DNA of 64,000 nt, taken from positions 129,341 through 193,340 of the IMG/VR virus record IMGVR_UViG_3300032516_000003; one strand, given 5' to 3'. The position numbers were made by a program, and so were the translations under genes. This document shows positions 1-64,000 of this stretch, piece after piece. How positions within the stretch are numbered: position 1 is the first letter of the stretch; every line of letters begins with the position of its first letter. The stretch comes from a virus. The notes beneath the pieces were generated by a model. That model was given only the letters and a program-made list of their open reading frames with translations, was not told where the DNA came from and did not search any database.

Positions 1-111
1 CTCACGACCAGTCCCGAGGCGGCTGCTCTTGCTGCTGGTGGTGCAGGTCTGGTAGGTGGTGGCGCCATCTATGAGGCGGGCAAGGGTCGGGGACGGCACG
101 GGTACTAGCCG

Positions 112-1362
112 ATGGCGGCTGAGGGCCCTACCAGTAGTGGCTCCGCTACCGTACGCGTCGAGTCGGGTACGATCGCCGACGTGAACGCGCGGAACTGGAC
201 GGTCGGCTGGGTCTCCCAGTATGGGGGATCTTACTGGCCGACCATCCAGGTCATGGCACCCTACCTGCACTACAACAACGGGGAGGGCTTCTACTGTCTT
301 CCTGAGGTTGGTGCCATAGCCGTAGTCTGCTTTCCCTCGGACGAACAGAACCAGCCGTTCGTGATGGGCTTCCTCAGTGGCTTCGAGCGTGAGGGGGCTC
401 AGATCGGCAACCTGCAGGCAACTGTCACCGATCCAGGCGTCGAGACAGAAGAAGTCTCTGTACCGACTGCCAGCGCCAGTACTCCCAGCGCCAGTACCGC
501 TCCTGGTAGCAACTCGGCCAGTGCCAGTCGCCGAGCAGGCCGGCCGATCCTCAACCCCGGGGACATGATGTGGCAGGGGCGGGACGAGAACTTCGTCGTC
601 CTCCGGCGAGGTGGAGTCCTGCAGATCGGTTCGACCCAGGTATGCCAGCGGGTCTACCTGCCCATCCGCAACTTCATCCGCGACTTCTGTGAGAACTACG
701 AGCTCAACACCGCGGCCGGGTCGCTGTCGTGGATCATTCAGCGGGCGGAGGACAAGCCGGCTCCGGCACAGACCCCCAACGAACTCAACTTGATCTTGCG
801 CGAGTATGCGCAAGACAAGAAGGCTTCGGTCCGCCTCAGCTTCGGCAGCCTCGACAAGACCAAGAATCCCTCTCCTCCTGGTGGTGGTGACACTTGGGTC
901 GCTCTGGAGATTGCTCCGGGCGGCATCGAGCCGACTGACGGCAAAGTCTCTGGGACTGCAGTCTTCACGCTGCGGATCGACAAGCAGGGCAACTCCTACG
1001 TCATGCAGGCCAAGACCAGGACGGAGGAGATCAAGGGCGATCTCAACCAGAAGGTCACCGGCAACGTCAAGCAGGAGATCGGTGGCACGCTCGCAGTCAA
1101 GACTGGTGGCACGGTGACCGAGGACTTCGGTGGGGCCCACACGGCCAAGGGCCCATCCAGTGATGAGAACTGGAGTGGCGCTAAGACCATCACAGCTGCC
1201 GCGCTGAAGTTGGGGTCTGCAGCTGCAGCCGAGCCGGTGCCATTGGGGAACCTGCTCATCCAGTGGCTGGCCACCCACACGCATCCAGCCTCCAACACAC
1301 CACCGGCTCAGGCAGGGGCAGTAACAGCTCTCATCTCGGGGAAGGTGTTCGTGACTAAGTAG
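112..1362 (+). CDS. Baseplate central spike / hub protein (gpV/gp5-like); C-terminal 'ATHTHP' HxH apex motif
   Basis: 416 aa. Position at the head of a baseplate block. C-terminal HxH motif like the iron-binding apex of P2 gpV / phi92 gp138 spikes. Ala/Ser/Thr-rich linker. Confidence 0.45.
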   Translation: MAAEGPTSSGSATVRVESGTIADVNARNWTVGWVSQYGGSYWPTIQVMAPYLHYNNGEGFYCLPEVGAIAVVCFPSDEQNQPFVMGFLSGFEREGAQIGNLQATVTDPGVETEEVSVPTASASTPSASTAPGSNSASASRRAGRPILNPGDMMWQGRDENFVVLRRGGVLQIGSTQVCQRVYLPIRNFIRDFCENYELNTAAGSLSWIIQRAEDKPAPAQTPNELNLILREYAQDKKASVRLSFGSLDKTKNPSPPGGGDTWVALEIAPGGIEPTDGKVSGTAVFTLRIDKQGNSYVMQAKTRTEEIKGDLNQKVTGNVKQEIGGTLAVKTGGTVTEDFGGAHTAKGPSSDENWSGAKTITAAALKLGSAAAAEPVPLGNLLIQWLATHTHPASNTPPAQAGAVTALISGKVFVTK

Positions 1363-1421
1363 CAAGGTGTCCACAGCACGGATGGAGTAGTATACTGGGC
1401 CCAGACACGTAGGAGTGGATC

Positions 1422-3434
1422 ATGGACCTCTTCTTGGACCGCAAGGAACTCACCTTCGAGAAGACGGCGCTCGAAGCCCGGATGTCGGAGGATGCGAACG
1501 AGTGGCCACAGCAGATCCTCGATCAGCTGTATCAGCAGGCCCCGTTCACCAGCCACTACTCCCCCAAGGTGGTCCTGCGCGAGGTCGATCCTGACCGCCG
1601 CTACGCCCTGGGCCATGTCGAGCTGCTGAACAAGCTGGCCATCAACCCGCGGGATGATGACACGCCAGCCAAGCTGAAGGGCAAGCAGAAGGCGATCGTC
1701 CCGGTCATCGTCCGCGAAGGCAAGCTGTCACCACTCGACCTGCTCATGGACAACGGCCAGGTCGAGCCGCTGACAGAAGACCGGCTGCGGCGCTCGCTCT
1801 TCCGGCCCTCGCTGTTCGAGGCCATTCGGCAACGCCCTGGCGACATGTCCATGATCGAGCAGCTCTACCCACCGAACCGGCAGTTCGGTGGGGCCCGTGG
1901 TCCGCTCATCACCGAGGCCGGAGCTGGAGAGGAGGGCGTCAAGGTCTCCTCTGCCAAGCCCGAGTTCCTCCTGGATGCAATCCTGCCCACCATCAAGGAG
2001 GCCCATCTGCAGGAGGTGGGGGAGTTCTTCCGCGATCCAGTCATCTGTGCCGCCTATGCGAACAACGAGGCGGCCCTCCCCTTCATCGACAAGCTCGCCC
2101 AGGCGCAAGCCACTCCCCGGAAGGCCGCGGCCGACTTCCTCAAGACCGCGGCCTCGATCGTGAAGCCAGACGTCATCCAAGTGCAGAAGATCGAGGGTGG
2201 CTTCCGCATCAAGACCGCCAACGCTGCGGCGCTCCTGCCCACCGCGGATGATGTGCCACGGGAGCAGGCGGTGGGCACGCTGGGCGGAGATCTGGTCTCG
2301 AAGGTCGAGCAGGATGGCACCACGACCATCACCACCCAGCCGAACGTCAAGGAGACGCTGGAAGACATCCACGTCGCCGTGGTCGACTCCTTCGGCCTGT
2401 ACAAGGTTCGCACCGAGGGTGACAACAAGGAGTTGGTGGGCTGGGTCTTTCCCAAGGTCATGGACCTGACCGGCGAGGTGCTGCCCCTGGGCGTGTTCAG
2501 CAATGGCAGCGAGTCCGCCATCCAGGAGAACATCGCCGGCGTCCCCATCGCCCGCCAGTCTGATGTTCTCGACTCCCCGCCATCCGAAGCCGGCATGTTC
2601 TACATGCCGTCCAAGTCGGGGGCCCAGGGCATCGTGCCGGTCTTCGTGCGCGCCACCAACGACATCGGCCCGCAGACTGAGTACCTCTGCCAGACCATCA
2701 TGGGTGAGCACTGCACCCTGGTGAAGGTCCCCGGCATCAAGACGGTCACCCAGATCGCCACCCAGCGGTACGCCATCCCTGAGGATGTGGGCTTCATGCC
2801 GCTGCCCAATCAGATCAATCTCGCCTCCGACCCGTCGGCGTTCACCAAGGTGGGCGAAGCACGGGCCTACGCGACCGCGGTGCGGGTCATCACGGACGGC
2901 CAGACCTACTCCTTCGAGGGCCTGCCGGTGGACAAGGTGGCCGGGGTGATGCCGACCCGGTTCCTGGACCTGGACGATGCCATCTTCCTGGGCGCGGTGC
3001 TGGGTGAGCATCCCGAGAAGGTGAAGACGGCCTGCCTGAAGGTCCTCAGCCAGGGCCACCAGGAGTTCTGGTTCCAGGCCCGACCGATCGTCACCATGCG
3101 AGAGAAGTACGCCGAGGCCAAGAAGGAGGCCACGGTGCTGTTGAACAAGGTGCCGGACCTGCGGGCGGTGCTGGTGAAGGAAGCCGCACCGCTCTTCGAC
3201 CCAACCTCGGTCGACAAGATCCTCTCGCTGGGCTTCCTCAACCCCGAGAACGTGATGGTCTTCGCGGAGTATATCCCGGAGATCGAGGATACCATCCACA
3301 AGGTGGCCGAGCTGCTGTTGGCATCCCGCCTCGGGCTCAGTGCGGTGGACACCACCGCACTGGAGAGGTCGCTGGTCCACTTGGACAAGGTCGTCGCGGG
3401 GCTCAAGACCCTGACCAACCAGCCACAGGTGTAA
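1422..3434 (+). CDS. Large baseplate/structural protein (670 aa), function unassigned
   Basis: Long ORF with coding-like composition immediately after the spike gene. The antisense 673-aa ORF 1728..3749 is a high-GC artefact. Confidence 0.4.
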   Translation: MDLFLDRKELTFEKTALEARMSEDANEWPQQILDQLYQQAPFTSHYSPKVVLREVDPDRRYALGHVELLNKLAINPRDDDTPAKLKGKQKAIVPVIVREGKLSPLDLLMDNGQVEPLTEDRLRRSLFRPSLFEAIRQRPGDMSMIEQLYPPNRQFGGARGPLITEAGAGEEGVKVSSAKPEFLLDAILPTIKEAHLQEVGEFFRDPVICAAYANNEAALPFIDKLAQAQATPRKAAADFLKTAASIVKPDVIQVQKIEGGFRIKTANAAALLPTADDVPREQAVGTLGGDLVSKVEQDGTTTITTQPNVKETLEDIHVAVVDSFGLYKVRTEGDNKELVGWVFPKVMDLTGEVLPLGVFSNGSESAIQENIAGVPIARQSDVLDSPPSEAGMFYMPSKSGAQGIVPVFVRATNDIGPQTEYLCQTIMGEHCTLVKVPGIKTVTQIATQRYAIPEDVGFMPLPNQINLASDPSAFTKVGEARAYATAVRVITDGQTYSFEGLPVDKVAGVMPTRFLDLDDAIFLGAVLGEHPEKVKTACLKVLSQGHQEFWFQARPIVTMREKYAEAKKEATVLLNKVPDLRAVLVKEAAPLFDPTSVDKILSLGFLNPENVMVFAEYIPEIEDTIHKVAELLLASRLGLSAVDTTALERSLVHLDKVVAGLKTLTNQPQV

Positions 3435-3440
3435 CGGACG

Positions 3441-3962
3441 ATGGCCAGTCGGAGCCCCAGCAACTCCCAAGAGCTCTACGAGCGTCACAGGGAGTATCAG
3501 CGTCGGTACCGCGAGACGCACAAGAATGAGCGCGCGGCATACGCGAGGGAGTACGCGTCTAGGAATGTGAAGGCTCTTCGTGAGCGTCGAAAGGGTTACT
3601 ACGAGCGGAATAGGGACAGCATCCTGGAGAGAACCGGCCAGTACTACCAGAAGAACAAGCAGAAGATGAATGACGCTTCCTTCTTCTGGGGAATCCGGGA
3701 TAGGTACGGTGTCACGAAGGCACAATACCTGCGTATGGTCATGGCCCAAGGAGGGCGATGTCTGATCTGCGGCGAAAAGCCGAGTGGCAAATTCAGGCGT
3801 CTAGCAGTAGATCACGACCACAATACGGGGGAGGTACAAGGACTGCTGTGTTGCCGCTGTAACAGAGCTATCGGGCTACTAGGCGACAGCCACGAAGTGC
3901 TGGATCGCGCGGCCAAGTACTTGTGGTCAAGGAGCACCAATGGCAAGCCGCAGCCCAAGTGA
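3441..3962 (+). CDS. Endonuclease VII-family (T4 gp49-like) nuclease, probable homing endonuclease
   Basis: Motif 'VDHDHNTGEVQGLLCCRCNRAIGLL' matches the endoVII DHDHxTGxxRGLLCxxCN signature. Preceding N-terminal zinc-binding region. Confidence 0.75.
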   Translation: MASRSPSNSQELYERHREYQRRYRETHKNERAAYAREYASRNVKALRERRKGYYERNRDSILERTGQYYQKNKQKMNDASFFWGIRDRYGVTKAQYLRMVMAQGGRCLICGEKPSGKFRRLAVDHDHNTGEVQGLLCCRCNRAIGLLGDSHEVLDRAAKYLWSRSTNGKPQPK

Positions 3963-4839
3963 ATTTTTCATAATGTTTCTGCTGAGTCAGCAGAAGCTGG
4001 ATCATGCTTCGATCCTGCGGATGCTGGACGAGTATGGACTTGATGGAGTCAACATCGCCTACCTGCGCCGACTGCAGAGCGCCCTCGATGCTGACCGTCC
4101 CGATCCCTGGGACCCCGCATCGCAGGAAGGCCGAGCGTACCTGCGGAAGCACGCCATCCATGATCTGTGGTATCCCAATGCGGCCGCCACCGAAGCGTAC
4201 AGCATCCTCGCGACCCCCAATCTCCGGGCCAGTGCTGAACAGCTGCTGCTGGCGCCGCTGCGGATGGAGGACGCCGCCAGTCGACTGAATCACCGTTACA
4301 AGACCAACCTCACCGCGGATGGAGTCCAGGCCTACGCGCACTACTTCTGGAATCGCAGCCTGCTCTCCACGGGGGAGTGGATCGAGTACCTGGAAGCGCG
4401 ACCCATGGCCTCCCAGAACATCAGCATTCTACGTGTGAGCCAAGACATGGCCTCGATGCTGGTCCCCTGGGTGACCGGCACGGGAGCCATTCCCGCAACA
4501 CTGAGTACCGGCACGGTGGCCAAGCACATGCGCGATATAGCCTTTCTGAAGGTGGTGGAGACTGAGCATCAGCCGGCCACTCTGCCCCACTCCAAGATGA
4601 TGAAGAACTACATGGACGTGATCAAGTCCGCCGAGGACTTGCTGCGCCAGTCGGATGTAGCCTTGAAGGATGTCATCGCCGCGTTCGAGCAGTTCCGCAT
4701 GAAGAGGGACCCGGGTGCGATCCCGTCGATCGAGGAAGTGGCGGGACCGAACTACAGCCGCTCTGGGCAGGGGACCGACAAGTCCAGAGACCTACTCGAA
4801 GAATTCGACCAGGAGGATCGGGAACATGACGACAGCTGA
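3940..4839 (+). CDS. Hypothetical protein (299 aa)
   Basis: AAGGAG RBS 5 nt upstream of the ATG at 3940. Balanced composition. Confidence 0.5.
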   Translation: MASRSPSEFFIMFLLSQQKLDHASILRMLDEYGLDGVNIAYLRRLQSALDADRPDPWDPASQEGRAYLRKHAIHDLWYPNAAATEAYSILATPNLRASAEQLLLAPLRMEDAASRLNHRYKTNLTADGVQAYAHYFWNRSLLSTGEWIEYLEARPMASQNISILRVSQDMASMLVPWVTGTGAIPATLSTGTVAKHMRDIAFLKVVETEHQPATLPHSKMMKNYMDVIKSAEDLLRQSDVALKDVIAAFEQFRMKRDPGAIPSIEEVAGPNYSRSGQGTDKSRDLLEEFDQEDREHDDS

Positions 4840-5374
4840 GACCAACAGGCGTCCATTCTGGACAGAAGAGAAGCCGTGGCAGGAGTCCAAGCTTCCCACA
4901 ATCAGCGGCGCGGCTAAGGCAGAGGAGATCGTCTCGGCGGTTCCGACCTTCACCACGGTCGAGACTCCAGTGCTGCTGGTCAACCACACCCGCAAGGACG
5001 GCTTGCTGCTGTACCACTTCTTCCTCCGGCAACGGAAGGAGATCTTCGATGCGGCCGAGGCGGAGATGAACCTCCTCCGTGACACGGTCCGCAACTTGGA
5101 GCAGGTGCGCGCCCAGCAGCAGGAGGTAGCCGCGAAGGCCAACCAGGAGCTCGCGGCCATCCCCTGGCCGTCATCGTTCGAAGGCCTGCTGAAGACGGTC
5201 TTCGAGAAGCACTTCAAGTACCACCCCTTCAAGGCCAACTTCTACCCGGAGACTGACAGCTGGTCGGTGGCCATGCCGGAACCCAGCTCTCCATTGACGT
5301 TCACCGCCGAACGACTGGCGGCTCCTGTGCTGGAGCTCTCCTCCGCCTACGAAACCACCGTGTCTGCGGGCTAA
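4826..5374 (+). CDS. Hypothetical protein (start adjusted to ATG at 4826 with AGGAGG RBS)
   Basis: ORF track 4715..5374. Internal ATG is preceded by AGGAGG. Followed by a hairpin at 5382-5402. Confidence 0.45.
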   Translation: MTTAETNRRPFWTEEKPWQESKLPTISGAAKAEEIVSAVPTFTTVETPVLLVNHTRKDGLLLYHFFLRQRKEIFDAAEAEMNLLRDTVRNLEQVRAQQQEVAAKANQELAAIPWPSSFEGLLKTVFEKHFKYHPFKANFYPETDSWSVAMPEPSSPLTFTAERLAAPVLELSSAYETTVSAG

Positions 5375-5599
5375 GACAGGGTGGCCAGCCTAAGGCTGGC
5401 CGTCCTATTCAGCAGACCAGTGCGCGGCTTGTCCCCTCCCACGGTCGTACATCAGCCGCGCTTTCTGTCTGTGGGTGGCAAAGCGGGCTTATGCTCCTAG
5501 GCAGGAGGGGACGACCGGAAGTTACATGCTTCCGATCACATTTTTCTTATACCTGTATTAGACCTTGAAATTCGCGGGAGACTGTAGTAGTGTGCAGTC

Positions 5600-6013
5600 A
5601 TGCCGGCGAAGAAGAAATGCACCAAGTGCGGGAAGTCAAAAGATGCAGAGAAGGGCTTCTATAAGGGGAGATACTCCTGGTGCAAGACGTGCTTCACAGC
5701 CTACGTTGTTGCTCGTCGAAAGGCCGACCCCAGACTTACAACAGCCCACCTAGAACAGAATAGGAGACAACACAGGTTCTCTAAGTACCGGCTACGCGAG
5801 AAAGACTATCAGGCGCTCAAGCGCAAACAAAGAAATCGTTGTGCTATTTGTAGACAAGCCCTTATCGGTAAGAGAGCGCCAAACATAGATCACGATCACA
5901 AAACAGGCAAGGTGCGTGGGCTGTTGTGTCACTCATGCAACTATGGCCTAGGATTCTTTAGGGACAGCACAGTGCTCCTGAAAGTAGCGATCTCGTACCT
6001 GTCTCTTATGTAG
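5600..6013 (+). CDS. Endonuclease VII-family nuclease (second copy), probable homing endonuclease
   Basis: Motif 'IDHDHKTGKVRGLLCHSCNYGLGFF'. N-terminal CxxC..CxxC zinc ribbon. Sits immediately upstream of the terminase gene. Confidence 0.75.
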   Translation: MPAKKKCTKCGKSKDAEKGFYKGRYSWCKTCFTAYVVARRKADPRLTTAHLEQNRRQHRFSKYRLREKDYQALKRKQRNRCAICRQALIGKRAPNIDHDHKTGKVRGLLCHSCNYGLGFFRDSTVLLKVAISYLSLM

Positions 6014-6030
6014 TGCTGGGAGGGCGTTGC

Positions 6031-8955
6031 ATGGCCACGATCAGCCTCGCCGAACTGTCGTTGCTCAACACCCATGGGGTCATCCCGCTGGTCTACTCGG
6101 TAGATGGGCAGGTCAAGGAGCCCTTCTTCGACTACGATGAGGAGGGGAACCCCAAAGACTTCGGTCTGGACCTCGAACCGGAAGACCCCACGGCCGAAGA
6201 ACTGCTAGAAGCCAAGGACAAGTTCCTCTACAACGTGGCTCCCTCCCAGTTCGCCGAGTTGGCCATCCAGATTCCCGCGGCGGGTAAGATCAGTGCGTTT
6301 CGATTCGAGGGCCGTGAGTATCTGCGCCGCATCTATGACAGCCCCGCGGACAAGATCTTGCTCACCTGCGGCCGCCAGGTGGAGAAGAGCACCACGCTAG
6401 GCAATCGCCTGCTCTGCTACTCGGCGCTGGTCAACAACTTCCGGGCACTCTTCGTAGCGCCCTCAGCCGAGCAAGCCAAAGTCTTCTCGGTCGACCGCAT
6501 CCGCGACGTCATCGAGTGCTCGCCACTGCTGCAGGCCTACGTACCACCAAAGATTGGCCAGGCGGTGTTCTTCAAGAAGTTCGTCAACTTCAGTCAGATC
6601 AGATTGCGGTACGCCTATCTCACCGCTGACCGTGTCCGTGGTATCCCTGCCGACCTAATCTGCTACGCAACTGGGACTGAGGTCCTGACTCGGTTAGGCT
6701 GGCGTAGAGTGGAGCAACTGACACAGGACGACTTGGTCGCCGACGTTAGTGACGCTGGAGAAGTTGAGTGGCATCATCCTACCCGTGTCTTTTCCCGCAA
6801 GCATACGGGGGAGATGGTTACTTTTGCCCACTCCAAGATGCGGCTACGAGTAACCGGCGATCACAATATGTGGATCAACTACCGGGTCAAGCATGACGAA
6901 GAGTACAAGACGCCGGACAGATGGCAGTTTGTCACTGCTTCTGAGTTGGCGGCTACTGCTCGGATGGGATTTAAGGTCACGTGTTCCGCGACGTGGCTGG
7001 GCGAAGCCCCGCTCTACCGGGAGTTCGCTGGTATTGCGCATGGGTACGGAGATAATCGGAGGGGCATCAAGCTCTCATATCCACATCTTGCGGCTCTGAC
7101 TGGATGGTATATCGCGGAAGGACACATCCAATGGGCCGACGGCAAGTACCCACGCCCCGTGATCTCTCAAAACGAGGGCAGGTACCTGGATGAGATCTTG
7201 ACTACGGTAGAGAATCTAGGGCTCACCTACCGCACACACAAAGACCCGCGTAGTGATTGTCATCATGTGATCATCAACTCAGGTATCTTGGGGCACTACT
7301 TTGCCGAACTTGGGCACGCGCGTGATAAGTACATTCCGCGTGAGTTCTTCGACTACCCGATGCTATTGGAGCTGTTGCTCAAAGCATTGTACTTGGGTGA
7401 CGCCTGCTACCATGCCGACGAGTCCTGGGATGAGGGTACACTTAGGACTAGGTCCCGCCGGTTAGCAGAGGACGTTCAGGAGGCTTGGCTACGTCTACGT
7501 CGCCCAGCTGTGATTCACACTCGGAGCTCGATCCCAGCCCATCAGCGCAATCCGAACTATATGAACCTGGCAGCGGAACCACTGTATGAGATCTGCGCCT
7601 ACAAGCATGACTACTTCGTGTTTTGGAAGAGCGAATTCCAGTCCAAGCAGCGGGTTGTCGGTTCCAGCGTGATTGACGAAGATGTGCACTGCTTCACAGT
7701 GCCCAACCACAGACCCATTGTGAAGGGATCGTTCGGAGCCCAGCCGATCATATCTGGACAGTGTGTGGACGAGCTACAAGACATCCTGGTAGACAACATC
7801 CCGATCATTGAACAATGTGCCTTTCACTCTCCCTACAAGCTGTTCCTCTACTCGGGCACACCCAAGTCGGAGGACAACACGATCGCCCACTACTGGTCGG
7901 AGTTCTCCACCCAGAACGAGTGGATCGTACCCTGCGAGCGTCATGGCACTCCGGGCGATCCCAGCTCTTGGCATTGGAACGTGCTGACCGAGACCAACAT
8001 CGGGGCCAAGAGTCTGGTCTGCGATCGCTGCTACAAGCCTATCGATGCCCGTCATCCATTGGCCAAGTGGGCGGCCATGAACCCCAAGACTGAGTCCAAC
8101 AAGGACAAGGTCACCTTCGAGGGCTACCGTATCCCGCAGATCATGGTCCCGTGGGTGGATTGGGATGAGATCATCGAGGCCCAGGAGCAGTACCCACGAG
8201 CTCTGTTCATGAATGAGAAGCTGGGCATGTCCTACGACTCCGGCGTCCGGCCCATCACCAGGGGCCAGCTCCAGACCTGCTGCAAGCCACATGTTCGGAT
8301 GACCGACATCGAGAACTTCAAGCAGCTGGCCCAGGGCAAACAGGTCTTCGCTGGCGTGGATTGGGGGACCGGCGAGGGCTCCTACACGGTGATCTCTTTC
8401 GGCGGCTACTTCGGCACCGGCAACTTCTGCATCTTCTGGGTCCATCGCTTCACCGGACAGGACCTGGAACCAGAGCGACAGCTCGACGTCATCTCTCAGA
8501 TGATCTCCCAGCTCCGGGTCCACGTGGTCGGGGTCGACTACGGTGGTGGTTTCCACCCCAATGACACCCTGATTCGCCGCTTTGGACCGCAGAAGATCGT
8601 CAAGTACCAGTACAATCCCCGCCAGAAGAAGAAAATCTACTGGGAGCCCAACCTCAACCGGTACATGTGCCACCGGTCAGAGGTCATGAGCGACATCTTC
8701 AATGCCCTGAAGCGCAAGCTGGTTGACCTGCCTTGCTGGGAGGACTTCGCCGACCCCTACGGTCAGGACATCCTGAACGTCTTCTCCGAGTACAACCAGC
8801 GCCTCCGAATGACCGAGTACAAGCACGCCCCGGGCAAGACGGATGACACCTTCCACTCAATCTTGTACTGCGCCCTGGCGTCGATGATCCTGAATCCCCG
8901 CCCCGACATCATCCGACCCATCAAGGAGACGGGTATCCCCCCGTTCGTGGGCTAA
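6031..8955 (+). CDS. Terminase large subunit (ATPase + nuclease), interrupted by an intein
   Basis: Walker A 'TCGRQVEKST'. Walker B 'ADLI|..intein..|CVDE' reconstitutes hhhhDE. C-terminal nuclease-like region. GGGAGGG RBS before the ATG at 6031. Confidence 0.75.
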   Translation: MATISLAELSLLNTHGVIPLVYSVDGQVKEPFFDYDEEGNPKDFGLDLEPEDPTAEELLEAKDKFLYNVAPSQFAELAIQIPAAGKISAFRFEGREYLRRIYDSPADKILLTCGRQVEKSTTLGNRLLCYSALVNNFRALFVAPSAEQAKVFSVDRIRDVIECSPLLQAYVPPKIGQAVFFKKFVNFSQIRLRYAYLTADRVRGIPADLICYATGTEVLTRLGWRRVEQLTQDDLVADVSDAGEVEWHHPTRVFSRKHTGEMVTFAHSKMRLRVTGDHNMWINYRVKHDEEYKTPDRWQFVTASELAATARMGFKVTCSATWLGEAPLYREFAGIAHGYGDNRRGIKLSYPHLAALTGWYIAEGHIQWADGKYPRPVISQNEGRYLDEILTTVENLGLTYRTHKDPRSDCHHVIINSGILGHYFAELGHARDKYIPREFFDYPMLLELLLKALYLGDACYHADESWDEGTLRTRSRRLAEDVQEAWLRLRRPAVIHTRSSIPAHQRNPNYMNLAAEPLYEICAYKHDYFVFWKSEFQSKQRVVGSSVIDEDVHCFTVPNHRPIVKGSFGAQPIISGQCVDELQDILVDNIPIIEQCAFHSPYKLFLYSGTPKSEDNTIAHYWSEFSTQNEWIVPCERHGTPGDPSSWHWNVLTETNIGAKSLVCDRCYKPIDARHPLAKWAAMNPKTESNKDKVTFEGYRIPQIMVPWVDWDEIIEAQEQYPRALFMNEKLGMSYDSGVRPITRGQLQTCCKPHVRMTDIENFKQLAQGKQVFAGVDWGTGEGSYTVISFGGYFGTGNFCIFWVHRFTGQDLEPERQLDVISQMISQLRVHVVGVDYGGGFHPNDTLIRRFGPQKIVKYQYNPRQKKKIYWEPNLNRYMCHRSEVMSDIFNALKRKLVDLPCWEDFADPYGQDILNVFSEYNQRLRMTEYKHAPGKTDDTFHSILYCALASMILNPRPDIIRPIKETGIPPFVG
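6661..7761 (+). mobile_element. Intein with LAGLIDADG homing-endonuclease domain inside the terminase Walker-B motif
   Basis: Starts 'CYATGTEV' (block A). Block B 'TGDHNMW'. LAGLIDADG-like 'LTGWYIAEGH' and 'ALYLGDACYH'. Block F 'VIDEDVHCFTV'. C-terminal junction placed at ...SGQ|C (non-canonical Gln) and is uncertain. Confidence 0.6.
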
Positions 8956-9022
8956 GACAACGACCCGTGATGGCGTCGCTGCCCGGAGGACCGACCCCGT
9001 GCACTCGGGTCGGTCCCTCCTA

Positions 9023-9316
9023 CTACTCGCTGCCGATCCAGCCGAGGGCCTTGGCCCCCTTGTAGCCGCCGAAGATGGCGGCGGCGAGCTTCAGGCCGCC
9101 GTTGAGGAAGCCGACGATCTTGTTGGCGGTGCCTGTGGTACGGACGTGGTCGACGTCGTGGGGGAAGCCCAGCAGCACGACGTCGACCACGTCGCAGCCG
9201 GGGGTGATGCCCGCGGCGCGGAGCTTCTTGTTGAGCTCCTCCTCGGACATGTCGGGGTTGGCACCAATGTCCGCCACCACCTTTGCAGCGGTCGCTTTCC
9301 TCTCTTCCTTGGTCAT
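9023..9316 (-). CDS. Small hypothetical protein (97 aa)
   Basis: AGGAGGA RBS upstream. Minus-strand gene inside an otherwise plus-strand block. Confidence 0.45.
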   Translation of the reverse strand: MTKEERKATAAKVVADIGANPDMSEEELNKKLRAAGITPGCDVVDVVLLGFPHDVDHVRTTGTANKIVGFLNGGLKLAAAIFGGYKGAKALGWIGSE

Positions 9317-9496
9317 GTGATCCTCCTGCCGGGGGTTAGATTTTCCCGGTACATGATTCTTATGCCAGGAGGGGGGCTCGAATTGCTGTTTTGGCCCCTA
9401 TATACCCCGTTTTCTTGCTGATTTCCACTTTCGGGCCTTGGGCTGTTCCGAGAAAGCCCCACGAGGCTCAGGAATGCACTACTCTATCTGGGCAGA

Positions 9497-9991
9497 CTAT
9501 AGTGGCAGGCTATCTTGGAGGAGTACCCTGGCCCTGGCTGGGAGGGTCTCGGGATGCTTGCGGATCATGATGATCGCTGCATCCCGGATGTTCTTCCGCG
9601 CCTTGTCCAGAGCGGCGTAGAGTTCCCTAGCCTGGGGGTCCACGGCAAAGTTCTTGCTCTGCCGGACCTGGGTCTGGAGCTTCACGCAGAGGGTGTAGAA
9701 GGGTTCCCAGGTGTGGTCATACTCCACCAGGGCCTTCAGGCGGGCGAATTCGAGCTCCGAGAGCTGCAAGAACAGCTCTACCCAGTCCTCGATGACCGGA
9801 AGGGGCACGTCTTGGGCGGAGAAACCGATCGATTGGGCGGCGTTCTGGTAGTGAGAGAGCAGATCTTGGTCACTGGCCTCCCGCAAAGCCGACAACTCGA
9901 CGCCATTGAGCTTCATCAGGAAGCGAACTTGGTTCTCCAACACCCCGATCCGAGCTACTAGCAGCTCCTGACTGACGTCCTTCCCACTCAT
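9497..9991 (-). CDS. Hypothetical protein (164 aa)
   Basis: GGAG RBS. Together with 9023..9316 forms a minus-strand islet with a lower-GC intergenic region. Confidence 0.45.
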   Translation of the reverse strand: MSGKDVSQELLVARIGVLENQVRFLMKLNGVELSALREASDQDLLSHYQNAAQSIGFSAQDVPLPVIEDWVELFLQLSELEFARLKALVEYDHTWEPFYTLCVKLQTQVRQSKNFAVDPQARELYAALDKARKNIRDAAIIMIRKHPETLPARARVLLQDSLPL

Positions 9992-10093
9992 GGCGACTCC
10001 GTGCTACCTATACTAAAGTAGTACCATGGACTTCTTCAAGTTGACAGTGGAGAAGCCTCCGCCCTAAGATGGACCAACTGCGAGGGCAACAAC

Positions 10094-11014
10094 ATGAGCG
10101 ATCCTGGCGCCATTCCTCTTGGGCTCGCACAGCAGAAGGCAGCCCGTCCAGTCGACCCCGAACAGCTGGAGATGATGGGCAAGCGGGCTGCCTCCCTCCA
10201 CGCCACCCAGGGAACTACTCTCAGCGACGCCGTGGTGGAGATCGTGAAGGAGGCCTTCCTGGCTCCGGAGCAGGTCAAGCGCGTCTGTGAGTTCGCCAAC
10301 ACGTCTGCCTACCTCTCCGAGTTTGAGAAGTCGGGGCAGATGCGGAACATCACCTTCGAGGGTGGCCCCGCCGACCCTGGTCGGGTGCTCCAGGACCTGA
10401 ACGATGGCTCCAATCCAGCCGTCCATCAGATCAAGCACGCTGACTACAGCCCCCCAGCAGGCAGCTACAAGGACGACCAGCCAGTCGTGGCCGATGAAGA
10501 AGCGGCTTTCGCCGCGGCTTTCGGCCTGGCGAAGGCTGCCGCCGACCACACCGCCCGAGCCAAGCCGATCGAGGAGGTCTACGACCTTCGCGTCCGGCTG
10601 GAAGGCATGCGGGACGACATGCTGAGCAAGCTGTCCTCGTCCCAGGTCCTACTCGACACCGTCAAGGAGGATCTATGTCAGGCGACGAAGCAAGAAGTGC
10701 TGGGTGGCTCCTCACTCTCGGACATCGCTCAAGCGTGGTCGGGGTACACCCCGACCGCCGAGATGCTGAAGGAGGCGGTCAGCCTGACCTGTCATCACCT
10801 CCGGGAGCACCAGGTCCTGGATCGGGAGGGCCTGATCGACTCCATGAACAAGACGGCATCAGCGGGATCAATTCCCAACCCGTCGCATCCAGTCGTTGAG
10901 CGCTTCATCGCGCTCACGAAGGTAGCCCAGAAGCACGGTGAGCTGCAGGCGGCCATCGAGATGGTGAACGAGCAGCTCCTCACAGTGAACGCCAAGCTCA
11001 AGGAGCTCGCATGA
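10094..11014 (+). CDS. Hypothetical head/neck-associated protein (306 aa)
   Basis: Coding composition. Position between terminase and head genes. Confidence 0.45.
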   Translation: MSDPGAIPLGLAQQKAARPVDPEQLEMMGKRAASLHATQGTTLSDAVVEIVKEAFLAPEQVKRVCEFANTSAYLSEFEKSGQMRNITFEGGPADPGRVLQDLNDGSNPAVHQIKHADYSPPAGSYKDDQPVVADEEAAFAAAFGLAKAAADHTARAKPIEEVYDLRVRLEGMRDDMLSKLSSSQVLLDTVKEDLCQATKQEVLGGSSLSDIAQAWSGYTPTAEMLKEAVSLTCHHLREHQVLDREGLIDSMNKTASAGSIPNPSHPVVERFIALTKVAQKHGELQAAIEMVNEQLLTVNAKLKELA

Positions 11015-11292
11015 ACCTCGACGGTCTCCGGAGGGTCTTCACTCTGCTGCGGCACGGTGACGCGTTCGAGAAGACGGGCGGGGTGGTGGACGTGGCCAAG
11101 GCCATTCAGCACGGGGCTTCTGCGGCCGGGGAGCGCATGACCCAGGCTGGACACCCCCTACTCGGGTTGGCGACAGCAGTGGCTCCCTTGGCTGGAACTG
11201 CATACGCCGGCAAGAAGGGCTACGAGAAGGTCAAGAGCAAGATCGAGGAGATCAAGTACCGTCGGGCTCTCAAGCGCCAGGGGATGGCATGA
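11011..11292 (+). CDS. Hypothetical protein (93 aa)
   Basis: Translationally coupled (ATGA overlaps) with its neighbours. Confidence 0.4.
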   Translation: MNLDGLRRVFTLLRHGDAFEKTGGVVDVAKAIQHGASAAGERMTQAGHPLLGLATAVAPLAGTAYAGKKGYEKVKSKIEEIKYRRALKRQGMA

Positions 11293-11900
11293 TGAGCAAT
11301 CCCGTCGAAGAGTTCCTGAAGACTGCCGGCATCTGGGGCAACTTCATGAAGGGCCTTAGGGGTGAAGGCGCCAGTGGTTTCAGCGGAGCTCTCGGCTCCC
11401 AGGTGCCGACGGGTGTAGCTGCGGCGGCGGTAACCGGCGTGGGCATGGGCATCGCCAAGGGCTTCGAGAAGATCCACGATCGGCTCACCAAGGCCCGCGA
11501 CTACAAGTCCATGCTCCAGGCGACCCCAGACCTACGCCACTTCGACGCCAGCCACACGCAGATGATGTACAACTCGCTGCGATCGCTGGCTCCAACCCTC
11601 GCCCGGGACCCGCTGGTGGCTGGCTCCTTCGTCCGTGATGCCCTACGCCTGTCCCCGGAACATGGCCCAGCCATCCCGCCGGCGACAGCCAAGATGCTGG
11701 TGGAGACCCAGGCCAAGCTTCAGGGCCCAAGCCTGGCCCGCCAGATGGCAGAGGCGGCCGGCAAGGCTAGTCCGCTTCAGCGCATCCAGGCAGACAAGGG
11801 ACCGCAGCAGACCGGCTACGAGGAAGTCAGCACAGAGAAGGCCCCAGGCGAGCCGACCAAGACACGTTCGGCCACGAGGAAGTTCCACTTCGGTCCATGA
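11289..11900 (+). CDS. Hypothetical protein (203 aa)
   Basis: Coupled to the downstream 1339-aa gene. Confidence 0.4.
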   Translation: MMSNPVEEFLKTAGIWGNFMKGLRGEGASGFSGALGSQVPTGVAAAAVTGVGMGIAKGFEKIHDRLTKARDYKSMLQATPDLRHFDASHTQMMYNSLRSLAPTLARDPLVAGSFVRDALRLSPEHGPAIPPATAKMLVETQAKLQGPSLARQMAEAAGKASPLQRIQADKGPQQTGYEEVSTEKAPGEPTKTRSATRKFHFGP

Positions 11901-14900
11901 TCAAGGTCTGCCAATACAAGGCCGGCCCTGGCCAGGGTGATCGACTCGTTCAGCTCTTCCAGCCGGGCGACATCGAAGGCGCGGCGGCCTTCTTCTCCAT
12001 GGGGAAGACCGCGGCCCCGATGCTGCCAGAGGTCCAGCAGTACCTCGATCAGGTAAAGCCCGACCACCGCAAGATCAGCGTCCTAGTCAATGCCCTGGGA
12101 GCTGGGGAATTCTGGGGAAGTAATATCAACGGTGATCACTTTCCGGAAGCAGGTCTTCTTCATGAAGGGCCTGACTATGGCTTCAAGACCTTCCTGAATG
12201 CCTTTCCCTTCAAGCATCACTGCTTCCCTGCGGGTACTCCGGTCCTGATGGCGGATCGAACCCGGAGGCCCATCGAACAGGTGCGTGGCGGCGAGGCTGT
12301 CATGACCTTGGACGGCCCACGTCACGTGATTGATAACATGCGTAGGCACTACTCGGGGGATGGTATAGCTCTTAGACTTCGGGGGGAGTATAAAGAGCTG
12401 GTTGGAACTGCGGATCATCAGGTTCTGATCTACCGCAGGGACCAAATCCACTGCCGTTGCAACTACAGCAGACTACCCCAGTCCGGGCACGAGAAGGACT
12501 GTATCGAGTACCGCAAGGCCGTCGGTGATCCGGAGTGGGTTCCCATGGCATCGGTATTTCCTGGGGACTACATGGTTCTTCCGAAGCCACAGCATGGTCG
12601 GGAACTTGTAGATGGGGCTTTTGCCAGGCTAGTGGGGTGGGTAGCTGCCGAAGGTAATCTGGGTACTCACGGGCTGATTCAGTTCTGTTTCAGTGAGCAC
12701 AATGTAGAGGACGTCTCGGCAGTGACCGCGTGCATGGTTGAGAACGACCTGCACGTCACGGTCACTGCTCGTCCCCAAGATGGTCTGGTTCAGCTCTCTG
12801 CCTGCTCCGCGAGGGTCCACGCGGAGCTGTCCAAATACGTCGTGGGCGTACTGTCCGAGAAACGTCTGACGGAAGAGGTTCTAAGGTGGGATGAGACCGG
12901 TCTACGGCAGATGCTTGGGACGTATATCGATGGAGATGGGCACCTCCCCCAGTCTGGCAAGAATTCCGGACAGCTTCGGATTCGATCTTCGTCCCCACAG
13001 ATGTTGCGCATCCTGTCAGATGTGATTCGTGCTCTTGGGCATCCGGCTACCGTGCAGTGGGATGCTGAGCCATGTGAGATGATCTCTCCCACGAATGGGG
13101 AGGTCTACATGAGTCGGGGCAGCGGTGTGGTGGCAGTTTCAGCGGAACATTCCTCGGCGGTGGCCAAGCACAGCAGGAAGCGTTTCACGAGAGACCTCCG
13201 CCGGAAGAGGTTCGAGAAGCGTTTGGGGGAGACCTACCTCATTCAGGTGACTGAATCGGAGCAGGTCATGCTCAATGAGGAGGTGTTCAATCTTGAAGTC
13301 GACGACGCCCACCATTACATCGCAGGTGAAGTGGCAGTCCACAACTGCAACAAAGACCCGTCAAAGTCATTTGGTCGTGTGGCCGTTTCCGTGTGGCACG
13401 ATCAAATGAAGCGCATCGAACTTGTAGTGGAGATTGATCGTGAGCTGTCCAAGCGCTTCGGTGCCGAAGACGTAGTGGATAAGCTGGACCGTGGGCTGTT
13501 CCCCGATGTCAGCATGGGCACGAAAGTGCCTTATGACATGTGCAGTCTGTGCACTGACTGGATCAACTACCGCCGAGCTCAGTCGACCTTCGATCCGCGG
13601 GTCCACCGGACAGTAGGCCAAGCAGTTCTGGCCTGGCACAAGAAGCAGCCGATCCGAGGGTTGTCAATAACGCGTAATGACTACTGCTTCCCTCCCGGCA
13701 CTCCGATCCTGACTGCCAACGGCTACTATGAATCAATAGAGCATCTGGCCGAGGGAGACGTTGTCATTTCTCACACTGGCAATCCGCGGAAGATAACCAG
13801 GCTGCTGCCTAGCTGGTCTGAGACTGAACTAGTGCAGCTTGAGGCGTTCGGTTTTGGTGACGTAAGGGCTACTTCAAATCACCCGTTCCTCGCCGCCGAC
13901 CTGCGAAAGCCAACAGTAGGCGGCAAGTCAAAGTTGTTGGAGTCCGTTGAACCAGACTGGGTGCCTGCAGGTGAATTGACCAAAGGAATGACAGTATTCC
14001 TGCCTGTGCCACCGGTCACTAGTGATAACGTACAGGCAGACGATCTGGGGTGGTTACTGGGCATGTACCTAGCTGAGGGCCACCCCAATTTCAGTCCTGG
14101 GGTAGCATGGCCGAGGGCCACAACCTTTACCTACCACATCAACGAGGAATTTGAGGGCCGTCTGGAGAAAGTAGCGCGCCTGCTCGATCAAGATGCAACC
14201 GTTAGGCTGAGCTACTATGATGGGCGACAGGCTAAGTCATTCCACATCAATAGCCGCAAAGTAGCAGAGTGGCTGTTGCTTCATGGCGGCCACGGCAGTA
14301 AGAACAAGCTGCTTTCTCCGGCGGTATGGTCTTATGGCGCAGGCTTTGTCCGCCAGCTGATCAAGGGGTGGGCTGATGGCGACGGCAGTGTGGATGGTGG
14401 AAAATTCAATCTGAGAGTGGCTACTTCATCAGAGCAACTAGCCCGTCAAATGCAGCTGCTGGCAGCGGCCTGCGGTGTCGTAGCATCCCTAAAACTGTAT
14501 AACCGTACTACTAACTTCGGCTATCAGAGTATCTGGTATGTGTCATTCAACGGCGATGCAGCAGATGCCGTTCAGCAGTTACGTGAGCAGACAGAATCGT
14601 CTCAGCAGTCTCGTTTGAGACTCTGGAATGGGTACCTCTGCAGCACGATCTACAAGATCACTACAGAGTACTATGATGGCCCGCTGTATAACTTCGAAGT
14701 TGAAGAAGATCATTCATACGTTGCGGGTTGCTTTGCGGTGCACAATTGCGAGCACCTCCAGCGGATGCTCAATCGCATCCTGCCGGATGGTCGCAAGGTC
14801 TACGCCATCAACGACTACCCTCGGTTCTTTGATATCTCCTTCGTCTTCATCGGCGCGGATAAGACGGCCAAGGTCATGGCCAAGCTCGCGTCAGTGGGGA

Positions 14901-15916
14901 TGCAGGGCGATGTGATCCCCTCCTGGTACATCGCGGAGCAGCTGGGCTACAACGACATCGAGGAGCCCAGGGGCCGGTCGATGGTGGGGTGGCGCCTGGA
15001 GAAGGCCGCCTCGGTGGACAGTGTCCGCGCCATCATGGCCAAGAAGGCCGCGCAGAAGAAGGCGGAGATCACCAAGGATGTGACTCCCTCTCAGTTCGGG
15101 GGCAAGGCCACCTCTACTGAGGATGGCTTCCACCCCGATCTGCCGAATGAAGTCCTCGATCAGCTCGGTCACTGCCCGCTGCATGAGGCGCTGTCCACTC
15201 CCGGCACCATGGGGATGGTGCTGAAGCCACACGAGTTCCAACGCATCGTGATCATCCGCATGGGCAAGAAGCCGCTAGCGGATGAACTCGACCAACACCA
15301 TCAAGTGTTCGGTCCTTCGAAGGAGACGTCTCATCTGGCCCCAGTAGGTGGGGAGCACTTCAGCGACGTCATCATGAAGCTCCTGCTTCCGTTCCTGGAG
15401 AACCGCAGCATCCTGGAGCCAGTGGCCAAGCGGCGCATCATCCGCATCTCCATCGGCCAGCAGCAACCAGGTGGTCACCAGCTGGAGGAAGTGAACGACC
15501 CCTTCCTACAGAAGGTCTCTTCTGCGTACAATGGCTACTTGAGTCGTGTGGGCGCTTGCTTGAACTGTGCCCAAGAGCGTATAACGGAAGACGCAGAGCT
15601 CTGGAAGGCCGTGCATCAAGAAGGATTGCCTTCTGGATTCGAGAAGATGGCTGCCGGTGCGAAGGTCGATCCGAAAATCATCATCGGCGCCATGGGAGCA
15701 GCACTGCTACTGAGTCAGCTGGCGAGGTACCGCAAAGAGCAAGCGATGATGGGACAGCGGGAACCAACTGGTCTGTTGAATAACCTGATTGCAGACCACC
15801 CGACCATCCTGACTGCTCTAGCCGGACTCGGGGCGTTGCACCAGCAGGGTTCAGATCTACCTGCTGCGCTGCTGGCGGGGTTGAAGGGCGCCGGGAAGAT
15901 CCTGGTACGCAAGTGA
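11897..15916 (+). CDS. Head-morphogenesis protein with two inteins (extein ~610 aa; portal or prohead-protease candidate)
   Basis: 1339-aa ORF carrying two canonical inteins. Located just upstream of scaffold-like genes and the capsid gene. Extein identity not resolved. Confidence 0.55.
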   Translation: MIKVCQYKAGPGQGDRLVQLFQPGDIEGAAAFFSMGKTAAPMLPEVQQYLDQVKPDHRKISVLVNALGAGEFWGSNINGDHFPEAGLLHEGPDYGFKTFLNAFPFKHHCFPAGTPVLMADRTRRPIEQVRGGEAVMTLDGPRHVIDNMRRHYSGDGIALRLRGEYKELVGTADHQVLIYRRDQIHCRCNYSRLPQSGHEKDCIEYRKAVGDPEWVPMASVFPGDYMVLPKPQHGRELVDGAFARLVGWVAAEGNLGTHGLIQFCFSEHNVEDVSAVTACMVENDLHVTVTARPQDGLVQLSACSARVHAELSKYVVGVLSEKRLTEEVLRWDETGLRQMLGTYIDGDGHLPQSGKNSGQLRIRSSSPQMLRILSDVIRALGHPATVQWDAEPCEMISPTNGEVYMSRGSGVVAVSAEHSSAVAKHSRKRFTRDLRRKRFEKRLGETYLIQVTESEQVMLNEEVFNLEVDDAHHYIAGEVAVHNCNKDPSKSFGRVAVSVWHDQMKRIELVVEIDRELSKRFGAEDVVDKLDRGLFPDVSMGTKVPYDMCSLCTDWINYRRAQSTFDPRVHRTVGQAVLAWHKKQPIRGLSITRNDYCFPPGTPILTANGYYESIEHLAEGDVVISHTGNPRKITRLLPSWSETELVQLEAFGFGDVRATSNHPFLAADLRKPTVGGKSKLLESVEPDWVPAGELTKGMTVFLPVPPVTSDNVQADDLGWLLGMYLAEGHPNFSPGVAWPRATTFTYHINEEFEGRLEKVARLLDQDATVRLSYYDGRQAKSFHINSRKVAEWLLLHGGHGSKNKLLSPAVWSYGAGFVRQLIKGWADGDGSVDGGKFNLRVATSSEQLARQMQLLAAACGVVASLKLYNRTTNFGYQSIWYVSFNGDAADAVQQLREQTESSQQSRLRLWNGYLCSTIYKITTEYYDGPLYNFEVEEDHSYVAGCFAVHNCEHLQRMLNRILPDGRKVYAINDYPRFFDISFVFIGADKTAKVMAKLASVGMQGDVIPSWYIAEQLGYNDIEEPRGRSMVGWRLEKAASVDSVRAIMAKKAAQKKAEITKDVTPSQFGGKATSTEDGFHPDLPNEVLDQLGHCPLHEALSTPGTMGMVLKPHEFQRIVIIRMGKKPLADELDQHHQVFGPSKETSHLAPVGGEHFSDVIMKLLLPFLENRSILEPVAKRRIIRISIGQQQPGGHQLEEVNDPFLQKVSSAYNGYLSRVGACLNCAQERITEDAELWKAVHQEGLPSGFEKMAAGAKVDPKIIIGAMGAALLLSQLARYRKEQAMMGQREPTGLLNNLIADHPTILTALAGLGALHQQGSDLPAALLAGLKGAGKILVRK
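12221..13345 (+). mobile_element. Intein 1 (375 aa) with LAGLIDADG endonuclease domain
   Basis: N-terminus 'HH|CFPAGTPVLM'. C-terminus 'HYIAGEVAVHN|C'. LAGLIDADG motifs 'LVGWVAAEGNL' and 'MLGTYIDGDGHL'. Confidence 0.8.
13685..14746 (+). mobile_element. Intein 2 (354 aa) with LAGLIDADG endonuclease domain
   Basis: N-terminus 'DY|CFPPGTPILT'. C-terminus 'SYVAGCFAVHN|C'. LAGLIDADG motifs 'LLGMYLAEGH' and 'LIKGWADGDGSV'. Confidence 0.8.
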
Positions 15917-16010
15917 TCTCGGTGGATCGCTAGGGGCTTCAAGGCCTCGAAGAAACGGACACCAGAGAGACAAGAAGCACCAACGACCGACCGAGAACAG
16001 GAGACCTACC

Positions 16011-16868
16011 ATGGATGAGCAGCTGGCTCAGATCTACGGAACCAACCAGTCCTACGACGCCGAGGACCTGGAGAAGACGGCGGCAGCCGAGCTCCTGGTC
16101 AAGCTCGCAGAGGAGCAGGGTGTCGACCTGCGCGAGTTCTCCGATGAGGAGATCGCGCAGCTGGTCCAGGAGCTCTACAGCGAGAAGACCGCTGAGGAGA
16201 AGGACGAGAAGAAGGAGCCCCCGAAGGAGGAGAAGAAGGAAGAGAAGAAGGAAGAGGAGGCCAAGGAGAAGGCCGCCGAAGCCGACTTCCTCGGGCGCGT
16301 CATGGCCCACGCCTACGTGCAGGAGCTCAACCAGATCGAGAAGGAAGCGGGCGTCAAGGAGAAGTACGAAGCGGCCAAGGGAGCGGTGGCTGGTGGGGGC
16401 AAGAAGGGGAAGGAGCTTCTGGAGCGTTTCGGCGCCCGCTACAAGCCCTCCGTCGCCGCCGGCAAGGAGGCCGTCAAGGGTGAGCGTCCTGGTGGCCGCA
16501 GCGGCTCCACGCTCTTCCTCACCAAGAAGGAGCGTGCTGGCGCCGCCCTGGAAGCGCTCAAGAAGGCCCCAGGCGAGGTCAAGGCGGTCGGAGCCGCTGG
16601 CCTTGGTGCCGCTGCCTACGAGGCAGGCAAGCACCAGGATGAGAAGCGTGCTGAGGACGAGTCGGCCCTCAAGACCCTCATCGAGAAGCGCGCCTACGAC
16701 ATCCTGGCTGGCAACGGCTGGGTGAACGAGCAGGGCGAAGTGCTCGCCCCGCCGCAGGCCGAGCAGCCGGAGCAGGCCAAGGAAGCGTCGGTCCTGGAGC
16801 AGGCAGTCGAAGTCGAGGCCCTCAAGCTCCTGGAGGCGAACGGGTACCCGGTGGAGTGGAACCAGTAG
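16011..16868 (+). CDS. K/E-rich scaffold / prohead-core-like protein
   Basis: Low-complexity 'EEKDEKKEPPKEEKKEEKKEEEAKEKAAE' with predicted coiled coil. Position before the capsid gene. Confidence 0.45.
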   Translation: MDEQLAQIYGTNQSYDAEDLEKTAAAELLVKLAEEQGVDLREFSDEEIAQLVQELYSEKTAEEKDEKKEPPKEEKKEEKKEEEAKEKAAEADFLGRVMAHAYVQELNQIEKEAGVKEKYEAAKGAVAGGGKKGKELLERFGARYKPSVAAGKEAVKGERPGGRSGSTLFLTKKERAGAALEALKKAPGEVKAVGAAGLGAAAYEAGKHQDEKRAEDESALKTLIEKRAYDILAGNGWVNEQGEVLAPPQAEQPEQAKEASVLEQAVEVEALKLLEANGYPVEWNQ

Positions 16869-16883
16869 CCACTGAGGCACTAG

Positions 16884-17198
16884 GTGTCGGGCATCAACAT
16901 GCAGGCATTCTTCGACGAGCTGGTCAAGATCGGGCAGACACAGGCCCGTGAACCGACCAGCGCCTGGGCGCCCAAGACGATCGGGGCGCCTCGGGCGAAG
17001 CTGCCTGATGCTCAGGTAGCGCGTGCTCCTGAGCCGCCTGGCGCCTTGTCCCCCAAGGTGGTGAAGCCGGCGGGCCAGTACGGGAACCGGCAGAACTACT
17101 CCAAGCCGTACACCGAGTCGTCACCAGCTACGAACCCCGAACAGGGGGAGTCACAACGTCAGGCCCCGATTCCCAACGTCACGTTCGGGGTACGATAG
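16884..17198 (+). CDS. Small protein with N-terminal 'FFDELVKIG' motif
   Basis: Shares the motif and the 14-mer 'ttcttcgacgagct' with ORFs at 26393 and 26893. Candidate capsid-targeting signal. Start may be the internal M (MQAFFDEL). Confidence 0.4.
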   Translation: MSGINMQAFFDELVKIGQTQAREPTSAWAPKTIGAPRAKLPDAQVARAPEPPGALSPKVVKPAGQYGNRQNYSKPYTESSPATNPEQGESQRQAPIPNVTFGVR

Positions 17199-17208
17199 GA
17201 GGACCACG

Positions 17209-18162
17209 ATGCGCTTCTCTCTACAGCAGATGGTCCAGCAGACCCTCGCGGAAGCCACCGAGCGGGAAAAGCTCGCGGCGGCCGAGGGCGCTGCGGCCGA
17301 GAAGGAGCCGGGGCCTTCGGACAAGAAGGAGGAGAAGGAGGAGAAGGAGGGTGTCAAGACCTCCTCGGTGTTCGTCGAGAAGCTGGCGAGCGCCGTCGAG
17401 TACCTCAACTCCGAATTCCTCCCGAAGGTCGCGGAGGAGGGGCTGCAGAACCAGCTGCCCAACACCATGCACTCCCCGACTCCCGGCAAGCAGAACTACG
17501 AGACCGGGCAGGCCAAGCACGACCAGCCCCCACAGCACCCGGGCAAGGACCCCAAGTCGCCCGGCAACACCACCCCAGCCACCTCGCTGGAGACCACCAT
17601 CAAGGATCCACCCGGTGGCAGCGAGAACTGGAAGGGCAAGGACATCCTCAAGCAGTCTTCCGTGGAGCGCGTGAAGGGCATCATGGCCAAGATGGCCGGT
17701 GAAGATGTCCTCCCCGCCCACATCCAGGCCCAGCACAAGGACGTTCCCCCGGATGCGACCAAGTCCGAGGAGGGTGTGCCCAAGCTGCCGGGTCCCGCGG
17801 CCAAGCAGGAGCGGATGATCGACTCCCTCAAGGCCGCGATCGGCTACACCAAGCAGCAGGCGAAGGCGGAACCCAAGGCCCAGATGGGTGAGGTTCTCGA
17901 CGAACCAGCTCAGAAGAAGAGCACGGATCCGGTCCTTCACAACAACCTCGATGCCACGGGCCAGGCCGGCGTGAAGATCTCGTCGGCAGAGAAGTTCGCG
18001 GCAGCGAGGGCTCTCCTCCAGAAGGTAGCGGAGGAGGGAGGAGACAAGGCCGCCAAGCTCCAAGCCCTCATGAAGGAGAAGCACGAGCAGAAGGAGGGCA
18101 AGGAGAAGGACGACCACGAGCACGAGAAGGAAGCTGCGCTTCCTCTCGGCGGCGGATTCTAG
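17209..18162 (+). CDS. Scaffold-like protein (317 aa, K/E/P-rich)
   Basis: Charged low-complexity sequence, coiled-coil segments. GGAGG RBS. Confidence 0.45.
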   Translation: MRFSLQQMVQQTLAEATEREKLAAAEGAAAEKEPGPSDKKEEKEEKEGVKTSSVFVEKLASAVEYLNSEFLPKVAEEGLQNQLPNTMHSPTPGKQNYETGQAKHDQPPQHPGKDPKSPGNTTPATSLETTIKDPPGGSENWKGKDILKQSSVERVKGIMAKMAGEDVLPAHIQAQHKDVPPDATKSEEGVPKLPGPAAKQERMIDSLKAAIGYTKQQAKAEPKAQMGEVLDEPAQKKSTDPVLHNNLDATGQAGVKISSAEKFAAARALLQKVAEEGGDKAAKLQALMKEKHEQKEGKEKDDHEHEKEAALPLGGGF

Positions 18163-18172
18163 GAGGTATGCC

Positions 18173-18568
18173 ATGAGCCAGGAAAAGATCAGCGCCGCAC
18201 AGGCAGCTCAGGTGTACGCCGAGGTCCCGAGTGTCCTCCGGGCACTCTCTGCCGAGAGGGACAGCCTCCAGACCAAGCTCGCGGCGGCGGAGCACCAGAT
18301 CACCGAGTTCAAGACCCGCGACCGCATCGAGAAGATCGCCCACAAGATGGAGGAGAAGCACCTCGACGTGGGCACAAGCTTCGATGACCGTGTGGAGCGG
18401 ATCAAGCAGGCAACGGTCACCGGCCGGAGCCTGGACGTCATCGAGGAGGCGGTCGACATGACGGCTCCTCAGGGCGGACTCGGCAAGCTGGGCAGCGCCA
18501 CGGAGCCCGGCAACGGGGACAGCGGCACCGAGCTGGTGTCCTATCTCTTGGGCGGCCTGGGTGAGTAG
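18173..18568 (+). CDS. Coiled-coil scaffold-like protein (131 aa)
   Basis: AGGAGG RBS. Helical heptad-like sequence. Confidence 0.4.
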   Translation: MSQEKISAAQAAQVYAEVPSVLRALSAERDSLQTKLAAAEHQITEFKTRDRIEKIAHKMEEKHLDVGTSFDDRVERIKQATVTGRSLDVIEEAVDMTAPQGGLGKLGSATEPGNGDSGTELVSYLLGGLGE

Positions 18569-18598
18569 TACCACAAGGACCGAAAGAAGGAGACCGAC

Positions 18599-19045
18599 AT
18601 GATCCACCTCGAACTGACCTCGGATCTCCAGGCCATCATCCGCCGCGACTTCCCGCTGGCGGTGCGCGACCTGGCGAATCCACTGAGCGCGAACCCGCTG
18701 ATCGACGGCGAGTTCATGAACCTCAACACCTCCTACCAGCTGGTCCGCGGCCTTGACGGCTCGCTCGGCTGGGCTGCCTTCGCAGAGCGTGGACGCTTCG
18801 ACGTCCAGGCCCTCGGCAAGGTCACCATCCTGTACCTGATGTCCTACGAAGCGGACACCAAGGTGTACGCCTCGGCCAGTCTCGCCCTCGGTGGCAAGCT
18901 CCAGGTCAAGGCTGGCCTCACCATCGATGGTGTGGCCGGACGCGTCGGCCTGGGGAACTACTCCTCGGGCGAGGTCATCGGGTACGTGACGCGGCTGCCC
19001 GCTGACAACGGGAACAAGCTGCGCTTCATCCAGACCCTGTACTAG
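18599..19045 (+). CDS. Head-associated protein (148 aa), possible decoration/vertex protein
   Basis: Directly upstream of the putative capsid gene. Confidence 0.35.
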   Translation: MIHLELTSDLQAIIRRDFPLAVRDLANPLSANPLIDGEFMNLNTSYQLVRGLDGSLGWAAFAERGRFDVQALGKVTILYLMSYEADTKVYASASLALGGKLQVKAGLTIDGVAGRVGLGNYSSGEVIGYVTRLPADNGNKLRFIQTLY

Positions 19046-19070
19046 GCCGAGAGCCAGAAGGAGAACGAAC

Positions 19071-20189
19071 ATGAGCGTCCCTGCACGCATCCTCAACGAT
19101 CTCTTCACCCAGAAGGTCAACTCGGCCGAGGGCAAGGAGAAGATCGCGGAGTACGCCGGCAGCTACATCCGGGACCGTCTGCGTGAGGTCTCGTACGCCC
19201 GCAAGATCCTGCCCCCACAGCAGGTGACCCGGGCGGACTGCCAGCGGTCCGTCAACCATGACACGCTGGTCAAGATCGTGGACGTCGAGCCCAAGAGCCG
19301 GGCGATGGCGATCACGTTCCGTGGCCAGCCCACGGCCCACTTCGTGCGCGCACCCCGTGCCGAGGTTGCCTTCTTCACGATCTCCTCGGAGAAGTTCGAG
19401 AAGACCGAGCAGGAGCTCCTCGCCTACGAGATGCCGGTCACGAAGGTCATCGAAGACAACACCGTCAAGGACATCCAGGAGATCGAGGACCGCGAGTTCA
19501 CGATCCACATCGAAGCCGCCGTCCAGGCCCTGCAGTACGAGGCCAACGGTGGCGCGACCGTCAACCTCAACGCCTCCGGCATCCAGGCCGGCTCGGTGGT
19601 CGAGTTCGCCGTGCGCAAGGGCGAGCTGGCCCGTGCGGCCTCGGCGGACAACGGCACGGTCCTGCCGGTGCAGCGTCCCGACTTCGTCAACCTCTTCAAG
19701 ATGATCGACGGTCACCGCCTGCGGGCGGAGATGGTCCTCATCACCGAGGTCGACTGGGACGACATCCTCCAGTGGACGCTGGAGGACTTCGGCGACAAGA
19801 TCCAGTCCGAGACCACCGTCGACGGGTACAAGTACAACCTGCTGCTCGGCCGGCAGTACACCCGCACGGTCAAGACGGACATCCTCCGTCCGGGCAACAT
19901 CTACTGCTTCACCAACCCGGACTTCTTCGGCCGGTTCTACATCCTCAACAACACCAAGTTCTACATCGACAAGATCGCGAACCTGATCACCTGGCAGTCC
20001 TGGGAGGACATCGCCATGGCGGTCATCAACATCGCGTCGGTGCGGAAGCTGGAGCTGTACTCGGGCTCGGCGACGACCAACCACGACAGCATCCTTGCCG
20101 CGGTGTCGCCGATGGCCGAGGAGGACCTCGGTGCAGAGAACAACCGGGTCGACTCGGGACTCGTGTTCCCGTCGATCGAGGTGTACTAG
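19071..20189 (+). CDS. Putative major capsid protein (372 aa)
   Basis: Follows scaffold-like genes. GGAG RBS. Followed by a strong 14-bp-stem terminator. Size fits an HK97-fold capsid protein. The antisense 461-aa ORF is rejected. Confidence 0.5.
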   Translation: MSVPARILNDLFTQKVNSAEGKEKIAEYAGSYIRDRLREVSYARKILPPQQVTRADCQRSVNHDTLVKIVDVEPKSRAMAITFRGQPTAHFVRAPRAEVAFFTISSEKFEKTEQELLAYEMPVTKVIEDNTVKDIQEIEDREFTIHIEAAVQALQYEANGGATVNLNASGIQAGSVVEFAVRKGELARAASADNGTVLPVQRPDFVNLFKMIDGHRLRAEMVLITEVDWDDILQWTLEDFGDKIQSETTVDGYKYNLLLGRQYTRTVKTDILRPGNIYCFTNPDFFGRFYILNNTKFYIDKIANLITWQSWEDIAMAVINIASVRKLELYSGSATTNHDSILAAVSPMAEEDLGAENNRVDSGLVFPSIEVY

Positions 20190-20228
20190 TCCTCTGGCTG
20201 GTGCTCTAGTAGCGACCTGAGTCTGAGA

Positions 20229-20268
20229 GGGCGCCAGGCGTCGCAAGGCGTCTGGCGCCCTTTCCTTT
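20229..20268 (+). terminator. Rho-independent terminator after the capsid gene
   Basis: 14-bp GC-rich stem (gggcgccaggcgtc / ggcgtctggcgccc), loop gcaa, then tttccttt. Confidence 0.6.
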
Positions 20269-20279
20269 AGGAGGACCAA

Positions 20280-20870
20280 ATGGCTGGGACCAAGCAGTAC
20301 CAACTGGCGATCGCCGACAAGCGGCACAACCCGCTCAGCACCAATCCGAAGCACGCCACCAGCCCCAACTTCCACGTGGGGAACCTCCGGCTGATGAAGG
20401 GCCAGTGGCACACCGTCAACGAGTGGTGGTATCTCAAGAACCAGGCACTCATCAAGAAGTACCTGGACCAGGGCCAGATCGTAGTCAAGTGCCCCGACGG
20501 CAGCGTCCTGGGTCAGGGTGTGGCAGCGCCATCGCTGCCGCCCGAGGCAATGGCCATTCCGGTGCTGGTAGAGCCTACGCCTACCGTGAAGGCAGAAGTG
20601 CCAGCTCCCGCTCCAGAGTCGCTGGAGTACCCGACGGAGTACCCGACGGAGAAGTCAGAGGAGCCAGCTCCACCCGAGCTCCTGGTCAAGAAGGACGACC
20701 TCAGCGTCCTGCCGCTGAAGGAGAACAAGCTCAAGAAGCTGCAGACGATGGCTGAGACCTTCGCGCAGGTCGTGAGTATGGATGTGTCCGGCCTGGTGGA
20801 ACAGCTCAACATCTCCCCGGCGCAAGCTGAGAAGGTGTTGGCGGCTGCTCAGTCCCGGCTGGGAGGCTAG
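20280..20870 (+). CDS. Hypothetical protein (196 aa)
   Basis: GGAGG RBS. Coding composition. Confidence 0.45.
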   Translation: MAGTKQYQLAIADKRHNPLSTNPKHATSPNFHVGNLRLMKGQWHTVNEWWYLKNQALIKKYLDQGQIVVKCPDGSVLGQGVAAPSLPPEAMAIPVLVEPTPTVKAEVPAPAPESLEYPTEYPTEKSEEPAPPELLVKKDDLSVLPLKENKLKKLQTMAETFAQVVSMDVSGLVEQLNISPAQAEKVLAAAQSRLGG

Positions 20871-20872
20871 CC

Positions 20873-21163
20873 ATGCCCACAGTGGACAATCTGACACCCG
20901 AGGGCATCACGCTGATGCGGTGGCGGTCGCTGCCGAACAGCTGCGTCTGGGTCGATCCCCGGGGTCGGCAGATGCGTGACGTCCCGGCCCACATCGCCTA
21001 CAGCGACTTGGCCAAGTCGCTAGCCAACCAGGGGAGTCTGCGTATCGAGGGCTACTCCCCGCCTGGCTCGGAACCGGTGGTCCACACTCCCCACGAAGCT
21101 GTCACCAATGGTACAGTCTCTGGAGAGCGTCGGGACAAGAGGACTCGTAGGCAGGAGCGATGA
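20873..21163 (+). CDS. Hypothetical protein (96 aa)
   Basis: Tightly packed with neighbours. Confidence 0.35.
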   Translation: MPTVDNLTPEGITLMRWRSLPNSCVWVDPRGRQMRDVPAHIAYSDLAKSLANQGSLRIEGYSPPGSEPVVHTPHEAVTNGTVSGERRDKRTRRQER

Positions 21164-21675
21164 CCCAGCAGCTACAGGGCCTGGATGGCATTCCTGGGGT
21201 GAGCGACACCTTCAACTCGTTCATCCAGACGGTGCGCCTCTTCATGCGGGATCACCCCCAGCTCAACCGGCTGATCAAGGGTGAGGAATCCTCAGACCGG
21301 ATGGTTGCCTGGGGCATCCTGGACTTTCTCAGCGACTTCGCGGGGACGCCTCCGGACCTGGGCTTCTTCCCGCTGGACCAGCTGCTGGAGCGCCACCTGC
21401 AGTCCTTCGCCGTGCGAGGAACTGCCTGTGCGCTGATGCAGTCGGTGGGCATCCTGATGACCAGGAACCACCTTCCCTTCTCCGACGGCGGGATCTCCGT
21501 GGCTGTCAACGACAAGGCGCCGCAGATGATGGCCTGGATCCGCGACATGCAGTCGAAGTACGAGCAGCAGAAGGTGCAGATCAAGGTCGCGATGAACATC
21601 AGCCAGATCCTGGGGTCATTCAGCGGATGTCACTCGGAACTATTCTTCGTGAATGGCTGGTATGGGATATACTAG
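21160..21675 (+). CDS. Hypothetical protein (171 aa)
   Basis: ATGA overlap with the upstream ORF. Confidence 0.4.
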   Translation: MTQQLQGLDGIPGVSDTFNSFIQTVRLFMRDHPQLNRLIKGEESSDRMVAWGILDFLSDFAGTPPDLGFFPLDQLLERHLQSFAVRGTACALMQSVGILMTRNHLPFSDGGISVAVNDKAPQMMAWIRDMQSKYEQQKVQIKVAMNISQILGSFSGCHSELFFVNGWYGIY

Positions 21676-21754
21676 TTTCATGTTGACAACGGACAGTCAG
21701 CTGGAGCAAACTGACTCATGGAGGTGGCATAAGCAAGCCACTAGGAGGTTATCC

Positions 21755-22684
21755 ATGGGTCGGCCACGAGTACTAGACCACGAAGAGATCGTTCGCCTGT
21801 ACCAAGAGAACAAGACCACTGAGGAGATAGGTCAACTGGTGGGCTGTAGTGGACGTCAGGTACGGGAAGTAGTGAGCAGCAGGAACATTCCAAAGCGGTC
21901 TGGGCACCGGAAGAACACGTTGGATCACGTAGCCATCATAGAGGCGTACGAGTCCGGCAAATCAGCGGAGCAGGTAGCGACAGAATTTAGCTGCTCCAAG
22001 GCCGGTGTCTGGCACATTCTCGCCTTGCATGGTGTGCCTACCAGAGAGGGCGCCAAGCGCCACACCACACAAGAACGGCTCGGCTTCGAGCCTACTGTTG
22101 TGTGGTTGCAACGCGAGCTGGACAAGCACCAGACCGCCGCTGCAGTAGCTAGGGCCAATGACATCCCCTACGGCACCTTGATCGAGTGGATGATGAAGCT
22201 AGGAGTAGGGCGTCCAGTCTGGCGTGGTGGGCCGGGTCCGGCAGGCAGTCCTGTCAGGCAGGACATCCCGATCAAGGAAGCCATCGAGCTGTCTAAGAGT
22301 GGGGTGGTCTACCGGGTGCTGGCCAACAAATACAATGTTTCCTACGGTGTGATCGTGCGTCGTATGAAAGAGGCTAGTCACCGGGCACCAAGGGACAAGC
22401 ACCGCAAACACCCGACTGACGTGCCCTATGCCAATGCGCCGTACCAGCACCGCAAGATCATGCACGAACTTGGCATCATCAAGTGTGAGATCTGTGGTGA
22501 GGGCAGGGCACTGGATTTCTGCCACATCGTGGCACGCAAGAATGGCGGACCAACCGCGAAGGAGAACTGCCTCGTGTTGTGTCCGCTTCACCATCGGCTG
22601 TACGATACCGACAAGCTGGACGTTGGCGAGAGCGCCACCATCTGCCGCAAGGTTCGTAAAGCGAGGAAGCTGTACTGTAGCTGA
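21755..22684 (+). CDS. HNH homing endonuclease with N-terminal repeated HTH modules
   Basis: C-terminal 'CEICGEGRALDFCHIVARKNGG...CLVLCPLHHRLYD' HNH motif. Three resolvase-like HTH repeats. AGGAGG RBS before the ATG at 21755. Confidence 0.7.
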   Translation: MGRPRVLDHEEIVRLYQENKTTEEIGQLVGCSGRQVREVVSSRNIPKRSGHRKNTLDHVAIIEAYESGKSAEQVATEFSCSKAGVWHILALHGVPTREGAKRHTTQERLGFEPTVVWLQRELDKHQTAAAVARANDIPYGTLIEWMMKLGVGRPVWRGGPGPAGSPVRQDIPIKEAIELSKSGVVYRVLANKYNVSYGVIVRRMKEASHRAPRDKHRKHPTDVPYANAPYQHRKIMHELGIIKCEICGEGRALDFCHIVARKNGGPTAKENCLVLCPLHHRLYDTDKLDVGESATICRKVRKARKLYCS

Positions 22685-22731
22685 TCAATGGATGCCCATG
22701 CGGCATCTTTAGCTAGTAGACGGAGGCCGTC

Positions 22732-23169
22732 ATGGCAATCGTGTTCAAGCAGTTCAACTCGGCCCAGGAACTGGTCGACTACCTGAACGACATCGTGCTG
22801 ACGAAGAATCTGCCGATGAAGGTCATGGGACTCGCTGGCCTGACGCTGATCCTCACCGCCGGCACGGTCACCTTCGTCGATGCCACGGGGGAAGGTCTGA
22901 CGCTGGTGCAGATCGTGACCCAGATCAATGCGGTGGTGGCTGATGCCGTCGCCCTGCGCAACTACGGTCACATGCAGTCACCACCCCAGGGTCAGGTGGC
23001 TCTGATCAAGGCGGCTCAGGTCATCGACAAGGATGGCACGGCCAACTCGCTGCTGGGCCTGTCTACCGCGGCGGACGTCACCATCGGGGCCAACGCAGTG
23101 GCCAAGACCGACATCGCGCAGATCACAAGCGACGCCAACGGCAGCCGCTTCTCCGTGTTCCACGAGTAG
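22732..23169 (+). CDS. Hypothetical virion protein (145 aa)
   Basis: Coding composition. No recognisable motif. Confidence 0.4.
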   Translation: MAIVFKQFNSAQELVDYLNDIVLTKNLPMKVMGLAGLTLILTAGTVTFVDATGEGLTLVQIVTQINAVVADAVALRNYGHMQSPPQGQVALIKAAQVIDKDGTANSLLGLSTAADVTIGANAVAKTDIAQITSDANGSRFSVFHE

Positions 23170-23179
23170 GAGACCAGCC

Positions 23180-24808
23180 ATGAGTGAGCAGCTCTACGAG
23201 CTCCTGTCTGACGGTGACGGCATCCCGTGGATCAAGCGGGCCGAGCACTTCGTGATGCTCAAGGTGGCCTCTGGCGGCGTCCTACCCGGGGAGCTGGAAG
23301 AGTACCTTGCGCTCTGCAAGCATGCCGCCGAAGTTCATCCAGCCTCTTCTGACAAGGGAGAGGTAGCGGACGCGGCGAAGAAGGGCCTGCTCAACGCCAT
23401 CCGCAGCACGGTGTCTTCCGATGTCGCCCAGGTGCGGAAGACCGAGCGCACCCGGGGAGCCCGGGTCGGCAAGGAAGTCGGCACGGTGAGCGGGGCACTG
23501 GCTGGCCTGCTGGCCGGGCGGAGGCATGGTGTCGGCGGCGCCGCCCTGGGGGCCGCCCTTGGTGGCGTGGGTGGTCGCGGTGCTGGCAAGGTGGTCGGCG
23601 AGGAGATCGATCGAGCCAAGATCAAGAAGGACTACGACAAGAAGGGCTCGATGGAGAAGACCACCGGCTTCGACGACGACGACACGGCGAAGCTGGCGGC
23701 CGAGAAGGAGAAGCCTGACAAGCGCTACCCCATCGCGGGTGCCACGATCGGTGCTGCCACCGGGGCCACGGCCAAGATCCTCAGCAAGGCCAAGAAGTAT
23801 CGCGACGCCTCAGAGATGGCCGACATGGTCGCCTCGGGGCTAGAGAAGATCCGCCAGAGCCATCCGTCCGGCTCTCCGGCGGCAGCCGCGCTGGGTGACA
23901 AGATCACGAAGATCCGGCAGGCCGTGGGCAAGAAGCCCTCAGCTCTGCATGAAGGCGCCAAGGGTGGTGCTGTGGGTATGGTCGGGGGTCTGTTGGCTGG
24001 AGCCGGGATTGACAAGGTTCGGCGTGTGCTTCGTGAGAGGAAGATGAAGAAGCATGCCGGCATTGCCATGCCGCCTACTGGACCAGGCCCCGACGAGATG
24101 TTGTCCGAGAAGCTCCACCAGCAAGAGATGGTTCCCGATCAGGGGGCCGAGCAGCAAGTGGCGCAGGAGAATGCCCTGGGTGAGTTCCTTACTGCCCAGC
24201 AGCAGGCCAACGAGGCCGAGTTCTTCCGGCAGATGGCGGAAGAGGCCAAGTCCCAGGCCGAGATGGCTTCGGCTGAGAACCAGAACCTGCAGCAGCAGGT
24301 CGGCATGCTGCAGCAGCAGACCCAGCAGGCGCAGATGGGCGCGCAGCAAGAGTCCATGATGGCCCAGCAGACGGCCCAGCAGGCCTCGCAGGATGCCATG
24401 ATGGCCCGCAACGAGTCCATGCAGGCCCAGCAGTCGGCGATCTCTTTGCGCGCGGCGGTCACCAACTACCGCCAGGCGCTGATGGATCTGCTGGCGCAGG
24501 ACCCGACGCAGCAGGTCCCGCCGCCAGTACCACCGCAGGGACCGATGCCTCCCGGCCCAGGGGCTGCCCCCGGCGCCGCGCCTGGAGCTCCTCCCGGAGC
24601 GCCTCCGGCTGAGGCCGGCCCACCGCCTGGACCAGAAGCGGGTGGACCCCCGGCGCCGGCAGGAGGGCCACCAGAGATGATGGCTCCGCCCCCGATGCCT
24701 GGCATGCCGCCGGCAGGTGGGCCTCCCATGGGTGGACCCCCGGCGCCACCAGCTGAGCCCAAGGCTCCCGCGGCTCCCAAGCCCAAGGCCCCGGCCAAGA
24801 AGGAGTGA
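23180..24808 (+). CDS. Protein with Q-rich coiled coil and ~100-aa Pro/Gly/Ala-rich C-terminal tail
   Basis: TAGGAGACC RBS. Start adjusted from ORF 23033 to the in-frame ATG at 23180. Glycine-zipper-like N-terminal segment. Confidence 0.5.
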   Translation: MSEQLYELLSDGDGIPWIKRAEHFVMLKVASGGVLPGELEEYLALCKHAAEVHPASSDKGEVADAAKKGLLNAIRSTVSSDVAQVRKTERTRGARVGKEVGTVSGALAGLLAGRRHGVGGAALGAALGGVGGRGAGKVVGEEIDRAKIKKDYDKKGSMEKTTGFDDDDTAKLAAEKEKPDKRYPIAGATIGAATGATAKILSKAKKYRDASEMADMVASGLEKIRQSHPSGSPAAAALGDKITKIRQAVGKKPSALHEGAKGGAVGMVGGLLAGAGIDKVRRVLRERKMKKHAGIAMPPTGPGPDEMLSEKLHQQEMVPDQGAEQQVAQENALGEFLTAQQQANEAEFFRQMAEEAKSQAEMASAENQNLQQQVGMLQQQTQQAQMGAQQESMMAQQTAQQASQDAMMARNESMQAQQSAISLRAAVTNYRQALMDLLAQDPTQQVPPPVPPQGPMPPGPGAAPGAAPGAPPGAPPAEAGPPPGPEAGGPPAPAGGPPEMMAPPPMPGMPPAGGPPMGGPPAPPAEPKAPAAPKPKAPAKKE

Positions 24809-24811
24809 TCG

Positions 24812-25501
24812 ATGAGCAACTTCCTGAAGAAGCTGTACGACGAAGAGATGTCTAAGGTGGGCTCGACCGAGTTCTCCTCGATCATGGAAGCCCTACCACG
24901 CACGGAGCTGGAAGACTACCTCGGCCTGGGCAAGCGCGCCTCCGAAGAGCAGCCTTCAGATGATGAGAAGCGCAAGATGCAGGCCGGTGCGAAGGCCAAG
25001 CCGGAGGCCAAGGGCCAGGATGTGGAGCCCGAGACCAACCTGCAGGCCAAGCAGGCATCGGTCCAGCGGGTGCTCGGAGTGATGCAGAAGCTGGCTGTCG
25101 GTGGCCCGCCCGAGGTCCCGCTGCCTGACTCGGCCAAGGGTCTCCAGGCCAAGCAGGACGCCATCCACAAGGGAGTCCAGTCTGGCGAGGGCCAGAAGGT
25201 CACCGTGCCCGTCGACCACCAGGGCCCCGGCAAGGAGGCCATCGAGGTCGAGCGTGGCGGCAAGAAGGTCACCACCACCAAGACAGCCATGGCCTGGGCC
25301 GACGACATGGGCCGCAAGCTGGCCGCGGCCAAGCTCAAGACGGCCTACGGGCCTGAGCCGGCCGAGCAGCAGGGCAGCACAGTCGATGCCACCGAGAAGG
25401 CCAAGGTTGCCATGATGGCCTTCCAGTCCACGCGCCACGCTCCTGAGAACATCCAGCAGGCGGCGATCAAGCTGGCTGGCATGAAGATCGCTGGAGCCTA
25501 G
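24812..25501 (+). CDS. Hypothetical protein (229 aa)
   Basis: Coding composition. Confidence 0.45.
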   Translation: MSNFLKKLYDEEMSKVGSTEFSSIMEALPRTELEDYLGLGKRASEEQPSDDEKRKMQAGAKAKPEAKGQDVEPETNLQAKQASVQRVLGVMQKLAVGGPPEVPLPDSAKGLQAKQDAIHKGVQSGEGQKVTVPVDHQGPGKEAIEVERGGKKVTTTKTAMAWADDMGRKLAAAKLKTAYGPEPAEQQGSTVDATEKAKVAMMAFQSTRHAPENIQQAAIKLAGMKIAGA

Positions 25502-26403
25502 TGCCCAACCTCGCCTTCAAGAACCTCCTCGTGAGGTCCTTCTCCCTCGATTTCCAGGAGTTCACCTGGGAGATTGAGGACACGGATGTCGATCCCCACG
25601 ACTTCCTGTGCTACATCCTGCGCAGTGAGTCGCCGATGGGCCCGTGGGATATCATCGCCGGGCCCTTCGAGGACAAGTACCGCTTCGTCGACAACCGCGT
25701 CAACCTGCTGCATCGGTGGCGCCAGATCTACTACCGGGTTCGCAGCGTCCGGAAGGCAGACGTCACCGATGTCGCCGAGTCGGAGGCCGCCACTCAGACC
25801 GCCGAGCCGGACCTCATCGCGGAAGAGATCCAACGACTGGAGCGACTGCTATGGCAAGAGTTCTCCGGACGTCGCTGCTTCATCTTCCCGGCCCGCAGTT
25901 TCGGGCAGCGGTGCGGCAACTGCTACGACGGGCCCGACAAGGGCCGGGGCTTCACCTCTCAACGGCGACGCTCGAACTGCTTGACCTGCTACGACACGGG
26001 TTTCGTGCGGGGCTACTTCGATCCGATCGAGATATTCATGCAGATCGATCCGTCACCCAACACCATCCAGAACCTGCCCATTGCCGAGCGGCATACCCAG
26101 GACACCAGTGCCCGGCTGCCGAACTTTCCCATCGTCAAGCCCCGCGATGTCATCGTTGAAGCCGAGAACAAGCGGTGGCGGGTGGTGAGGGTGACGGCGA
26201 CGGAGCGGCTGCGGTCGGTGGTTCATCAGGAGCTGATCCTCCACGCCATCAACATTGGGGACATCGAGTACCAGCTTCCCATCCGACTCGACAATCTGCG
26301 AGACTTCGAGCCAAGCCCGGTGCGCAACTTCATCAATGCCCAGAACCTGGAGAGCTTCGAGAACGAGGCCCTTCGTCATGCACTGGTGATCTATGGACCA
26401 TGA
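25501..26403 (+). CDS. Hypothetical neck/head-completion candidate (300 aa)
   Basis: Position between head and tail modules. Confidence 0.4.
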   Translation: MPNLAFKNLLVRSFSLDFQEFTWEIEDTDVDPHDFLCYILRSESPMGPWDIIAGPFEDKYRFVDNRVNLLHRWRQIYYRVRSVRKADVTDVAESEAATQTAEPDLIAEEIQRLERLLWQEFSGRRCFIFPARSFGQRCGNCYDGPDKGRGFTSQRRRSNCLTCYDTGFVRGYFDPIEIFMQIDPSPNTIQNLPIAERHTQDTSARLPNFPIVKPRDVIVEAENKRWRVVRVTATERLRSVVHQELILHAINIGDIEYQLPIRLDNLRDFEPSPVRNFINAQNLESFENEALRHALVIYGP

Positions 26404-26893
26404 ACAGATGAGAGGGTTCTTCGACGAGCTCGAAAAGATCGGGATGTCAAAGAACGTGGCCAAGCAACTGGCCCGTATTGCCGATCTGCCGAGCGCAGTG
26501 GGCAAGAACATCAGCCCGATCAAGCTGAAGGCAGTCAAGTCTCGGGTGGCTGCTCGTGAGCTGGGGCAGCAGGCATCCACGGAGCTCGCCACGGCGAAGA
26601 AGCTCGGCCTGCCTGCTCAAGTTGCGGGACAGGCCGAGGGTCAGCTGCCGAAGATCTACGCTGGGGACCCAGCGCACATATCGTACGGCCCACGACAGCA
26701 GCTGGCCGCCAGTGCCGAGAGCGCGCAGTGGGGGCGTGAGGCGCGGAATTTCAGCCGGCCAGCCATGGAGGGTAAGGTCAGGACGTACCGTAACCTCCAG
26801 CCGAGGCAACCGGGCTACTTCGGGGCACCGATGTCCAGTCCCAACCTGGATTCGAATGCGGTCCGAGACGCTGCCTATGGAGCCCACGGCTAA
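26393..26893 (+). CDS. Protein with N-terminal 'FFDELEKIG' motif (166 aa)
   Basis: Paralogous N-terminus with ORFs at 16884 and 26893. Confidence 0.45.
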   Translation: MDHEQMRGFFDELEKIGMSKNVAKQLARIADLPSAVGKNISPIKLKAVKSRVAARELGQQASTELATAKKLGLPAQVAGQAEGQLPKIYAGDPAHISYGPRQQLAASAESAQWGREARNFSRPAMEGKVRTYRNLQPRQPGYFGAPMSSPNLDSNAVRDAAYGAHG

Positions 26894-27315
26894 TGCTGCC
26901 CGCGGCCACATACGATAGCTTCTTCGACGAGCTGACGAAGATTGCAGCAGCTCAGGAGTACCTGCAGGAACGCGGCTTCGAGCAGGAGAAGAACTCTGAT
27001 GGCGTCCCGGAGCGCCAGGGCTTCATCACCAAGAAGAAGCTCAAGCAGCTGGCCATCATGCTCCCAGTGGCGGCCGCCGGCGCTGGTCTGGGCGTGGCTT
27101 CCGGTAAGGCAATTCGCGGCTACTTGAGAAGCCCTCATGCAGCCAAGTCACTCCTGGCATTCGAACGGCAGCACCCCAAGGTGGGGCCCCTCCTGGTTCG
27201 TGGCGTGCCTCCAGCGGCCCTGGCAGCGGGCACTCTGGCAGCAGGCCTCGGGGTCATGAGGACCAAGAAGGTGAAGGACTGGATCGAGGGACGGCATGAA
27301 GGCGCCCGACCCTAG
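26893..27315 (+). CDS. Protein with N-terminal 'FFDELTKIA' motif (140 aa), C-terminal TM/glycine-zipper
   Basis: Third copy of the motif. Confidence 0.45.
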   Translation: MLPAATYDSFFDELTKIAAAQEYLQERGFEQEKNSDGVPERQGFITKKKLKQLAIMLPVAAAGAGLGVASGKAIRGYLRSPHAAKSLLAFERQHPKVGPLLVRGVPPAALAAGTLAAGLGVMRTKKVKDWIEGRHEGARP

Positions 27316-28135
27316 CAGCTCGATTCCCAGCGCTGATCCGCTGGAGATGTCGTGGCTCAACGACCCGTTGAACTACGCCATCAAGTGCTTCATTGCCTTC
27401 TTGCAGACCATCTTCGAGAAGGCTCCACAGCGGGCCTTCCACTGGAGCTCGGACTTCAAGATCACAGAGATTGTGATCACGGAGGAGAACCCAGTCAACG
27501 TGGAATCCATCGAGCGCAAGCCAGTCATCTCGGTGGTCGAAGGCCCCGTCCGGTTCAGTGGCACCAGCCTCGATGAGATGGTCAAACAGGATGCAACCAC
27601 GGGGGAGGAGTTCCATACGGACCTTCTACCAGGTACTATGTCTCTGAACTGCATGTCGCGGGTGCGACAAGAGGCTCGGTTCCTGGCATGGATCTCGGCG
27701 CGTACCATCTGGAACCTGCGGAAGCTCTTCATCCGCGAGACCTACTTCCAGGAGGTGGGACGGAACATCACCATCGGCTCGGTGACTCCGGCCGGCGCGC
27801 TGGTGACGGGAGACACGGAAGGCGAGTGGCACGCCTGCACGGTGAGCTGCCCGTTCTTCCTCCAGTGGTCCGACACCGTTACGCCACTGACGAAAGACTG
27901 GAGCGGTTCACCGATCCAGACACTGCAGAAGATCGAAGCGAGAATCCGAACCGACGGGGGTGGAATCGCCACCAGGATGGCTCCATTACCGCGGATGCGG
28001 GAAGACCCCCGCTACTGGGGTACGCGCGCCAGGCCGCCACGCATCCGCGGGCGGTTGATTCAACAACAACAGCCCGAGCCCGAACCGGATCCGAGCGAGA
28101 AGAGCGAACCGATCCACCAGGGGTTCAAGGTCTAG
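27296..28135 (+). CDS. Putative tail-completion / sheath-initiator protein (279 aa)
   Basis: Immediately upstream of the sheath gene. Confidence 0.35.
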   Translation: MKAPDPSSSIPSADPLEMSWLNDPLNYAIKCFIAFLQTIFEKAPQRAFHWSSDFKITEIVITEENPVNVESIERKPVISVVEGPVRFSGTSLDEMVKQDATTGEEFHTDLLPGTMSLNCMSRVRQEARFLAWISARTIWNLRKLFIRETYFQEVGRNITIGSVTPAGALVTGDTEGEWHACTVSCPFFLQWSDTVTPLTKDWSGSPIQTLQKIEARIRTDGGGIATRMAPLPRMREDPRYWGTRARPPRIRGRLIQQQQPEPEPDPSEKSEPIHQGFKV

Positions 28136-28147
28136 TGAAGGAGGCCC

Positions 28148-31100
28148 GTGATGGCTACTGAGTTGCTGCGACCAGGCGTAGAGATCATCCAGGAGTTCCG
28201 TACGGTCAGTCCGACCGTCGTCACTCCCACGCTGGTGCCGTGCGCTGTGGGTCCGGCATTCCAGATTCTGGAGGCGTTGAAGACCGACGCCACGGGCAAC
28301 CGCGTGCTCAACACCGATGCAGTGGCCTCGGTCGCTGCGGTGCTGACGGCGGCCAACCCCGGCCTCTACACCGGGTTGGATGGCCTGAAGCTGCAGGTGA
28401 GCATCAACGGCGGGCCGACGCAGGAGTTCACCTTCTCCGACCCGACCGCGGCTGGTCTGAGCGCGGGGCAGGTGAAGGACCAGATCGCAGCGGCCACGGT
28501 GCCACCTTCTGGCTTCGGCGCCTACGTCTCCACCTTGGGTGGGTCGAGCTACCTCCAGCTCCGCTCGACGGGCTCGGGCGATGGCCAGACCCTGAAGGTG
28601 CTGACGGGCTCGGCGAACACCATTCTCGGCTTCGCCAGCAACGTGATCGCCGAGGGGTGCTCCACCTATCAGCAGGCCAAGGTGCGGATCGAGCAGCTGA
28701 TGTTCCCTGACCCACGGGGCATCATCGAAGAGCTCGACATCGACGAGGACAGCATTCGGGTCTTCATCAACACCGGGGCTGCGCTCAAGGAAGTGCTACG
28801 CACCAGCACCTTCTTGCGCAAGAAGAAGAGCTGCCGCTACACTGGTGGCATCATCTCCTTCCCGTTGACTGGCTTGACCGGGAAGAAGTTCTCCTACAAG
28901 GAAAGCGCGAACGGCACCGCCCAGACGTTCACGTTCGTTTCCGACCCGGCCGATGTGGCTGCCCTCGCGACGGCCATGAATGCCCTCATCGGCTCGACCA
29001 AGGTCTACGTCAACGGCTCGACCAAGATCGACTTCGTGAGCTCGGCTGGTCTCTTCGAGGTCGTGACGCCGGCAGCGGACACGGCCCACGCGATGATCGG
29101 CTGGACCAATGGCGCCAAGGCCTGGACGCTGGAGGTGGTCGACACGGGTGATGGCACGACCAAGTCGGTGTTCGTGATCGTGGATGAGGACAACTTCTCG
29201 GCCGCGGCCGGCGCCGCCCAGCTCCTCGGCACGGCGACCATCAGCTCGCCCATCAACGTCCACAACAAGACCCTCCAGTGTGCCGTCAATGGCGACCACG
29301 TGCAGGAGGTCATCTTCGATGGCGGCCCCATCATTCCAGGCACCGCCTTCGATGGGGTTGCGATCGGAACCCTGGTCCTCAACCTGTTGGTCAACGGCGC
29401 GGCCAAGGTGGTCACGTTCAGCACCGGTCCCGACCTGACCATCGCCCAGGCGATCGCCGAGATCAACGCCGCGGCCGGAACGACCGTATGCTACCGGTCG
29501 AACTCGACTGGCGTCTCACAGCCCACCACCGGTACGTTCATCGCCTTCCAGGTCGGGGGGGCCACGACAGTCGCTGGTGGCTCAATCGTGGCCGTCTACG
29601 CCAGCTCCACGGCCTGGGCGAAGATGGGCTTCGCCGGCACCGTTGACATCGCGCAGACCAACACCCTGACGGAGATCATCACCCAGTTGAACGCCACCTT
29701 CGGCACCGGCTTCGCGGTCAACGCGACCAACAAGCTGCAGCTCAACTCGCTGACCACGGGTGACGAGTCCAAGCTGGAGATCTTCAGCGGCACGGCCAAC
29801 ACCCTGCTCGGATTCACTCAGGGGCAGGTCGGCAATGGCGCTCCCTTCCCACCGGCCGTCGGCGATGCGCTCTACGGCGACGGCTCGCTGGTGGGCTACG
29901 TGGTCCAGGTGGCCCCTGGTGGCTACACCAACCGGCTGAAGCTCGATCGGAAGGTGGCGCTCGACTACGGTGCCGCGGCCATGTACGTCGAGGCCATGGG
30001 CCTCGTCACGCCGCTGCCAGCCAACCGGCCCACGCCGGATCTGGTGGTGGACCTGAGCGGTGCGGTCACGGTCAAGAACGACATCCTCCGCAACACCGAG
30101 GGCACGCCGATCGTGGCCACTGGCTCGCTGGTGCTCTCGTACAAGGCGCTCCGTCTGGACGTCTCGTCCGGGGCGGATGAACCGGCCCTGCTGAACCTGT
30201 CGGACACCACGGACCTGGATGATGCGCTGGAGCCGGTGAACGCCGACAACCCGCTGGCTCTGCAGCTCTACTTCGCACTGATCAATGCCACTGGCATCAC
30301 CGTGGCGGGCATCGGTGTGGATGCAGTCAGCGCGGGCAATCCGGATGGCACGCCTGAGGCCTACTCGCGGGCGTGCAGCTTCCTGCAGGCGCAGGAGGTC
30401 TACGCTCTGGCGCCATGCAGCCAAGATCCCACGGTCCACCAGATCTTCTCAACCCACGTCACCTCGATGTCGGAGCCGGACAACAAGGGCGAGCGGATCG
30501 TCCTCATCTGCCCGGAGATGCCGGGCGAGGCGATTCCGAAGCTTGCCACCAGCGGCACGGATGGCGACAGCACGGCCACGACCAACGAGTTCGACACCAA
30601 GGTTCCGTCCCTGGCCACGGACGTGCTCAACGCCGGGGTCAACCCGGTGGGCACCATCCCGGTCAGCTCCGGGCTGTACCTGACGATCACGACGAACACC
30701 AAGCGCTACAACATCAGCGCGCTCAGCAGCACCAAGATCACCATCCGGGTGGCCTTCTCCCCCGGTGAGAACGACGACGACTTCTACGCCGAGGACAACC
30801 TGCCCGGTGACCTGCTCTCCGAGACCTTCGCGATCAAGGTCCGTGGCGAGGAGCTGGTCGACTCGAACGGCAAGCCGGACTACGAGAAGATCGCACAGGC
30901 CTACCAGGACCTGGGCAAGAGCTACGGCAACCGCCGCGTCATCATGGTGGCCCCGGAGCTGGTCGGCGCCAATGTGGACGGCACCGAGCAGAAGCTCAAG
31001 GGCTACTACCTGTGCGGCGCCGTCGCCGGCATGATCGGCCGGCTGCCACCGCAGCAGGGCTTCACCAACTACCCGGTCACCGGGTTCACCCGGGTGTTCG

Positions 31101-31519
31101 GTTCGAACGACGTGTTCAACGAGCACCAGCTGAACATGGGCGCGGCCGGCGGCACCTACTGGGTCATCCAGGAAGTGGCCGGGGCACCGGTCTCGTGCCG
31201 GCACCAGCTGACCACGGACCTGACCAGCATCGAGACTCGGGAACTCTCGATCACGAAGATCGTGGACTTCACCGCGAAGTTCATGCGGGCCGGTCTGCGC
31301 AGCTTCATCGGCAAGTTCAACGTCACTCAGAGCTTCCTCGACACCCTGAGCACGGTGGTTCAGGGCCAGCTCGGCTTCCTGGCCGAGTCGGGCGTGATCA
31401 TCGGTGGCGACCTGAACAACATCGTGCAGGACGAGGCGGCTCCGGACACGGTGCTGATCGACGTCACCTTGGATGTCCCCTACCCCTGCAATTACATTAG
31501 ACTCACGCTTGTGATATAG
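28148..31519 (+). CDS. Tail sheath protein (1123 aa, jumbo-size)
   Basis: N-terminus 'LLRPGVEIIQEF..TVVTPTLVPCAVGPAFQI' aligns with T4 gp18 'LLSPGIELKETT..GKFQWGPAFQI'. Confidence 0.7.
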   Translation: MMATELLRPGVEIIQEFRTVSPTVVTPTLVPCAVGPAFQILEALKTDATGNRVLNTDAVASVAAVLTAANPGLYTGLDGLKLQVSINGGPTQEFTFSDPTAAGLSAGQVKDQIAAATVPPSGFGAYVSTLGGSSYLQLRSTGSGDGQTLKVLTGSANTILGFASNVIAEGCSTYQQAKVRIEQLMFPDPRGIIEELDIDEDSIRVFINTGAALKEVLRTSTFLRKKKSCRYTGGIISFPLTGLTGKKFSYKESANGTAQTFTFVSDPADVAALATAMNALIGSTKVYVNGSTKIDFVSSAGLFEVVTPAADTAHAMIGWTNGAKAWTLEVVDTGDGTTKSVFVIVDEDNFSAAAGAAQLLGTATISSPINVHNKTLQCAVNGDHVQEVIFDGGPIIPGTAFDGVAIGTLVLNLLVNGAAKVVTFSTGPDLTIAQAIAEINAAAGTTVCYRSNSTGVSQPTTGTFIAFQVGGATTVAGGSIVAVYASSTAWAKMGFAGTVDIAQTNTLTEIITQLNATFGTGFAVNATNKLQLNSLTTGDESKLEIFSGTANTLLGFTQGQVGNGAPFPPAVGDALYGDGSLVGYVVQVAPGGYTNRLKLDRKVALDYGAAAMYVEAMGLVTPLPANRPTPDLVVDLSGAVTVKNDILRNTEGTPIVATGSLVLSYKALRLDVSSGADEPALLNLSDTTDLDDALEPVNADNPLALQLYFALINATGITVAGIGVDAVSAGNPDGTPEAYSRACSFLQAQEVYALAPCSQDPTVHQIFSTHVTSMSEPDNKGERIVLICPEMPGEAIPKLATSGTDGDSTATTNEFDTKVPSLATDVLNAGVNPVGTIPVSSGLYLTITTNTKRYNISALSSTKITIRVAFSPGENDDDFYAEDNLPGDLLSETFAIKVRGEELVDSNGKPDYEKIAQAYQDLGKSYGNRRVIMVAPELVGANVDGTEQKLKGYYLCGAVAGMIGRLPPQQGFTNYPVTGFTRVFGSNDVFNEHQLNMGAAGGTYWVIQEVAGAPVSCRHQLTTDLTSIETRELSITKIVDFTAKFMRAGLRSFIGKFNVTQSFLDTLSTVVQGQLGFLAESGVIIGGDLNNIVQDEAAPDTVLIDVTLDVPYPCNYIRLTLVI

Positions 31520-31589
31520 CAAGTGTTAGGTTAGACGGATGATCGCACAAACACAGATCAACGGTATAAGGCATAGCGGAGGAAGAGCT

Positions 31590-32261
31590 ATGCCCAAGAC
31601 CAAGATTTGTGCGAAGTGTGGTGAGCGTAAGACTCTGGCCGAGTTCTATCTTTGTGGTGGCGAACTTTACAGCTACTGCAAGGAATGTGAGCGGGCTAGG
31701 AGGAGACAGAGGACTATTGACGGCCTAATCGAGAAGTACGGGCCCGAAGAGGGAGCCAGGCGACAAGAGATACTGCACAAGAAGCATGCTCTAGCACCGG
31801 GCATGAAGGTCTGTGCCCGGTGCGGGGAAGTAAGGTCGCTGGAGGAGTTCCACCGGAACAAGGTGCTGCGAGACGGCAGGAATTCCTACTGCAAAGCATG
31901 TGACGCGACTTTGACTAAAGAGTACCATTCGAGGACACCCGAAGATCGGCTCAAGATGTCACTCAACACTGCTCGTGGTACAGCACGAAAGAAGGGGTTG
32001 CCATTTGAGATTACAGCAGATCAAATGGCATCGATGTGGGCAGCACAGGACGGTCGATGTTTCTATACGGGTGTGCCGATGGTATTTGACGGGTCTAACG
32101 TCCCAGAGAGCGTAAGCATAGATAGAGTTGACAGCGCAAAAGGCTACACGCTGGACAACGTGGTTCTGTGTGGGACGTACGTGAATAGGATGAAGAACGA
32201 GTTCCCCATCAATGAATTCGTTCACTGGTGCCGGCTCGTAGTCGAGCATCACGGACGGTAG
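31590..32261 (+). CDS. Homing-endonuclease-like protein between sheath and tube genes (double zinc ribbon + HNH_3-like C-terminus)
   Basis: Two 'CAKCGERKTLAEF / CARCGEVRSLEEF' zinc-ribbon repeats. C-terminal 'SIDRVDSAKGYTLDNVVLC...NRMK' resembles the HNH_3 family. GGAGG RBS before the ATG at 31590. Confidence 0.55.
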   Translation: MPKTKICAKCGERKTLAEFYLCGGELYSYCKECERARRRQRTIDGLIEKYGPEEGARRQEILHKKHALAPGMKVCARCGEVRSLEEFHRNKVLRDGRNSYCKACDATLTKEYHSRTPEDRLKMSLNTARGTARKKGLPFEITADQMASMWAAQDGRCFYTGVPMVFDGSNVPESVSIDRVDSAKGYTLDNVVLCGTYVNRMKNEFPINEFVHWCRLVVEHHGR

Positions 32262-32273
32262 GCTTGGAGGGCT

Positions 32274-33032
32274 TTGCCCTCTTTAGCCTTGACAAAGGAG
32301 GCTCTCGTGGCTAGCTTCAGTGAATGGTCGCCTTATGAAAAGTTCGTCCAAGCCGGCATGAAGGACGGGCAGTTCCTGAACGCGGGCTTCACGGTCCTGT
32401 GCGCGGGTCCCCCGCGGCTGTCGGGACTGGGTGGGCCGCAGGCCTTCTCGAAGGCGGTGGCCTCCGGGGCTGGCGCCAACCAGATCGTCATGCCGGTGGG
32501 CGTCATCCAGAACGTCAACCTGTCCCACAACCGGACCTTCAACCGGATCTTCGAGTGTGGGTCGGAGCGGTCGTACTTCATCAGCGGCCGCACCATGGGG
32601 CAACTGGCGATCGCGCGCATCCTCTACCACGGGCCCAGCCTGCTGCGCATGCTGTACGCCTACTACGAGGATGTGATCCCGCCGGTGCAGGTCCCCGCGG
32701 TGTTCCCGAACGTCGGGATCAACACCGTGGCCAACCCGCACGACGTCATCATCCCGCCTGGGTTCGAGAACCTGTACCTGAACCTGGCCTCGGACCTCTT
32801 CAACCAGCCGATCGGTCTCATGCTGTACATCCGGGACAGCAACCTCAAGACCTACGGCTCGGTGTACCTCGAAGGGTCCTACGTGCCGAACCACACCTGG
32901 GCCACCGACTCCCAGGGCGTCATCATCCAGGAGTCGGCCGCCATCCAGTTCGAGCGGGTGGTCCCGGTCGCCGTCAGCGACCTGACCCTTATCACCGGCA
33001 CCTCAGGTGGAGCTCTCGGCGTCGGAGGCTGA
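32274..33032 (+). CDS. Putative tail tube protein (252 aa)
   Basis: Synteny: directly follows the sheath gene (with an inserted homing endonuclease between). Size typical of a tube protein. Confidence 0.45.
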   Translation: MPSLALTKEALVASFSEWSPYEKFVQAGMKDGQFLNAGFTVLCAGPPRLSGLGGPQAFSKAVASGAGANQIVMPVGVIQNVNLSHNRTFNRIFECGSERSYFISGRTMGQLAIARILYHGPSLLRMLYAYYEDVIPPVQVPAVFPNVGINTVANPHDVIIPPGFENLYLNLASDLFNQPIGLMLYIRDSNLKTYGSVYLEGSYVPNHTWATDSQGVIIQESAAIQFERVVPVAVSDLTLITGTSGGALGVGG

Positions 33033-33035
33033 TCC

Positions 33036-34466
33036 GTGGCTCGTCTAGCCGCAGCCGAAGAAGCACTCGACAAGATCGCCATGCTCCGCATGGCTGATCA
33101 AGCCGGGCGTCTGCTCACCACTGACTCATCGATCGAGTTGGCCAAGTACGCCGGGGCGCTGATGGCGAAGCTGGCTGGACCAGCCACTATTCTGAGCCGG
33201 TTGGCTACCAAGGCGCCCATGGCGGCCAAGCTGACCGGCTCGGCCACTGCGGCCCGTCATCTGCTAGGAACTGCCCCGACCATGGGGGTGGGCCAGGCGA
33301 TCAGGGCGCCCACCAGCATGGGTGATGTCGCCCAACGGATGATGAAGACGCCGGCACCAGTGGGCAGCATGACGCCCAAGGTCACTGGGGCCCAGACGGC
33401 AGTGAACAAGCTGGTTGGTGCCACACCAACGGCGTTGCCTGGTCAGCTTCCCGCCAAGCCACTCGGGGTCACCGATCCCGGGCGGATGATGGGCCGACTG
33501 CAGCATGGACCTGCAGCTGGTGCCACAGCTCCACCTGGGGCGGGAGTGACCGGTGCTCAGGTTGGGCCGGACAAGAGCACAATGGGCATCGGCAAGGGTG
33601 GGAAGCCGGCGCAGCCAACACCGGCCACGCCATCCAAGATGCACCCCAGTGCTGATCCCAAAGAGTACGAGGCGCTGCGGGCGCTCGACAAGTCGCATCC
33701 GATAGCCAGCTACTCACGCGCCGAGGAGTACGCGGCCAAGGGCTCGGCCCCGGGATCATACACTCCAGCCGGTGGCATGGCGGCCAAAGCTCCAGTAGAT
33801 GCCACGCTGGGATCACCCATGGGCAAGGCTCCTCAGGCCTATCCGCAAGGGGGAGTGGCGCCGGGACCTGCAGCACCGGCACCTGCCTACACGCCGCAGC
33901 CCACGCCGGCAGCCCAGCCCTACGCAGCCCCAGCTCAGGTAGCTCCACCTGGGGCTGGCCCCGGCATCCCCACCAAGGGTCAGTACCAGGAGGGGGCGCT
34001 GAAGGGCAAGCCCACGATCGCCATGGGCCCAGAGGCCAAGGGCCAGATGAATCTTCGTAAGGCAGAACACGAAGCCGGCCAGAGGGCATCCAAGGCCGAG
34101 GCCAAGACTCGGGCCAAGGAAGACGCCGCGGTTGAGCGGACCCTGGCGAAGGAACGGGCCCCAGGAGCCCCGGCACAGGTCGCCCAGGGTCCGGCAGCCT
34201 CCCAGGCCGCAGAAGCGGCTGGAGGGGCCGGAGAAGCGGCCACAGGGGCTGCCAAGAAGAAGGGTGGGCACTGGAAAGCCAAGGCCCTGGGCCTCGGGGT
34301 CCTCGGCGCGAGTGCCTATGGGCTCACCAAGGCGGTGCCCTGGGCGGCCCGGCAGTTGGAGCAGGGTGGAGGCGGCTCGATGGCCTACGGCGGTGGCTGG
34401 AGCCCGGTCCCCTACGGCTATGGCTACTCGCCCTATGGAGCCGGGGCTTCCGGCGCAACGGTCTAG
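33036..34466 (+). CDS. Low-complexity Ala/Pro/Gly-rich tail protein (476 aa), possible tape-measure/assembly protein
   Basis: Position after the tube gene. C-terminal hydrophobic segment. Gly/Tyr-rich tail. Confidence 0.35.
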   Translation: MARLAAAEEALDKIAMLRMADQAGRLLTTDSSIELAKYAGALMAKLAGPATILSRLATKAPMAAKLTGSATAARHLLGTAPTMGVGQAIRAPTSMGDVAQRMMKTPAPVGSMTPKVTGAQTAVNKLVGATPTALPGQLPAKPLGVTDPGRMMGRLQHGPAAGATAPPGAGVTGAQVGPDKSTMGIGKGGKPAQPTPATPSKMHPSADPKEYEALRALDKSHPIASYSRAEEYAAKGSAPGSYTPAGGMAAKAPVDATLGSPMGKAPQAYPQGGVAPGPAAPAPAYTPQPTPAAQPYAAPAQVAPPGAGPGIPTKGQYQEGALKGKPTIAMGPEAKGQMNLRKAEHEAGQRASKAEAKTRAKEDAAVERTLAKERAPGAPAQVAQGPAASQAAEAAGGAGEAATGAAKKKGGHWKAKALGLGVLGASAYGLTKAVPWAARQLEQGGGGSMAYGGGWSPVPYGYGYSPYGAGASGATV

Positions 34467-34475
34467 GAGGATCGC

Positions 34476-34718
34476 ATGTACATCTTCATCCCAGAGCCAG
34501 TAGAGAACCTGGTCCACAGCCGGGCGCTGCGGGGCAACTTCCTGTACGAGGTGCTCAGCACCATCATGCGGCGCATGCCGCTGCGTTCGTACAGCAACAC
34601 CACTCGCGGTGCTGCCAATCTGTTCACCGCGGGTGCGATGATCTTCAACACCGATGACAACGCGCCCAACTGGAGTGATGGTACGTCATGGAGAGACGCG
34701 ATGGGGAACATCACGTAG
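34476..34718 (+). CDS. Small hypothetical protein (80 aa)
   Basis: GGAGG RBS. Confidence 0.35.
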   Translation: MYIFIPEPVENLVHSRALRGNFLYEVLSTIMRRMPLRSYSNTTRGAANLFTAGAMIFNTDDNAPNWSDGTSWRDAMGNIT

Positions 34719-34809
34719 ATGCCAAAGACGAGATCTACTGGCCAACTGGAAAACGAGAACAGACGGCTGACACAACTTGTCAGCGAACGTCAAGGATAGG
34801 AGGGCGACG

Positions 34810-36057
34810 ATGTCACTACTTGCATTCAACCTGACAGGAACGGCTCTCGCCCTCGCGGCTGGCAAGCCGGTACCACCAACTCTGCCGGCCAGCACATCTC
34901 CCCCTGCTCGTGGCCCGGCCTACGACGTCACCTCGGAGCTCCGTCCGGACCTGACGGTCGACCCAGCCCACGGCAAGGCTGGTGGCCTTACGGGCGCCAA
35001 CTACGTCGCGATCCAGGTCCAGGTCACAGCTGTCTCGATCGCGCTGGAGTGGACCGGAGACCCCGAGTACCTCACCACCGGACTCGTCATTCCTGGACCC
35101 GCACCAGGAGCGCATGCGGCCACTCACAAGACCGCCGGCGGCACCGATCTCCTGACCATCGCCGGCACCACCGCGGCGAACTCCACCGCCTCCACTGGCA
35201 TCACCGGCACGGGTGCAGGCTCCTCTCACACGCACGGTGTCACTGACGGCGGCCACGATCACGGTGCCGCAACCGGAGCGGGCTCGTCCCACACACACTC
35301 CGTGAGTGGTGATACCCCCGGCACCGACAGCATCACTGCTGTGAATCAGAGTACCGCCACTGCACAACTGGTGGACCTAGGCGCTCCTGATCTCGCAGAT
35401 GTCGACGTCATCCACGCTGCCATCCTGGCCACCGACGCCGGCAGCCCCTACAACGCCGACGCTCAACCCGATGTCCCCCGCAACCTGACCGTCGACTTCG
35501 CCGCGACGTGGGACGGGGGCAAGATCACGGTCACGGGCACGGACCAGTTCGACGTGGTCGTGAGCGAAGACTTCCTCGTGCCGGGTGGCCTTCCCGCGCA
35601 AGTCGTCGGCGTCAAGATCTTCAAGACCATCGCCGCCCTCGGCATCGCCAAGGAGACGGTCGGCTCGAACGCCGTAGCCGCTACGGTCGGTACCGGCAAC
35701 AAGCTGGGCATCACGCCCGCCACGGCAGTCAAGGGCATGCTGACCGTGGACGGAGTAGCCGACGCGGGCACCTGGGATGGCACCTACTCTGCCGTCACGC
35801 CGGCCACCGCACCTGACGGTCTCAACGAGTATCTGGCTGTGGTGAAGACGAACCACCTGCACGTGCAGAACAGCCACGCGCACACGGTGGCCTCCCACAA
35901 TCACGGGGCGACCACCGGCGCCGAGGCAGCCCACACCCACGGCATCAGCTCTGGTACCACCGGAGTCACGGCGGGTGCTGAGGCGGCGCACACTCACGGC
36001 ATCACCGATCCCAACCACAACCACGGCCAGAGCTCTCACGCCCACAACGTCACCTAA
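34810..36057 (+). CDS. Tail fibre / receptor-binding protein with HxH repeats
   Basis: Repeats 'GSSHTHGV','HDHGA','SSHTHSV','NSHAHTV','AAHTHGI','NHNHGQ','SHAHNV' resemble the T4 gp37/gp12 iron-coordinating His motifs. AGGAGGG RBS before the ATG at 34810. Confidence 0.55.
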   Translation: MSLLAFNLTGTALALAAGKPVPPTLPASTSPPARGPAYDVTSELRPDLTVDPAHGKAGGLTGANYVAIQVQVTAVSIALEWTGDPEYLTTGLVIPGPAPGAHAATHKTAGGTDLLTIAGTTAANSTASTGITGTGAGSSHTHGVTDGGHDHGAATGAGSSHTHSVSGDTPGTDSITAVNQSTATAQLVDLGAPDLADVDVIHAAILATDAGSPYNADAQPDVPRNLTVDFAATWDGGKITVTGTDQFDVVVSEDFLVPGGLPAQVVGVKIFKTIAALGIAKETVGSNAVAATVGTGNKLGITPATAVKGMLTVDGVADAGTWDGTYSAVTPATAPDGLNEYLAVVKTNHLHVQNSHAHTVASHNHGATTGAEAAHTHGISSGTTGVTAGAEAAHTHGITDPNHNHGQSSHAHNVT

Positions 36058-36111
36058 GCGCCTCCGGGGTACCTCCTGGAAGGGTCTCAGCCACTCCTCG
36101 GATAGCGCGCC

Positions 36112-36142
36112 TCCCTCCGGCGGCTCGGCCCCGCCGGAGGGA
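36112..36142. terminator. Bidirectional terminator hairpin between convergent genes
   Basis: 12-bp perfect stem tccctccggcgg / ccgccggaggga with a 7-nt loop, between the fibre gene (+) and the gene ending at 36146 (-). Confidence 0.5.
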
Positions 36143-36145
36143 ATC

Positions 36146-36619
36146 CTATCGTGGTGAGTCGTCGTTGTTCATGGTGGGGAAGGCCCGGTTCAACGCTGCA
36201 TCCGGCGTGCCCGTCGGCCCGTCTTCCTCTTCCTCATGGTCGTGTTCCGGCCGAGTCGGCGGAGCAACTCGGGCTCGTTCGTGTCGCCGCCCGACACGGA
36301 CACCTGCAAGACCGCGGGTGATTGCGTCCAGTCGGGCCCGATCATCTGCACCCAGGGAATCAAGACGGTGCCCGCTGAGCAGCCGAAGGGCGAGGTTCCG
36401 TTCGTCGGCATCGTAGGTCTCCGGGTCATCGAGAACATCCTGCAGCAGCCCCAGCTCCCGGCCGAAGAACTCCTCGAATAGACTGAGCTCAGGTTTGCGG
36501 GCTAAGGGCTGCGGCGGGGCCCCGACCTGAGGTGCGAACTGACGCAGGTACTCCTGCGTCGAGCCGAACATCGGGCATCGGAAGGTGTCGTGGTCGCCAC
36601 CGCAGCAGGCGCAGGTCAT
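36146..36619 (-). CDS. Hypothetical protein (157 aa) with N-terminal Cys cluster
   Basis: Coding composition. Confidence 0.4.
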   Translation of the reverse strand: MTCACCGGDHDTFRCPMFGSTQEYLRQFAPQVGAPPQPLARKPELSLFEEFFGRELGLLQDVLDDPETYDADERNLALRLLSGHRLDSLGADDRARLDAITRGLAGVRVGRRHERARVAPPTRPEHDHEEEEDGPTGTPDAALNRAFPTMNNDDSPR

Positions 36620-36927
36620 GTGGTGAGCTCAGTGAAGAGATTGTAGTACATCTGGAGGCGATCGTGTACTCGATCGAGCAGCTTGGCGGTGGCGTTCTGT
36701 CTGGCTTCCTCCCAGTTCTTGCCAGTGACAGTAACCCAGCTGACGCCGACCTCGCTACAGCTCAACACCCAGTCAGGCCCTTGTGCCTTCCGCTTCAGTA
36801 GCGCAGTCAGAGGTACGTCGAAGCAGGCGCCCTCCTCGAAGCCGACCATCCCTAGTCGCGCCTGCTTGACGACCGCACTACTGAACTTCATGACTCGGGT
36901 TTTCCCGTTGCCCCGCCACCTAGTCAT
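36616..36927 (-). CDS. Hypothetical protein (103 aa)
   Basis: Coupled to neighbours. Confidence 0.35.
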   Translation of the reverse strand: MTRWRGNGKTRVMKFSSAVVKQARLGMVGFEEGACFDVPLTALLKRKAQGPDWVLSCSEVGVSWVTVTGKNWEEARQNATAKLLDRVHDRLQMYYNLFTELTT

Positions 36928-37138
36928 CGGGGTTCACCAGCAGGTTGGCCAGCCGCTTCTCCCAGTACGCCGTGATCAAGGCTCGGATGATGTCCTTCAT
37001 GTTGATGTGTCTCCCTCGTTCCTCGCTCTGCTTCTTGGCCTCGATCTCCAGAAAGTGCTTCATGGGGGTCGGCAGCCAGATGTTGATCCGTGACCGGATG
37101 TCTTCTTCTGGTTCCTTCTGGAGGTGGGTTCTACGCAT
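36920..37138 (-). CDS. Small DNA-binding-like protein (72 aa; internal start)
   Basis: Start adjusted to MRRTHL. The rest of the ORF-track frame looks like alternate-frame artefact. Confidence 0.3.
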   Translation of the reverse strand: MRRTHLQKEPEEDIRSRINIWLPTPMKHFLEIEAKKQSEERGRHINMKDIIRALITAYWEKRLANLLVNPDD

Positions 37139-37646
37139 GATGAATGATCTCGTTGGCGATGGCCCCGGCAGGCACCTTACCACTGAATGGGCACAGAATC
37201 GCCAGGTTCTCGTTGGCCTCGGGCAGGTTGCACTTGAAGCGGGGCGGTACTTCGAGCGCCCACTCCATGGCCTCGACGTAGCCGACTCGGTAGAGGAATC
37301 GCTGCCCTTCGCATAGGTAGGCCATGCAGCCGGCCAGATCACCTTCCTCCGGGTCCACCTCCTCTGCCTCGTGGAACTGGTTGCTTGGAGTCACGAACTC
37401 GGACCAGTGGGCCACTTCACGTAGCGGATTGGCTTTGGACTGTTTCTGACCCACCTGGAGCAGCTTCTGGTAGACCTCGTTCCGTGGATCGATGCGGTCC
37501 TTGACCCACTCAATCAGGAGGCCACCATCTGTGACCACGATCGAGTGGCGGTACTCAACGATCATCGGTGGGTAGGGGGAGTCGATCTCCCTGGAGGCAA
37601 GCTTCCGCGTCAACGAGAGGAGGTTCTTCTCGTTCAGCAGGATCAT
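37131..37646 (-). CDS. Hypothetical protein (171 aa)
   Basis: Coding composition. Confidence 0.45.
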   Translation of the reverse strand: MILLNEKNLLSLTRKLASREIDSPYPPMIVEYRHSIVVTDGGLLIEWVKDRIDPRNEVYQKLLQVGQKQSKANPLREVAHWSEFVTPSNQFHEAEEVDPEEGDLAGCMAYLCEGQRFLYRVGYVEAMEWALEVPPRFKCNLPEANENLAILCPFSGKVPAGAIANEIIHHA

Positions 37647-37660
37647 GTTGTACCTCTGGT

Positions 37661-37870
37661 TCAGGGGTGGATGGCGCGCTGGTAAATGCCATAGGCGGCG
37701 AAGCCGGCGGCGGCGATGACGACTAGCAGGATGACGAGGTTCCGCAGCGTGAGGTAGGTCAGGATGCTGCGCTGGTAGAGGAGCCGGTACTCGTGGGCGT
37801 GGTCCTTGGCGTTGTCTTCGCAGCGGGAGATCATGGAGTAGTTGATGTTCCGCTTGACCTCAGGGCGCAT
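37661..37870 (-). CDS. Small membrane protein (one C-terminal TM), holin-like candidate
   Basis: AGGAGG RBS before MRPEV. Hydrophobic 'LVILLVVIAAAGFAAYGIY'. Confidence 0.35.
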   Translation of the reverse strand: MRPEVKRNINYSMISRCEDNAKDHAHEYRLLYQRSILTYLTLRNLVILLVVIAAAGFAAYGIYQRAIHP

Positions 37871-38374
37871 GGGATGGTACCTCCTGGTCGACACCAAAGC
37901 TGCCGGACATTGCGGGCGGTGGGGTCGGCCTGTAGTTCGGCCAGATCGGTTGGGTCGAAAGCGATGAACCAGCGGCGAGGTCCGGTGACGCCGGCGGTGT
38001 ACTCAAAGATGGCCAATGCCTGTGGCCCATGCTGGTATCGGCCACCGCGCTTGACCATTTCCTTGATGACGCACTTCGAGTTTATGGTAGGCACCGATGC
38101 TCTCCAAGCGCCTGGGTGGCTCTCAAAAGTGTAGCACGCACTGTACCTACTATTCACATCGTCCGCTCCATCCAGAACGGATGCTACTTTGTTCTGGCTC
38201 CGGACTCTGGCCCCCCTGCCTATCGTTGCCGCAGTGCGTGTCACTGAAAGTTGATCTAGTTAAGAGCAAACAGCTTCCTTATACCCCGGAGCCACCCGAA
38301 CTTCCTGAGGGCTAAGAAAAGACCGCCGGAGCCGGTCCTCAGGAGGACTGCAACCAGCCCCGGCGATCCAGTTG

Positions 38375-39076
38375 CTACTTCCGGTTGGCGGCCAGCTCGC
38401 TCTCAGCCGTCTTGAGCAGCGCCTGTAGGCAGTCGACCAGCTTCTGCTCCGCGTCCTCGTTCTCGGCCAGCTGCTTGTGGTAGTTGGCCTCGTACTGGTC
38501 GCGCTTCTTCGTCAGCTCGGTGATCTCCTCCGGCAGGGTCCGCTCGTCGACTTGCTTGATCTTCTCGTTGTACTCCATGGCGATCTGGGTCTGGGCCTCC
38601 ATGATCTTCGCCTGCTTCTCCTTGCGGAGGGCGTCGATCTCCCGCTCCTTCTGGGTGTTGAAGGCCGTCCGCTTGGTGTTGAGCGGCGCGAGCACACGAC
38701 CCAGCTCCTTGGCGCACTCGACCTCCATCTCCCGCCGCACCCTCTTGGCAGTGGTGTGGACCACCTCCTCCATCCGGTGGATGATGGAGCCCATGGCGTA
38801 GATCGGCCCCTTGAGGAAGGCCTCGTCCGGCACCGTGTCGAGCGCCGGCATGAGCAGCTGCTGGTCCTGGTCTAATAGGGCTACCATTCGGGCACAGAAC
38901 TCGCGGTGTTTCTTGATCGTCTCCTGCTCCAGCTTCTTCAGGGCCTGCTCCATCTCACGCCGTTCCCGCTCCTTGTCCTCGGGAGTCTTGGCCTTCTCGA
39001 TGGCTTCCTTGGTGGCCGCCTCCGTGAGGATCTTGGCGGCAACTTCGGCGAGCTTGTTGCTCGATGCGCTCTCCAT
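38375..39076 (-). CDS. Coiled-coil protein (233 aa)
   Basis: K/E-rich helical repeats, no enzymatic motif. Confidence 0.45.
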   Translation of the reverse strand: MESASSNKLAEVAAKILTEAATKEAIEKAKTPEDKERERREMEQALKKLEQETIKKHREFCARMVALLDQDQQLLMPALDTVPDEAFLKGPIYAMGSIIHRMEEVVHTTAKRVRREMEVECAKELGRVLAPLNTKRTAFNTQKEREIDALRKEKQAKIMEAQTQIAMEYNEKIKQVDERTLPEEITELTKKRDQYEANYHKQLAENEDAEQKLVDCLQALLKTAESELAANRK

Positions 39077-39401
39077 CTACGCCTCCTTGTGTCGTCGCTT
39101 CGTGGGGGGCTATCATCTAGCAGTGGTACCGATTCTGACCCGGACCATCACCCATTGGACGGGATGGGTGGAGGTCATCCACGGCGACCACGCGTTGGTC
39201 AAGGTACACGACTACGTTCACGGAGACAATCGGGAAGCGAAGCTCGATCTCTCTTCCCTTAGCCCAGAGGACCGTGAGAAGATCTCCGTTGGCATCTACT
39301 TCGATTACCTGGTGACGGAAGAGAACGGCCAGATCAAAACCTGCCTCAGCATCGACTGTCGTCAATGGTACCCACGCATCATCAAACCTACGTAGGAGAA
39401 C

Positions 39402-39632
39402 ATGCGCGAGCATTGTCGTAACTGCGGCCGCCTGCTGCCGATCGGACAGCTGCGGAAGGTGGAAGGGAAGTACGAGTGTCTGAAGGATGCTCCCTGCAAG
39501 AAGGCGCAGGAGAAGCTAGGGCTTCCGCAGATGAACGCGGGGGCAGTGGCTGTCGCAGAAGCCACGCTTCATCATGCGGCACCTCTTGGCCTCTCGCCGT
39601 CTCGGAGTCCCTTCTCAATCCGATCGAGCTGA
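39402..39632 (+). CDS. Small zinc-ribbon protein (76 aa)
   Basis: TAGGAGA RBS. CxxC...C..C motif. Confidence 0.35.
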   Translation: MREHCRNCGRLLPIGQLRKVEGKYECLKDAPCKKAQEKLGLPQMNAGAVAVAEATLHHAAPLGLSPSRSPFSIRSS

Positions 39633-40070
39633 TGCTGGTTCACTGCGTAGTCCTGCTTGGGGACGATGTAGAGTTCGGGGCGGGGCGTCGGCTTGTCCCA
39701 CGGTCCCCACCATTTACGCAGGAGCTTCCTCAGCCACTTGAACATGCGCACACCTCCATTCTACCTCAGAGCGGCCGCCTTGCGATGAGTTGATGAAGCC
39801 GCTTCTCTTGCCGCTCGATCTTCTCGGTCACGTAGTACCACTAGCCACCACACACGATGCCGCCCACATCAGGCACCGTGTCGGCGTAGATGTGTCGCTC
39901 TTTGCCACACGTTGGGCAGCGGTAGATGTACACGAGACGCCACAGTAGTTGAAATTCGTGGCGCTTCTCAGAGCGCACAGGGTGCCGGAAATCAATGACG
40001 GTGCCACAGTTCATGGCTTATATCCTCGTTTGCCGCTGCCGGCGTTGGAACCCGTGAAACCGGACGGTCT

Positions 40071-40140
40071 CCATCCTGGGAGGCAAGAGTCGAGGCAAGA
40101 GTCGAGGCAAGAGTCGAGGCAAGAGTCGAGGCAAGAGTCA
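40071..40140. repeat. Tandem 12-bp repeat (caagagtcgagg) x ~5.5
   Basis: Directly visible: gaggcaagagtc repeated in an intergenic region. Confidence 0.85.
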
Positions 40141-40255
40141 GGTGCCCCTAGCAACGGTGGCGACCTCGTCGAGAGGGTGCTCCGGATCTCGGTCTCACGC
40201 TTCTGACAACTGGTGTGAATCTTGGGGCGGTAGAGGCGGCACAGTAGGCGCCAGA

Positions 40256-40555
40256 TCATGTGTCTTCCGTGCAGTGGACCCACTCCTCGTTCTCCTCGAC
40301 CACGGCCTCCGGGATGGGGAACTTGCCTTGGATCTGGCCACACGCCAGGCAGTAGGAGAACCTGACGTAGTCGCCCTTGCCGATGCCGAGTTCAGCCGGC
40401 ACGTAGCCGCTGAATTCAGAGTTGTGGCTGGTCGCGTCGAAGAGGTCGCTACACTTCGCGTTGACGTCGAGTACGCGATCGCTTCCGCACCGCTGGCACG
40501 CCATCGTCATCCTCCTTGGGATCGCCTGGCTCTGGTGCCCAGAGTTCAGTGACAT
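40256..40555 (-). CDS. Zinc-ribbon protein (99 aa)
   Basis: CQRCG...CLACG motifs. Confidence 0.4.
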   Translation of the reverse strand: MSLNSGHQSQAIPRRMTMACQRCGSDRVLDVNAKCSDLFDATSHNSEFSGYVPAELGIGKGDYVRFSYCLACGQIQGKFPIPEAVVEENEEWVHCTEDT

Positions 40556-40769
40556 CCTTGTAGTCGTGAGCGGCTCCTAGTAGTTCCAGGAGGCCGTACA
40601 TCTCCGCTTTCTTCTGATCAGGGGTCAGCTCCTCAGTCACCTCGCAGCCCTGGCAGTGCCACGACTTCCACCGCTCGGTGACCGCTCGACTGAGGCATTC
40701 CCCATAGCGGGCACACTCCAGACGTCGGAAAGGAACGACGTACCTGGAGTGTTCGAACGGTCCACGCAT
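40449..40769 (-). CDS. Hypothetical Cys-containing protein (106 aa)
   Basis: Partly overlaps 40256..40555 in another frame. One of the two starts may be later. Confidence 0.35.
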   Translation of the reverse strand: MRGPFEHSRYVVPFRRLECARYGECLSRAVTERWKSWHCQGCEVTEELTPDQKKAEMYGLLELLGAAHDYKDVTELWAPEPGDPKEDDDGVPAVRKRSRTRRQREV

Positions 40770-40925
40770 GGCGGGACTCCTAGTGGCATTGTACTAGAGG
40801 AGTTGAGCGAGGTGCTGCAGGACTTCGGGGGTCGGAATTGCGTCGCGTTCTGAAGAAAGAGTCACCCGGCCTGACTCCGGTACCAGGCCGCACGAACGGT
40901 GTCCACGTGGCAGGTGACGCTGATT

Positions 40926-41336
40926 CTACGCAGTCTTCTTCGTCTTCTTCACGCCGTAGCGGCTTCGGCTCTTGTTGCGAGGGAGCTCGTTTCCGGCGCT
41001 GCTACTGCGGATGGTGTCCCCGATGCAGTCGAGGGCTCCCCGGATGACGTGATACTTGACCCCCGGCAGATCCTTCACGCGGCCACCACGGATCATCACC
41101 TGACTGTGCTCCTGGATGTTGTGGCCGATTCCAGGGATGTAGGCGATCACGTTCAAGCCGTTGCTGAGTCGCACCGTGCAAGCCTTGCGTAGAGCCGAGT
41201 TGGGTTTCTTCGGCTTCACCGTGTAGGCGCGAAGAACCACTCCCCGCCGCTGCGGGCAACCCTGCAGCGCCGGAGCCTTGCTCTTCTTCCTTTGCCGCTT
41301 TCGTCCGTACTTGATCAACTGATTGAGCGTCGGCAT
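40926..41336 (-). CDS. rpsL: Ribosomal protein uS12 (S12) homolog with C-terminal insertion
   Basis: '[89 protein letters not shown]' is near-identical to the bacterial uS12 consensus. No rpsG/fusA follows. Confidence 0.85.
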
Positions 41337-41608
41337 TCACATCTCCTCTCATGTTCTCTGGTCTCAGCGTACATGAACTCCCGTTCCTGTTGGGCACTTT
41401 CATGCCGCAAGATTCGTAGTCCATTCAGCAGCCGCTTGTTCCGTACGCCAGAATGTTCCAGTAGGTCAAGAGCCTCCTGCAAGAGGGCAGTCACCCGGGA
41501 GACTGCGTCTAGGCGGTCTCTCGATTCGAGCTGTCTCATGTGGTACCTCAGGTGATATCTGGTGGGAGAAGGGCCCCTGTGATCACCGAGCGGGAGAGTC
41601 TCCGCCAC
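41315..41608 (-). CDS. Hypothetical protein (97 aa)
   Basis: Upstream of the uS12 gene, weak support. Confidence 0.3.
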
Positions 41609-41852
41609 AGGGGCTCGTTCTGCTCTATGACCCTCTTCAAATAGGGCGGCCGACCGGGATTGTCAGCCCTCGGTTGTCCTGGGTGGCGTTACCGAATAGT
41701 GAATCGAAGATATCCGTCACTGTCGGTGGTCAGCTTGCGTGGCTCGGAACGATAGGGGGAGATCACTTGGCCGTCCTCGGAGACCCTGTACCCCAGATCA
41801 AAAGCCTTGATGATCCACCCGTCTCCTCTGGAGCGCATCGTACCTCCTGTAG

Positions 41853-42191
41853 TGGACTGGTCGGGAATCGAACCCGAGTCCTGCGGAGCTTTGAGGCGAG
41901 TACTACGTGCGTAGCTCCCTTACGAGAGCGCGACGGCGTGTTGGTCCGGTACGGCCGTCATCCCCGGTACTGCAGGGCGCCTTGCGGCACCTCCACCATC
42001 CCTCTTTCTGTTGCCGGGAGCTCTGAGGGCTTCCCCGCTACTCCCACCCCAGCTTACGCTACGGCGCGGAGCGGCTGGCGGACGATGTTGTCGTTCGCTT
42101 TTCAGTTTGATCGGATTGTTGAAGGGGCCATCCGATCAACCCCTGCACGCACTCGCCTCTCTGTCTCCCCAGTCGAAACCATTTCCAGCCC
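41853..42191 (-). ncRNA. ssrA: tmRNA (SsrA); tag peptide ANDNIVRQPLRAVA*
   Basis: 5' 'GGGCUGGAAAUGGUUUCGACUGGGG' and 3' 'GGGUUCGAUUCCCGACCAGUCCA' match E. coli tmRNA ends. Acceptor pairs GGGCUGG/CCAGUCC. Tag ORF GCG AAC GAC AAC ... GUA GCG UAA at 42054..42098. Confidence 0.75.
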
Positions 42192-42878
42192 TTGCGCCCG
42201 CTACCGGCTGTGCCAGCTTTCCCCGAAGGGAGGGTCAACGGGCGGACCCTGTTGTAGGTTGGGCTGGCCACCGGAACTGCCCCGGTGCTCACGACTACAT
42301 CCTCCAGGGAGCATCTCGCCCAAATCAAGGAGGCGCGGTCTTGGCCCATCATCGTGAGGTTCTTGTTGGCTCCTGCTCGATCTCTTTTGTTCCAGGTTAC
42401 GCAGGTTCCCCTGGCGCCTCAGCCGCAACGTGTCTATCCACGTCGACCAGCCCAGAAAGTAGTAGCTGGGGATGTTTGGACTCCTGCACCGCCAGGAATC
42501 TACACCTTTGCCCCAGGTGAAGTCGGTGTCAATCTGGGGTTGGGCCGCCCAGCTAGCGGCCAGCTCATCAAAGTGAATTTGCCTGCGGTGGCGCATGGGC
42601 GATCAACTCCACCGGTTCTCTCATCCATCCGCAGGCGTAGCTAAGGCCACTTTCCTCACCGCCCGGCCGAGCGGAAGAGAACATAGTACTCATGGCCCAG
42701 TGATCTACTTATACCCGCGATCTAGGACGTCCGTCAAGTGGAATCAGACCGTGGGCGTGCCGTCGTAGGGCGTGCTGCTGGCCGGTGGCGTGGTCGGGTC
42801 GGGGACTGCTGGTGCCGGGTCGAGTGGCAGGATAGCCGGCTTGTACTCGAAGTACTGGCCGTTGTCATGAACCCCTCC

Positions 42879-43769
42879 CTAAAGGGAGGGGCTTGCAGCT
42901 AGGCTGAGCGAGGACTCGCACGAATGCGTTTCACGCCCAATACCCGCTACGATGGGCCGCATGACGGCAGCCCGTGCTGCGATGTTGCGCGCTCCTACCC
43001 AGTCGGCGTGCGCGACGAACCCGCAGGCTACGCAACAGAACTCAGCCTGCGTGCGGCGGTTGCGCTTGTCGACGAGATGGCACTCGGGGCACTCACGCGA
43101 GGTGTTGCGCGGATCGACCGCGACCACCGGCACCCCGACGAGCCTGCCCTTGTACTCCAGGAACGCGCGAAGCTGGAAGAACGCCCATCCGCCGTGCATC
43201 GCTCGCTGGCCGTGCTGAACCGTTGTCCGCTCGCGGATGCCCTTCAAGTCCTCAAGGGCGACGCCGCGTGCGGTGTCTTTGGCCTTCTGAACGATTCGCT
43301 TCGAGATGGTGTGGTTCACATCGGAACGGAAGCGGGCCTCGTGGCCCGAGAGACGCTTCAGGTGTCGCTTGGCGGACTTGGTGCCGACGGCCTGGAGAGC
43401 ACCGCGGAGCCGCAACATGCGCTGGCGCACGGTTTCGACTCCCGACCCGCTGTGACACTCGCCGTCGGAGTCCGTGGCGAGGTTGCGGATGCCGAGGTCC
43501 ACGCCGAGCCAGCCTTCGGGATCGACCGGAGCGCCGTCGGGCACCTCGACGGTCACGTACAAGTACCATTTCCCCTTGCGAAGAACGAGGTCAGCCTGAC
43601 CACGGACACCTTCCAGGCGTGCCCGGTGGTAGGCGCCCCCGACGAAGGGGACGAGGATGCGGCCGGTGAGCGTCAGGATCGACACGCGGTCCATGGCTTT
43701 GAAGCTCATAATGCGCTGGTCGTAGGCGATGCCGCCGTGGGGGTCGAAGTGCGCTGCCACAACTGTCAT
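42879..43769 (-). CDS. tnpB: TnpB (IS200/IS605-family OrfB, RuvC-like RNA-guided nuclease)
   Basis: 'GVDLGIRNLATDSDG' (RuvC-I). 'CPECHLVDKRNRRTQAEFCCVACGFVAHADWVGARNIA' (zinc finger + RuvC-III). Hairpin cccctcccTAAAgggagggg at the stop codon. Confidence 0.8.
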   Translation of the reverse strand: MTVVAAHFDPHGGIAYDQRIMSFKAMDRVSILTLTGRILVPFVGGAYHRARLEGVRGQADLVLRKGKWYLYVTVEVPDGAPVDPEGWLGVDLGIRNLATDSDGECHSGSGVETVRQRMLRLRGALQAVGTKSAKRHLKRLSGHEARFRSDVNHTISKRIVQKAKDTARGVALEDLKGIRERTTVQHGQRAMHGGWAFFQLRAFLEYKGRLVGVPVVAVDPRNTSRECPECHLVDKRNRRTQAEFCCVACGFVAHADWVGARNIAARAAVMRPIVAGIGRETHSCESSLSLAASPSL

Positions 43770-43780
43770 GGCTTACGCCA

Positions 43781-44290
43781 TCACGGCTCAAGTTCCACCG
43801 TCCAGTAATCAGCCCACTCAGGTGGGACGTCGTGTAGTCTCAATCTAGGATTATAGGCCGGTATCCAGCTCGGTCTCACTGGTTCCCGGATCAGCCGCAT
43901 GTCGGCCTGTACCGGCGTACGGTTGGCCTTGGCCGCGTTGCAGGGCACGCAGCTCATGACGATGTTCTCCCACACGGTCTTGCCGCCCTGCGCCCGGGGG
44001 ACGACGTGATCGTAGGTGAGCTCTCCTGATGGCAGACGAGTCCCACAGTACTGACACCTGCCGTGGTCCCGGGCCAACACATTGGCCCGGCTGAACTTCA
44101 CCCGCTGCTTGCTGCGATGCACCGAGTTGTTCAGGCGCACGACCGCTGGCATCTGGATGCCCTCATGCACGGGCGTGCCGTACTCTTCGAGGACGGAGGC
44201 CCGCTCACGAGCGATGTAGCCCATGGCTCTTTGCCAGCTGACGACGTTCACCGGGAGGTAACTGCTGTCCAGTACGAGGGTCCGTTGCAT
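43781..44290 (-). CDS. HNH endonuclease (start adjusted; the upstream part of the track ORF is tRNA sequence)
   Basis: 'CQYCG...LTYDHVVPRAQGG...WENIVMSCVPCNAAK'. Confidence 0.65.
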   Translation of the reverse strand: MQRTLVLDSSYLPVNVVSWQRAMGYIARERASVLEEYGTPVHEGIQMPAVVRLNNSVHRSKQRVKFSRANVLARDHGRCQYCGTRLPSGELTYDHVVPRAQGGKTVWENIVMSCVPCNAAKANRTPVQADMRLIREPVRPSWIPAYNPRLRLHDVPPEWADYWTVELEP

Positions 44291-44358
44291 GGTCAACTCC
44301 ACCAGGTCATGGGTGTCTCCAGCTAGAATAGCTGATGTGGTCACGTGTTGGTGCGTGA

Positions 44359-44438
44359 GTGCCCAGGGCCGGACTCGAACCGGCATGCTTTCGCACAGAG
44401 GTTTGAGCTCTGCGGGTCTACCAATTTCCCCACCTGGG
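44359..44438 (-). tRNA. tRNA-Leu(CAA), type II
   Basis: Acceptor GCCCAGG/CCUGGGC, T-arm CCGGUUCGAGUCCGG, anticodon loop CUCAAAC. Confidence 0.7.
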
Positions 44439-44441
44439 CAG

Positions 44442-44520
44442 ATGGTCCGAGTGGCCGGATTTGAACCGGCGGCCCCCTGTACCCCGACCGTGCCGTCTAC
44501 CACTGACGTACACCCAGTTA
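44442..44520 (-). other. tRNA-like element (T-arm + acceptor present, no clean anticodon arm)
   Basis: T-arm GCCGG-UUCAAAU-CCGGC and CCA-like end, but the anticodon stem cannot be folded. Confidence 0.3.
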
Positions 44521-45057
44521 TCCTTGATCGTTGTGTGCTTCTGCGTGGTGGTTAGCGCAGAGCAAGATGCAGCCCCGAATCTCTTTTTTGACCCGCTCCC
44601 AGCCCCAGTACTTGAAGCCACGAAAGGCCACGTCCTTTTTTCTGGGATCTCGGTGGTGTATGTGTAGCGCAGCAAGACACTTCTTGTAGCCGCAGACCTT
44701 GCAGCTGCCTCCTAGGACGTCCACTACTCTTTGCTTGATCTCTTCGGCCCTTCGATACCTGTCTTTGTTGTGGCAGGCTACGCAGAGCTTTCGTTTGTTC
44801 CCATAGAACTGTTGTGGGTTACGCTCACCACACGGGCACTTGCGGGGCAAGGACAGGTCCTTGGGGTGTTTACCTGCAGGACCACGCCGAGTTCTGAGAT
44901 CATGCTTCTTCAACCAGTAGCGCACGGCAGTAGGACCGATCCGCAGACACGCTGACATCTGCTTAATGGTGTAATCCTGCTTGATCAACTTTTCCAGCTC
45001 TACTGAAGACACAACCTTCCCTATTTTCCTGGCCATGGGTGCAGCGTACAGTAGCAC
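44518..45057 (-). CDS. HNH homing endonuclease with N-terminal HTH
   Basis: 'CKVCGYKKCLAALHIHHRDP...CILLCANHHAEAH'. Confidence 0.7.
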   Translation of the reverse strand: MLLYAAPMARKIGKVVSSVELEKLIKQDYTIKQMSACLRIGPTAVRYWLKKHDLRTRRGPAGKHPKDLSLPRKCPCGERNPQQFYGNKRKLCVACHNKDRYRRAEEIKQRVVDVLGGSCKVCGYKKCLAALHIHHRDPRKKDVAFRGFKYWGWERVKKEIRGCILLCANHHAEAHNDQG

Positions 45058-45182
45058 AGTTTAGCTGTCAAGCGTGCGCTACCAGGCTGCGCCACACTCG
45101 GTTGGGAGCGGGGGGAGGATGTGCGCCTCCTGATCGTCACCGGCTTATGAGGCCGGCCGCCTCTGTTGGCATTCCCCGCTAG

Positions 45183-45255
45183 TGGCTGATCTCAGAGTCG
45201 AACTGAGTCATGCGCCTTATGAGAGCGCCAAGGTGACCACCACCTTACATCAGCC
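45183..45255 (-). tRNA. tRNA-Met(CAU)
   Basis: Acceptor GGCUGAU/AUCAGCC, anticodon loop CUCAUAA, T-loop UUCGACU. Confidence 0.75.
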
Positions 45256-45364
45256 GTGCTACGATTCGGTCATGCAACTGCACAGCACGATCAACTTCAA
45301 GCCTACCTGGGGTGAGCTCTTCGGCCTTGCCCTGTTCGTCTTGTGGACCTTCATCGAAGGCCGG

Positions 45365-45390
45365 TGCGCGCGGAGGGATTCGAACCCTCA
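45365..45390 (-). other. tRNA 3'-fragment (T-arm + 3' acceptor strand only)
   Basis: GAGGG-UUCGAAU-CCCUC-CGCGCGC with no 5' partner. Overlaps the next tRNA. Confidence 0.4.
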
Positions 45391-45402
45391 CTGACCAGCT
45401 AG

Positions 45403-45487
45403 TGCCGACGGGGCGACTCGAACGCCCAATGACCTTTCGATCACCTCGCTTTAAGGGAGGCCCGTTAGCCAGTTCCGGCACGTCGGC
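45403..45487 (-). tRNA. tRNA-Leu(UAA), type II
   Basis: Acceptor GCCGACG/CGUCGGC, loop CUUAAAG, long variable arm. Confidence 0.65.
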
Positions 45488-45902
45488 CTACATTCTTTCC
45501 TCTGTACGTAGGTGTGAATGCGTGACAGTTGGGACAGAGTAGCCTCAGGTTCTTTACTGCCTGGTTGTGCTTGTCCCCATCGCAATGATGAATCTCCAGT
45601 GGTATCGCCTCTCCTGACCACTTTGTTCTGCGGCACCCTTCACACTGGTGTCCGCGTTCTTCTATGAGCCTGCGCTTGATCGCTGCCTTGTGCTTTAGTT
45701 GTGACAGTTCTTTCCGGCACAGCTTCTGTCCATGACGCTTCGCCACTTCTGGATCAACTGGGATGTGGCCGATCCACCCCTTTATGGTCCTCCAGTGGAC
45801 TCCAGTGTGGTGGGCTATTGATCGGAAACCGTGTCCCAACTTCCGTAGCTGAATGGCTTCCTTGTACTGCTCCTGCTTCCCCTTATAGGGTCCTCTAAGC
45901 AT
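45465..45902 (-). CDS. HNH homing endonuclease
   Basis: 'CEGCRRTKWSGEAIPLEIHHCDGDKHN...LRLLCPNCHA'. Confidence 0.7.
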   Translation of the reverse strand: MLRGPYKGKQEQYKEAIQLRKLGHGFRSIAHHTGVHWRTIKGWIGHIPVDPEVAKRHGQKLCRKELSQLKHKAAIKRRLIEERGHQCEGCRRTKWSGEAIPLEIHHCDGDKHNQAVKNLRLLCPNCHAFTPTYRGKNVGRRAGTG

Positions 45903-45962
45903 TCAACCAGGCTAGCAATTCACAGCAGTAGCGTCAAGCCACACTAGCTATTACGATTTGGT

Positions 45963-46045
45963 GCCAGCGAGAGGAATCGAACCTCCATGAGCTTTCGCCC
46001 GCTCGGTCCTAAGCCGAGTGCGTCTGCCGTTTCGCCACGCTGGCG
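45963..46045 (-). tRNA. tRNA-Leu(UAG), type II
   Basis: Acceptor GCCAGCG/CGCUGGC, loop CUUAGGA. Confidence 0.75.
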
Positions 46046-46050
46046 TTGGC

Positions 46051-46124
46051 CTGCCCGGAGGGATTCGAACCCCCACTTGCTCGGTTCGTAGCCGAGAGTC
46101 TTCTCCAATTGGACCACGGGCAGA
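46051..46124 (-). tRNA. tRNA-Arg(ACG)
   Basis: Acceptor CUGCCCG/CGGGCAG, loop CUACGAA. Confidence 0.75.
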
Positions 46125-46128
46125 TGGT

Positions 46129-46202
46129 GTCGCTGGCCAGATTCGAACTGGCAGCCGCTCGGGTCGGAGCCGAGTGCTCGATCCAATCGAGCTGCAGCGA
46201 CG
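46129..46202 (-). tRNA. tRNA-Arg(CCG)
   Basis: Acceptor GUCGCUG/CAGCGAC, loop CUCCGAC. Confidence 0.75.
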
Positions 46203-46209
46203 GTGTGGT

Positions 46210-46282
46210 GTCCTAGCCCAGACTCGAACTGGGAACGGAGGTTTAGGAGACCTCCATGATCTCCGCTTTCACCACTAGGACT
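46210..46282 (-). tRNA. tRNA-Arg(CCU)
   Basis: Acceptor GUCCUAG/CUAGGAC, loop CUCCUAA. Confidence 0.75.
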
Positions 46283-46631
46283 TGTAGCGTGCGTCAAATG
46301 CCCGTTTAGCGGCTTTGCAGCCGGCACACCGGCATCCGTAGTTCGAGTAGCGTGATTTGGTGCCGTGTGATGGCTCGCGCTGGGCGCCCGATTCTTTCTT
46401 GTGACACTCCGAGCAGAGGACTTCGCACTTTGCTAGTTCCTGACGCCGCCGCGCTTCACTCCAGGACCAGATCCTATGTGTGACCTTTGTTGAGCGGTCC
46501 ACGTGGTGGACTTCCAGCTGTTCAACTGAGCCGCAGCGAGCGCATTTCTGCCCTACAAACCAGTTCTCGCGTCTTGCTTTGATCCATTCTCGATTGTATG
46601 CACGCTGCAGTTCTTGGTCCTTGTATGGCAA
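46275..46631 (-). CDS. HNH homing endonuclease (start uncertain, probably TTG after internal GGAGG)
   Basis: 'CARCGSVEQLEVHHVDRS...CEVLCSECHKKE'. The N-terminal part of the track ORF overlaps a tRNA-like element. Confidence 0.6.
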   Translation of the reverse strand: MPYKDQELQRAYNREWIKARRENWFVGQKCARCGSVEQLEVHHVDRSTKVTHRIWSWSEARRRQELAKCEVLCSECHKKESGAQREPSHGTKSRYSNYGCRCAGCKAAKRAFDARYKS

Positions 46632-46696
46632 GGTACCTCCATCCAATTGGGCGACAGGGCCGAGGGGTGACGATATTCGGTGAGGCGATGTGCTAG

Positions 46697-46765
46697 GTGC
46701 CCTGCCGAGGAGTTGAACCCCGCACTCTGCGCTTAGAAGGCGCTGATGGCGTCCGCACCGCAGGG
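46697..46765 (-). tRNA. tRNA-Arg(UCU)-like, short/irregular D-arm (possible pseudo-tRNA)
   Basis: Acceptor GCCCUGC/GCAGGGC, loop CUUCUAA, only 69 nt. Confidence 0.4.
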
Positions 46766-47074
46766 CTCTTGCAGCTTGCGCTTCTCGTTCGGAGGGTCCT
46801 TGTCTTTGGCACCGTTGGCCTTGTAGGGCTTGCACAGTAGGCAGCCAGCTCTCCGATTCTTGGGACGCTTGCGCTTGTGGTGCACGATCACCTCTCAGTC
46901 ACAGCAGCGTTGCGATTGATGTGCCTGTTCCACCTGATCGCTGCGGCAGCGTAGGCGGACTGCTTGTACTGGCTGTACATCCGCATCGGCCATCTGACTG
47001 GTAGACGGCCCAGAGGACCGTGCAGCCGCGTCAGCACCTTCTTCGCCTGCCTCAGCTTCATGGTGTCCTCCTGG

Positions 47075-47145
47075 AGCTACCGACAGGATTCGAACCTGTG
47101 TGGCTCGGGTTGCAGCCGAGTGCCTCGCCTCTTGGCTACGGTAGC
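47075..47145 (-). tRNA. tRNA-Cys(GCA)
   Basis: Acceptor GCUACCG/CGGUAGC, loop CUGCAAC, discriminator U. Confidence 0.8.
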
Positions 47146-47149
47146 ATGG

Positions 47150-47320
47150 CGGGGGACCTGGGGATCGAACCCAGCCCGGCTCCGAGAGGGCATCATCTTG
47201 CACCGCCCTGAGCCTGGACGGTTGCGGGTCTTGCGACCCAGCGGGCCTGGCAGGAATCGAACTCAGCAGCCAACCGGGTTTGGAGTCCAGTGCGCTTACC
47301 CAGAGCGTCTCCCCTTCTTC
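47150..47320 (-). other. ~170-nt tRNA-like element(s) with aberrant arms
   Basis: 5' GGGGAGAC..., D-arm, anticodon-like loop CUCCAAA (CCA = Trp), two UUCGAU T-loops, 3' GUCCCCCGCCA. Cannot be folded into a canonical cloverleaf. Confidence 0.3.
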
Positions 47321-47736
47321 CATTTTCCTAGTCTTGCGTGCAACCGGCGATGGCAGTTGGCGCAGAGAACTCTGCACTTCTTGATCTCCTTAATCACCGT
47401 CCCCCAACTGAGACCTCGCTGGTACATGAGTTGGTTGATGCCTGCTTCCTTTTGACTTGGGTCTCGGTGGTGAAACTCCAGCACCACTGGATCAGCTTCG
47501 CCACAACTACATGAGTGCTTGAAAAGGTACTGTGTCAGCTGCTGTGCGATCTCCTCCCTGCGCTTCTGGTTGCTGACCTTAGCCCGAGCAAGGTACTTGG
47601 TCCTGTCCTTCTTGTAGTGCTCTCGGTTGTAGGCAGCTTTGCAGGTGATGCAGAGACTTTGGTAGCCGCGTCTAGAGTGGCGGTAGAACTGCTTCACTGG
47701 AAGTGGACCACAGTTCTTGCAGGTGGCTGTCCTCAT
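47296..47736 (-). CDS. HNH homing endonuclease (start adjusted to MRTATCKNCG)
   Basis: 'CSCGEADPVVLEFHHRDPSQK...CRVLCANCHRRLHA'. Confidence 0.65.
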   Translation of the reverse strand: MRTATCKNCGPLPVKQFYRHSRRGYQSLCITCKAAYNREHYKKDRTKYLARAKVSNQKRREEIAQQLTQYLFKHSCSCGEADPVVLEFHHRDPSQKEAGINQLMYQRGLSWGTVIKEIKKCRVLCANCHRRLHARLGKWKKGRRSG

Positions 47737-47762
47737 GTCTCTGAAGACTAGCACACATTTGG

Positions 47763-47834
47763 AGCCGGAGAGTGGACTTGAACCACCACCCTCGTCCTTA
47801 CCAAGGACGCGCACCACCTTTGTGCTACTCCGGC
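47763..47834 (-). tRNA. tRNA-Thr(GGU)
   Basis: Acceptor GCCGGAG/CUCCGGC, loop UUGGUAA. Confidence 0.75.
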
Positions 47835-47842
47835 ATGATCAG

Positions 47843-47915
47843 TGGATGCGAAGGGATTCGAACCCTCTGCCTCAGGCTTGCAAAGCCCGCGCTCTCCCAA
47901 GTGAGCTACGCACCC
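47843..47915 (-). tRNA. tRNA-Ala(UGC)
   Basis: Acceptor GGGUGCG with G3:U70, loop UUUGCAA. Confidence 0.8.
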
Positions 47916-47919
47916 ATGG

Positions 47920-47991
47920 TCCGAGGTGAGGGAGTTGAACCCCCGGCATCCGGTTTGTAGGACCGGCGTTCCTCCGTTGAACTAACCTCGG
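47920..47991 (-). tRNA. tRNA-Val(UAC)
   Basis: Acceptor CCGAGGU/ACCUCGG, loop CCUACAA. Confidence 0.7.
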
Positions 47992-47992
47992 G

Positions 47993-48064
47993 TGCTCCCG
48001 GCGGGTATCGATCCCGCTCCTGCGGCTTGAAAGGCCACTGACCTAGCCAGTAGTCTACGGGAGC
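47993..48064 (-). tRNA. tRNA-Glu(UUC)
   Basis: Acceptor GCUCCCG/CGGGAGC, loop CUUUCAA, T-loop AUCGAUA. Confidence 0.65.
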
Positions 48065-48468
48065 GAGTGGTGGACCCTGTGGCAGTTCGCACAGAGCACC
48101 TCACACTTGCCCACTTCCTCCCAGATGCGATCTATGTTGAAGCATCTAGTGATCATAGTGGCGATGTTGTCCGTCTTGGTGCCGCCGACGTGATGTAGAT
48201 CTAGCGCAGCTGCGTGCTCATTGTAGCCACATGACTGGCAACCAATGCTCATCTTGTAGCTATCGATGACGTCCTTTGCCTCGGCGCGGACTCTCTTAGT
48301 TCTTGCCCGCACTTGTTTGTCTCGTCCTCGATTGTAGTAGCTGTCAGAGTCAATCTCTCGGTGGCACGGCTTACACCAGCTCTGACGTCTGCCCTTGGAC
48401 TTGTAGCGCCAGGCGAAGTCCTCTACATCTCTTTCATGACCGCATTTGGGGCATACCTTGGTCTTCAT
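48055..48468 (-). CDS. HNH homing endonuclease
   Basis: 'CQSCGYNEHAAALDLHHVGG...CEVLCANCHRVHH'. Confidence 0.7.
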   Translation of the reverse strand: MKTKVCPKCGHERDVEDFAWRYKSKGRRQSWCKPCHREIDSDSYYNRGRDKQVRARTKRVRAEAKDVIDSYKMSIGCQSCGYNEHAAALDLHHVGGTKTDNIATMITRCFNIDRIWEEVGKCEVLCANCHRVHHSLP

Positions 48469-48513
48469 GCAGTCATGATAGTGTGTATCGAACTGCTCCG
48501 CAAGAGTGAAAGG

Positions 48514-48585
48514 TGACCCCAGGGGGAGTTGAACCCCTCGTTTACGGGTTGAGAACCCGTTTGCCTACCGTTAGCAGATGGGGCC
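48514..48585 (-). tRNA. tRNA-Glu(CUC)
   Basis: Acceptor GGCCCCA/UGGGGUC, loop UUCUCAA. Confidence 0.65.
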
Positions 48586-48591
48586 ATTGAT

Positions 48592-48789
48592 CTACTTCTT
48601 GATGGTGGAGAAGCAGCGGGGGCAGCAGATGACGGTATCGACTTCCCTCTTGTCGTTCGCCTTGTAGAGGATGTTGTTGTTGCGCGGGACACTCCACTGG
48701 AAGTCCCGGCCGCAGAGGCAGACGGCACTGCCCTCCCCCTCGTTCTCTTGGATCACTACTCTGATGTTGGTGCCCATTGTCTCCCTCAT
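48592..48789 (-). CDS. Small zinc-ribbon protein (65 aa)
   Basis: CLCG...CCPRC. Confidence 0.35.
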   Translation of the reverse strand: MRETMGTNIRVVIQENEGEGSAVCLCGRDFQWSVPRNNNILYKANDKREVDTVICCPRCFSTIKK

Positions 48790-48793
48790 GTTG

Positions 48794-48866
48794 AGCCGCC
48801 CCCGAGACTCGAACTCGGTACCTTCCGCTTACAAGGCGGATGCTCTGCCAGGTGAGCTATGGCGGC
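48794..48866 (-). tRNA. tRNA-Thr(UGU)
   Basis: Acceptor GCCGCCA/GGGCGGC, loop CUUGUAA. Confidence 0.7.
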
Positions 48867-48901
48867 AACTACTATCACCTTGATCGATCTGCGTCAAGTG
48901 G

Positions 48902-48974
48902 AGCTGGAGGTGGGAGTCGAACCCACTGCCTCCGGTTTACGAAACCGGCGCTCTGCCTGTTGAGCTTCACCAGC
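48902..48974 (-). tRNA. tRNA-Thr(CGU)
   Basis: Acceptor GCUGGUG/CUCCAGC (one mismatch), loop UUCGUAA. Confidence 0.65.
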
Positions 48975-49050
48975 GTTGGTAGGGACGGCGGCCCGTTAGT
49001 CCGCTCCTCGTTCCTAAGGGATTGCGTGCACGATTACACCACGTCCCCAG

Positions 49051-49123
49051 CTGGGTGGGATGGAGTCGAACCACCATCTCCTCTGATGGACTAGAGGCGC
49101 TTTTCCGATTGCGCTACCACCCA
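49051..49123 (-). tRNA. tRNA, anticodon undetermined (irregular 8-nt anticodon loop AGUCCAUC)
   Basis: Good acceptor UGGGUGG/CCACCCA and T-arm. Anticodon stem CCUCU/AGAGG leaves an 8-nt loop. Confidence 0.45.
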
Positions 49124-49127
49124 ATGG

Positions 49128-49212
49128 TGCCATCACCCGGATTCGAACCGGGACGCCCTTTCGAGCACAGCGTTCTGAGCGCTGCGGGTCTACCTGATTT
49201 CCCCATGATGGC
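49128..49212 (-). tRNA. tRNA-Leu(CAG), type II
   Basis: Acceptor GCCAUCA/UGAUGGC, loop CUCAGAA. Confidence 0.75.
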
Positions 49213-49217
49213 GTTGG

Positions 49218-49305
49218 TGCGATCGGCCGGAGTCGAACCGGCACCCAGCTTTCGCCGGACCAGGCCCTCAACCTGGCGGGTCTACCAAGATTTCCCCACG
49301 ATCGC
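49218..49305 (-). tRNA. tRNA-Leu(GAG), type II
   Basis: Acceptor GCGAUCG/CGAUCGC, loop UUGAGGG. Confidence 0.75.
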
Positions 49306-49309
49306 TTGG

Positions 49310-49381
49310 TCGGGGTGACTGGAATTGAACCAGCGACCTCACGGTCCCGAACCGTGCGCGCTACCCCTGCGCTACACCCCG
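49310..49381 (-). tRNA. tRNA-Pro(CGG)
   Basis: Acceptor CGGGGUG/CACCCCG (C1-G72), loop UUCGGGA. Confidence 0.75.
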
Positions 49382-49761
49382 ATTGCTGTCAGGCTCCGGT
49401 ACGTGCCCCCATCGTTGTGGCTCATGCGTAGGTAACCCTGCAGCCAGTTGATCAGGTCACTTGCTTCCCACGCCACCAGTAGCCAGAGGGGAGACCAAAG
49501 CGCTCCCAGAAGGGCCCAAGCTAGCAGTAGAACAATGGACTTGATCAGTGGGGCTAGAGCCGATGTTCTTCTCTGCACGGCTGTGAGGGATTGACTGTAG
49601 CTTACGCTACCCCACACGAAGCCACTTGAAGCGACGTGAGGCCAAGGGCGGAAGGCCTTGATCCCCACACCGTAGGCTCGTGCAACTAAGACGTGCGTCA
49701 GCTCGTGAAGCACGAGAGTCAGAGGAGCACCAACTACGCCTAGGACTATCCAGTACCACAT
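49372..49761 (-). CDS. Small polytopic membrane protein with HExxH ('HELTH') motif; metalloprotease-like
   Basis: Three or four TM helices. HExxH within the first helix (site-2-protease/M50-like arrangement). Confidence 0.4.
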   Translation of the reverse strand: MWYWIVLGVVGAPLTLVLHELTHVLVARAYGVGIKAFRPWPHVASSGFVWGSVSYSQSLTAVQRRTSALAPLIKSIVLLLAWALLGALWSPLWLLVAWEASDLINWLQGYLRMSHNDGGTYRSLTAIGV

Positions 49762-49776
49762 AGGACGAGTCTACCA

Positions 49777-49850
49777 GAGCGGGTGACGGGATTTGAACCC
49801 GCAATCTCCAGCTTGGAAGGCTGGCACCGGTACCAGTCCGGCAGCACCCG
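49777..49850 (-). tRNA. tRNA-Gly(UCC)
   Basis: Acceptor GCGGGUG/CACCCGC, loop CUUCCAA, discriminator U. Confidence 0.75.
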
Positions 49851-49893
49851 CGTGACAGAAAGACAGAATGGGAAGAAGGGGTCGGGTTGTCGT

Positions 49894-50304
49894 TTACTGC
49901 ACGATCTTCTTGATCTCTTCCGCCAATGACTCAGTACGGACTGTCAAGTTCCGTATCAGCCGTGGCAGAATCTGTGCTGCTTCGATTCGCTGTCGTAGAG
50001 GAGCCGAGCTCACGGGGAGGACGCAGTTTTCCTCACCGTCCACATCCTCGATCACCACCAGCTGGTAGCCTCCCTTCTCCTTCCGGTAGGCCAGGCTGTA
50101 GGCGATCTCGACTGGTGGGCCTTCCGATTCTGGGTCGTTGGCCTCTTCTGTAGCCCCCTTCATCGTGATGCGGGCCGTGGCACACGAGAACTCACCTAGA
50201 GCCTCCTCGGTATGCCGGAAGTGGGCGTTCAGCTTCTCCACCAGACACTTCAGCTCCTCTTCCTTCTCTACCAGACGCTGCAGCTCAAGTCGTTGCTCGT
50301 TCAT
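49894..50304 (-). CDS. Coiled-coil hypothetical protein (136 aa; start adjusted to MNEQRL)
   Basis: The track ORF's N-terminal extension runs toward tRNA sequence. Confidence 0.4.
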   Translation of the reverse strand: MNEQRLELQRLVEKEEELKCLVEKLNAHFRHTEEALGEFSCATARITMKGATEEANDPESEGPPVEIAYSLAYRKEKGGYQLVVIEDVDGEENCVLPVSSAPLRQRIEAAQILPRLIRNLTVRTESLAEEIKKIVQ

Positions 50305-50346
50305 GGTCAGTACCCCTGTCAATGAGTACGGACCCCTTCTTCCCGG

Positions 50347-50429
50347 CGGAAGATCCGAGAGTCGAACTCGGCTAGCCTTGCGGCCGTACTCGCCTTCCAA
50401 GCGAGCTGTGCACCTCGCACGCATCTTCC
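50347..50429 (-). tRNA. tRNA-Ser(GGA), type II
   Basis: Acceptor GGAAGAU/AUCUUCC, loop UUGGAAG, discriminator G. Confidence 0.7.
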
Positions 50430-50433
50430 ATGG

Positions 50434-50505
50434 AGCGGCCAGTGAGAGTTGAACTCACGATCTCCACCTTGGCAAGGTGGCGCCTTACCACTAGGCAATG
50501 GCCGC
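50434..50505 (-). tRNA. tRNA-Gly(GCC)
   Basis: Acceptor GCGGCCA/UGGCCGC, loop UUGCCAA. Confidence 0.75.
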
Positions 50506-50557
50506 AAGAAATGGGGGTTGCTCAGCAGCTGATCTTCACGGTTCTTGTACGCCATCG

Positions 50558-50646
50558 CGGAGCGGAGAGGAATCGAACCTCCAGACCCTCATGAGGCCTC
50601 CGGTTTAGCAAACCGGTACAGGGCACCAATGCCTGACGGCCGCTCC
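50558..50646 (-). tRNA. tRNA-Ser(GCU), type II
   Basis: Acceptor GGAGCGG/CCGCUCC, loop UUGCUAA, discriminator G. Confidence 0.75.
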
Positions 50647-50694
50647 ATTGTTTCCCGGCTTTGTTTGGGAGAGCCGGGAAGAACTCCGCTAGCC

Positions 50695-50765
50695 TTGAGA
50701 CGGTGGGTCTTGAAGCCACACTCTCCAGCACCCTAGCTGGTGCTCTACCATTGAGCTACGTCCCT
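50695..50765 (-). tRNA. tRNA-like with 6-nt (or 8-nt) anticodon loop UAGGGU; possible pseudo/suppressor tRNA
   Basis: Canonical D-arm GCUCAAUGGUAGAGC. Acceptor GGGACG/CGUCUC (G3:U70). Anticodon stem CCAGC/GCUGG encloses only 6 nt. Confidence 0.35.
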
Positions 50766-51030
50766 CGGTACTGCGCCAGTTGATCCTTAGTCGTCTTAAC
50801 TCGATGTCTGATTGACGTGGTTGTTTGGCTGCCTGTTGATCTGGATCTCACTACTCCCAGAACGCCTGGGCTACTTCGCGATCACCAGCCACCTGCAGCA
50901 TCACAGTCGTCGCTCGTGATCAGCCTCTATGGGGCCAGGTCACGATCTCACCTCCATGGGCATTGAGCCGGAGTAGGTTGGACATTCTACCACGAACCAG
51001 CCCCCACTAATCGAGGCAGGGGTCTGGGCA

Positions 51031-51101
51031 GCGCCCTATGAGGGACTCGAACCCTCTTCACTCGCTAGACAGGCGAGCTGCGCTCCCAGCGCATCATAGG
51101 G
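51031..51101 (-). tRNA. tRNA-Asp(GUC)
   Basis: Acceptor GCCCUAU/AUAGGGC, loop CUGUCUA, discriminator G. Confidence 0.75.
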
Positions 51102-51310
51102 CAGACCCGGAGACCTTGCGCCCCGCCCTAGGCAGGGACCAGTACTGCAGATCAGGTGAGGGGCCCTATCCACTGATCTTCTGGCGTCTAGTGGCCTTCC
51201 GGTTGGCCGTGAAATAGAACGGTCGCTCCAGTGGCGCCGTCAACGAACTGGAGACTGGGTGGCTAACATCGTAGGACGGTGACGTACTAGTTAGCGACCT
51301 GACCGTTCAG

Positions 51311-51393
51311 CGGAGAGTAGCGGAATCGAACTGCCTGGCTTTCACCAGCCCACGCCTTCGAAGCGTGTTAGGGACCATTCCCTGGTACTCTCC
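51311..51393 (-). tRNA. tRNA-Ser(CGA), type II
   Basis: Acceptor GGAGAGU/ACUCUCC, loop UUCGAAG, discriminator G. Confidence 0.65.
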
Positions 51394-51454
51394 ATTACGG
51401 GAAGCGTGCCGCCGCTGCACCACGTTCGCCCACGCAGAGTGTTGCCCTGCGGCT

Positions 51455-51480
51455 AGCGCCCGGCGGGATTCGAACCCGCG
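51455..51480 (-). other. tRNA 3'-fragment (T-arm + 3' acceptor strand)
   Basis: GCGGG-UUCGAAU-CCCGC-CGGGCGC without a 5' partner. Overlaps tRNA-Ala(GGC). Confidence 0.4.
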
Positions 51481-51492
51481 TCTCTTCCCTAG

Positions 51493-51565
51493 TGGATCCG
51501 ATCGGAGTCGAACCGACAGCCTCCTGAATGCCATTCAGGCGCTCTCCCAGCTGAGCTACGGACCC
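51493..51565 (-). tRNA. tRNA-Ala(GGC)
   Basis: Acceptor GGGUCCG (G3:U70), loop AUGGCAU. Confidence 0.75.
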
Positions 51566-51569
51566 GTCG

Positions 51570-51640
51570 TGGATCGACGGAGAGTCGAACTCCGATTTGC
51601 GGCTTGCGGAACCGCCGTCCTCCCATTGGACGATCGACCC
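51570..51640 (-). tRNA. tRNA-Ala(CGC)
   Basis: Acceptor GGGUCGA (G3:U70), loop UCCGCAA. Confidence 0.65.
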
Positions 51641-51689
51641 GTGTTATGCTCTCCCAAATGTCGGCATCTTGCCGATGAGGAGAAGGACA

Positions 51690-51953
51690 ATGATCAAGTA
51701 CCTACTATGTCTGGTTGCGATGCTCTTCGTGGCGTGCAGCAAGCCAGTGGCCCCGGCTGCTCCGACTTCTGCTCCGGCCAAAGTGGAGACCCCTGCTGCG
51801 CCAGCTCCTGCCTCCGTGCCGGTACTGAAGGTCATGCCGCCAGCCAAAGCTCCTGCTGCGGCCAAGGTGACAGTCAAGGCCGGACCGATCATCACAGTGA
51901 TTCCTGCCAAGGCCACCACCAAGCTTCCGCCCAATAACCTCAAGATCAAGTAA
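51690..51953 (+). CDS. Pro/Ala-rich lipoprotein (signal peptide + lipobox FVAC); o-spanin-like or superinfection-exclusion candidate
   Basis: 'MIKYLLCLVAMLFVAC|SKPVAP...'. GAGGAGAAGGA RBS. Plus-strand gene inside the minus-strand tRNA array. Confidence 0.5.
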   Translation: MIKYLLCLVAMLFVACSKPVAPAAPTSAPAKVETPAAPAPASVPVLKVMPPAKAPAAAKVTVKAGPIITVIPAKATTKLPPNNLKIK

Positions 51954-51962
51954 TGCTGCGTA

Positions 51963-52033
51963 GGTGATCGGTGGAAGTCGAATCCACACCTACAGGGCCA
52001 CAACCTGCCGTGCTACCGCTACACCACGACCAC
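51963..52033 (-). tRNA. tRNA-His(GUG)
   Basis: Acceptor GUGGUCG/CGAUCAC, loop UUGUGGC, discriminator C. Confidence 0.75.
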
Positions 52034-52035
52034 AG

Positions 52036-52110
52036 TGCGACCCGCTGGATTCGAACCAGCCACCCTTCGCTTATCAAGCGAATGCTCTAACCAAGATGAG
52101 CTAGGGTCGC
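52036..52110 (-). tRNA. tRNA-Ile(GAU)
   Basis: Acceptor GCGACCC/GGGUCGC, loop UUGAUAA. Confidence 0.8.
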
Positions 52111-52115
52111 GTTAG

Positions 52116-52188
52116 AGTGGGAGGCGAGATTTGAACTCACATCGGGCTGCTTAACAGGCAGCTGCCTGAACCATTAGGCTACTCCCAC
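52116..52188 (-). tRNA. tRNA-Asn(GUU)
   Basis: Acceptor GUGGGAG/CUCCCAC, loop CUGUUAA. Confidence 0.75.
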
Positions 52189-52192
52189 ATGG

Positions 52193-52264
52193 TCGAGGTG
52201 GCCGGGATCGAACCGGCGACCCCCTGGTCCCAGGCCAGGTGCGCTACCCCTGCGCTACACCTCG
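52193..52264 (-). tRNA. tRNA-Pro(UGG)
   Basis: Acceptor CGAGGUG/CACCUCG, loop CCUGGGA. Confidence 0.75.
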
Positions 52265-52265
52265 G

Positions 52266-52337
52266 TTCGGCCGGCACGATTCGAACGTGCGACTACTCGG
52301 GTCAAAGCCGAGTGTCCTACCACTGGACGACGGCCGA
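52266..52337 (-). tRNA. tRNA-Gln(UUG)
   Basis: Acceptor UCGGCCG/CGGCCGA (U1-A72), loop CUUUGAC. Confidence 0.75.
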
Positions 52338-52399
52338 TCACAATTGTGAAGTACACCGCTTCTGTGAGTCGCGACATCAGGAAACGATGTACTTCGTGG

Positions 52400-52470
52400 T
52401 GCTCCAGTGCGGAGTTGAACCGCAACCTTCTGGGCTTCAACCAGACGCTCTACCTCTGAGCTACCGGAGC
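52400..52470 (-). tRNA. tRNA-Phe(GAA)
   Basis: Acceptor GCUCCGG/CUGGAGC, loop UUGAAGC. Confidence 0.75.
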
Positions 52471-52475
52471 CTCAG

Positions 52476-52548
52476 TCCACCCCGGGGGAGTCGAACCCAC
52501 CGTCAACCGCTTATAGGGCAGCCGTTAGAACCGCTTAACTAGGGGTGG
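52476..52548 (-). tRNA. tRNA-Ile(UAU)-like (AUA decoder) — anticodon assignment tentative
   Basis: Acceptor CCACCCC/GGGGUGG, loop CCUAUAA. Confidence 0.5.
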
Positions 52549-52617
52549 TTGTGCCCGGCAAGACGCCGGGCTTCGTGACCACGTATCGCTATTCGTTTGT
52601 CACAGAGCGTTGCGCAG

Positions 52618-52691
52618 TTCGGGGTGAGAGACTTGAACTCCCAATCTTCCGGGTCAGAGCCGGACGCTCTAGCCAGTTGAGCCAACCCCGA
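52618..52691 (-). tRNA. tRNA-Gln(CUG)
   Basis: Acceptor UCGGGGU/ACCCCGA, loop CUCUGAC. Confidence 0.75.
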
Positions 52692-52707
52692 TCATCTAGT
52701 ACGCGCC

Positions 52708-52780
52708 GTGGGTCCACAGAGATTCGAACTCTGTTCTCCCGGGTAAGAGCCGGGTGCTTCTCCTGCTAAGCTTTGGACCC
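52708..52780 (-). tRNA. tRNA-Lys(CUU)
   Basis: Acceptor GGGUCCA/UGGACCC, loop CUCUUAC. Confidence 0.7.
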
Positions 52781-53089
52781 TCTACGTCTCTGACGCCAGT
52801 GTAGTTTCGCGTGACAGTTGAGGCACATCACTTCGCACTTCTTGATCTCTTCTTCTAGCCGCGCAAGAGACCATCCCATCCTAGACGCACTCCCCAACTC
52901 AAACGACTTGTTGTTGGGATCTGTGTGGTGAAAGACAAGGGCGGCCTTGTGCCTCTCGCCACATGTGCAGAACGTCTTTCTCTCCTCTATGAACTCCTTG
53001 ATCTGCCTTCGTTGCTCTAGCAGCCGCTGCGCTGCCTTGTCCCGGTTCTTCTGGTAGTACCTAGCGTTCACTTCTCTGCTGTTGCTCAT
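52766..53089 (-). CDS. HNH homing endonuclease (107 aa)
   Basis: 'CTCGERHKAALVFHHTDPNNK...CEVMCLNCHAKLHW'. Confidence 0.7.
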   Translation of the reverse strand: MSNSREVNARYYQKNRDKAAQRLLEQRRQIKEFIEERKTFCTCGERHKAALVFHHTDPNNKSFELGSASRMGWSLARLEEEIKKCEVMCLNCHAKLHWRQRRRGSKA

Positions 53090-53174
53090 ACACCGTCAGT
53101 AGCATCTCTTACTCACCTCTGTCAAGTAAGAGTCAGGTGCTCTGCCGGTCGAGCTAGGCGCGTATGATCTTCAG

Positions 53175-53247
53175 TGCCTCCGGCAGGAGTCGAACCTGCA
53201 ACTTTCGGGGTAAAAGCCCGCTACGCTGCCAGTTGCGTCACGGAGGC
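53175..53247 (-). tRNA. tRNA-Lys(UUU)
   Basis: Acceptor GCCUCCG/CGGAGGC, loop CUUUUAC. Confidence 0.7.
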
Positions 53248-53292
53248 TCATGTACAAGTCATAAGCCCCGCGTTTGAGTCGTGCCTTCATGG

Positions 53293-53377
53293 TGCACGTG
53301 GCTGGAGTCGAACCAACCTGGGCGCTATGTCCAACCGGGTTACGGCCGGTCCCCGAGCCCTACGGGCCTACACGTGC
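53293..53377 (-). tRNA. tRNA-Tyr(GUA), type II
   Basis: Acceptor GCACGUG/CACGUGC, anticodon stem ACCGG/CCGGU, loop CCGUAAC. Confidence 0.6.
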
Positions 53378-53399
53378 GTGTCAGATACGAAAACGTTGT

Positions 53400-53819
53400 T
53401 CACACCGCATGTCTTCGTCTATGATCTTCGAGATACTCGACCGCTTTCCTGAGCAATTCTGGATCGTCTCGAAGGAGTCCTATCCCGCTGTTGCAACTCC
53501 TACACAACGCCCCACGTTTTTCTCCGCTGTGGTGATCGTGGTCCAGGACCAATTCTCCTCCAGCCCCACAGATGGCACAGAGCCCGCGTTGCTCTTCTAT
53601 TCTCTTTTCCCTCGCTTCTCTCCACTCCCTTTCGGCTGTGTGGTTTGGACTCCAGTGCCCCTTGTTCGGGTTCTGATTTCGGCACACCCACCGCTTCCTA
53701 GTCTTGCGGAAGCGGAGAGGGGTATTCGGGCCACATTCGGCACAAGTCCCTACGCCCTTGTCTTGATCGATACTGCTGAGTCGATGTTTCCACTTCGACC
53801 CCATGTGCACCCCCTGCAA
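53400..53819 (-). CDS. Endonuclease VII-family nuclease (third copy)
   Basis: 'LVLDHDHHSGEKRGALCRSCNSGIGLL'. Confidence 0.7.
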   Translation of the reverse strand: MQGVHMGSKWKHRLSSIDQDKGVGTCAECGPNTPLRFRKTRKRWVCRNQNPNKGHWSPNHTAEREWREAREKRIEEQRGLCAICGAGGELVLDHDHHSGEKRGALCRSCNSGIGLLRDDPELLRKAVEYLEDHRRRHAV

Positions 53820-54175
53820 AACAAAAGCCGCCAGAAGTTACCTTCGGGCGGCTCCAGAACCTGTTCTCTGTTTCGGTCTAGGAGCCGCCTGGTGGCCTTT
53901 CGTGCCCGAGGGTATTGGCGTACAGGGTGCCCTCGGGCTTGGTTGGGCGCGCGAAGACGCACACGTCCAACCACGACCGAATGGCCGGGCTGGATGATGT
54001 CTGCGTCATGGCGGCTTTGAACATTGAAGATGACCCTCTTCTCCACCTATGAGCCTGCTCCAGACACTTGTCAAGCAGAAATCGACATCCCGTCGAGAAA
54101 GGCCTCGGAACCGCGCTCTGGACCGCCCGTGGGGGGGGTTCGGACGGAGGTGCGGTTCCGAGGCCAGACTCGATC

Positions 54176-54601
54176 CTACCGCTTCTCAATCTGCTTGGCT
54201 AGCCTCCGCTTCTCAATCTGCTTGATGGTCTTCGAGACCCACGTGCTGGTATTGATCCAGTAGATGCGGTCAGCGGTGACCACGACGGCGCCACCACCGT
54301 AGGCGTCCAGCCGCGGCTTGCTGCAGTCATTGGCCCACTCGAAGCTGAAGATGGCCTTGGGTCGGAACTGCTTGATGAACTCCTGGAGGAAGAGAACGAG
54401 GTTGTCGAGATTCACACTCTCCCCGTCGTAGATCCAGAGTGACTTGTCTGCCTCGTCGAAGGAGTACTCCGCATCGAAGAGCGGGAAGTCGTTCTCGTCC
54501 ATGGTTGCTTCGCGGCGCTTGATCTCAGCGCGCAACCACTCTTCCTCTGCCTTGTGGAGCTTGGGGATCTCGAATGAGCAGTGAGTGTAGTAGTCAGCCA
54601 T
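54176..54601 (-). CDS. Hypothetical acidic protein (141 aa) with duplicated C-terminal heptad 'KQIEKRR'
   Basis: 20-bp direct DNA repeat (ccgcttctcaatctgcttg x2) at the 3' end. Confidence 0.4.
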   Translation of the reverse strand: MADYYTHCSFEIPKLHKAEEEWLRAEIKRREATMDENDFPLFDAEYSFDEADKSLWIYDGESVNLDNLVLFLQEFIKQFRPKAIFSFEWANDCSKPRLDAYGGGAVVVTADRIYWINTSTWVSKTIKQIEKRRLAKQIEKR

Positions 54602-54797
54602 GATCTATCTCCTTCTTGCGGCCACGCACGATGGGTCCACGCCTCAGCTCGATGAGATTCCGCGCCAGCTCGTAGTCGCCAGCTCGCTCGGCCTGTAGTG
54701 CCTTGGGTGGCAGGATGTAGCACTCGTGATCGACGGGCCTACCAGTCTGGAGATCGTGGCCGAAGTTGCAGAAGCTGGTGCAGAAGACCTCAGACAC
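54594..54797 (-). CDS. Small hypothetical protein (67 aa)
   Basis: Coupled ORF. Confidence 0.3.
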   Translation of the reverse strand: MSEVFCTSFCNFGHDLQTGRPVDHECYILPPKALQAERAGDYELARNLIELRRGPIVRGRKKEIDHG

Positions 54798-55191
54798 GGT
54801 AGCGCCTGCCTGGGTCCTTGCCCGTCTTGAGGAACCGGTCGTAGCGCTTCATGAACTGGTACCAGTAGATCGACTTCACGTAGCTGGTGGCCCGCCCACG
54901 AAGAGCGCTGCCGTAGTTCCAGTTGAGATGGTGCCCCTTGTCCGGCGTGTCGATCTTGAACAGCTCGAAGTTGACCAGGCTATGGTCGTAGCACATGCGG
55001 GCGCCGACCTTGGCCAGGTAGCCCTCGTTCACCAGTGTCGAGACGATGCGTGAGCAGGTGCCGAAGGGAAGACCGGTGCTGAAGCCAAGTCCCAGTCGAT
55101 CGACGTCAGTATGCAGGTGGATGTAGCGAATGACTGCCCGGTAGTCTTCAGTGGGGGACAACTTGACTGGTGTCTTGGGCTTCTTGACCAT
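54790..55191 (-). CDS. Hypothetical protein (133 aa)
   Basis: Coding composition. Confidence 0.4.
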   Translation of the reverse strand: MVKKPKTPVKLSPTEDYRAVIRYIHLHTDVDRLGLGFSTGLPFGTCSRIVSTLVNEGYLAKVGARMCYDHSLVNFELFKIDTPDKGHHLNWNYGSALRGRATSYVKSIYWYQFMKRYDRFLKTGKDPGRRYRV

Positions 55192-55555
55192 CTTCCTCCT
55201 CCTTGTAGTCCTGTTCGATCAGCTCTGCCTTCTTGAGGCGCTCGATGGCCTGCTCACGAGTCAGGCCCCTGCACTCGTAGTCCTCGTAGATCTGCTCCAC
55301 GAGGTCCTCGTCCATTAGCTCGGGGTCGAAGATGATCTTGTCCATCATCATGGGGTAGGTGCCGGAAGGGAACTCCAGCTCGACGTAGATTCGCGCCACC
55401 TGGAAGACGTCGTCGAGCCCGATGCCCTGCGTCTTGTAGGTGCCCGGTGGCAGGCCGTATTCCGCCAGAGCCAGCTCTCCGAACTCTTCGATGAACCTCT
55501 CAGTGCGGCGTCCTCGGCTGATGCTACCCATGGCGCGTCTCGTCGGCGAAGGCAT
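55148..55555 (-). CDS. Acidic hypothetical protein (135 aa)
   Basis: Coding composition. Confidence 0.4.
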   Translation of the reverse strand: MPSPTRRAMGSISRGRRTERFIEEFGELALAEYGLPPGTYKTQGIGLDDVFQVARIYVELEFPSGTYPMMMDKIIFDPELMDEDLVEQIYEDYECRGLTREQAIERLKKAELIEQDYKEEEDGQEAQDTSQVVPH

Positions 55556-55778
55556 CGTAGACTCGGTTCAGCTGCTCGGTGGCACTCTCCATGACCCTGC
55601 ACGCCTCACTCAGCTGCTTCGCTGTGCCAGCACGGGGGTCGTAGGTCTCCTGGAGCTCCTCGACGATGAAGGCGGCCAGGCCATCGCCGTGGTTGTGGGA
55701 GGAATCGCGGAAGCAGTCCATGACGATGCCATCGCCGTATGCTTGATCGGCGATCTTGATGATGTCCTTGAATCTCAT
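55524..55778 (-). CDS. Hypothetical protein (84 aa)
   Basis: Coupled ORF. Confidence 0.35.
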   Translation of the reverse strand: MRFKDIIKIADQAYGDGIVMDCFRDSSHNHGDGLAAFIVEELQETYDPRAGTAKQLSEACRVMESATEQLNRVYDAFADETRHG

Positions 55779-56053
55779 GCTGCCTCTTTTCTAGTGGGGT
55801 CAATGACTTCACCCCAGCGGTAGTTCTCGTACACGTAGCCACGCCGCAGATAGAGTAATTGCTTGATGGCCTCGAATCTGCCCTTTCTGGCTTGCCGATA
55901 TAGGTCGGCATGATGGCCGTGGATGTCGGAGTAACACTCCCATTCGTCCAGCAGCTTGAACAGGCATCTAAGGGCCGCCTCTTCCTTCTCGGGAATGGAG
56001 GCATCCCAGTAGACGGGATCGGCTTTGAGGTTCTCGTAGACAAGGATCTTCAA
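55775..56053 (-). CDS. Hypothetical protein (92 aa)
   Basis: Coupled ORF. Confidence 0.35.
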   Translation of the reverse strand: MKILVYENLKADPVYWDASIPEKEEAALRCLFKLLDEWECYSDIHGHHADLYRQARKGRFEAIKQLLYLRRGYVYENYRWGEVIDPTRKEAA

Positions 56054-56173
56054 GGTAGCCTCCTGAGGGCTCTAGTTGATGATCTTATACCACCGACTTG
56101 AGCATCTTTATGAGGAGAATCCACAGTAACTGAGAATATTGCGCATGCGTGAAAACCCTGTTATAGTGGCCAA

Positions 56174-56557
56174 ATGACTAAGAAATGCCCCAGGTGCGGC
56201 CGGTACAAGGACCTTGTGGAATTCGGTAAGTCCTGCAAAACCAAAGATGGCAAGACTTGCTATTGCATACTGTGCGGTAGGGAGTACCGCAACAATCACG
56301 GACAGATCCAGAGACTAATGGTGTTGGAACATTACGGCGGGAAGTGTGCCTGTTGTGGAGAGGACCATCCCGAATTTCTTTCGCTTGACCACATTAATGG
56401 AGGAGGCCACAAGCATCAGCTTGAGATTAAACGCCGGCATGTAGTGGAATGGGTGGCTGCTAAAGGTTTCCCTGCCGGATTCAGGGTGCTTTGCCACAAT
56501 TGCAATCAGGCGCTTGGCCACTACGGTTATTGTCCCCACCGTAGAAAAGAGGGCTAA
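56174..56557 (+). CDS. HNH homing endonuclease (127 aa)
   Basis: 'CACCGEDHPEFLSLDHINGGGHKH...FRVLCHNCNQALGHYG' plus N-terminal zinc ribbon. Confidence 0.7.
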   Translation: MTKKCPRCGRYKDLVEFGKSCKTKDGKTCYCILCGREYRNNHGQIQRLMVLEHYGGKCACCGEDHPEFLSLDHINGGGHKHQLEIKRRHVVEWVAAKGFPAGFRVLCHNCNQALGHYGYCPHRRKEG

Positions 56558-56619
56558 GGAAACGGGGCAGAATATCACCCCAGAGGCGGGAGCTCGCGGA
56601 CCTGGCCAAAGCCCACGAA

Positions 56620-56889
56620 CTAGGTGAGTTCGTCTTCTCTACGGGCTATCCCAGAGGAGATGTGGATGAGGTCGTCCATCTGCTGGTTGATCTTGTCCTT
56701 GAGCCCGTAGAGGCAGTTGGTCTGCTCCCACGGGCTCATGGTCTGCCACTCGTGAAGAAGCCCTGCATGTACGACCTGTGCCTCGGCCCCCTTTCTAGAG
56801 GTGACCGCCAGCCAGATGAGCATGGCGAACTCCTTCGAGACGCGGCTGAGCCAGTGATCTACAATCTTCTTGTCGTACGGTGAACCCAT
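56620..56889 (-). CDS. Hypothetical protein (89 aa; TGATG-coupled to the nucleotidase)
   Basis: Start adjusted to MGSPYDK. Confidence 0.4.
   Translation of the reverse strand: MGSPYDKKIVDHWLSRVSKEFAMLIWLAVTSRKGAEAQVVHAGLLHEWQTMSPWEQTNCLYGLKDKINQQMDDLIHISSGIARREDELT

Positions 56890-64000: not shown

Follow-up and report, generated by a model that had tools for sequence, protein, structure and literature searches.

A short FFDEL-x-KI tag at the N-termini of unrelated late-operon proteins in an uncultured contractile-tailed phage and its relatives

Encapsulin cargo-loading peptides are short, conserved, terminal (usually C-terminal) peptides by which unrelated cargo docks inside a nearby-encoded HK97-fold shell, encapsulins themselves being non-viral compartments. 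The payload set of contractile machines is likewise defined by N-terminal markers, namely the payload packaging regions of PVC/eCIS particles and the MIX motifs of type VI systems, and a Prp-cleaved leader (...LNLQFF/A) is common to ribosomal protein L27 and to capsid and scaffold proteins of some Firmicute phages. In phage T4, the capsid-targeting sequence (CTS) loads internal proteins into the prohead scaffolding core, and these are ejected with the DNA (PMC3012670). We found that T4 IPII and IPIII have an identical start, MKTYQEFIAEA, and unrelated bodies. A further group of packaged proteins is represented by InPase, a likely virion-packaged domain of polyvalent proteins (Iyer et al. 2017, PMC5512222).

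Here we describe a ten-residue tag with the core FFDEL-x-KI in a 64,000-nucleotide stretch of DNA (the window) from an uncultured contractile-tailed phage of 194 kb, whose tagged genes lie in the head and neck clusters. As with the T4 CTS of IPI, IPII and IPIII, an N-terminal sequence of about ten residues is the only part common to unrelated proteins. Unlike the T4 CTS, however, the FFDEL tag is sometimes internal or repeated and occurs in a far more diverse phage group with many more cargo families. Neither a gp21-type protease nor a gp22-type core protein could be recognised here; searches of the head module with PHROGs and Pfam, which divergent proteins could escape, found no family of prohead proteases. 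An earlier sequence-only reading of the locus had proposed a T4-like targeting or protease-recognition signal; what stands of this is a short, conserved N-terminal tag on at least 59 unrelated families in head and neck operons. The tag and the T4 CTS have no sequence similarity, and the tag HMM found no match on IPII or IPIII.

Like polyvalent and MuF effectors, the cargoes of relatives include InPase (PF18823) and zincin-like HExxH proteins, encoded beside head genes and predicted to be delivered to the host. In contrast to those effectors, in which many disparate domains are joined in a single chain, typically with a MuF, portal or MPTase module, the tagged proteins are mostly small and separate, each with its own short tag, and InPase is present in the relatives only, the three window proteins being without a recognisable domain in Pfam or PHROGs. 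Encapsulin peptides are similarly short, conserved and terminal on unrelated cargo, but their consensus differs. The PVC regions are longer and poorly conserved, MIX motifs are different, and in those machines, which contain no DNA, the payload enters the tube or spike. The Prp leader resembles the FFDEL tag in being short and N-terminal, with an FF pair, on several virion proteins, but it has a different motif and mimics a host protein; for the FFDEL tag there is no cellular counterpart. Identical FFDEL-x-KI letters also occur in the unrelated AAA+ Walker B segment (..IFFDELDKIS..) of giant-virus contigs, and the FFDELDKIS matches were excluded as such regions; these lie deep in 430-730-aa ATPases, with a hydrophobic residue at position -1 and on low-GC contigs, whereas FFDEL tags stand at the N-termini of 60-370-aa non-ATPase proteins.

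Three tagged genes in the window

The tagged genes, their tags and their neighbours are the following.

1..108, + strand: the final 35 codons and the stop (3' end) of a fourth tagged ORF (112 aa, MIENFEAVTESFIDELEKIGSTLG..., with a glycine-zipper C-terminus)
11897..15916, + strand: portal-like gene with two intein-type insertions
16011..16868, + strand: w16011, an acidic conserved head-module protein with an internal tag-like helix
16899..17198, + strand: tagged protein 1 of family A, 99 aa with ATG 16899 as its start (GTG 16884 is the start in the ORF list)
16905..16934, + strand: tag copy 1, AFFDELVKIG, HMM 22.9 bits
18173..18568, + strand: scaffold-like protein, by a weak Phage_scaffold match only
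19071..20189, + strand: major capsid protein
25501..26403, + strand: w25501, a conserved 300-aa structural-module protein
26393..26893, + strand: tagged protein 2, with 166 aa if ATG 26393 is the start and 161 aa if it is ATG 26408
26414..26443, + strand: tag copy 2, GFFDELEKIG, HMM 24.6 bits
26893..27315, + strand: tagged protein 3, family B, 140 aa (tag, charged linker, two hydrophobic segments, basic C-terminus)
26917..26946, + strand: tag copy 3, SFFDELTKIA, HMM 25.0 bits
27296..28135, + strand: w27296, a conserved protein of 279 aa, sharing 20 nt with the end of tagged protein 3 and followed by the sheath gene
28148..31519, + strand: tail sheath (phrog_279, 1.4e-15)

The 14-mer TTCTTCGACGAGCT occurs exactly three times in the window without mismatch (16908-16921, 26417-26430 and 26920-26933), always on the + strand and each time as the FFDEL codons close to the start of a + strand ORF. 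This confirmed the observation that the ORFs at 16884, 26393 and 26893 have an FFDEL-x-KI start and the 14-mer in common. When up to two mismatches were allowed, a single further match, unrelated, was found in the window. A six-frame regular expression and the motif HMM agreed on exactly three tag copies in the 64 kb, at 23-25 bits against 1.9 bits for the runner-up, with the tag beginning 3-9 residues past a plausible ATG in all three ORFs. From amino-acid frequencies, 8.6e-5 instances of FFDEL.KI would be expected in six frames, compared with the three observed. Two N-terminal look-alikes, LYDEEMSKVG in 24812-25501 and VEEFLKTAG in 11289-11900, were dropped, as neither had motif HMM support. 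The sequence-only reading had also pointed to the 14-nt identity. Under the codon usage of this genome, any FFDEL is spelled by TTCTTCGACGAGCT with P ~0.39 per copy, and DNA identity thus adds nothing beyond peptide identity; it has no meaning of its own, and the codons vary in relatives. The tagged + strand ORFs display a coding-like GC pattern (GC3 of 0.75-0.77 > GC1 > GC2), which is missing from the antisense ORFs that overlap them.

Outside the tag, the three proteins are mutually unalignable. Tagged protein 1 continues after its tag as a Pro-rich, conserved, non-globular chain with the end ...PNVTFGVR. A homologue search with 16884-17198 matched 5 close relatives only; by synteny, the family A gene was found in 23 non-redundant relatives, between the portal-side w16011 and w17209, and its proteins there start M-x-A-F-[FW]-[DE]-E-L. 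AF2 modelling of family A from six sequences restricted helix to the tag (aa 2-14), with coil over the rest of the chain, at low confidence (pLDDT 58). The cargo of tagged protein 2 is a singleton: a homologue search with 26393-26893 returned the protein itself and nothing else, and it has no homologues other than near-identical copies. Its start overlaps the stop of the gene at 25501-26403 (ATGGACCATGA), and its stop overlaps the start of tagged protein 3 (TAATG). The hydrophobic segments of tagged protein 3 (27049-27105 and 27202-27258) are Gly/Ala-rich, with Kyte-Doolittle 19-residue peaks of 1.74 and 1.42. Two such segments and a basic tail are holin traits; the surroundings are structural genes, and no lysis gene was recognised nearby with Pfam or PHROGs. 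Family B has 17 non-redundant homologues, each encoded directly 5' of a w27296 homologue and a sheath gene.

Copies 2 and 3 adjoin the sheath gene in the window, not the capsid gene, and tagged ORFs come after the w25501 homologue even where the capsid protein is only 35% identical. A fourth copy, the variant SFIDELEKIG (11 bits), lies about 190 nt upstream of the window and heads a 112-aa ORF that crosses the window start. This ORF is L216 9659-9997, beginning 231 nt upstream of the window (L216 9890 is window position 1), and it precedes a protein with weak baseplate-hub/lysozyme-like PHROG matches. PDB sequence searches with w17209, w25501, w27296, w10094 and family C (see below) gave no significant match, AF2 modelling of w25501 from a single sequence was unusable (pLDDT 31.6), and 16000-28200 matched none of 50,697 phage records by megablast.

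The tag in related environmental phages

Relatives were fetched as contigs of up to about 210 kb, with capsid proteins 35-90% identical, and syntenic recurrence was judged in loci retrieved via the capsid gene and not via the motif. In these loci the tag recurs at syntenic positions and is kept in homologues, so that the sequence-only reading survived the test of non-conservation across related phages. The further copies that it had called for consist of the variant upstream of the window and 110 non-redundant instances in relatives, 98 of which are N-terminal. The tagged cargoes fall into at least 59 clusters without mutual BLAST similarity, with 3 to at least 9 copies per genome; in one genome, all nine tags also carry a leader, MNxFE[FY]G. 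The tagged genes lie in tight late structural operons, in one case (L153) flanking a different type of portal gene.

The consensus of the ten residues is [AGS]-F-[FWY]-[DE]-E-L-x-K-[IVLM]-[AGS]. Position -1 is A, G or S in 98% of 73 instances, which the search had not required, and the charged positions D, E and K are 90-100% invariant. As a helix the tag is strongly amphipathic, with a hydrophobic moment of 1.5-1.9 at 100 degrees against 0.2-0.8 at 160 degrees. Synonymous codons vary at the tag in relatives (TTC/TTT 19:13, GAT/GAC 16:16, all six Leu codons used), and E, L and K are invariant despite this variation. In the window and in the capsid-gene loci of relatives, the tag is always in frame, at ORF starts and on the coding strand. 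Conservation thus acts on the tag peptide, under purifying selection at the peptide level.

Cargo types in relatives include 2-TM glycine-zipper proteins, HExxH proteins, InPase (PF18823, 2e-43), HNH_3, DUF5661 and DUF6321, the last four being Pfam matches. Many cargoes resemble membrane proteins, which could act in the infected cell instead of being loaded into virions. InPase in cultured phages lies within proteins mostly annotated as minor head proteins, or within large polyvalent-type proteins. The tagged family C has an invariant AHELGH and a downstream E..AS, with the look of a zincin-type peptidase; it gave no significant peptidase match in Pfam or PDB and does not occur in the window. 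Single-module proteins predominate among the tagged relatives and a few are fused, with internal tags at the module junctions: L029 has two tags in one ORF, L083 joins InPase and a tag, an ORF of L096 reads DUF5661, tag and glycine zipper, and P0009 has three tags in 315 aa. Such junctions suit a processing site at least as well as virion loading.

A three-sequence profile found only 4 matches among 1.84 billion representatives, one of them P0009 with its three tags, and a 44-column motif profile gave a single marginal match in a 5.8-billion-protein database. In 185,579 cellular genomes the tag was virtually absent, almost all of the 12 matches being out-of-frame or chance; one Myxococcales MAG contig carries two tags and probably represents phage DNA. 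No cultured relative has the tag: it was not found in the 31 kb around the capsid gene of the nearest one, Salmonella phage Arash, whose capsid protein is 27% identical, nor near the InPase gene of Tunturi_5 or in a Rhizobium phage polyvalent protein. A full-text literature search for FFDEL-type strings returned nothing relevant. An alternative tag, LFxYLP...LxKLA, at the family B N-terminus in a distant subclade, was rejected as confined to that one gene. The FFDEL tag is thus real, N-terminal, modular, restricted to this phage group and located in tight structural operons.

Proposed role and alternatives

Since it recurs on at least 59 unrelated proteins, the FFDEL-x-KI helix looks like a portable address label. 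In the reading that we favour, which in our judgement has an even chance of being correct, it is a portable sorting tag that docks many unrelated proteins into the assembling virion for delivery to the next host. The phage would add a ten-residue amphipathic N-terminal helix to many unrelated late-operon proteins, and the helix would dock this cargo onto a common partner in the assembling particle, be it a scaffold-like core, the portal or the capsid interior. Although unrelated in sequence, it would act in the manner of the T4 CTS. Docked cargoes would become part of the virion and so reach the next host, where the glycine-zipper cargoes, including 26893-27315, may be ejected membrane-inserting proteins and the enzyme-like cargoes of relatives injected effectors. 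Virion incorporation and a docking partner are what we infer from these data; the tag may later be cleaved off.

A conserved internal helix of w16011, AEADFLGRVMAHAYVQELNQIEK (aa 100-111, nt 16308-16343), resembles the tag; when the tag profile was aligned locally to the w16011 family with hhalign, P was 1e-4 and the probability 57%, and its distribution is reciprocal with that of family A. Judged from sequence resemblance, this helix may be the origin or the docking partner of the tag. The joint reading, in which the tag is a virion-loading signal of widespread uncultured large soil and freshwater myoviruses that imitates a docking helix of the scaffold-like head protein w16011, to which its evolutionary distribution is reciprocal, is possible but rather doubtful.

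Alternatively, the tag could serve chiefly in proteolytic processing, as a propeptide or as a junction site cut by a protease of the phage or of the host, and not in targeting, which we consider unlikely. The internal copies at module boundaries of fused ORFs (L029, L096, L083, P0009) and the peptidase look of family C would fit such a role, and [FWY]-[DE]-E followed by L formally fits a T4 gp21-like cleavage rule, which for gp21 is 'hydrophobic-x-Glu'. However, the family A motif starts at residue 3-4 and therefore leaves almost nothing upstream for removal, ten consecutive conserved positions are more than a prohead-protease site typically needs, PHROGs and Pfam searches found no prohead protease family in the head module, and family C is missing from the window and lacks a significant peptidase match. 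The two roles could also coexist, as they do in the T4 CTS.

A destination other than the capsid interior, such as the neck, tail lumen, baseplate or a membrane complex of the infected cell, appears improbable; the tag would then serve in payload loading as in contractile injection systems, or in a membrane complex for lysis, exclusion or assembly. Since copies 2 and 3 adjoin the sheath gene, between two conserved genes directly 5' of it, and the fourth copy precedes a hub-like protein, gene order would suit a tail or neck destination equally well, and many cargoes are holin-like in build, with two Gly/Ala-rich hydrophobic segments and a basic tail. Against this, tagged ORFs, those of family A among them, are located beside portals or in the interval from portal to capsid gene, the annotations of InPase carriers in cultured phages point to heads, and soluble enzyme-type cargoes (InPase, HNH_3) are a poor fit to a membrane complex.

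It is quite improbable that the helix is a generic self-association or coiled-coil element, or the last recognisable remnant of one old family, without any part in sorting. Such short helices are widespread, and homotypic helix packing is conceivable because the tag resembles the helix inside w16011, but the near-invariance of D, E and K and the almost always N-terminal location argue otherwise, and the presence of several distinct Pfam domains among the 59 cargo clusters excludes a single diverged family. Chance plus codon bias, or a DNA- or RNA-level element such as a recombination site or regulatory sequence, is effectively refuted: codon bias accounts for the 14-nt identity, and common 5' tag-coding DNA could incidentally promote cassette exchange, but the peptide is far in excess of expectation, codons vary freely while amino acids are fixed, and the tag invariably stands in frame at the start of an ORF, on its coding strand.

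Packaged and injected phage proteins are key early weapons, with roles in anti-defence, host takeover and channel formation. They are almost unrecognisable from sequence, and very few loading signals are known outside T4. If the virion-loading reading is true, a one-line sequence rule would flag the injected proteome of a whole uncultured phage group, including many families of wholly unknown function, and the packaged or ejected set (dozens of unrelated families, 4-10 per genome) would become readable from the genome sequence. Foreign proteins, too, could then be brought into capsids with this compact handle. Even with a tail or membrane-complex destination, the roughly 60 unrelated proteins that carry a single ten-residue label make up a new functional gene set.

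The shared motif and its three copies

The 14-mer TTCTTCGACGAGCT was present in three exact copies at 16908, 26417 and 26920, all on the + strand and each coding for FFDEL at the beginning of a + strand ORF, confirming the sequence-only reading that three ORFs share a motif and an identical stretch of DNA:

16884/16899-17198, + strand: tagged protein 1, with tag copy 1, AFFDELVKIG, near its start
26393/26408-26893, + strand: tagged protein 2, with tag copy 2, GFFDELEKIG, near its start
26893-27315, + strand: tagged protein 3, with tag copy 3, SFFDELTKIA, near its start

A profile HMM of this tag (a 10-residue FFDEL-x-KI helix, for example MQAFFDELVKIGQTQ), built from 106 instances, recovered the same three copies in the 64 kb as a six-frame regex search and no others; these scored 23-25 bits against 1.9 for the next best. 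Amino-acid frequencies gave a chance expectation of 8.6e-5 occurrences versus the three observed. The coding GC pattern was found in the + strand tagged ORFs and not in the overlapping antisense ORFs, and beyond the motif no alignment was obtained between the three proteins or their DNA.

The DNA identity adds no information to that of the peptide. The genome favours TTC (91%), GAC (68%), GAG (78%) and CTN (91%), and with this usage any FFDEL here is spelled by that 14-mer with P ~0.39. Among relatives that were not retrieved through the motif, codon choice at the tag is unconstrained (TTC/TTT 19:13, GAT/GAC 16:16, six Leu codons) and the amino acids do not change; selection therefore acts on the peptide.

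Occurrence of the tag in related phages

Related IMG/VR loci were retrieved with the capsid protein, and the best 80 of 329 were kept (capsids 72-90% identical, contigs up to 195 kb). The motif was found again in these loci, on the + strand and at the same syntenic positions, as the proposed alignment of related phages had called for. The consensus of 73 non-redundant instances is [AGS]-F-[FWY]-[DE]-E-L-x-K-[IVLM]-[AGS], in which position -1 is A, G or S in 98% though it lay outside the search pattern; the tag stands 2-12 residues past an ATG in 56/73. Pattern scans of IMG/VR gave many further copies, carried by large contigs of moderate to high GC. When all fetched loci were pooled, 110 non-redundant instances were obtained, 98 of them N-terminal, on 59 cargo clusters without mutual BLAST similarity. 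One genome has at least nine copies and another at least six; the window's own genome has at least four across the 84 kb examined. Capsid identity ranges between 35% and 86% in loci with both tag and structural genes, which makes the tag an old feature of the phage group.

Among 185,579 cellular genomes the tag was virtually lacking: 12 matches turned up, almost every one outside coding sequence or due to chance. Two good copies occurred together in just one cellular-genome record, Myxococcales MAG contig CALFEQ010000011.1, which is probably a binned phage contig and could hint at a host. FFDELDKIS strings of giant viruses were rejected as unrelated AAA+ Walker B regions. A full-text literature search found no description of the motif.

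IMGVR_UViG_3300045125_000140 (loci L096, L133 and L139) contains at least nine tandem tagged ORFs with unrelated bodies, whose tags all share a 15-residue leader, MNxFE[FY]GFFDEL-x-KIA; a tenth ORF has a degenerate copy, MNSFERTFMREFVKIAED. This common leader suggests that the tag has undergone concerted evolution or 5'-end exchange inside this genome. In a distant subclade (L057, L060, L066, L067, L069, L071, L043), family B, the homologues of tagged protein 3, is present between homologues of the window genes w25501 and w27296 with the N-terminus LFxYLP....LxK[LIM]A instead of FFDEL-x-KIA, keeping of the tag the L-x-K-[LI]-A end alone.

Gene order and the tagged proteins

The source contig is metagenomic (193,704 bp), and a megablast of 16000-28200 gave no DNA match among 50,697 phage records. 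The closest cultured capsid protein, from Salmonella phage Arash, is 27% identical, and the 31 kb retrieved around that gene contained no tag. The window also codes for a weakly scaffold-like protein, a major capsid protein, a tail sheath and two genes with inserts:

6013-8955, + strand: terminase large subunit with insert (980 aa versus 628 aa in one relative)
11897-15916, + strand: portal-like gene with two Hint/intein-type inserts (1339 aa versus 574-941 aa, mostly under 670, in relatives)

The portal-like inserts are Hom_end_hint near aa 109 and Hint_2 near aa 597, the latter with LAGLIDADG_3 at 817-868. The head genes run portal, w16011 (a conserved acidic protein), tagged protein 1, w17209, scaffold-like, 18599-19045 and capsid; later come 24812-25501, w25501, tagged proteins 2 and 3, w27296 and sheath. 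The genes of tagged proteins 2 and 3 have stop/start codons that overlap with those of adjacent genes and are therefore co-expressed with structural genes.

Free-standing nuclease genes break up this module at 21653-22684, 3441-3962 and 31539-32261 (all +). The first, a 343-aa ORF with an HNH-type C-terminal motif recognised by eye, is missing in 12 mapped relatives, where its two neighbours are adjacent, and has a 45%-identical match in one other locus (L082). Two ORFs are endonuclease VII-like, one near the terminase gene and one after the sheath gene. Two large low-complexity proteins, 23180-24808 (+) and 24812-25501 (+), lie between capsid and neck genes; the former, untagged, contains several hydrophobic stretches rich in Gly and Ala, one rich in Q and a C-terminus rich in Pro, and resembles an internal or ejection protein. 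Upstream, 1-10 kb before the window start (L216 1-9030, same contig), RNA polymerase beta- and beta'-type domains are joined in one 2391-aa gene that also has a LAGLIDADG insert; before it lies a 1951-aa ORF with an intein. The phage therefore codes for its own multisubunit RNA polymerase, adjoining the structural module. An 860-aa ORF at 57611-60193 (-), whose GC3 is very high at 0.92, has precomputed Pfam matches to MVP_shoulder and, weakly, Vault repeats, suggesting a putative phage-encoded major-vault-protein-like protein.

Family A, the homologues of tagged protein 1 (window 16899-17198), comprises Pro-rich proteins of 82-147 aa across 23 relatives, conserved along their entire length and ending PPPNVVFGVR; AF2 predicted the tag helix alone, at low confidence. 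Family B (window 26893-27315) is marked by a pair of hydrophobic segments rich in Gly and Ala and by a basic tail, and the protein at 26393-26893 is a singleton. In relatives, the tagged cargo includes a polyvalent-type inorganic pyrophosphatase domain (PF18823, 2e-43), HNH_3, DUF5661, DUF6321 and a family with an invariant AHELGH that had no database match. This pyrophosphatase clade has been argued to be packaged into virions (Iyer et al., PMC5512222), and in cultured phages the domain lies inside proteins mostly annotated minor head, or large polyvalent-type proteins.

A putative virion-loading tag

The tag is a strongly amphipathic helix in which hydrophobic F, F, L and I and charged D, E and K are all fixed, which points to a specific partner. 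A candidate lead is an internal conserved helix of w16011, AEADFLGRvMAHaYVqELxxIxK, which matches the tag profile in a local hhalign comparison (P = 1e-4, probability 57%). Of 42 non-identical w16011 homologues, 17 retain EL-x-KI-[AGS] in tag-like form and family A is missing downstream in all 17 of these loci, whereas 20 have lost the K and small residue and family A is downstream in all 20. The pattern tracks two subclades, so a single event may explain this reciprocity, which is suggestive only.

The tag, borne by dozens of unrelated proteins that structural operons encode, would serve as a virion-loading label, a role to which we give roughly even chances. It is favoured because the anatomy resembles the T4 capsid-targeting sequence, of which IPII and IPIII share only MKTYQEFIAEA (PMC3012670): a short N-terminal label, unrelated proteins, structural operons and cargo of packaged kinds. 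The earlier capsid-targeting proposal is partly supported, shorn of any separate meaning for the 14-nt identity. The main rival is a processing site, alone or beside a loading role; internal tag copies lie at module junctions of fused ORFs, and one 315-aa protein contains three copies. Against this rival, no prohead protease was recognised in the head module. Delivery to the neck or tail is equally allowed by the gene order. In sequence the FFDEL-x-KI tag is unrelated to the T4 one, its HMM giving no hit on IPII or IPIII. The virion-loading tag would be a signal of known kind with a new, unrelated sequence in an uncultured phage group, and it is clear-cut, widely distributed and easy to test.

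Follow-up and report, generated by a model that had tools for sequence, protein, structure and literature searches.

The window, the 64-kb stretch of viral DNA analysed here, belongs to a 193.7-kb contig and has a G+C content of 60.9%. It carries a structural block on the plus strand and a translation island on the minus strand. This island comprises a tRNA array, a tmRNA gene, a small ORF and a gene for the ribosomal protein uS12 (Table 1). Within this block, the large terminase is interrupted by a LAGLIDADG intein and the 1,339-aa protein holds two Hint/LAGLIDADG inteins. Beyond the tRNA array and the tmRNA gene lie a 5'-nucleotidase, a dCMP deaminase and a major-vault-protein-like gene. The uS12 gene thus has structural genes on one side and the tRNA array with genes of nucleotide metabolism on the other side.

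Table 1. Features of the window and distances between the tmRNA gene and uS12 in the window and in related loci (L numbers).
Feature	Position	Strand	Description	Basis
Structural block	112 to about 36,000	plus	baseplate-like protein, terminase, 1,339-aa protein, major head protein, tail sheath	
uS12 (RpsL) CDS	40926..41336	minus	ATG start, TAG stop, 136 aa	PF00164, TIGR00981, PDB uS12 chains, AF2 OB fold, dN/dS
10-residue loop insertion, residues 109-118	40983..41012	minus	between G106-D-T and P119-R-N-K-S-R-S-R-Y-G	HMMER gap, translation
Small ORF	41315..41539	minus	74 aa; overlaps uS12 start by 22 nt; predicted two-helix hairpin	
Shine-Dalgarno AGGAG	41343..41347	minus	6 nt 5' of uS12 ATG, within 3' end of small ORF	read from sequence
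tmRNA gene	41850..42191	minus	upstream of small ORF and uS12	Rfam RF00023, 96.8 bits, full-length model
tRNA array	44359..53377	minus	38 genes, upstream of tmRNA and uS12	ARAGORN, Rfam
Gap tmRNA to uS12 ATG, window			513 nt	
Gap tmRNA to uS12, L012			461 nt	
Gap tmRNA to uS12, L018			206 nt	
Gap tmRNA to uS12, L107			206 nt	
Gap tmRNA to uS12, L109			200 nt	
Gap tmRNA to uS12, L019			2.7 kb	
Gap tmRNA to uS12, L007			5.5 kb	
Gap tmRNA to uS12, L115			6.0 kb	

Phage origin of the locus

A first, sequence-only reading of the locus had placed the gene outside of a str operon. This held: tblastn detected no homologue of S7 or EF-G anywhere in the 64-kb window, and phage structural genes, 38 tRNAs and the tmRNA surround uS12. 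The same reading had named a fragment of a host chromosomal str operon as the finding that would speak against a phage gene. Such a fragment is not present, and independent assemblies and related phages share the synteny. Two assemblies encode the identical uS12 protein: the 193,704-bp metagenomic contig and, independently, a Logan contig of 2.8 kb. A related phage fragment of 7.1 kb (L012) is collinear with positions 39128-42865 of the window at 74-93% nucleotide identity. The GC3 value of uS12 is 0.80, compared with 0.82 for the phage structural genes. The uS12 gene lies in a genuine phage genome and not in host flanking DNA. A megablast search with positions 38000-46000 of the window against 50,697 phage records gave no match, hence the phage is without a close cultured or deposited relative.

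Identity of the uS12 protein

The gene product matched the Pfam family PF00164 at 4.5e-35. With the NCBIfam equivalog TIGR00981 (rpsL_bact), it scored 189.6 bits against a cut-off of 112.95, and residues 1-133 aligned to profile positions 1-123 of 124. Scores with the archaeal and eukaryotic uS12 models were far below their cut-offs. Among the PDB sequences, the protein matched uS12 chains of many ribosome structures with E about 1e-47. The AF2 model has a mean pLDDT of 77.7 and strands at residues 29-40, 50-57, 62-67, 79-84 and 95-100, which form the five-stranded OB core expected for uS12. Foldseek searches with this model returned ribosomal uS12 chains as all top matches, with a probability of 1.00, and the model superposes on those only.

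Residue numbers correspond to E. coli RpsL (Met counted) as far as G106. The motif KKPNSALRK comprises residues 43-51, and the second decoding-centre segment comprises residues 82-93. These segments and the end-to-end match to TIGR00981 agree with the initial description as a near-consensus bacterial uS12 with PNSALRK segments. All 36 invariant columns of an alignment of 56 homologues are kept, including P42, K43, K44, P45, N46, S47, R86, D89, P91 and G92. K88, in an invariant or nearly invariant column of the same 56-sequence alignment, is likewise kept. The gene is predicted to encode an intact bacterial-type uS12 with all decoding-centre residues present. On the 3' side of the gene, no convincing intrinsic terminator was found (fold z-score 0.73).

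Position 41 and streptomycin-resistance sites

Together with 16S rRNA, uS12 sets decoding accuracy and the response to streptomycin. Position 88 is a classical streptomycin-resistance site of uS12 with hyperaccurate or restrictive phenotypes. A minority of the phage copies have a proline at this position (L004, L107 and P0018). The window copy was considered as a streptomycin-resistance allele and rejected as such, with K43, R86, K88 and P91 being wild type. Its predicted decoding surface is that of the wild type, without these classical streptomycin-resistance substitutions.

A difference is located two positions ahead of Lys43. Of 88 cellular sequences, 86 have a threonine at position 41. 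Among 36 sequences of the phage group, 26 have a lysine there, 5 a glycine, 2 an asparagine and only 1 a threonine. Some phage members from IMG/VR keep Thr41 (L101, L105). The uS12 of the window has a lysine at this position.

The C-terminal loop insertion

HMMER alignments to solved uS12 chains contain a single gap of exactly 10 residues. The loop comprises 21 residues in the uS12 of the window, in comparison to 11 residues in canonical uS12. A C-terminal insertion of about 12 amino acids had been proposed from the sequence. The location near the C-terminus was confirmed and the length was revised: the insertion proper has 10 residues, and 12 is the total length difference. The 10-aa insertion and two additional C-terminal residues account for 136 versus 124 amino acids. 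The insertion maps to the loop that links the OB barrel to the basic C-terminal tail. Judging from the strand order of the OB fold, this loop would emerge at the barrel pole opposite to the decoding loops, as does the N-terminal extension. AF2 modelled the inserted loop as a coil with low confidence (pLDDT about 58-63). Within the subclade of the window, the flanks of the insertion are conserved, with G-D-T-x-R on the N-terminal side, and the middle varies in length and sequence. All phage uS12 copies examined have an expanded loop.

Some cellular uS12 proteins also have an insertion in this place, with 9 additional residues in P0039 (L016) and 16 in P0083 (L017). Both genes are part of a regular str operon, S12-S7-EF-G(-EF-Tu-S10...). 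Insertions of the +16 type were also seen in MAGs labelled Hydrogenedentota or Nitrospirales, and those of the +8-9 types in clusters of Acidobacteriota and Armatimonadota. The cellular insertions likewise follow the G106 region and precede the R-S-K/R-Y-G motif, and the +16 type begins with G-D, similar to the G-D-T of the window. Unlike the phage copies, these cellular genes are part of an ordinary str operon, keep Thr41 and have inserted sequences that are unrelated to the phage ones. The insertion as a viral invention was ruled out by the cellular str-operon genes with 8-16 additional amino acids in the same loop. Insertions in the same place in cellular uS12 identify the loop as a natural hot-spot for length variation.

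A rare group of phage uS12 proteins

A search of 5.8 billion proteins with uS12 returned the protein itself, followed by metagenomic proteins in a gradient from 97% to about 60% identity. The phage uS12 group is rare. It includes at least 15 loci with context, is 53-97% identical and spans phages from about 70 kb to 441 kb. A phage-like context without str operon was observed in L001, L004, L007, L009, L011, L012, L018, L019, L101, L102, L105, L107, L109 and L115. The largest, L001, is a 441,904-bp IMG/VR phage with a uS12 that is 71% identical to that of the window. In nine loci (L001, L004, L007, L009, L011, L012, L018, L019 and L115), uS12 is located among small hypothetical genes, HNH nucleases, tRNAs and phage-type genes, and S7/EF-G never adjoins uS12.

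The search of viral databases for uS12 that the sequence-only reading had suggested was performed as a profile-guided scan of 2.9 million IMG/VR contigs. It yielded only 15 uS12 loci, of which 7 are phage-type copies without S7/EF-G (L100, L101, L102, L105, L107, L109 and L112). All seven have a loop insertion, with 6-16 residues. The other 8 of the 15 loci are host-type; the loop is visible in five of them and has the canonical 11 residues in all five. S7/EF-G is adjacent in four host-type loci, and the rest end at contig or locus edges. The host-type genes set aside were L002/L003 (= L103/L104), L106, L108, L110, L111, L113 and L114. S7/EF-G is alongside in L103/L104, L106, L108 and L111; L110, L113 and L114 are cut off. 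A tblastn search with uS12 against 50,697 phage records gave matches of 52-65% only. The annotated ones are rpsL genes in bacterial-looking contigs and were judged to be host-type. These bacterial-looking 'phage' records comprise Salmonella and Acinetobacter 'phage' MAG contigs and fragments from Listeria, Staphylococcus and Enterococcus.

In GTDB, the species representatives that matched the search patterns reached at most 66% full-length identity, with the best matches scattered over many phyla, and no recent cellular donor was visible. A neighbour-joining tree was calculated after removal of the insertion columns. All 41 phage-type sequences form one clade with a bootstrap value of 21%, and the 'G-D-T' subclade of the window has 39%. 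The cellular +16 group is a clade of its own with 98%, and its position as sister to the phage group is unsupported (12%). Neither the monophyly of the phage group nor a cellular sister group could be established with this tree. A common descent of the phage uS12 copies is suggested by their sequences. Pairwise dN/dS values (Nei-Gojobori, 28 phage pairs) range from 0.064 to 0.376, with 0.064, 0.10 and 0.11 for the closest, unsaturated pairs. These ratios indicate that phage uS12 is under purifying selection.

The tmRNA gene and the overlapping small ORF

In 8 of the 15 loci, uS12 is preceded on its own strand by a tmRNA gene, in 5 of them within 0.6 kb. The available flanks of the other 7 loci contain no tmRNA (L001, L004, L009, L011, L101, L102 and L105). 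The tmRNA-linked uS12 copies come from both phage subclades, and some are only about 60% identical to that of the window. The tag peptides inferred for the tmRNAs are ordinary-looking: ANDNIVRQPLRAVA for the window, ANDNVVRAPLRAAA for L012 and ANDNIQLAMAA for L109. Weak scans of the coding strand found no terminator- or promoter-like site in the interval between tmRNA and uS12. SmpB was not found in the window with the E. coli SmpB as query, a weak test that covers 64 of 193.7 kb. The co-location of tmRNA and uS12 could merely reflect a common, highly transcribed translation island. On rescued ribosomes, the binding site of RNase R is presumed to be close to uS12 (PMC12320835), and S12 has no contact to SmpB in a pre-accommodation crystal structure (PMC3929946). 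The literature ties uS12 to trans-translation only indirectly.

The last residues of the small ORF, E-C-R-R-S-I-S, are the out-of-frame reading of the uS12 start M-P-T-L-N-Q-L. The two genes are probably coupled in translation. Homologues of 72-118 aa are present upstream of uS12 in every locus of the window's subclade, and matches to an HMM of the small ORF lie only directly upstream of uS12 in related loci. The family is small: a set of 5.8e9 proteins contains 12 of its clusters, and a set of 1.84e9 contains 14 representatives. A C-R-x-S motif at the end of several distant members likewise points to an overlapping start of uS12. The dN/dS values of 0.06-0.34 for informative pairs indicate purifying selection on the small ORF. 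AF2 predicted two helices, residues 2-30 and 35-73, with a pLDDT of 89.5. Pfam had no significant match for the small ORF, and Foldseek searches with the model found only generic helical hairpins (Rop, designed bundles) with E > 1. Neither the tmRNA-uS12 linkage nor the overlapping small ORF had been mentioned in the sequence-only reading.

Proposed function

On balance, it is probable that the gene provides a functional phage uS12, which is expressed at the distal end of the translation island and most likely enters the host 30S subunit. The island would be read from the tRNA array through the tmRNA and the small helical ORF to uS12. The phage protein would most likely substitute for the host copy at the decoding centre of 30S subunits. 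Infected cells would then build ribosomes with a phage-set A-site, affecting tRNA selection and possibly the entry of tmRNA or translation factors. Incorporation into the 30S subunit would most likely sustain or retune decoding or ribosome rescue. Decoding loops as conserved as these would be expected only in a protein that is part of the ribosome, which suggests that phage uS12 works there. The idea of the sequence-only reading that a viral copy could remodel host ribosomes is plausible in view of this conservation and of the purifying selection. The retention of decoding loops, N-terminal extension and rRNA-binding tail, together with purifying selection, argues for work in the 30S subunit.

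Within the ribosome, uS12 is a late-assembling, deeply anchored protein (PMC10931766) and does not belong to the easily exchanged ribosomal proteins that are the usual ones in viral genomes (PMC6375957). Because of this late assembly and deep anchoring, incorporation probably needs new 30S assembly during infection. Such an assembly plausibly fits large phages with near-complete tRNA sets. The phage may gain a supply of uS12, an accuracy or speed retuned for its own tRNAs, a modified entry of tmRNA-SmpB or an escape from an agent that targets the host uS12. The recurrence of the tmRNA/small-ORF/uS12 arrangement in other phages suggests that these viruses probably alter the core of the host ribosome and not its periphery.

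It is rather doubtful, though worth considering, that tmRNA and uS12 are a co-evolved unit that yields phage-specialised ribosomes with a rescue pathway of their own. Ribosomes with phage uS12 would handle A-site entry differently and favour or gate the phage tmRNA or the 38 tRNAs of the phage. The remodelled loop and the changed Thr41 beside Lys43 would be the basis of the altered A-site entry. The small hairpin protein might act as escort or regulator of uS12, a role limited to one subclade.

Alternative explanations

A role outside of the ribosome is unlikely. As an RNA chaperone, phage uS12 would fold or process the long structured tRNA/tmRNA transcripts or other RNAs. An RNA-chaperone activity of S12 is documented, with E. 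coli S12 promoting splicing of a T4 group I intron in vitro and with folding of nascent 16S rRNA (PMC10931766). The uS12 gene ends a same-strand array of 38 tRNAs and a tmRNA, and other phages also have uS12 linked to a tmRNA gene. However, a generic chaperone would not demand the PNSA loop, K43, K88, D89, P91 or the full N-terminal extension. Introns as substrates are not apparent either: Rfam found tRNAs and the tmRNA only and no introns in the window, and the mobile insertions in the structural genes are inteins. Incorporation into ribosomes is also part of a different explanation, in which phage uS12 is insensitive to an agent that acts on or near the host uS12. Candidates for this agent would be a toxin of host abortive infection, a shut-off factor made by the phage or an aminoglycoside from the environment, and the replacement of Thr41 and the loop insertion would be the determinants of insensitivity. 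The near-universal Thr41 of cellular sequences (86/88) and its rarity in the phage group (1/36) agree with this proposal, as do the proline in place of K88 in L004, L107 and P0018 and a PARP-type ADP-ribosyltransferase that L012 encodes about 1.5 kb upstream of its tmRNA-uS12 unit. The window copy, however, is wild type at K43, R86, K88 and P91, the PARP gene is absent from the window and no uS12-targeting toxin was identified. Streptomycin sensitivity is dominant in merodiploids, which also counts against an attack-resistant part. We consider this explanation quite unlikely.

A captured piece of a str operon without a role for the phage, be it a host fragment, a chimeric assembly or a neutral passenger, is highly improbable. 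Such cases exist in IMG/VR, as the 8 host-type genes among 15 uS12 matches demonstrate, and several GenBank 'phage' records that match uS12 resemble bacterial contigs. The locus of the window differs from these. S7 and EF-G are missing in 64 kb, phage genes and the tRNA island are present on both flanks, and the composition of uS12 equals that of the phage structural genes. The gene and its neighbours recur in independent assemblies and in phages that have diverged to 53-95% protein identity. Purifying selection is strong, and the nearest cellular uS12 found is at most 66% identical.

Comparison with known systems

In full-text literature searches, neither phage uS12 nor its linkage to tmRNA appeared as the subject of a study. 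uS12 is absent from the main texts of two surveys of viral translation genes (PMC6375957, PMC7162821). A survey of glacier-foreland soil lists S12, by KEGG annotation, among the ribosomal proteins of huge phages (Microbiome 2025, PMC11748809). Where this text names S12, it is a list item without sequence analysis, insertion, phylogeny or gene context. It is probably the same kind of gene as the uS12 of the window. As far as found, the phage-restricted group, the expanded loop, the loss of Thr41, the neighbouring tmRNA and the partner ORF have not been described previously. The sequence signature of this phage-restricted uS12 and its repeated association with tmRNA genes suggest that the core of the ribosome is within reach of some phages, perhaps with a link to rescue. 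The three small genes are cloneable and offer a system to study specialised viral ribosomes, fidelity tuning by uS12 and the purpose of phage tmRNAs. If tmRNA and uS12 were indeed a co-evolved unit, they would be the first case in which a virus encodes its own replacement for a decoding-centre protein together with a defined RNA partner.

The protein shares the architecture of bacterial uS12/RpsL (TIGR00981, PF00164): an N-terminal extension, an OB barrel and a basic C-terminal tail. Cellular uS12 proteins from many phyla are 57-66% identical to it. Unlike bacterial RpsL, the window gene is phage-encoded, is located outside of the S12-S7-EF-G operon and has a tmRNA gene and an overlapping small ORF on its 5' side. 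The place as first gene of the str operon (rpsL-rpsG-fusA) is usual for bacterial uS12 but does not define the protein. The protein also differs from bacterial RpsL in the 10-aa insertion after residue 108 and in the lysine at the near-universal Thr41.

Ribosomal proteins encoded by viruses include bS21, bL12, bL9, bL31, bL33, bS6, uS9 and uS15, together with HPF (Mizuno et al. 2019, PMC6375957). Viruses tend to encode exchangeable proteins, i.e., bS21, bL12, bL9, bL31 and bL33 (PMC6375957). The translation genes of huge phages comprise S4, S1, S21 and L7/L12 (Al-Shayeb et al. 2020, PMC7162821). The uS12 gene resembles these cases in that one gene for a ribosomal protein is fixed in a phage genome and kept by purifying selection. 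As for the huge phages, the gene resides in a large phage rich in tRNAs and translation genes, and a role in adjusting host ribosomes is presumed. The reported viral ribosomal proteins are mostly peripheral and exchangeable, whereas uS12 is a buried protein of the decoding centre.

tmRNA and neighbouring genes of phage uS12

A tmRNA is located 5' of the phage uS12 gene on the same strand in eight of the 15 loci with genomic context, separated by less than 0.6 kb in five of them. The tmRNA of the window was detected by Rfam and overlooked by ARAGORN. The peptide tags of these phage tmRNAs are ordinary in appearance, e.g., ANDNIVRQPLRAVA. Between tmRNA and uS12, the window encodes a small orphan protein, modelled as a helical hairpin. 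Conservation of this family is restricted to the neighbourhood of phage uS12, with about 14 representatives in 1.84 billion proteins.

Other genes accompany uS12 in related phages. Two loci, L007 and L115, carry short RF-1-domain genes inside their tRNA/tmRNA islands; they represent a second ribosome-rescue-type gene close to uS12. L012, a fragment from a close relative of the window phage, encodes a putative poly/mono-ADP-ribosyltransferase (PARP), which has no counterpart in the 64-kb window.

Features in the window and in related phage loci carrying uS12
Locus	Position	Strand	Feature	Remarks
Window	6013-8955	+	Large terminase	LAGLIDADG-type intein
Window	11897-15916	+	1,339-aa neighbour of terminase	Two Hint/LAGLIDADG inteins
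Window	40080-40139		Perfect 12-nt tandem repeat, 5 copies	~0.8 kb 3' of uS12, amid small ORFs
Window	41315-41539	-	Orphan ORF, 74 aa	22-nt overlap with uS12 start
Window	41850-42191	-	tmRNA
Window	42879-43769	-	TnpB (OrfB_IS605/Cas12f-like)	Between tRNA array and tmRNA
Window	43781-44503	-	HNH endonuclease	Between tRNA array and tmRNA
Window	49050-49123	-	tRNA-like gene, undetermined two-base anticodon 'cc' (ARAGORN)	Rfam tRNA, 39.8 bits
Window	57611-60193	-	Major-vault-protein-like, 860 aa	Domain hits: MVP_shoulder (1.2e-26), Vault_3, Vault repeat
L001	10466-10562		tRNA-Arg(CCG) call, 97 nt	Directly 3' of uS12, 441-kb phage
L004 (= L112)	9995-10408		uS12 with Pro88
L007	1978-2322		RF-1-domain protein, 114 aa	ArfB/peptidyl-tRNA-hydrolase-like
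L007	4105-4512		tmRNA
L012	1-1428		WGR-PARP_reg-PARP protein, 475 aa	~1.5 kb 5' of tmRNA-uS12 unit
L012	2951-3322		tmRNA
L018	6349-6794		tmRNA
L019	1909-2403		tmRNA
L107	5487-5794		tmRNA
L107	6001-6393		uS12 with Pro88
L109	1156-1509		tmRNA
L115	2159-2413		RF-1-domain protein, 84 aa	ArfB/peptidyl-tRNA-hydrolase-like
L115	3840-4243		tmRNA

Mobile elements and unusual calls

The TnpB/HNH segment of the window looks like a mobile-element insertion, because L012 holds other genes, a 244-aa ORF and the PARP gene, at the same point. Inteins are present in the large terminase and its neighbour. The 'cc' call within the window could reflect either an unusually built anticodon loop or an error of the prediction. 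The tRNA-Arg(CCG) of L001 exceeds the usual length, so it may harbour an intron; alternatively, the call may be wrong. A tandem repeat of GAGGCAAGAGTC lies downstream of uS12. The major-vault-protein-like gene is unusual among phage genes.

Position 88 of uS12

Some phage uS12 copies have a proline in place of Lys88 (RVPDLPGV): L004, L107 and protein P0018. Residue 88 is the classical position for streptomycin resistance and hyperaccuracy.

Follow-up and report, generated by a model that had tools for sequence, protein, structure and literature searches.

The 64,000-nucleotide stretch analysed here (positions 129,341 to 193,340 of IMG/VR record IMGVR_UViG_3300032516_000003; hereafter the window) carries a genuine, complete tmRNA gene on its minus strand, and the gene is carried by a phage. 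This is likely to be a functional phage tmRNA, inherited within an uncultivated lineage of jumbo phages of ~185-200 kb, and to form part of a same-strand translation block comprising about 40 tRNAs, the tmRNA and a homologue of ribosomal protein uS12.

A complete one-piece tmRNA gene

An Rfam cmscan search matched the minus strand of the window at 41850-42191 to the tmRNA family RF00023 at 96.8 bits (E 1.7e-36), where the gathering score is 47. The alignment covers model positions 1-374 of 374, is untruncated and scores about twice the gathering score. A preliminary description of this DNA had called a tmRNA gene at 41853-42191 and had suggested a covariance model as a check; the full-length match, well above threshold, bears out that call. 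The interval 41853-42191 runs exactly from G1 through the discriminator A, and its strand, which had been left unstated, is minus. The mature 3' end probably lies at 41853, the discriminator A. The CCA end is absent from the gene, the genome reading CUA at that place (...CCAGUCC-A-CUA).

The preliminary description had also proposed ARAGORN as a check, and here the gene went undetected. It was unreported in a default run over the whole window and also at relaxed thresholds on the excised region (-ps down to 70). Detection was not rescued by changing Val13 of the tag to Ala, by restoring the CCA or by swapping in the ends of a relative (L019). Since neither the Val13 change nor CCA restoration had any effect, the miss is apparently not due to a single feature. 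ARAGORN also missed 5 of the 23 other distinct related tmRNA genes tested, while most relatives were detected. Simple promoter scans of both strands yielded nothing that resembles a sigma-70 promoter, and the sole terminator-like site found by a terminator scan is on the strand opposite to the tmRNA.

On the evidence of the alignments, every defining feature of RF00023 that can be examined in sequence was found, except the full set of downstream pseudoknots, which is variable in the family. The parts of the gene and its neighbours are listed in Table 1.

Table 1. Position of the tmRNA gene, its structural parts and neighbouring features in the window
Feature	Position	Strand	Basis or remarks
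Baseplate protein	112-1362		Window annotation
Large terminase with LAGLIDADG intein-like insert	6013-8955		Window annotation
Tail sheath gene	28148-31519		Window annotation
uS12 homologue, 136 aa	40926..41336	-	PF00164, 120 bits; 513 nt downstream of tmRNA, same strand
tmRNA (ssrA), one-piece, complete, 342 nt	41850..42191	-	RF00023 full model; same gene in Logan assembly L007
Helix 2 3' strand, T-arm (UCGGG-UUCGAUU-CCCGA) and acceptor 3' strand	41854..41910	-	Comparative pairing
Pseudoknot PKb, tentative	41932..41967	-	Helix GACGGC/GCCGUC supported; crossing helix CCGG/CCGG weak
Hairpin GGUGCC-GCAA-GGCGCC	41976..41991	-	Complement 4 nt downstream in 6 of 7 distinct relatives; weak statistics
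Pseudoknot PKa, probable	42000..42045	-	GGGAG/CUCCC and CCCUC/GAGGG; sub-alignment A5
Helix 5 hairpin (nt 127-146), last tag codons and stop codon	42046..42065	-	7 of 8 pairs form
Tag reading frame, 14 codons and UAA, ANDNIVRQPLRAVA	42054..42098	-	RF00023 alignment and sequence; peptide conserved in relatives
Pseudoknot 1 (PK1)	42107..42143	-	S1 GGGG/CCCC (tmRNA nt 49-52/65-68); S2 UUGAUCGGAU/AUCCGAUCAA (nt 53-62/76-85)
Acceptor stem 5' strand GGGCUGG	42185..42191	-	Pairs with 41854-41860 (CCAGUCC); 7 of 7 pairs; includes G3:U70
Gene remnant, last 39 codons	42747..42863	-	tblastn, 82% identity to residues 206-244 of a 244-aa ORF of L008
tnpB, 5'-truncated, 296 aa	42879..43769	-	PF07282 and PF01385; RuvC and zinc-finger motifs present
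HNH endonuclease gene, abutting the tnpB remnant	43781..44290	-	PF14279 and PF01844; gene call from L006
Array of ~40 tRNA genes with small HNH-like ORFs between them	44359..53377	- (as tmRNA)	ARAGORN and Rfam

Covariation supports the tRNA-like domain, helix 2 and PK1

Helices were derived from the window sequence and their pairs were counted on a MAFFT alignment of ten sequences (A3). In this alignment 83.7% of the cells were paired, as against 38-47% when the partners were slid by 1-3 columns. Pairs changed on both sides numbered 36; the shuffle mean was 20, and none of 500 shuffles reached 36. The acceptor stem is 100% paired across the relatives, with double changes in three of its pairs. 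G3:U70 is invariant in nine distinct relatives, and the discriminator is A339. The T-arm is likewise 100% paired across A3 and shows compensatory changes across the relatives, and the three segments of helix 2 are 84-100% paired, 14 pairs having changed on both sides. The 7-bp acceptor stem with its G3:U70, the discriminator A and the T-arm together account for the tRNA-like 5' and 3' ends that had been recognised earlier.

Of the two stems of PK1, S1 is paired in 100% of cases and S2 in 90%, with compensatory exchanges between G-C and U-A and between A-U and G-C. The resume codon GCG lies 8 nt past PK1, consistent with the distance of ~10 nt given for tmRNA (PMC3929946). Downstream, the stop codon UAA sits in the loop of helix 5; within this helix the window has A132-U141 where relatives have G-C, a compensated double change. 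In E. coli tmRNA, tagging survives the replacement of PK2-PK4 but not that of PK1 or the tRNA-like domain. All parts that are essential in the E. coli molecule are intact here: the acceptor stem with G3:U70, the T-arm, helix 2, PK1, and the tag frame with its stop.

A conserved tag peptide

The tag frame reads GCG AAC GAC AAC AUC GUC CGC CAG CCG CUC CGC GCC GUA GCG UAA and encodes ANDNIVRQPLRAVA. An in-frame UGA stands two codons 5' of the resume codon and makes an earlier start of the tag impossible. The peptide, its alanine resume codon GCG, its length of 14 codons and its UAA are all as first described. Among the relatives the peptide is kept despite 2-6 synonymous codon changes. Compared with L008, for example, the window frame shows five synonymous and three non-synonymous changes, and compared with L019 two synonymous changes and one non-synonymous.

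The tags of the clade share the core ANDN.V and most of them end in AAA. They include ANDNIVRQPLRAAA, found in several members, as well as ANDNVGRQPLRAAA, ANDNVVRAPLRAAA, ANDNVELAPARLAA and ANDNVERAQLMAA; a more distant relative, whose tmRNA adjoins a 71%-identical uS12 gene, has the tag ANDNCVGEPVRLAV. The AVA ending occurs only in the window genome. The preliminary description had remarked on AVA in place of the usual LAA, which is true but a minor point, AAA being the ending in close relatives. Within helix 5, the private codon GUA for Val (tmRNA nt 130-132) stands where relatives have GCG, and the AVA ending is a change private to the window genome in a helix held intact by a compensatory change. 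The C-terminus of the tag is non-polar and rich in alanine, and its N-terminal part (ANDN) is polar; polar N-terminal parts of the ANDN type are common in many bacterial tags.

The gene is shared by a lineage of large phages

The window is phage DNA, with genes for terminase, tail sheath and baseplate proteins. Relatives of the tmRNA were sought by pattern. A search with the 3' end gave 20 IMG/VR contigs, 11 of them 148-536 kb in size, and a pattern made of the 3' strand of PK1 and the first tag codons delimited a close clade of 13 metagenome stretches and two IMG/VR contigs (197.8 and 194.3 kb). Members of the clade score 100-127 bits in Rfam. Ten related tmRNAs come from phage-like contigs that measure 184-198 kb where complete (including 184.7, 194.3 and 197.8 kb). 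In four relatives the tmRNA lies beside a tRNA array, with 21 tRNAs in L010, 42 in L044, 32 in L046 and 15 in L050, and the order of tRNAs in L046 parallels that of the window. One relative, L008, shares the flanking gene, the tmRNA, uS12 and the order of the downstream genes at 74-93% nucleotide identity. Of the two readings that the preliminary description had offered, a phage-encoded ssrA or an integration junction, it is the former that is right, in view of the structural genes in the window and the occurrence of the relatives in phage contigs of similar size beside tRNA arrays.

In a scan of 185,579 bacterial and archaeal species, each represented by one genome, no tmRNA carried the clade pattern of PK1 and tag; the one sequence that matched, by chance, belongs to a Streptomyces coding region without a tmRNA. 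A blastn search with the tmRNA against 50,697 deposited phage records also gave no match, and the terminase is 25-30% identical to those of deposited phage isolates. From this absence among the tmRNAs of sequenced species and among deposited phages, we infer that the gene belongs to a phage lineage and is not a recent capture from a sequenced host.

Within the window, the tmRNA stands at the end of the tRNA array, between uS12 and a remnant of tnpB. Read along the minus strand, the order is tRNA array, HNH, tnpB, a 687-nt spacer, tmRNA, a 513-nt spacer and uS12. The 5' flank thus holds tnpB, HNH and the tRNAs, and the 3' flank holds small ORFs that belong to no Pfam family, followed by uS12. 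ARAGORN counts 38 tRNAs in the array and Rfam adds two, at 44446-44517 and 50695-50765. Pfam confirmed both neighbours named in the preliminary description, uS12 at 40926-41336(-) and TnpB at 42879-43769(-). The exact uS12 protein of the window is present on the 193,704-bp ENA contig from which the window derives (ERZ27248201, k141_3956766) and on an independent 2.8-kb Logan contig (L007) with an identical tmRNA. Its closest homologues are metagenomic proteins, one of them on a 441.9-kb IMG/VR contig. That this phage clade encodes uS12, a core protein of the decoding centre, is an observation in its own right.

A search for SmpB detected no homologue in the 64-kb window of the ~194-kb genome (tblastn, best E 0.14). 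The E. coli SmpB sequence that served as the tblastn query is 100% identical to database sequences. When viral contigs were scanned with E. coli SmpB, matches occurred only at the edges of enterobacterial prophages.

Proposed action of the phage tmRNA

The expression, charging and tagging activity of the tmRNA, and the fate of the tagged proteins, are proposed here by analogy, because the gene belongs to a family whose biology is established. The transcript would be trimmed at its 5' and 3' ends, and CCA would be added by a nucleotidyltransferase, a step that we propose because CCA is not encoded. Alanyl-tRNA synthetase would then charge the molecule with alanine through G3:U70 and the discriminator A. 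Together with EF-Tu and with SmpB, which the host might supply or the phage might encode elsewhere than in the window, the tmRNA would enter the empty A site of stalled ribosomes. Translation would resume on GCG, append (A)ANDNIVRQPLRAVA and end with release at UAA, so that the ribosome is freed and the incomplete protein carries a mark, in all likelihood one read by host proteases. In infected cells, such activity could keep up the recycling of ribosomes while host RNA synthesis or stability is compromised.

Genes for tRNAs, for release and recycling factors, and for tmRNA and SmpB are known in huge phages (PMC7162821), and the combination of ~40 tRNAs, a ribosomal protein and a tmRNA fits that pattern. 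One relative carries a gene with an ArfB-like RF-1 domain within its tRNA array, which suggests that ribosome rescue is a recurring theme in the group.

We considered whether the tmRNA, while functional, might serve a purpose beyond rescue. It could replace a host tmRNA that has been cleaved or shut off in the course of infection or defence, or its phage-specific tag (...PLRAAA/AVA) could escape or redirect recognition by the host adaptor and protease, possibly in concert with uS12. The tag family is indeed specific to the phage lineage, its signature occurring in no tmRNA of the 185,579 species genomes, and its core is conserved across the clade; the tmRNA is moreover co-located and co-oriented with uS12 and a near-complete set of tRNAs, and the ArfB-like gene of the relative points in the same direction. 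Yet nothing in the sequence sets the gene apart from one for ordinary trans-translation. In the tag, a polar N-terminal part of the usual kind (ANDN) is combined with an alanine-rich, non-polar C-terminus; the pairing of tmRNA with uS12 is not fixed, since uS12 does not adjoin the tmRNA in L043 and lies 5.5 kb away in L010; and S12 makes no contact with SmpB in the Thermus pre-accommodation complex (PMC3929946). We therefore regard a special purpose of this kind as unlikely. The same holds for a fuller version, in which tmRNA, uS12 and the near-complete tRNA set would constitute a translation-takeover module of the phage lineage: its own tag (ANDN.V..P.RAAA/AVA) would be handled unlike that of the host, or the tmRNA would replace a host tmRNA that infection or an RNA-targeting defence has inactivated, with uS12 remodelling the decoding centre at the same time. 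This too is a speculative and improbable extension of ordinary rescue, the reading that we prefer.

Elements downstream of the tag

Downstream of the tag, the window gene has two pseudoknot-like elements (PKa and PKb) and two plain hairpins, as against the canonical three pseudoknots. A single-sequence pseudoknot search on the tmRNA gave scores no better than those of shuffled sequence, and for this reason comparative evidence alone was used for the pseudoknots. In a better sub-alignment (A5), the 18 pairs of helix 5 and PKa together were 88% paired, compared with 36-52% when slid. Double changes occurred in 4 of these 18 pairs, one in helix 5 and three in PKa, and PKa may be said to have moderate comparative support.

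In the region of PKb the MAFFT alignments are 1-2 nt out of register and formal pair counts are poor. Because of this misregister, the presence of a complement at fixed spacing was examined instead. For each of three different 6-mers, a perfect complement follows at a distance of 15-16 nt (4-14% in shuffles), which supports the PKb helix GACGGC/GCCGUC; the crossing helix CCGG/CCGG was indistinguishable from chance. The preliminary description had asked for the pseudoknots to be checked: PK1 proved to be conserved with both stems supported, but the downstream pseudoknots are fewer and less well supported.

A further element of ~29 nt, a hairpin just after the stop codon, is present in L008 and L049 and absent from the window and from five other members of the clade. 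Consequently, this sub-lineage has one pseudoknot fewer than L008 and L049.

These departures raise the question of whether the tmRNA is a hitch-hiking or decaying copy that has lost its function. The missing ~29-nt hairpin would agree with such decay, as would the rejection of the gene by ARAGORN, the unencoded CCA, the unusual end of the tag and surroundings rich in selfish elements. The shorter architecture, however, is found in at least five other distinct genes (L019, L039, L042, L046 and L041) and is accordingly a trait of the lineage and not a lesion. Moreover, the elements essential in E. coli are intact and covary across the relatives, and the sole private amino-acid change comes with a compensatory base change in helix 5. 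Decay is thus quite improbable, and a functional phage tmRNA remains the reading that we favour.

A 26-nt inverted repeat of 88% identity relates the part of the tmRNA at 41907-41932 to the 5' half of tRNA-Ala(UGC) at 47888-47913. It is most likely a by-product of a palindromic hairpin resembling a D-arm together with the conserved GCUACGCAC motif.

A truncated tnpB lies beside the tmRNA

The TnpB element first described as adjoining the tmRNA is indeed present as a gene, but it is a 5'-truncated remnant without tnpA. An alignment at 86% identity places its residues 7-282 opposite residues 87-362 of a 379-aa homologue (P0123), and from this offset about 80 N-terminal amino acids are missing; other TnpB homologues among the matches listed are mostly 353-424 aa long. 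No tnpA was found among the neighbouring genes. Like TnpB elements of the IS200/IS605 family, the ORF has OrfB_IS605 and Cas12f1-like TNB domains, the RuvC D/E/D residues and a CxxC...CxxC motif; it differs from them in that it lacks the first ~80 residues, has no tnpA and abuts HNH at its 5' end. The gene lies 687 nt upstream of the 5' end of the tmRNA, away from its 3' end, which is the site of action of integrases. A few nucleotides after the tnpB stop codon begins the remnant of a gene of the type found in L008, where flank, tmRNA, uS12 and downstream genes follow one another as in the window but tnpB and HNH are absent. Since the remnant directly follows the tnpB stop, it was this gene, and not the tmRNA, that the tnpB insertion damaged. 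The tnpB neighbour has no functional link to the tmRNA.

An integration junction, the other reading offered in the preliminary description, would mean that a prophage or island had inserted into the 3' end of a bacterial ssrA, or that the gene is an attL/attR fragment. There are reasons to consider it: ssrA is a classic integration target, dozens of enterobacterial prophage contigs in IMG/VR have E. coli smpB right at their edge, and a mobile-element gene, tnpB, is nearby. Several observations speak against it. The tmRNA is full length, and its 3' segment of 30 nt, for which a duplicate had been suggested as the mark of an att site, has no second copy in the 64-kb window with 0-3 mismatches allowed; nor does any repeat family in the window pair this segment with another copy. 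The tmRNA has phage structural genes to one side of it and, to the other, a tRNA array that relatives share; no integrase domain was found in the ORFs tested that flank the tmRNA, and relatives with contigs of similar size have the same gene. The tnpB itself is truncated, lies upstream of the 5' end and is not a site-specific recombinase. With a full-length gene whose 3' end is unduplicated in the window, no integrase seen and no bacterial flank, we reject an att junction as very unlikely. Also very unlikely is an assembly chimera, in which a bacterial ssrA would have been joined to phage sequence by error: the contig was assembled from a metagenome and Logan contig L007 stops at the tnpB repeat, but the segment from tmRNA to uS12 is identical in two assemblies and L008 has the same gene order at 74-93% nucleotide identity.

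Comparison with known tmRNAs

The gene resembles the bacterial one-piece tmRNA (SsrA, for example that of E. coli) in its G3:U70 and T-arm, its long helix 2, a PK1 just upstream of an alanine resume codon, and a short tag frame that ends in a hairpin and encodes a non-polar, alanine-rich C-terminus. It differs from E. coli-type SsrA in being phage-encoded, in having, where PK2-PK4 would stand, two pseudoknot-like elements and two plain hairpins, in lacking an encoded CCA, in a tag ending in AVA and not LAA, and in being negative by ARAGORN. With prophages and islands that target ssrA it has in common a tmRNA gene near mobile DNA; the window differs from these in that the 3' segment of ssrA is present only once and neither an integrase nor bacterial flanking DNA is seen. 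The enterobacterial smpB-ssrA prophage contigs in IMG/VR end at smpB, unlike the contig of the window.

Mycobacteriophages of the Bxz1 type (cluster C) also carry a tmRNA. Genes for both tmRNA and SmpB are known in huge phages (Al-Shayeb et al. 2020, PMC7162821), and a tmRNA is carried by the Sinorhizobium jumbo phage AP-J-162 (PMC11242549). The preliminary description, which had called a phage-encoded ssrA rare, therefore overstated the case. The window shares with these huge and jumbo phages a large genome with a tmRNA, many tRNAs and other translation genes. Its lineage is distinct from theirs and uncultivated, with a terminase at most 30% identical to that of any deposited phage and a tmRNA that has no blastn match in the 50,697 records.

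The huge-phage survey assigned tmRNAs with ARAGORN (PMC7162821) and would hence have missed the tmRNA of the window. Surveys based on ARAGORN miss part of the family, and phage tmRNAs have probably been under-counted. The present gene adds a well-supported tmRNA, conserved within its lineage, to the translation genes of very large phages; it is a further example of a type already known and leaves the picture of tmRNA action unchanged. A further gain is a family of about ten genes that can be aligned and in which covariation is clear.

Two side findings in the window are more unusual than the tmRNA itself: the uS12 gene of the phage clade and a gene resembling that of the major vault protein, which lies in the same window.

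A phage-encoded uS12 gene near the tmRNA

Ribosomal protein uS12 is a core protein of the decoding centre. The uS12 encoded in the window preserves both the PNSA and the RVKDLPG motifs; compared with E. coli S12, it has an extra ~12 aa inserted C-terminally. Its nearest homologues form a metagenomic group with 62-97% identity to the window protein, one member of which is encoded by a 441.9-kb IMG/VR contig. Identity to named bacterial S12 proteins was 62-69% among the matches listed. In its main text, PMC6375957 describes 14 viral ribosomal proteins and uS12 is not one of those named there; nor does it appear in the list of PMC7162821 (S4, S1, S21 and L7-L12). The phage uS12 is possibly a more unusual finding than the tmRNA itself. 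Coordinates of this gene and of the other features considered here are collected in the table.

Genes and repeats in the window and in contigs of related phages
Feature	Contig	Position	Strand	Remark
uS12, 136 aa	window	40926-41336	-	phage-encoded
tnpB remnant and adjoining gene fragment	window	42747-43769	-	
Three tRNA-like genes, abnormal anticodon loops	window	44446-44517, 49050-49123, 50695-50765	-	Rfam
HNH endonuclease genes (many)	window	43781-44290, 44518-45057, 45465-45902, ~46400, ~47350, ~48080, ~52810, 21653-22684, 62732-63343		
860-aa ORF, major vault protein domains	window	57611-60193	-	
Large terminase, intein-like insertion	window	6013-8955	+	
1339-aa ORF, intein-like insertions	window	11897-15916	+	
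Tandem repeat GAGGCAAGAGTC, perfect, 12 nt	window	40080-40139		five copies
ArfB-like RF-1 domain protein, 114 aa	L010 (JGI 3300069939)	1978-2322		tblastn against E. coli ArfB, E 1.4e-6
WGR-PARP (poly-ADP-ribose polymerase) gene	L008	1-1428		upstream of the L008 tmRNA

Related phages and mosaicism of the tmRNA gene

We compared the window with contigs carrying related tmRNAs. The tag codons of L046 and L048 are nucleotide-identical to those of L019 and the neighbouring region of the probable pseudoknot PKa is almost identical, while the regions of helix 2, of the upstream pseudoknot PK1 and of the tentative pseudoknot PKb have diverged strongly. This pattern suggests mosaic evolution of, or recombination inside, the tmRNA gene. 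Besides its tmRNA and uS12, the L010 phage carries an ArfB-like gene, which sits within its tRNA array. L008 belongs to a close relative of the window phage (uS12 identity, 95%); no counterpart of its WGR-PARP gene was found within the 64-kb window.

The tnpB remnant

The tnpB gene in the window is 5'-truncated (296 aa versus ~379 aa) and no tnpA accompanies it. Adjoining it are the final 39 codons of another gene, which is whole (244 aa) in L008. L007, an independent Logan contig with an identical tmRNA, stops ~21 nt within the 3' end of tnpB, and this stop hints that tnpB is either repeated or a polymorphic insertion.

Unusual genes of the tRNA array

In one of the three tRNA-like genes with abnormal anticodon loops, the loop measures 6 nt ('cc'); in each of the others it is 8 nt long and presents a four-base 'anticodon', gggg in one case and aggg in the other. 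The Rfam tRNA scores of the three genes were 37.5-46 bits. Such genes, also present in L010 and L044 (one in each), might act as frameshift-type tRNAs or else be copies undergoing decay. Several of the HNH genes are small ORFs dispersed among the tRNA genes, and these small ORFs have 38-nt segments in common, detected as repeat family D5.

Vault-like gene and intein-like insertions

The 860-aa ORF scored 93.5 bits for MVP_shoulder, 35.9 bits for Vault_3 and 26.7 bits for the Vault domain, the last being slightly below the cut-off. That a phage carries a vault-protein-like gene is unexpected. In the large terminase, a LAGLIDADG_3 domain occupies aa 359-432 and the terminase homology lies in two separate parts; the 1339-aa ORF contains two Hint/intein regions together with a LAGLIDADG domain.

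Repeats

A 26-nt inverted repeat (88%) links positions 41907-41932, in the tmRNA, to 47888-47913, in tRNA-Ala(UGC), its arms being the last tmRNA hairpin plus GCUACGCAC and the 5' half of the tRNA. The two RNAs could thus pair over 23 of the 26 nt; the repeat probably arose incidentally from D-arm-like palindromy. If translated, the tandem repeat would yield a short repeated peptide.

Follow-up and report, generated by a model that had tools for sequence, protein, structure and literature searches.

We analysed a window of 64 kb of DNA that carries a dense tRNA array. ARAGORN at default settings reported 38 tRNA genes at 44359-53377, all on the minus strand, and no tRNA elsewhere in the 64-kb window. 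Rfam reported 33 tRNAs at the gathering threshold, including two overlooked by default ARAGORN (44446-44517 and 50695-50765). Relaxed ARAGORN recovered both and added Ser(CGA) at 51310-51393, which brings the count to 41 tRNA or tRNA-like genes within 9.0 kb, a density of about 4.5 per kb. An earlier note, made from the letters alone, had proposed a set of about 40 genes, and the automated search, with 38 at default, did not recover far fewer. The canonical genes are listed below, called by ARAGORN unless stated otherwise, with Rfam bit scores in brackets; L008-L011, L015 and L016 denote related contigs.

44359-44439, minus, tRNA-Leu(CAA) (54.2)
45182-45255, minus, tRNA-Met(CAU)
45402-45487, minus, tRNA-Leu(UAA) (43.2)
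45959-46044, minus, tRNA-Leu(UAG) (53.6)
46047-46123, minus, tRNA-Arg(ACG) (54.2)
46125-46201, minus, tRNA-Arg(CCG) (53.8)
46206-46281, minus, tRNA-Arg(CCU) (52.3)
47072-47145, minus, tRNA-Cys(GCA) (60.9)
47760-47834, minus, tRNA-Thr(GGU) (63.8)
47842-47915, minus, tRNA-Ala(UGC) (63.7)
47917-47991, minus, tRNA-Val(UAC), C33, loop CCUACAA (59.8)
47991-48064, minus, tRNA-Glu(UUC) (56.3)
48512-48585, minus, tRNA-Glu(CUC) (48.8)
48793-48866, minus, tRNA-Thr(UGU), 100% identical in L015 and L016
48899-48974, minus, tRNA-Thr(CGU) (62.8)
49125-49212, minus, tRNA-Leu(CAG) (52.4)
49215-49305, minus, tRNA-Leu(GAG) (47)
49307-49381, minus, tRNA-Pro(CGG) (66)
49777-49851, minus, tRNA-Gly(UCC) (50.4)
50345-50429, minus, tRNA-Ser(GGA), 98-99% identical in L009, L010, L015 and L016
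50431-50505, minus, tRNA-Gly(GCC) (68.8)
50557-50646, minus, tRNA-Ser(GCU)
51031-51102, minus, tRNA-Asp(GUC), U37 as read from the loop (37.9)
51310-51393, minus, tRNA-Ser(CGA), relaxed ARAGORN; weak Rfam class-II (tRNA-Sec model) match, 31.7 bits
51492-51565, minus, tRNA-Ala(GGC) (62.8)
51569-51640, minus, tRNA-Ala(CGC), C33 (53.9)
51963-52033, minus, tRNA-His(GUG) (58.7)
52035-52110, minus, tRNA-Ile(GAU) (63.7)
52115-52188, minus, tRNA-Asn(GUU) (62.7)
52190-52264, minus, tRNA-Pro(UGG), C33, loop CCUGGGA (62.4)
52264-52337, minus, tRNA-Gln(UUG) (66.1)
52397-52470, minus, tRNA-Phe(GAA) (67.8)
52475-52548, minus, tRNA-Ile(UAU), C33, loop CCUAUAA (42.8)
52617-52691, minus, tRNA-Gln(CUG) (63.3)
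52708-52780, minus, tRNA-Lys(CUU) (60.9)
53174-53247, minus, tRNA-Lys(UUU) (63.4)

The array holds five genes for Leu, three for Arg plus an irregular 71-nt UCU gene, three each for Ala, Thr and Ser, two each for Gly, Glu, Pro, Gln, Lys and Ile, and one each for Cys, Met, Val, Asp, His, Asn and Phe. This reproduces the isotype list of the earlier note nearly exactly; the gene at 53290-53377, there read as Tyr, is Val(AAC) to ARAGORN. About 38 canonical tRNAs serve 19 amino acids, or 20 if an odd gene with a CCA loop is a Trp tRNA. The orthologues of Ser(CGA) in L008 and L010 are called by ARAGORN at default settings.

Several tRNAs of this array have unusual anticodon loops. Four to five carry C33 instead of U33, which in the case of Ala(CGC) is also found in the orthologues of L008 and L016; the orthologues of Ala(GGC) carry C33 as well. 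Anticodon loops of 6 or 8 nt occur in three tRNAs. The irregular genes and cloverleaves are:

44443-44517, minus, tRNA-Pro-like gene, 8-nt anticodon loop UCGGGGUA; Rfam 37.5 bits
45107-45179, minus, second Met(CAU)-like cloverleaf; read from the sequence, best local match a tRNA-Met
46696-46766, minus, irregular tRNA-Arg(UCU), 71 nt, reduced D arm; ARAGORN
48977-49048, minus, conserved cloverleaf, CCA encoded, non-canonical T loop; three-sequence alignment
49050-49123, minus, tRNA-like gene, aberrant anticodon arm; ARAGORN '???(cc)', Rfam 39.8 bits
50695-50765, minus, tRNA-like gene, Pro(AGG)-like; Rfam 46 bits, relaxed ARAGORN '(aggg)'
53290-53377, minus, class-II tRNA, probable Tyr(GUA) with C33; ARAGORN, Rfam class-II 27.7 bits

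The Pro-like gene at 44443-44517, labelled '(gggg)' by relaxed ARAGORN, encodes its CCA and has a weak anticodon stem; among its paralogues, Pro(UGG) and Pro(CGG) are nearest. The Met(CAU)-like cloverleaf, called by neither ARAGORN nor Rfam, combines a perfect anticodon arm with non-canonical D and T loops; its minimum-energy fold is a cloverleaf, yet no better than shuffles (z -0.82). Rfam gave no match to Arg(UCU) even with the limit relaxed to E<=1. The tRNA-like gene at 49050-49123 has an anticodon loop of 6 nt, or of 8 nt (AGUCCAUC), and is a candidate Trp(CCA) or Gly tRNA. In the Pro(AGG)-like gene the loop has 6 or 8 nt and position 1 is mismatched with 72 (A1-A72); the loop differs from that of every relative (CAAGGGU in L015, CUAAGGU in L009 and L010, AAUGGGU in L008).

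The cloverleaf at 48977-49048 is conserved and carries a stop-codon anticodon. It has no Rfam match and the window copy is not called by ARAGORN; the L016 copy is 'Pyl(cta)' to relaxed ARAGORN. Its anticodon-loop sequence is CCUUAGG (UUA) in the window, where the anticodon stem is degraded, and the anticodon is CUA in L016. In the three-sequence alignment 93.5% of cells are paired, with four compensatory pairs, while sliding the partners leaves 32-51% paired.

The class-II gene of 88 nt at 53290-53377 can be read in two ways. The ARAGORN label Val(AAC) is disfavoured, since A73 together with a long variable arm agrees with bacterial Tyr and not with Val. In an alternative register, a five-pair Watson-Crick anticodon stem presents GUA with C33. 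Given this stem, A73, the long variable arm and the recurrence of C33 in the array, the gene is best read as Tyr(GUA), in line with the earlier note.

The genes of the window comprise 15,432 codons, and simple wobble rules allow the 38 confident tRNAs, Tyr included, to decode about 92% of them; in this sense the translational complement is near-complete, as had been proposed. The set in the window is not self-sufficient: it leaves Val GUC/GUU (52% of Val codons), Pro CCC/CCU, Ser UCA and Trp without a confident phage tRNA, the missing genes being Val(GAC), Pro(GGG), Ser(UGA) and a canonical Trp tRNA. The phage may be partly independent of the tRNA pools of its host.

Eight nuclease genes, seven of HNH type and one for endonuclease VII, are placed precisely at tRNA-tRNA junctions, with six HNH genes wholly within 44350-53400 and HNH-1 and the endonuclease VII gene abutting its two ends. 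The array also carries further ORFs.

43781-44287, minus, HNH-1, McrA/IscB-type HNH endonuclease; Pfam HNH_5 and HNH, phrog_16726 9e-33
44518-45057, minus, HNH-2; phrog_2255 2.7e-23
45465-45902, minus, HNH-3; phrog_10822 1e-21, Pfam HNH_3 and HNH sub-threshold
46275-46646, minus, HNH-4; phrog_4234 4.5e-37, homology from residue 70 of the long ORF
46888-47061, minus, ORF57, small, no assigned function; ORF list
47296-47736, minus, HNH-5; phrog_2255 8.7e-32, homology from residue 26 of the long ORF
48055-48468, minus, HNH-6; phrog_2255 2.6e-30
48592-48789, minus, ORF65, small, Cys-rich; ORF list
49372-49761, minus, ORF129, zincin-like membrane protein, HExxH motif; Pfam DUF3267 sub-threshold
49894-50307, minus, ORF137, no assigned function; ORF list
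51690-51953, plus, small lipoprotein-like ORF, opposite strand; ORF list
52766-53089, minus, HNH-7; phrog_2255 1.7e-19, phrog_3106 8e-19
53400-53819, minus, endonuclease VII-family gene; Pfam Endonuclease_7 69 bits (cut-off 23.6), phrog_2914 2.5e-23

At least seven such genes had been expected, and all eight match PHROG nuclease families (E 1e-19 to 1e-37). Domain searches support the nuclease assignment of all eight through PHROGs but of only three through Pfam, whose curated cut-offs are passed by HNH-1 and the endonuclease VII gene alone; HNH-3 is sub-threshold and HNH-2, 4, 5, 6 and 7 (five of the seven HNH genes) have no Pfam HNH match. In the HNH alignment the CxxC...HH...C..H columns are invariant, and Asn precedes the last His in most copies. 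Distant PDB matches are McrA, the LtrA endonuclease domain, Hpy99I and IscB HNH domains; HNH-1 matches 4h9d and IscB HNH domains (about 1e-10), and the endonuclease VII gene, which bounds the array on its upstream side, matches Hpy99I (1.3e-9). ORF57 has no PHROG match, and ORF65 has a 98% identical homologue in the syntenic contig L015.

The ORFs extend 0-25 nt into the next tRNA, and the HNH and endonuclease VII stop codons lie at or within its 5' end. The HNH-2 stop codon abuts the Pro-like gene at 44443-44517 and that of HNH-4 lies inside the acceptor stem of Arg(CCU) (7-nt overlap); the final 23 nt of HNH-3, 10 nt of HNH-6 and 15 nt of HNH-7 overlap Leu(UAA), Glu(UUC) and Lys(CUU), respectively, and ORF129 overlaps Pro(CGG) by 10 nt at its 3' end. 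The true overlap is one of 3' ends, with ORF stop codons inside the next tRNA. The idea that tRNA sequence is translated into the N-termini of endonucleases had to be dropped: it is an artefact of choosing the longest ORF (43781-44503, 46275-46835 and 47296-47817 reach upstream into tRNA sequence), since homology to HNH families begins downstream of the tRNAs.

Incomplete tRNAs were found by T-loop motif scan and local alignment, except the last, which was read from the sequence and aligned locally to tRNA 5' halves.

45355-45400, minus, tRNA remnant, only T arm and 3' acceptor strand
47140-47178, minus, tRNA remnant, T arm, 3' acceptor strand and CCA
47236-47296, minus, truncated tRNA, Trp(CCA)-like
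51445-51482, minus, tRNA remnant, T arm and 3' acceptor strand
53120-53162, minus, 5' tRNA fragment

The first aligns locally to positions 46-71 of tRNAs. The Trp(CCA)-like copy has an anticodon arm with loop CUCCAAA followed by the T-arm region, and its absent 5' third coincides with the HNH-5 end; it aligns to positions 24-69 of the window's tRNA-Arg(CCG), and a tRNA-Trp of another locus, L001, scores one point lower. The 5' fragment comprises acceptor strand, D arm and anticodon loop CUCUUAC and ends abruptly 30 nt upstream of HNH-7. HNH-3, HNH-5 and HNH-7 are adjoined by such truncated fragments.

Comparison with relatives rests on short contigs of 1.8-3.9 kb, which cover a minority of the HNH sites. 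Syntenic arrays in L008, L009, L010, L011, L015 and L016 show ORF and tRNA indels: the tRNA order is kept, while ORF, HNH and single-tRNA content varies. In L011, Arg(UCU) directly neighbours Arg(CCU), and the window's HNH-4 has no counterpart between them; this is the clearest endonuclease-free junction, but in a distant relative with tRNAs 52-70% identical. The gap between His and Ala(CGC), which in the window holds the lipoprotein-like ORF, is occupied in L016 by an HNH gene whose C-terminus extends into Ala(CGC); L008 keeps a homologue of this ORF, with signal peptide and Cys. L015 and L016 are without ORF129, ORF137 and the tRNA-like gene at 49050-49123, the latter missing by a precise 78-nt indel. 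ORF137 is present in L009 and L010 and absent from L008, and ORF129 homologues are 38-80% identical; both ORFs are variable cargo. Identity to relatives varies from about 68% to 100% between consecutive tRNAs. The earlier note had suggested a search for presence/absence differences at endonuclease flanks, and L011 and L016 show such differences. Together with the truncated tRNA fragments at HNH genes, the indels among relatives show that the proposed turnover is real, with presence/absence differences, mosaicism and fragments. The HNH paralogues share only 28-39% identity and no long recent repeats were found, so nothing points to a very recent spread within this genome.

The element is a phage, as PHROGs matches in the window to a large terminase, tail sheath and baseplate protein indicate; it is large, uncultivated, tailed and myovirus-like. 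Its G+C content is about 60%, its terminase bears an intein, and an MVP-like gene hints that the host may be a Myxococcota bacterium. Positions 46889-63975, the part compared, are 99.99% identical to a stretch of a 193,704-bp ENA metagenome contig. The usual line for 'jumbo' phages is 200 kb; the earlier label of a jumbo phage holds as to large size, and the matching contig of 193.7 kb falls slightly short of the line. Two further features lie beside the array.

41850-42191, minus, tmRNA gene; Rfam RF00023, 96.8 bits (gathering score 47)
42879-43769, minus, TnpB/Cas12f-like ORF (IS605 OrfB); Pfam Cas12f1-like_TNB 1.9e-20, OrfB_IS605 7e-10

The tmRNA gene, not called by ARAGORN, is on the array's own strand and 2.2 kb downstream of it; the TnpB/Cas12f-like ORF adjoins HNH-1.

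Implementing all observations, the locus is very probably the tRNA cluster of a large uncultivated tailed phage that was colonised by free-standing homing-type endonuclease genes. With all tRNAs on one strand, they are presumably co-transcribed and excised by host RNase P and RNase Z. Together, the tRNAs and the phage tmRNA would sustain phage translation if host tRNAs are unsuitable, depleted or cut by defence nucleases of the host. The predicted endonucleases would cleave DNA, and the probable route of their spread is cleavage of alleles that lack an endonuclease in relatives infecting the same cell; their genes would then be copied in along with neighbouring tRNAs, which could leave a gene-by-gene mosaic and truncated tRNA fragments.

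A tRNA array interleaved with endonucleases is an arrangement already known from other big phages, and T4, T5 and mycobacteriophage cluster C offer examples of the same kind. In T4, the tRNA cluster contains SegB and is preferentially inherited owing to it (PMC2330249). A statistical association links SegB homologues to phage tRNAs (PMC13096335), and in some phage tRNA clusters HNH genes are among the core genes (PMC6409571).

Run with default settings on the 64-kb window, ARAGORN reports 38 tRNA genes, all on the minus strand and all within 44359-53377. In the same interval, 33 tRNAs exceed the Rfam gathering threshold, mostly with scores of 50-69 bits. Two Rfam tRNAs (44446-44517 and 50695-50765) are absent from the default ARAGORN output; relaxed settings recover both and add a Ser(CGA) gene at 51310-51393, which scores weakly against the Rfam class-II (tRNA-Sec) model and whose orthologues in related contigs are called by ARAGORN at default settings. 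Altogether, this amounts to 41 tRNA or tRNA-like genes in 9.0 kb, approximately 4.5 per kb. This is in good agreement with the earlier note, which had proposed a near-complete set of about 40 tRNAs: the automated counts do not fall far below that figure, and the isotypes listed there are matched almost item for item, including an irregular 71-nt Arg(UCU). A phage tRNA cluster has been defined as at least 15 tRNA genes at no less than two per kb in a tailed-phage genome (PMC6409571), and all of these properties are found here, with phage structural and packaging genes in the window.

The 88-nt class-II gene at 53290-53377 is labelled Val(AAC) by ARAGORN and had been read by hand as Tyr. The Val(AAC) assignment was rejected, as it needs two G-U pairs, leaves nucleotide 26 absent and places C at position 37. 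When the register is moved by 2 nt, five Watson-Crick pairs form and the loop becomes CCGUAAC, in which C33 and A37 flank the anticodon GUA. Bacterial Tyr, and not Val, is indicated by the long variable arm together with A73. In view of the better stem register, the long variable arm, A73 and the recurrence of C33 in the array, we assign the gene with moderate confidence to tRNA-Tyr(GUA).

Decoding capacity was estimated from 54 strand-consistent ORFs of the window (15,432 codons) under simple wobble rules. The 38 confident anticodons, Tyr included, read 92% of these codons. Left unread by these anticodons are GUC and GUU, which make up 52% of the Val codons, as well as CCC, CCU, UCA and UGG. 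The Pro gap would be filled if both Pro-like odd genes work, and the Trp gap if the odd gene at 49050-49123 is Trp. Within the window, the tRNA set is near-complete, but not self-sufficient. The same ORFs end in 28 TAG, 21 TGA and 5 TAA codons; TAG as the commonest stop is unusual at approximately 60% G+C. Stop-codon recoding, of which there is no sign, was ruled out because the ORFs are long and uninterrupted in the standard code, with TAG as their main stop (28 of 54).

Eight nuclease ORFs are interleaved with the tRNA genes.

Nuclease genes of the tRNA array
43781-44287, minus strand: HNH-1, PHROG HNH, passes the curated Pfam cut-off
44518-45057, minus strand: HNH-2, PHROG HNH, no Pfam HNH match
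45465-45902, minus strand: HNH-3, PHROG HNH, Pfam match below threshold
46275-46646, minus strand: HNH-4, PHROG HNH, no Pfam HNH match
47296-47736, minus strand: HNH-5, PHROG HNH, no Pfam HNH match
48055-48468, minus strand: HNH-6, PHROG HNH, no Pfam HNH match
52766-53089, minus strand: HNH-7, PHROG HNH, no Pfam HNH match
53400-53819, minus strand: EndoVII, PF02945 with 69 bits against a cut-off of 23.6, PHROG endonuclease VII at 1e-22 to 1e-23

All eight match PHROG HNH or endonuclease VII families (E 1e-19 to 1e-37), so that the proposed minimum of seven HNH/endoVII genes holds by PHROGs, with seven HNH genes and one endonuclease VII. The domain searches agree in part: PHROGs are positive for eight out of eight, whereas Pfam, which taken by itself would have contradicted the earlier note in part, is negative for most, HNH-1 and EndoVII alone passing its cut-off. 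In an alignment of six HNH proteins the CxxC, HH and C..H columns are invariant, and Asn precedes the last His in most copies. A profile of these six reaches McrA (PDB 6ghc) with E 0.0055; distant structure matches are McrA, the endonuclease domain of LtrA, Hpy99I and the HNH domains of IscB/Cas9. The HNH paralogues are 28-39% identical and the nuclease genes span at least four PHROG families; the HNH genes thus appear to be old and diverse, not recent copies, and recent intragenomic duplication was ruled out by this low identity. No GIY-YIG match occurs for the eight genes in the Pfam results and among the PHROG hits listed. Being HNH and endonuclease VII genes, they do not belong to the SegB family, though their arrangement may work like segB. 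Each lies between tRNA genes, and no group I or II intron was found in the window, where tRNA and tmRNA are the sole Rfam matches at gathering score. Nuclease density is several-fold higher in the array (8 in approximately 10 kb) than elsewhere in the window (about 5 in 54 kb). Further free-standing nuclease ORFs, outside the array, lie at 3435-3959, 5591-6010 and 21653-22684 (plus strand) and at 62732-63343 (minus strand); two are endonuclease VII-like, one of them directly upstream of the terminase, and two are HNH. Selfish elements are thus plentiful throughout this genome segment.

The protein ORFs of the array are placed exactly at tRNA-tRNA junctions, and their ends reach or enter the 5' end of the next tRNA. 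The overlap is 23 nt for HNH-3, 15 nt for HNH-7, 10 nt for both HNH-6 and ORF129 (a zincin-like membrane protein ORF at 49372-49761), 7 nt for HNH-4 and 0 nt for HNH-2. Some endonuclease N-termini had also been taken for translated tRNA sequence. This proved to be an artefact of ORF extension, seen only when the longest ORF is taken; the HNH homology begins downstream of the tRNAs. Outside the called genes, a scan for the T-loop motif followed by local alignment revealed at least five truncated tRNA fragments, four of which are the following.

Truncated tRNA fragments
approximately 45355-45400, minus strand: T arm and 3' acceptor piece
47140-47178, minus strand: T arm and 3' acceptor piece
51445-51482, minus strand: T arm and 3' acceptor piece
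47236-47296, minus strand: 3' two-thirds of a tRNA with loop CUCCAAA (Trp-like), the lost 5' part coinciding with the end of HNH-5

In addition, a 5' tRNA piece with loop CUCUUAC stops 30 nt upstream of HNH-7, and an intact Lys(CUU) gene follows HNH-7. The fragments look like scars of insertion into, or replacement of, tRNA genes, and the Trp-like scar may explain the missing canonical Trp gene. Neither tandem or segmental amplification nor long recent repeats were found in the array; the repeat search gave conserved tRNA arms only.

Relatives with syntenic arrays were reached through homologues of ORF129. A first pattern search of JGI metagenomes found nothing, and the conserved Ser(GGA) pattern led to one further contig there, of 2.6 kb. 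Samples with relatives are SRR27069944, SRR15313068, ERR4334727, ERR4334728, ERZ27257233 and JGI Ga0315283. ORF65, a small array ORF at 48592-48789, has a single homologue with 98% identity. Two related contigs, L015 and L016, keep the order of the window (Pro-like, Ser, Gly, Ser, Gly, Pro, Leu, Leu, Thr, Thr); segment by segment, they are 78-100% identical to it. Both lack ORF129, ORF137 (another small ORF, 49894-50307) and exactly the 78 nt that contain the odd gene at 49050-49123. ORF137 is also missing from the related array L008 and present in L009 and L010. L016 starts with an HNH C-terminus (FHHRDPSKK...CANCH) that runs into Ala(CGC), while at the same junction the window has no HNH gene and shares with L008 the following conserved ORF on the opposite strand.

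ORF at the Ala(CGC) junction
51690-51953, plus strand: small lipoprotein-like ORF, N-terminus resembling a signal peptide with a final Cys, body rich in Pro and Ala, conserved in L008

In L016 this junction is seen only to the contig end, with the HNH gene immediately upstream of Ala(CGC). In the more distant L011, a single nucleotide separates Arg(UCU) from Arg(CCU), as against HNH-4 between them in the window, and a different gene of the HNH_3 family overlaps the 5' end of Val(UAC). Presence and absence of an HNH gene at the same junction is seen in these two contigs, among few comparable junctions.

Identity also varies from tRNA to tRNA. Gly(GCC) is 100% identical to its counterparts in L015 and L016 and approximately 70% identical to those in L008 and L009, Gly(UCC) shows the opposite pattern, and Ser(GCU) is 93% identical to L015 and 67% to L016. 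Such shifts are the result of gene-by-gene replacement. Together with the differences in ORFs, HNH genes and tRNAs, they demonstrate turnover of ORFs, of an HNH gene and of single tRNAs; comparison of the flanks among relatives thereby bears out the mobile-element turnover that had been suspected from the window. A homing mechanism we infer by analogy with T4 SegB (PMC2330249; PMC13096335). The mosaic of per-tRNA identities and the truncated tRNAs at HNH borders are compatible with site-specific cleavage of alleles that lack the endonuclease and with subsequent gene conversion, but as indirect evidence. Homologues of ORF129 (43-50% identical) also occur, without tRNAs close by, on contigs L005, L006, L007, L012, L013 and L014; ORF129 is therefore mobile cargo that is not array-specific. 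Compared with L005, L006 has an additional HNH_3 gene as an insertion.

Most tRNA genes of the array have the anticodon loop of a canonical elongator, i.e., 7 nt with U33 and a purine at position 37. The exceptions with C33, and two cloverleaves that were hidden from the default searches, are listed below.

Genes with C33 and hidden cloverleaves
47917-47991, minus strand: Val(UAC), C33
51569-51640, minus strand: Ala(CGC), C33
52190-52264, minus strand: Pro(UGG), C33
52475-52548, minus strand: Ile(UAU), C33
53290-53377, minus strand: C33 in the Tyr reading
48977-49048, minus strand (L015 1253-1325; L016 1990-2062): hidden cloverleaf, 72 nt, with encoded CCA
45107-45179, minus strand: second Met(CAU)-like cloverleaf, directly after tRNA-Met, with a perfect anticodon arm

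Apart from C33, the Val, Ala, Pro and Ile genes are good tRNAs (43-62 Rfam bits). Furthermore, tRNA-Asp carries U37, and three genes, Pro-like or Trp-like, have anticodon loops of 6 or 8 nt. C33 occurs in one to three tRNAs of each related contig (L008, L010, L011, L015, L016 and L001), L009 excepted, and orthologues differ in having U or C at position 33. Two window genes with U33 have orthologues with C33, namely Ala(GGC) in L008, L010 and L016 and Thr(CGU) in L015 and L016; the Ser(GCU) of L008 also carries C33. Positions 32, 33, 37 and 38 as a group are variable among orthologues. The loop of 50695-50765 differs in every relative (UAGGGU, CAAGGGU, CUAAGGU, AAUGGGU), and its L008 orthologue is not called, relaxed settings included. 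A Pro paralogue at 44443-44517 combines a loop of 8 nt with a weak stem.

In the 72-nt cloverleaf, of which L015 and L016 keep a copy, 93.5% of the cells are paired, with four compensatory pairs among three sequences, versus 32-51% with slid partners. Its loop is CCUUAGG in two copies (window, L015) and CCCUAGG in the third (L016), and presents the anticodon UUA or CUA, complementary to stop codons; the D and T loops are non-canonical, and the anticodon stem is degraded in the window copy. The element matches neither the Rfam tRNA model nor any default ARAGORN call, and relaxed ARAGORN calls the L016 copy only. Since the single-sequence folding z-scores of the odd tRNAs are unremarkable (-0.3 to -1.9), the support for this cloverleaf comes from covariation, not from folding energy. 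No gene interrupted by an in-frame stop that matches UUA or CUA was found among the window ORFs. The Met(CAU)-like cloverleaf has D and T loops without the usual GG and UUC and is called by no tRNA finder.

That the odd loops (C33, U37, the 6- and 8-nt loops and the UUA/CUA cloverleaf) are adaptive rather than products of decay is a tentative idea that we consider unlikely. If so, the odd tRNAs could resist host anticodon nucleases that cut at or next to position 33/34; alternatively, their role could be that of decoys or of suppressors (frameshift or nonsense). Under the same adaptive reading, RNase P processing would remove the stop codons of those HNH genes that end inside downstream tRNAs, which would make expression of the endonucleases dependent on tRNA maturation and link it to the phage tmRNA. 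The odd loops fit the published proposal that divergence of the anticodon loop lets phage tRNAs escape host nucleases (PMC10264068), and could just as well be products of decay.

Outside the array, the following genes bear on the identity of the phage.

Genes outside the array
6013-8955, plus strand: large terminase, 980 aa, LAGLIDADG between the ATPase and nuclease parts
11897-15916, plus strand: 1339-residue protein with two Hint/intein regions, one with LAGLIDADG
41850-42191, minus strand: tmRNA, Rfam 96.8 bits, no ARAGORN call, just downstream of the array
42879-43769, minus strand: TnpB/Cas12f-like ORF with OrfB_IS605 and TNB domain, between the tmRNA and HNH-1
57611-60193, minus strand: MVP-like (major-vault-protein-domain) protein, 860 residues, MVP_shoulder 1.2e-26, Vault_3 and Vault

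The LAGLIDADG domain inside the terminase marks it as an intein host. PHROGs place a tail sheath-like protein (1123 residues) and a baseplate protein in the window; Vibrio, Salmonella and Bacillus G phages provide the only matches to the sheath, all of them weak (27-32% identity). No TnpA was seen among the ORFs scanned. Nucleotide-metabolism genes beside the array are an NT5C-type 5' nucleotidase and a dCMP deaminase (56889-57527, minus strand; 5425-5973 of contig L003). Base composition is uniform along the window at approximately 60% G+C, and promoter and terminator scans gave counts at or under shuffle expectation. An MVP-domain protein is an unusual phage gene. Its homologues number thousands in metagenomes, one of them 79% identical on a short Logan contig, and those of approximately 50% identity in MAGs of Kofleriaceae, Nannocystaceae and other Myxococcota at most hint at a Myxococcota host.

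The part compared, positions 46889-63975, agrees to 99.99% with a stretch of an ENA metagenome contig (ERZ27248201, k141_3956766) and to 100% with Logan contigs of a second run. At 193,704 bp, the ENA contig is the longest one with the genes of the window, and not necessarily a whole genome; with the jumbo line at 200 kb or more, the label "jumbo" used in the earlier note is not established at 193.7 kb. Near and distant searches of 50,697 phage records gave no isolate DNA relatives beyond single-tRNA matches, and nothing matched the Trp-like odd gene or the Tyr gene. Scanning IMG/VR for two tRNA patterns, for ORF129 and ORF137 and for the MVP-like protein returned no relatives, and an exact look-up of ORF129 gave nothing useful.

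Several other explanations of the locus have to be weighed. Bacterial tRNA arrays exist (PMC6409571), and the MVP-like protein has its approximately 50%-identical homologues in bacterial MAGs; the region could therefore be a chromosomal or plasmid array beside a prophage. We regard this as extremely improbable, as the phage structural and packaging genes share contig and gene organisation with the array, composition is uniform across the window, no integrase occurs in the subset of ORFs scanned, and small phage-type ORFs, the nucleotidase and the dCMP deaminase flank the array on both sides. It is also very unlikely that many of the tRNA genes are decaying pseudogenes in a recombination graveyard, with a minority functional. 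The truncated fragments, the three genes with 6- or 8-nt loops, the weak anticodon stems at 44443-44517 and 48977-49048 and the uncalled L008 orthologue of 50695-50765 would be expected from decay, but 33 genes score above the Rfam gathering threshold, several orthologues are 94-100% conserved in relatives, and compensatory changes keep the stems, those of the non-canonical cloverleaf included.

Pure codon compensation would have the tRNAs only supply codons that the phage uses more than a presumed G+C-richer host, leaving no role for defence evasion or host shut-off. Myxococcota, in whose MAGs the MVP-like homologues occur, are a G+C-rich phylum, the phage has approximately 60% G+C, and rare A/U-ending codons are read by tRNAs such as Leu(UAA), Ile(UAU), Lys(UUU) and Arg(UCU). 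The set is, however, near-complete and not selective: it includes tRNAs for the commonest G/C-ending codons, among them CUG, GAG, AAG and GCC, which a G+C-rich host would supply anyway, while GUC, the commonest Val codon, has none, and recurrent C33 and variable positions 32, 33, 37 and 38 are not predicted. We see this explanation as conceivable, if on the unlikely side. Doubtful, too, is the proposal that the HNH genes are domesticated and serve the phage, e.g., by SegB-like amplification of tRNA segments when defence systems exert pressure, by competitor exclusion or in DNA packaging. It draws on the SegB amplification of tRNA-Tyr against Septu (PMC13096335) and on a nuclease density several-fold above the rest of the window. 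Against it stand the lack of tandem or segmental duplication in the array, the origin of the nucleases from at least four families and their variable presence among relatives; inteins, endonuclease VII-like genes and TnpB elsewhere in the window fit a general permissiveness to selfish elements.

The current interpretation of large phage tRNA arrays is that they counter host shut-off and tRNA-cleaving defence, and for SegB it has been demonstrated that a homing endonuclease in such an array moves and amplifies tRNA genes. With approximately 40 tRNAs and eight nucleases in 10 kb, the locus is a natural case of unusual density in a phage lineage that is unsampled, and short related contigs already show single-tRNA replacement as well as endonuclease gain and loss. 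The picture of what such arrays are is unchanged. The parts worth follow-up are the hidden cloverleaves and the C33 pattern, since the repeated loss of U33, a near-universal residue, leads to the testable hypothesis of possible selection on phage tRNAs for escape from anticodon nucleases.

Among known systems, SegB of T4 cleaves the tRNA region of relatives and takes the adjacent tRNA genes with it; across phages, SegB homologues show a statistically significant association with tRNAs, which they can move or amplify (PMC2330249; PMC13096335). Amplification of a tRNA-Tyr segment by SegB overcomes the Septu defence (PMC13096335). Our locus resembles T4 in having free-standing endonuclease genes between the tRNA genes of a myovirus. 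T4, however, has one segB of the GIY-YIG type and 8 tRNAs, whereas the window has eight putative nuclease genes of the HNH and endonuclease VII families, about 40 tRNAs, and no amplification signature of the SegB type. Phage T5, a siphovirus of E. coli with sequences unrelated to the window, carries several genes for site-specific endonucleases of the HNH family (F-TflI, II and IV) among approximately 24 tRNA genes.

Phage tRNA clusters of 15-37 genes have been catalogued, in some of which HNH genes are core (PMC6409571), and mycobacteriophages of cluster C1 carry about 33 tRNAs (PMC10264068). HNH genes were proposed to diversify the tRNA repertoires of such large clusters (PMC6409571; PMC10264068), and anticodon-loop differences to evade host tRNA nucleases (PMC10264068). 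Like these clusters, that of the window comprises dozens of tRNAs with HNH genes among them and belongs to a G+C-rich phage genome that encodes a tmRNA. A tmRNA is also present in cluster C1. The 38-41 tRNAs of the window slightly exceed the 37 of the 2019 isolate survey (PMC6409571), and it has more nuclease genes per kb; sequence relationship to cluster C1 or the surveyed clusters is limited to single-tRNA matches. A text search of both papers (PMC6409571, PMC10264068) found no mention of recurrent U33 to C33 changes.

The uncultivated phage Rctr197k (KX853510), a 197-kb genome from a bioreactor enrichment, is similar in size and in its G+C-rich tRNAs. The 20-kb stretch examined holds 30 annotated tRNAs on one strand, among them a Val(GAC) with C33, and Rctr197k provides the sole near-identity DNA match to the window, one tRNA-Ala at 88%. 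In this stretch its array is almost free of ORFs, without HNH genes between tRNAs and with the sole annotated HNH gene outside the array, and, unlike in the window, its tRNAs include Gly(CCC) and a canonical Trp. Neither synteny nor a relationship at the protein level was found between the two. On every testable feature the locus fits the known kind of phage tRNA cluster, and it stands out by its density and its lineage.
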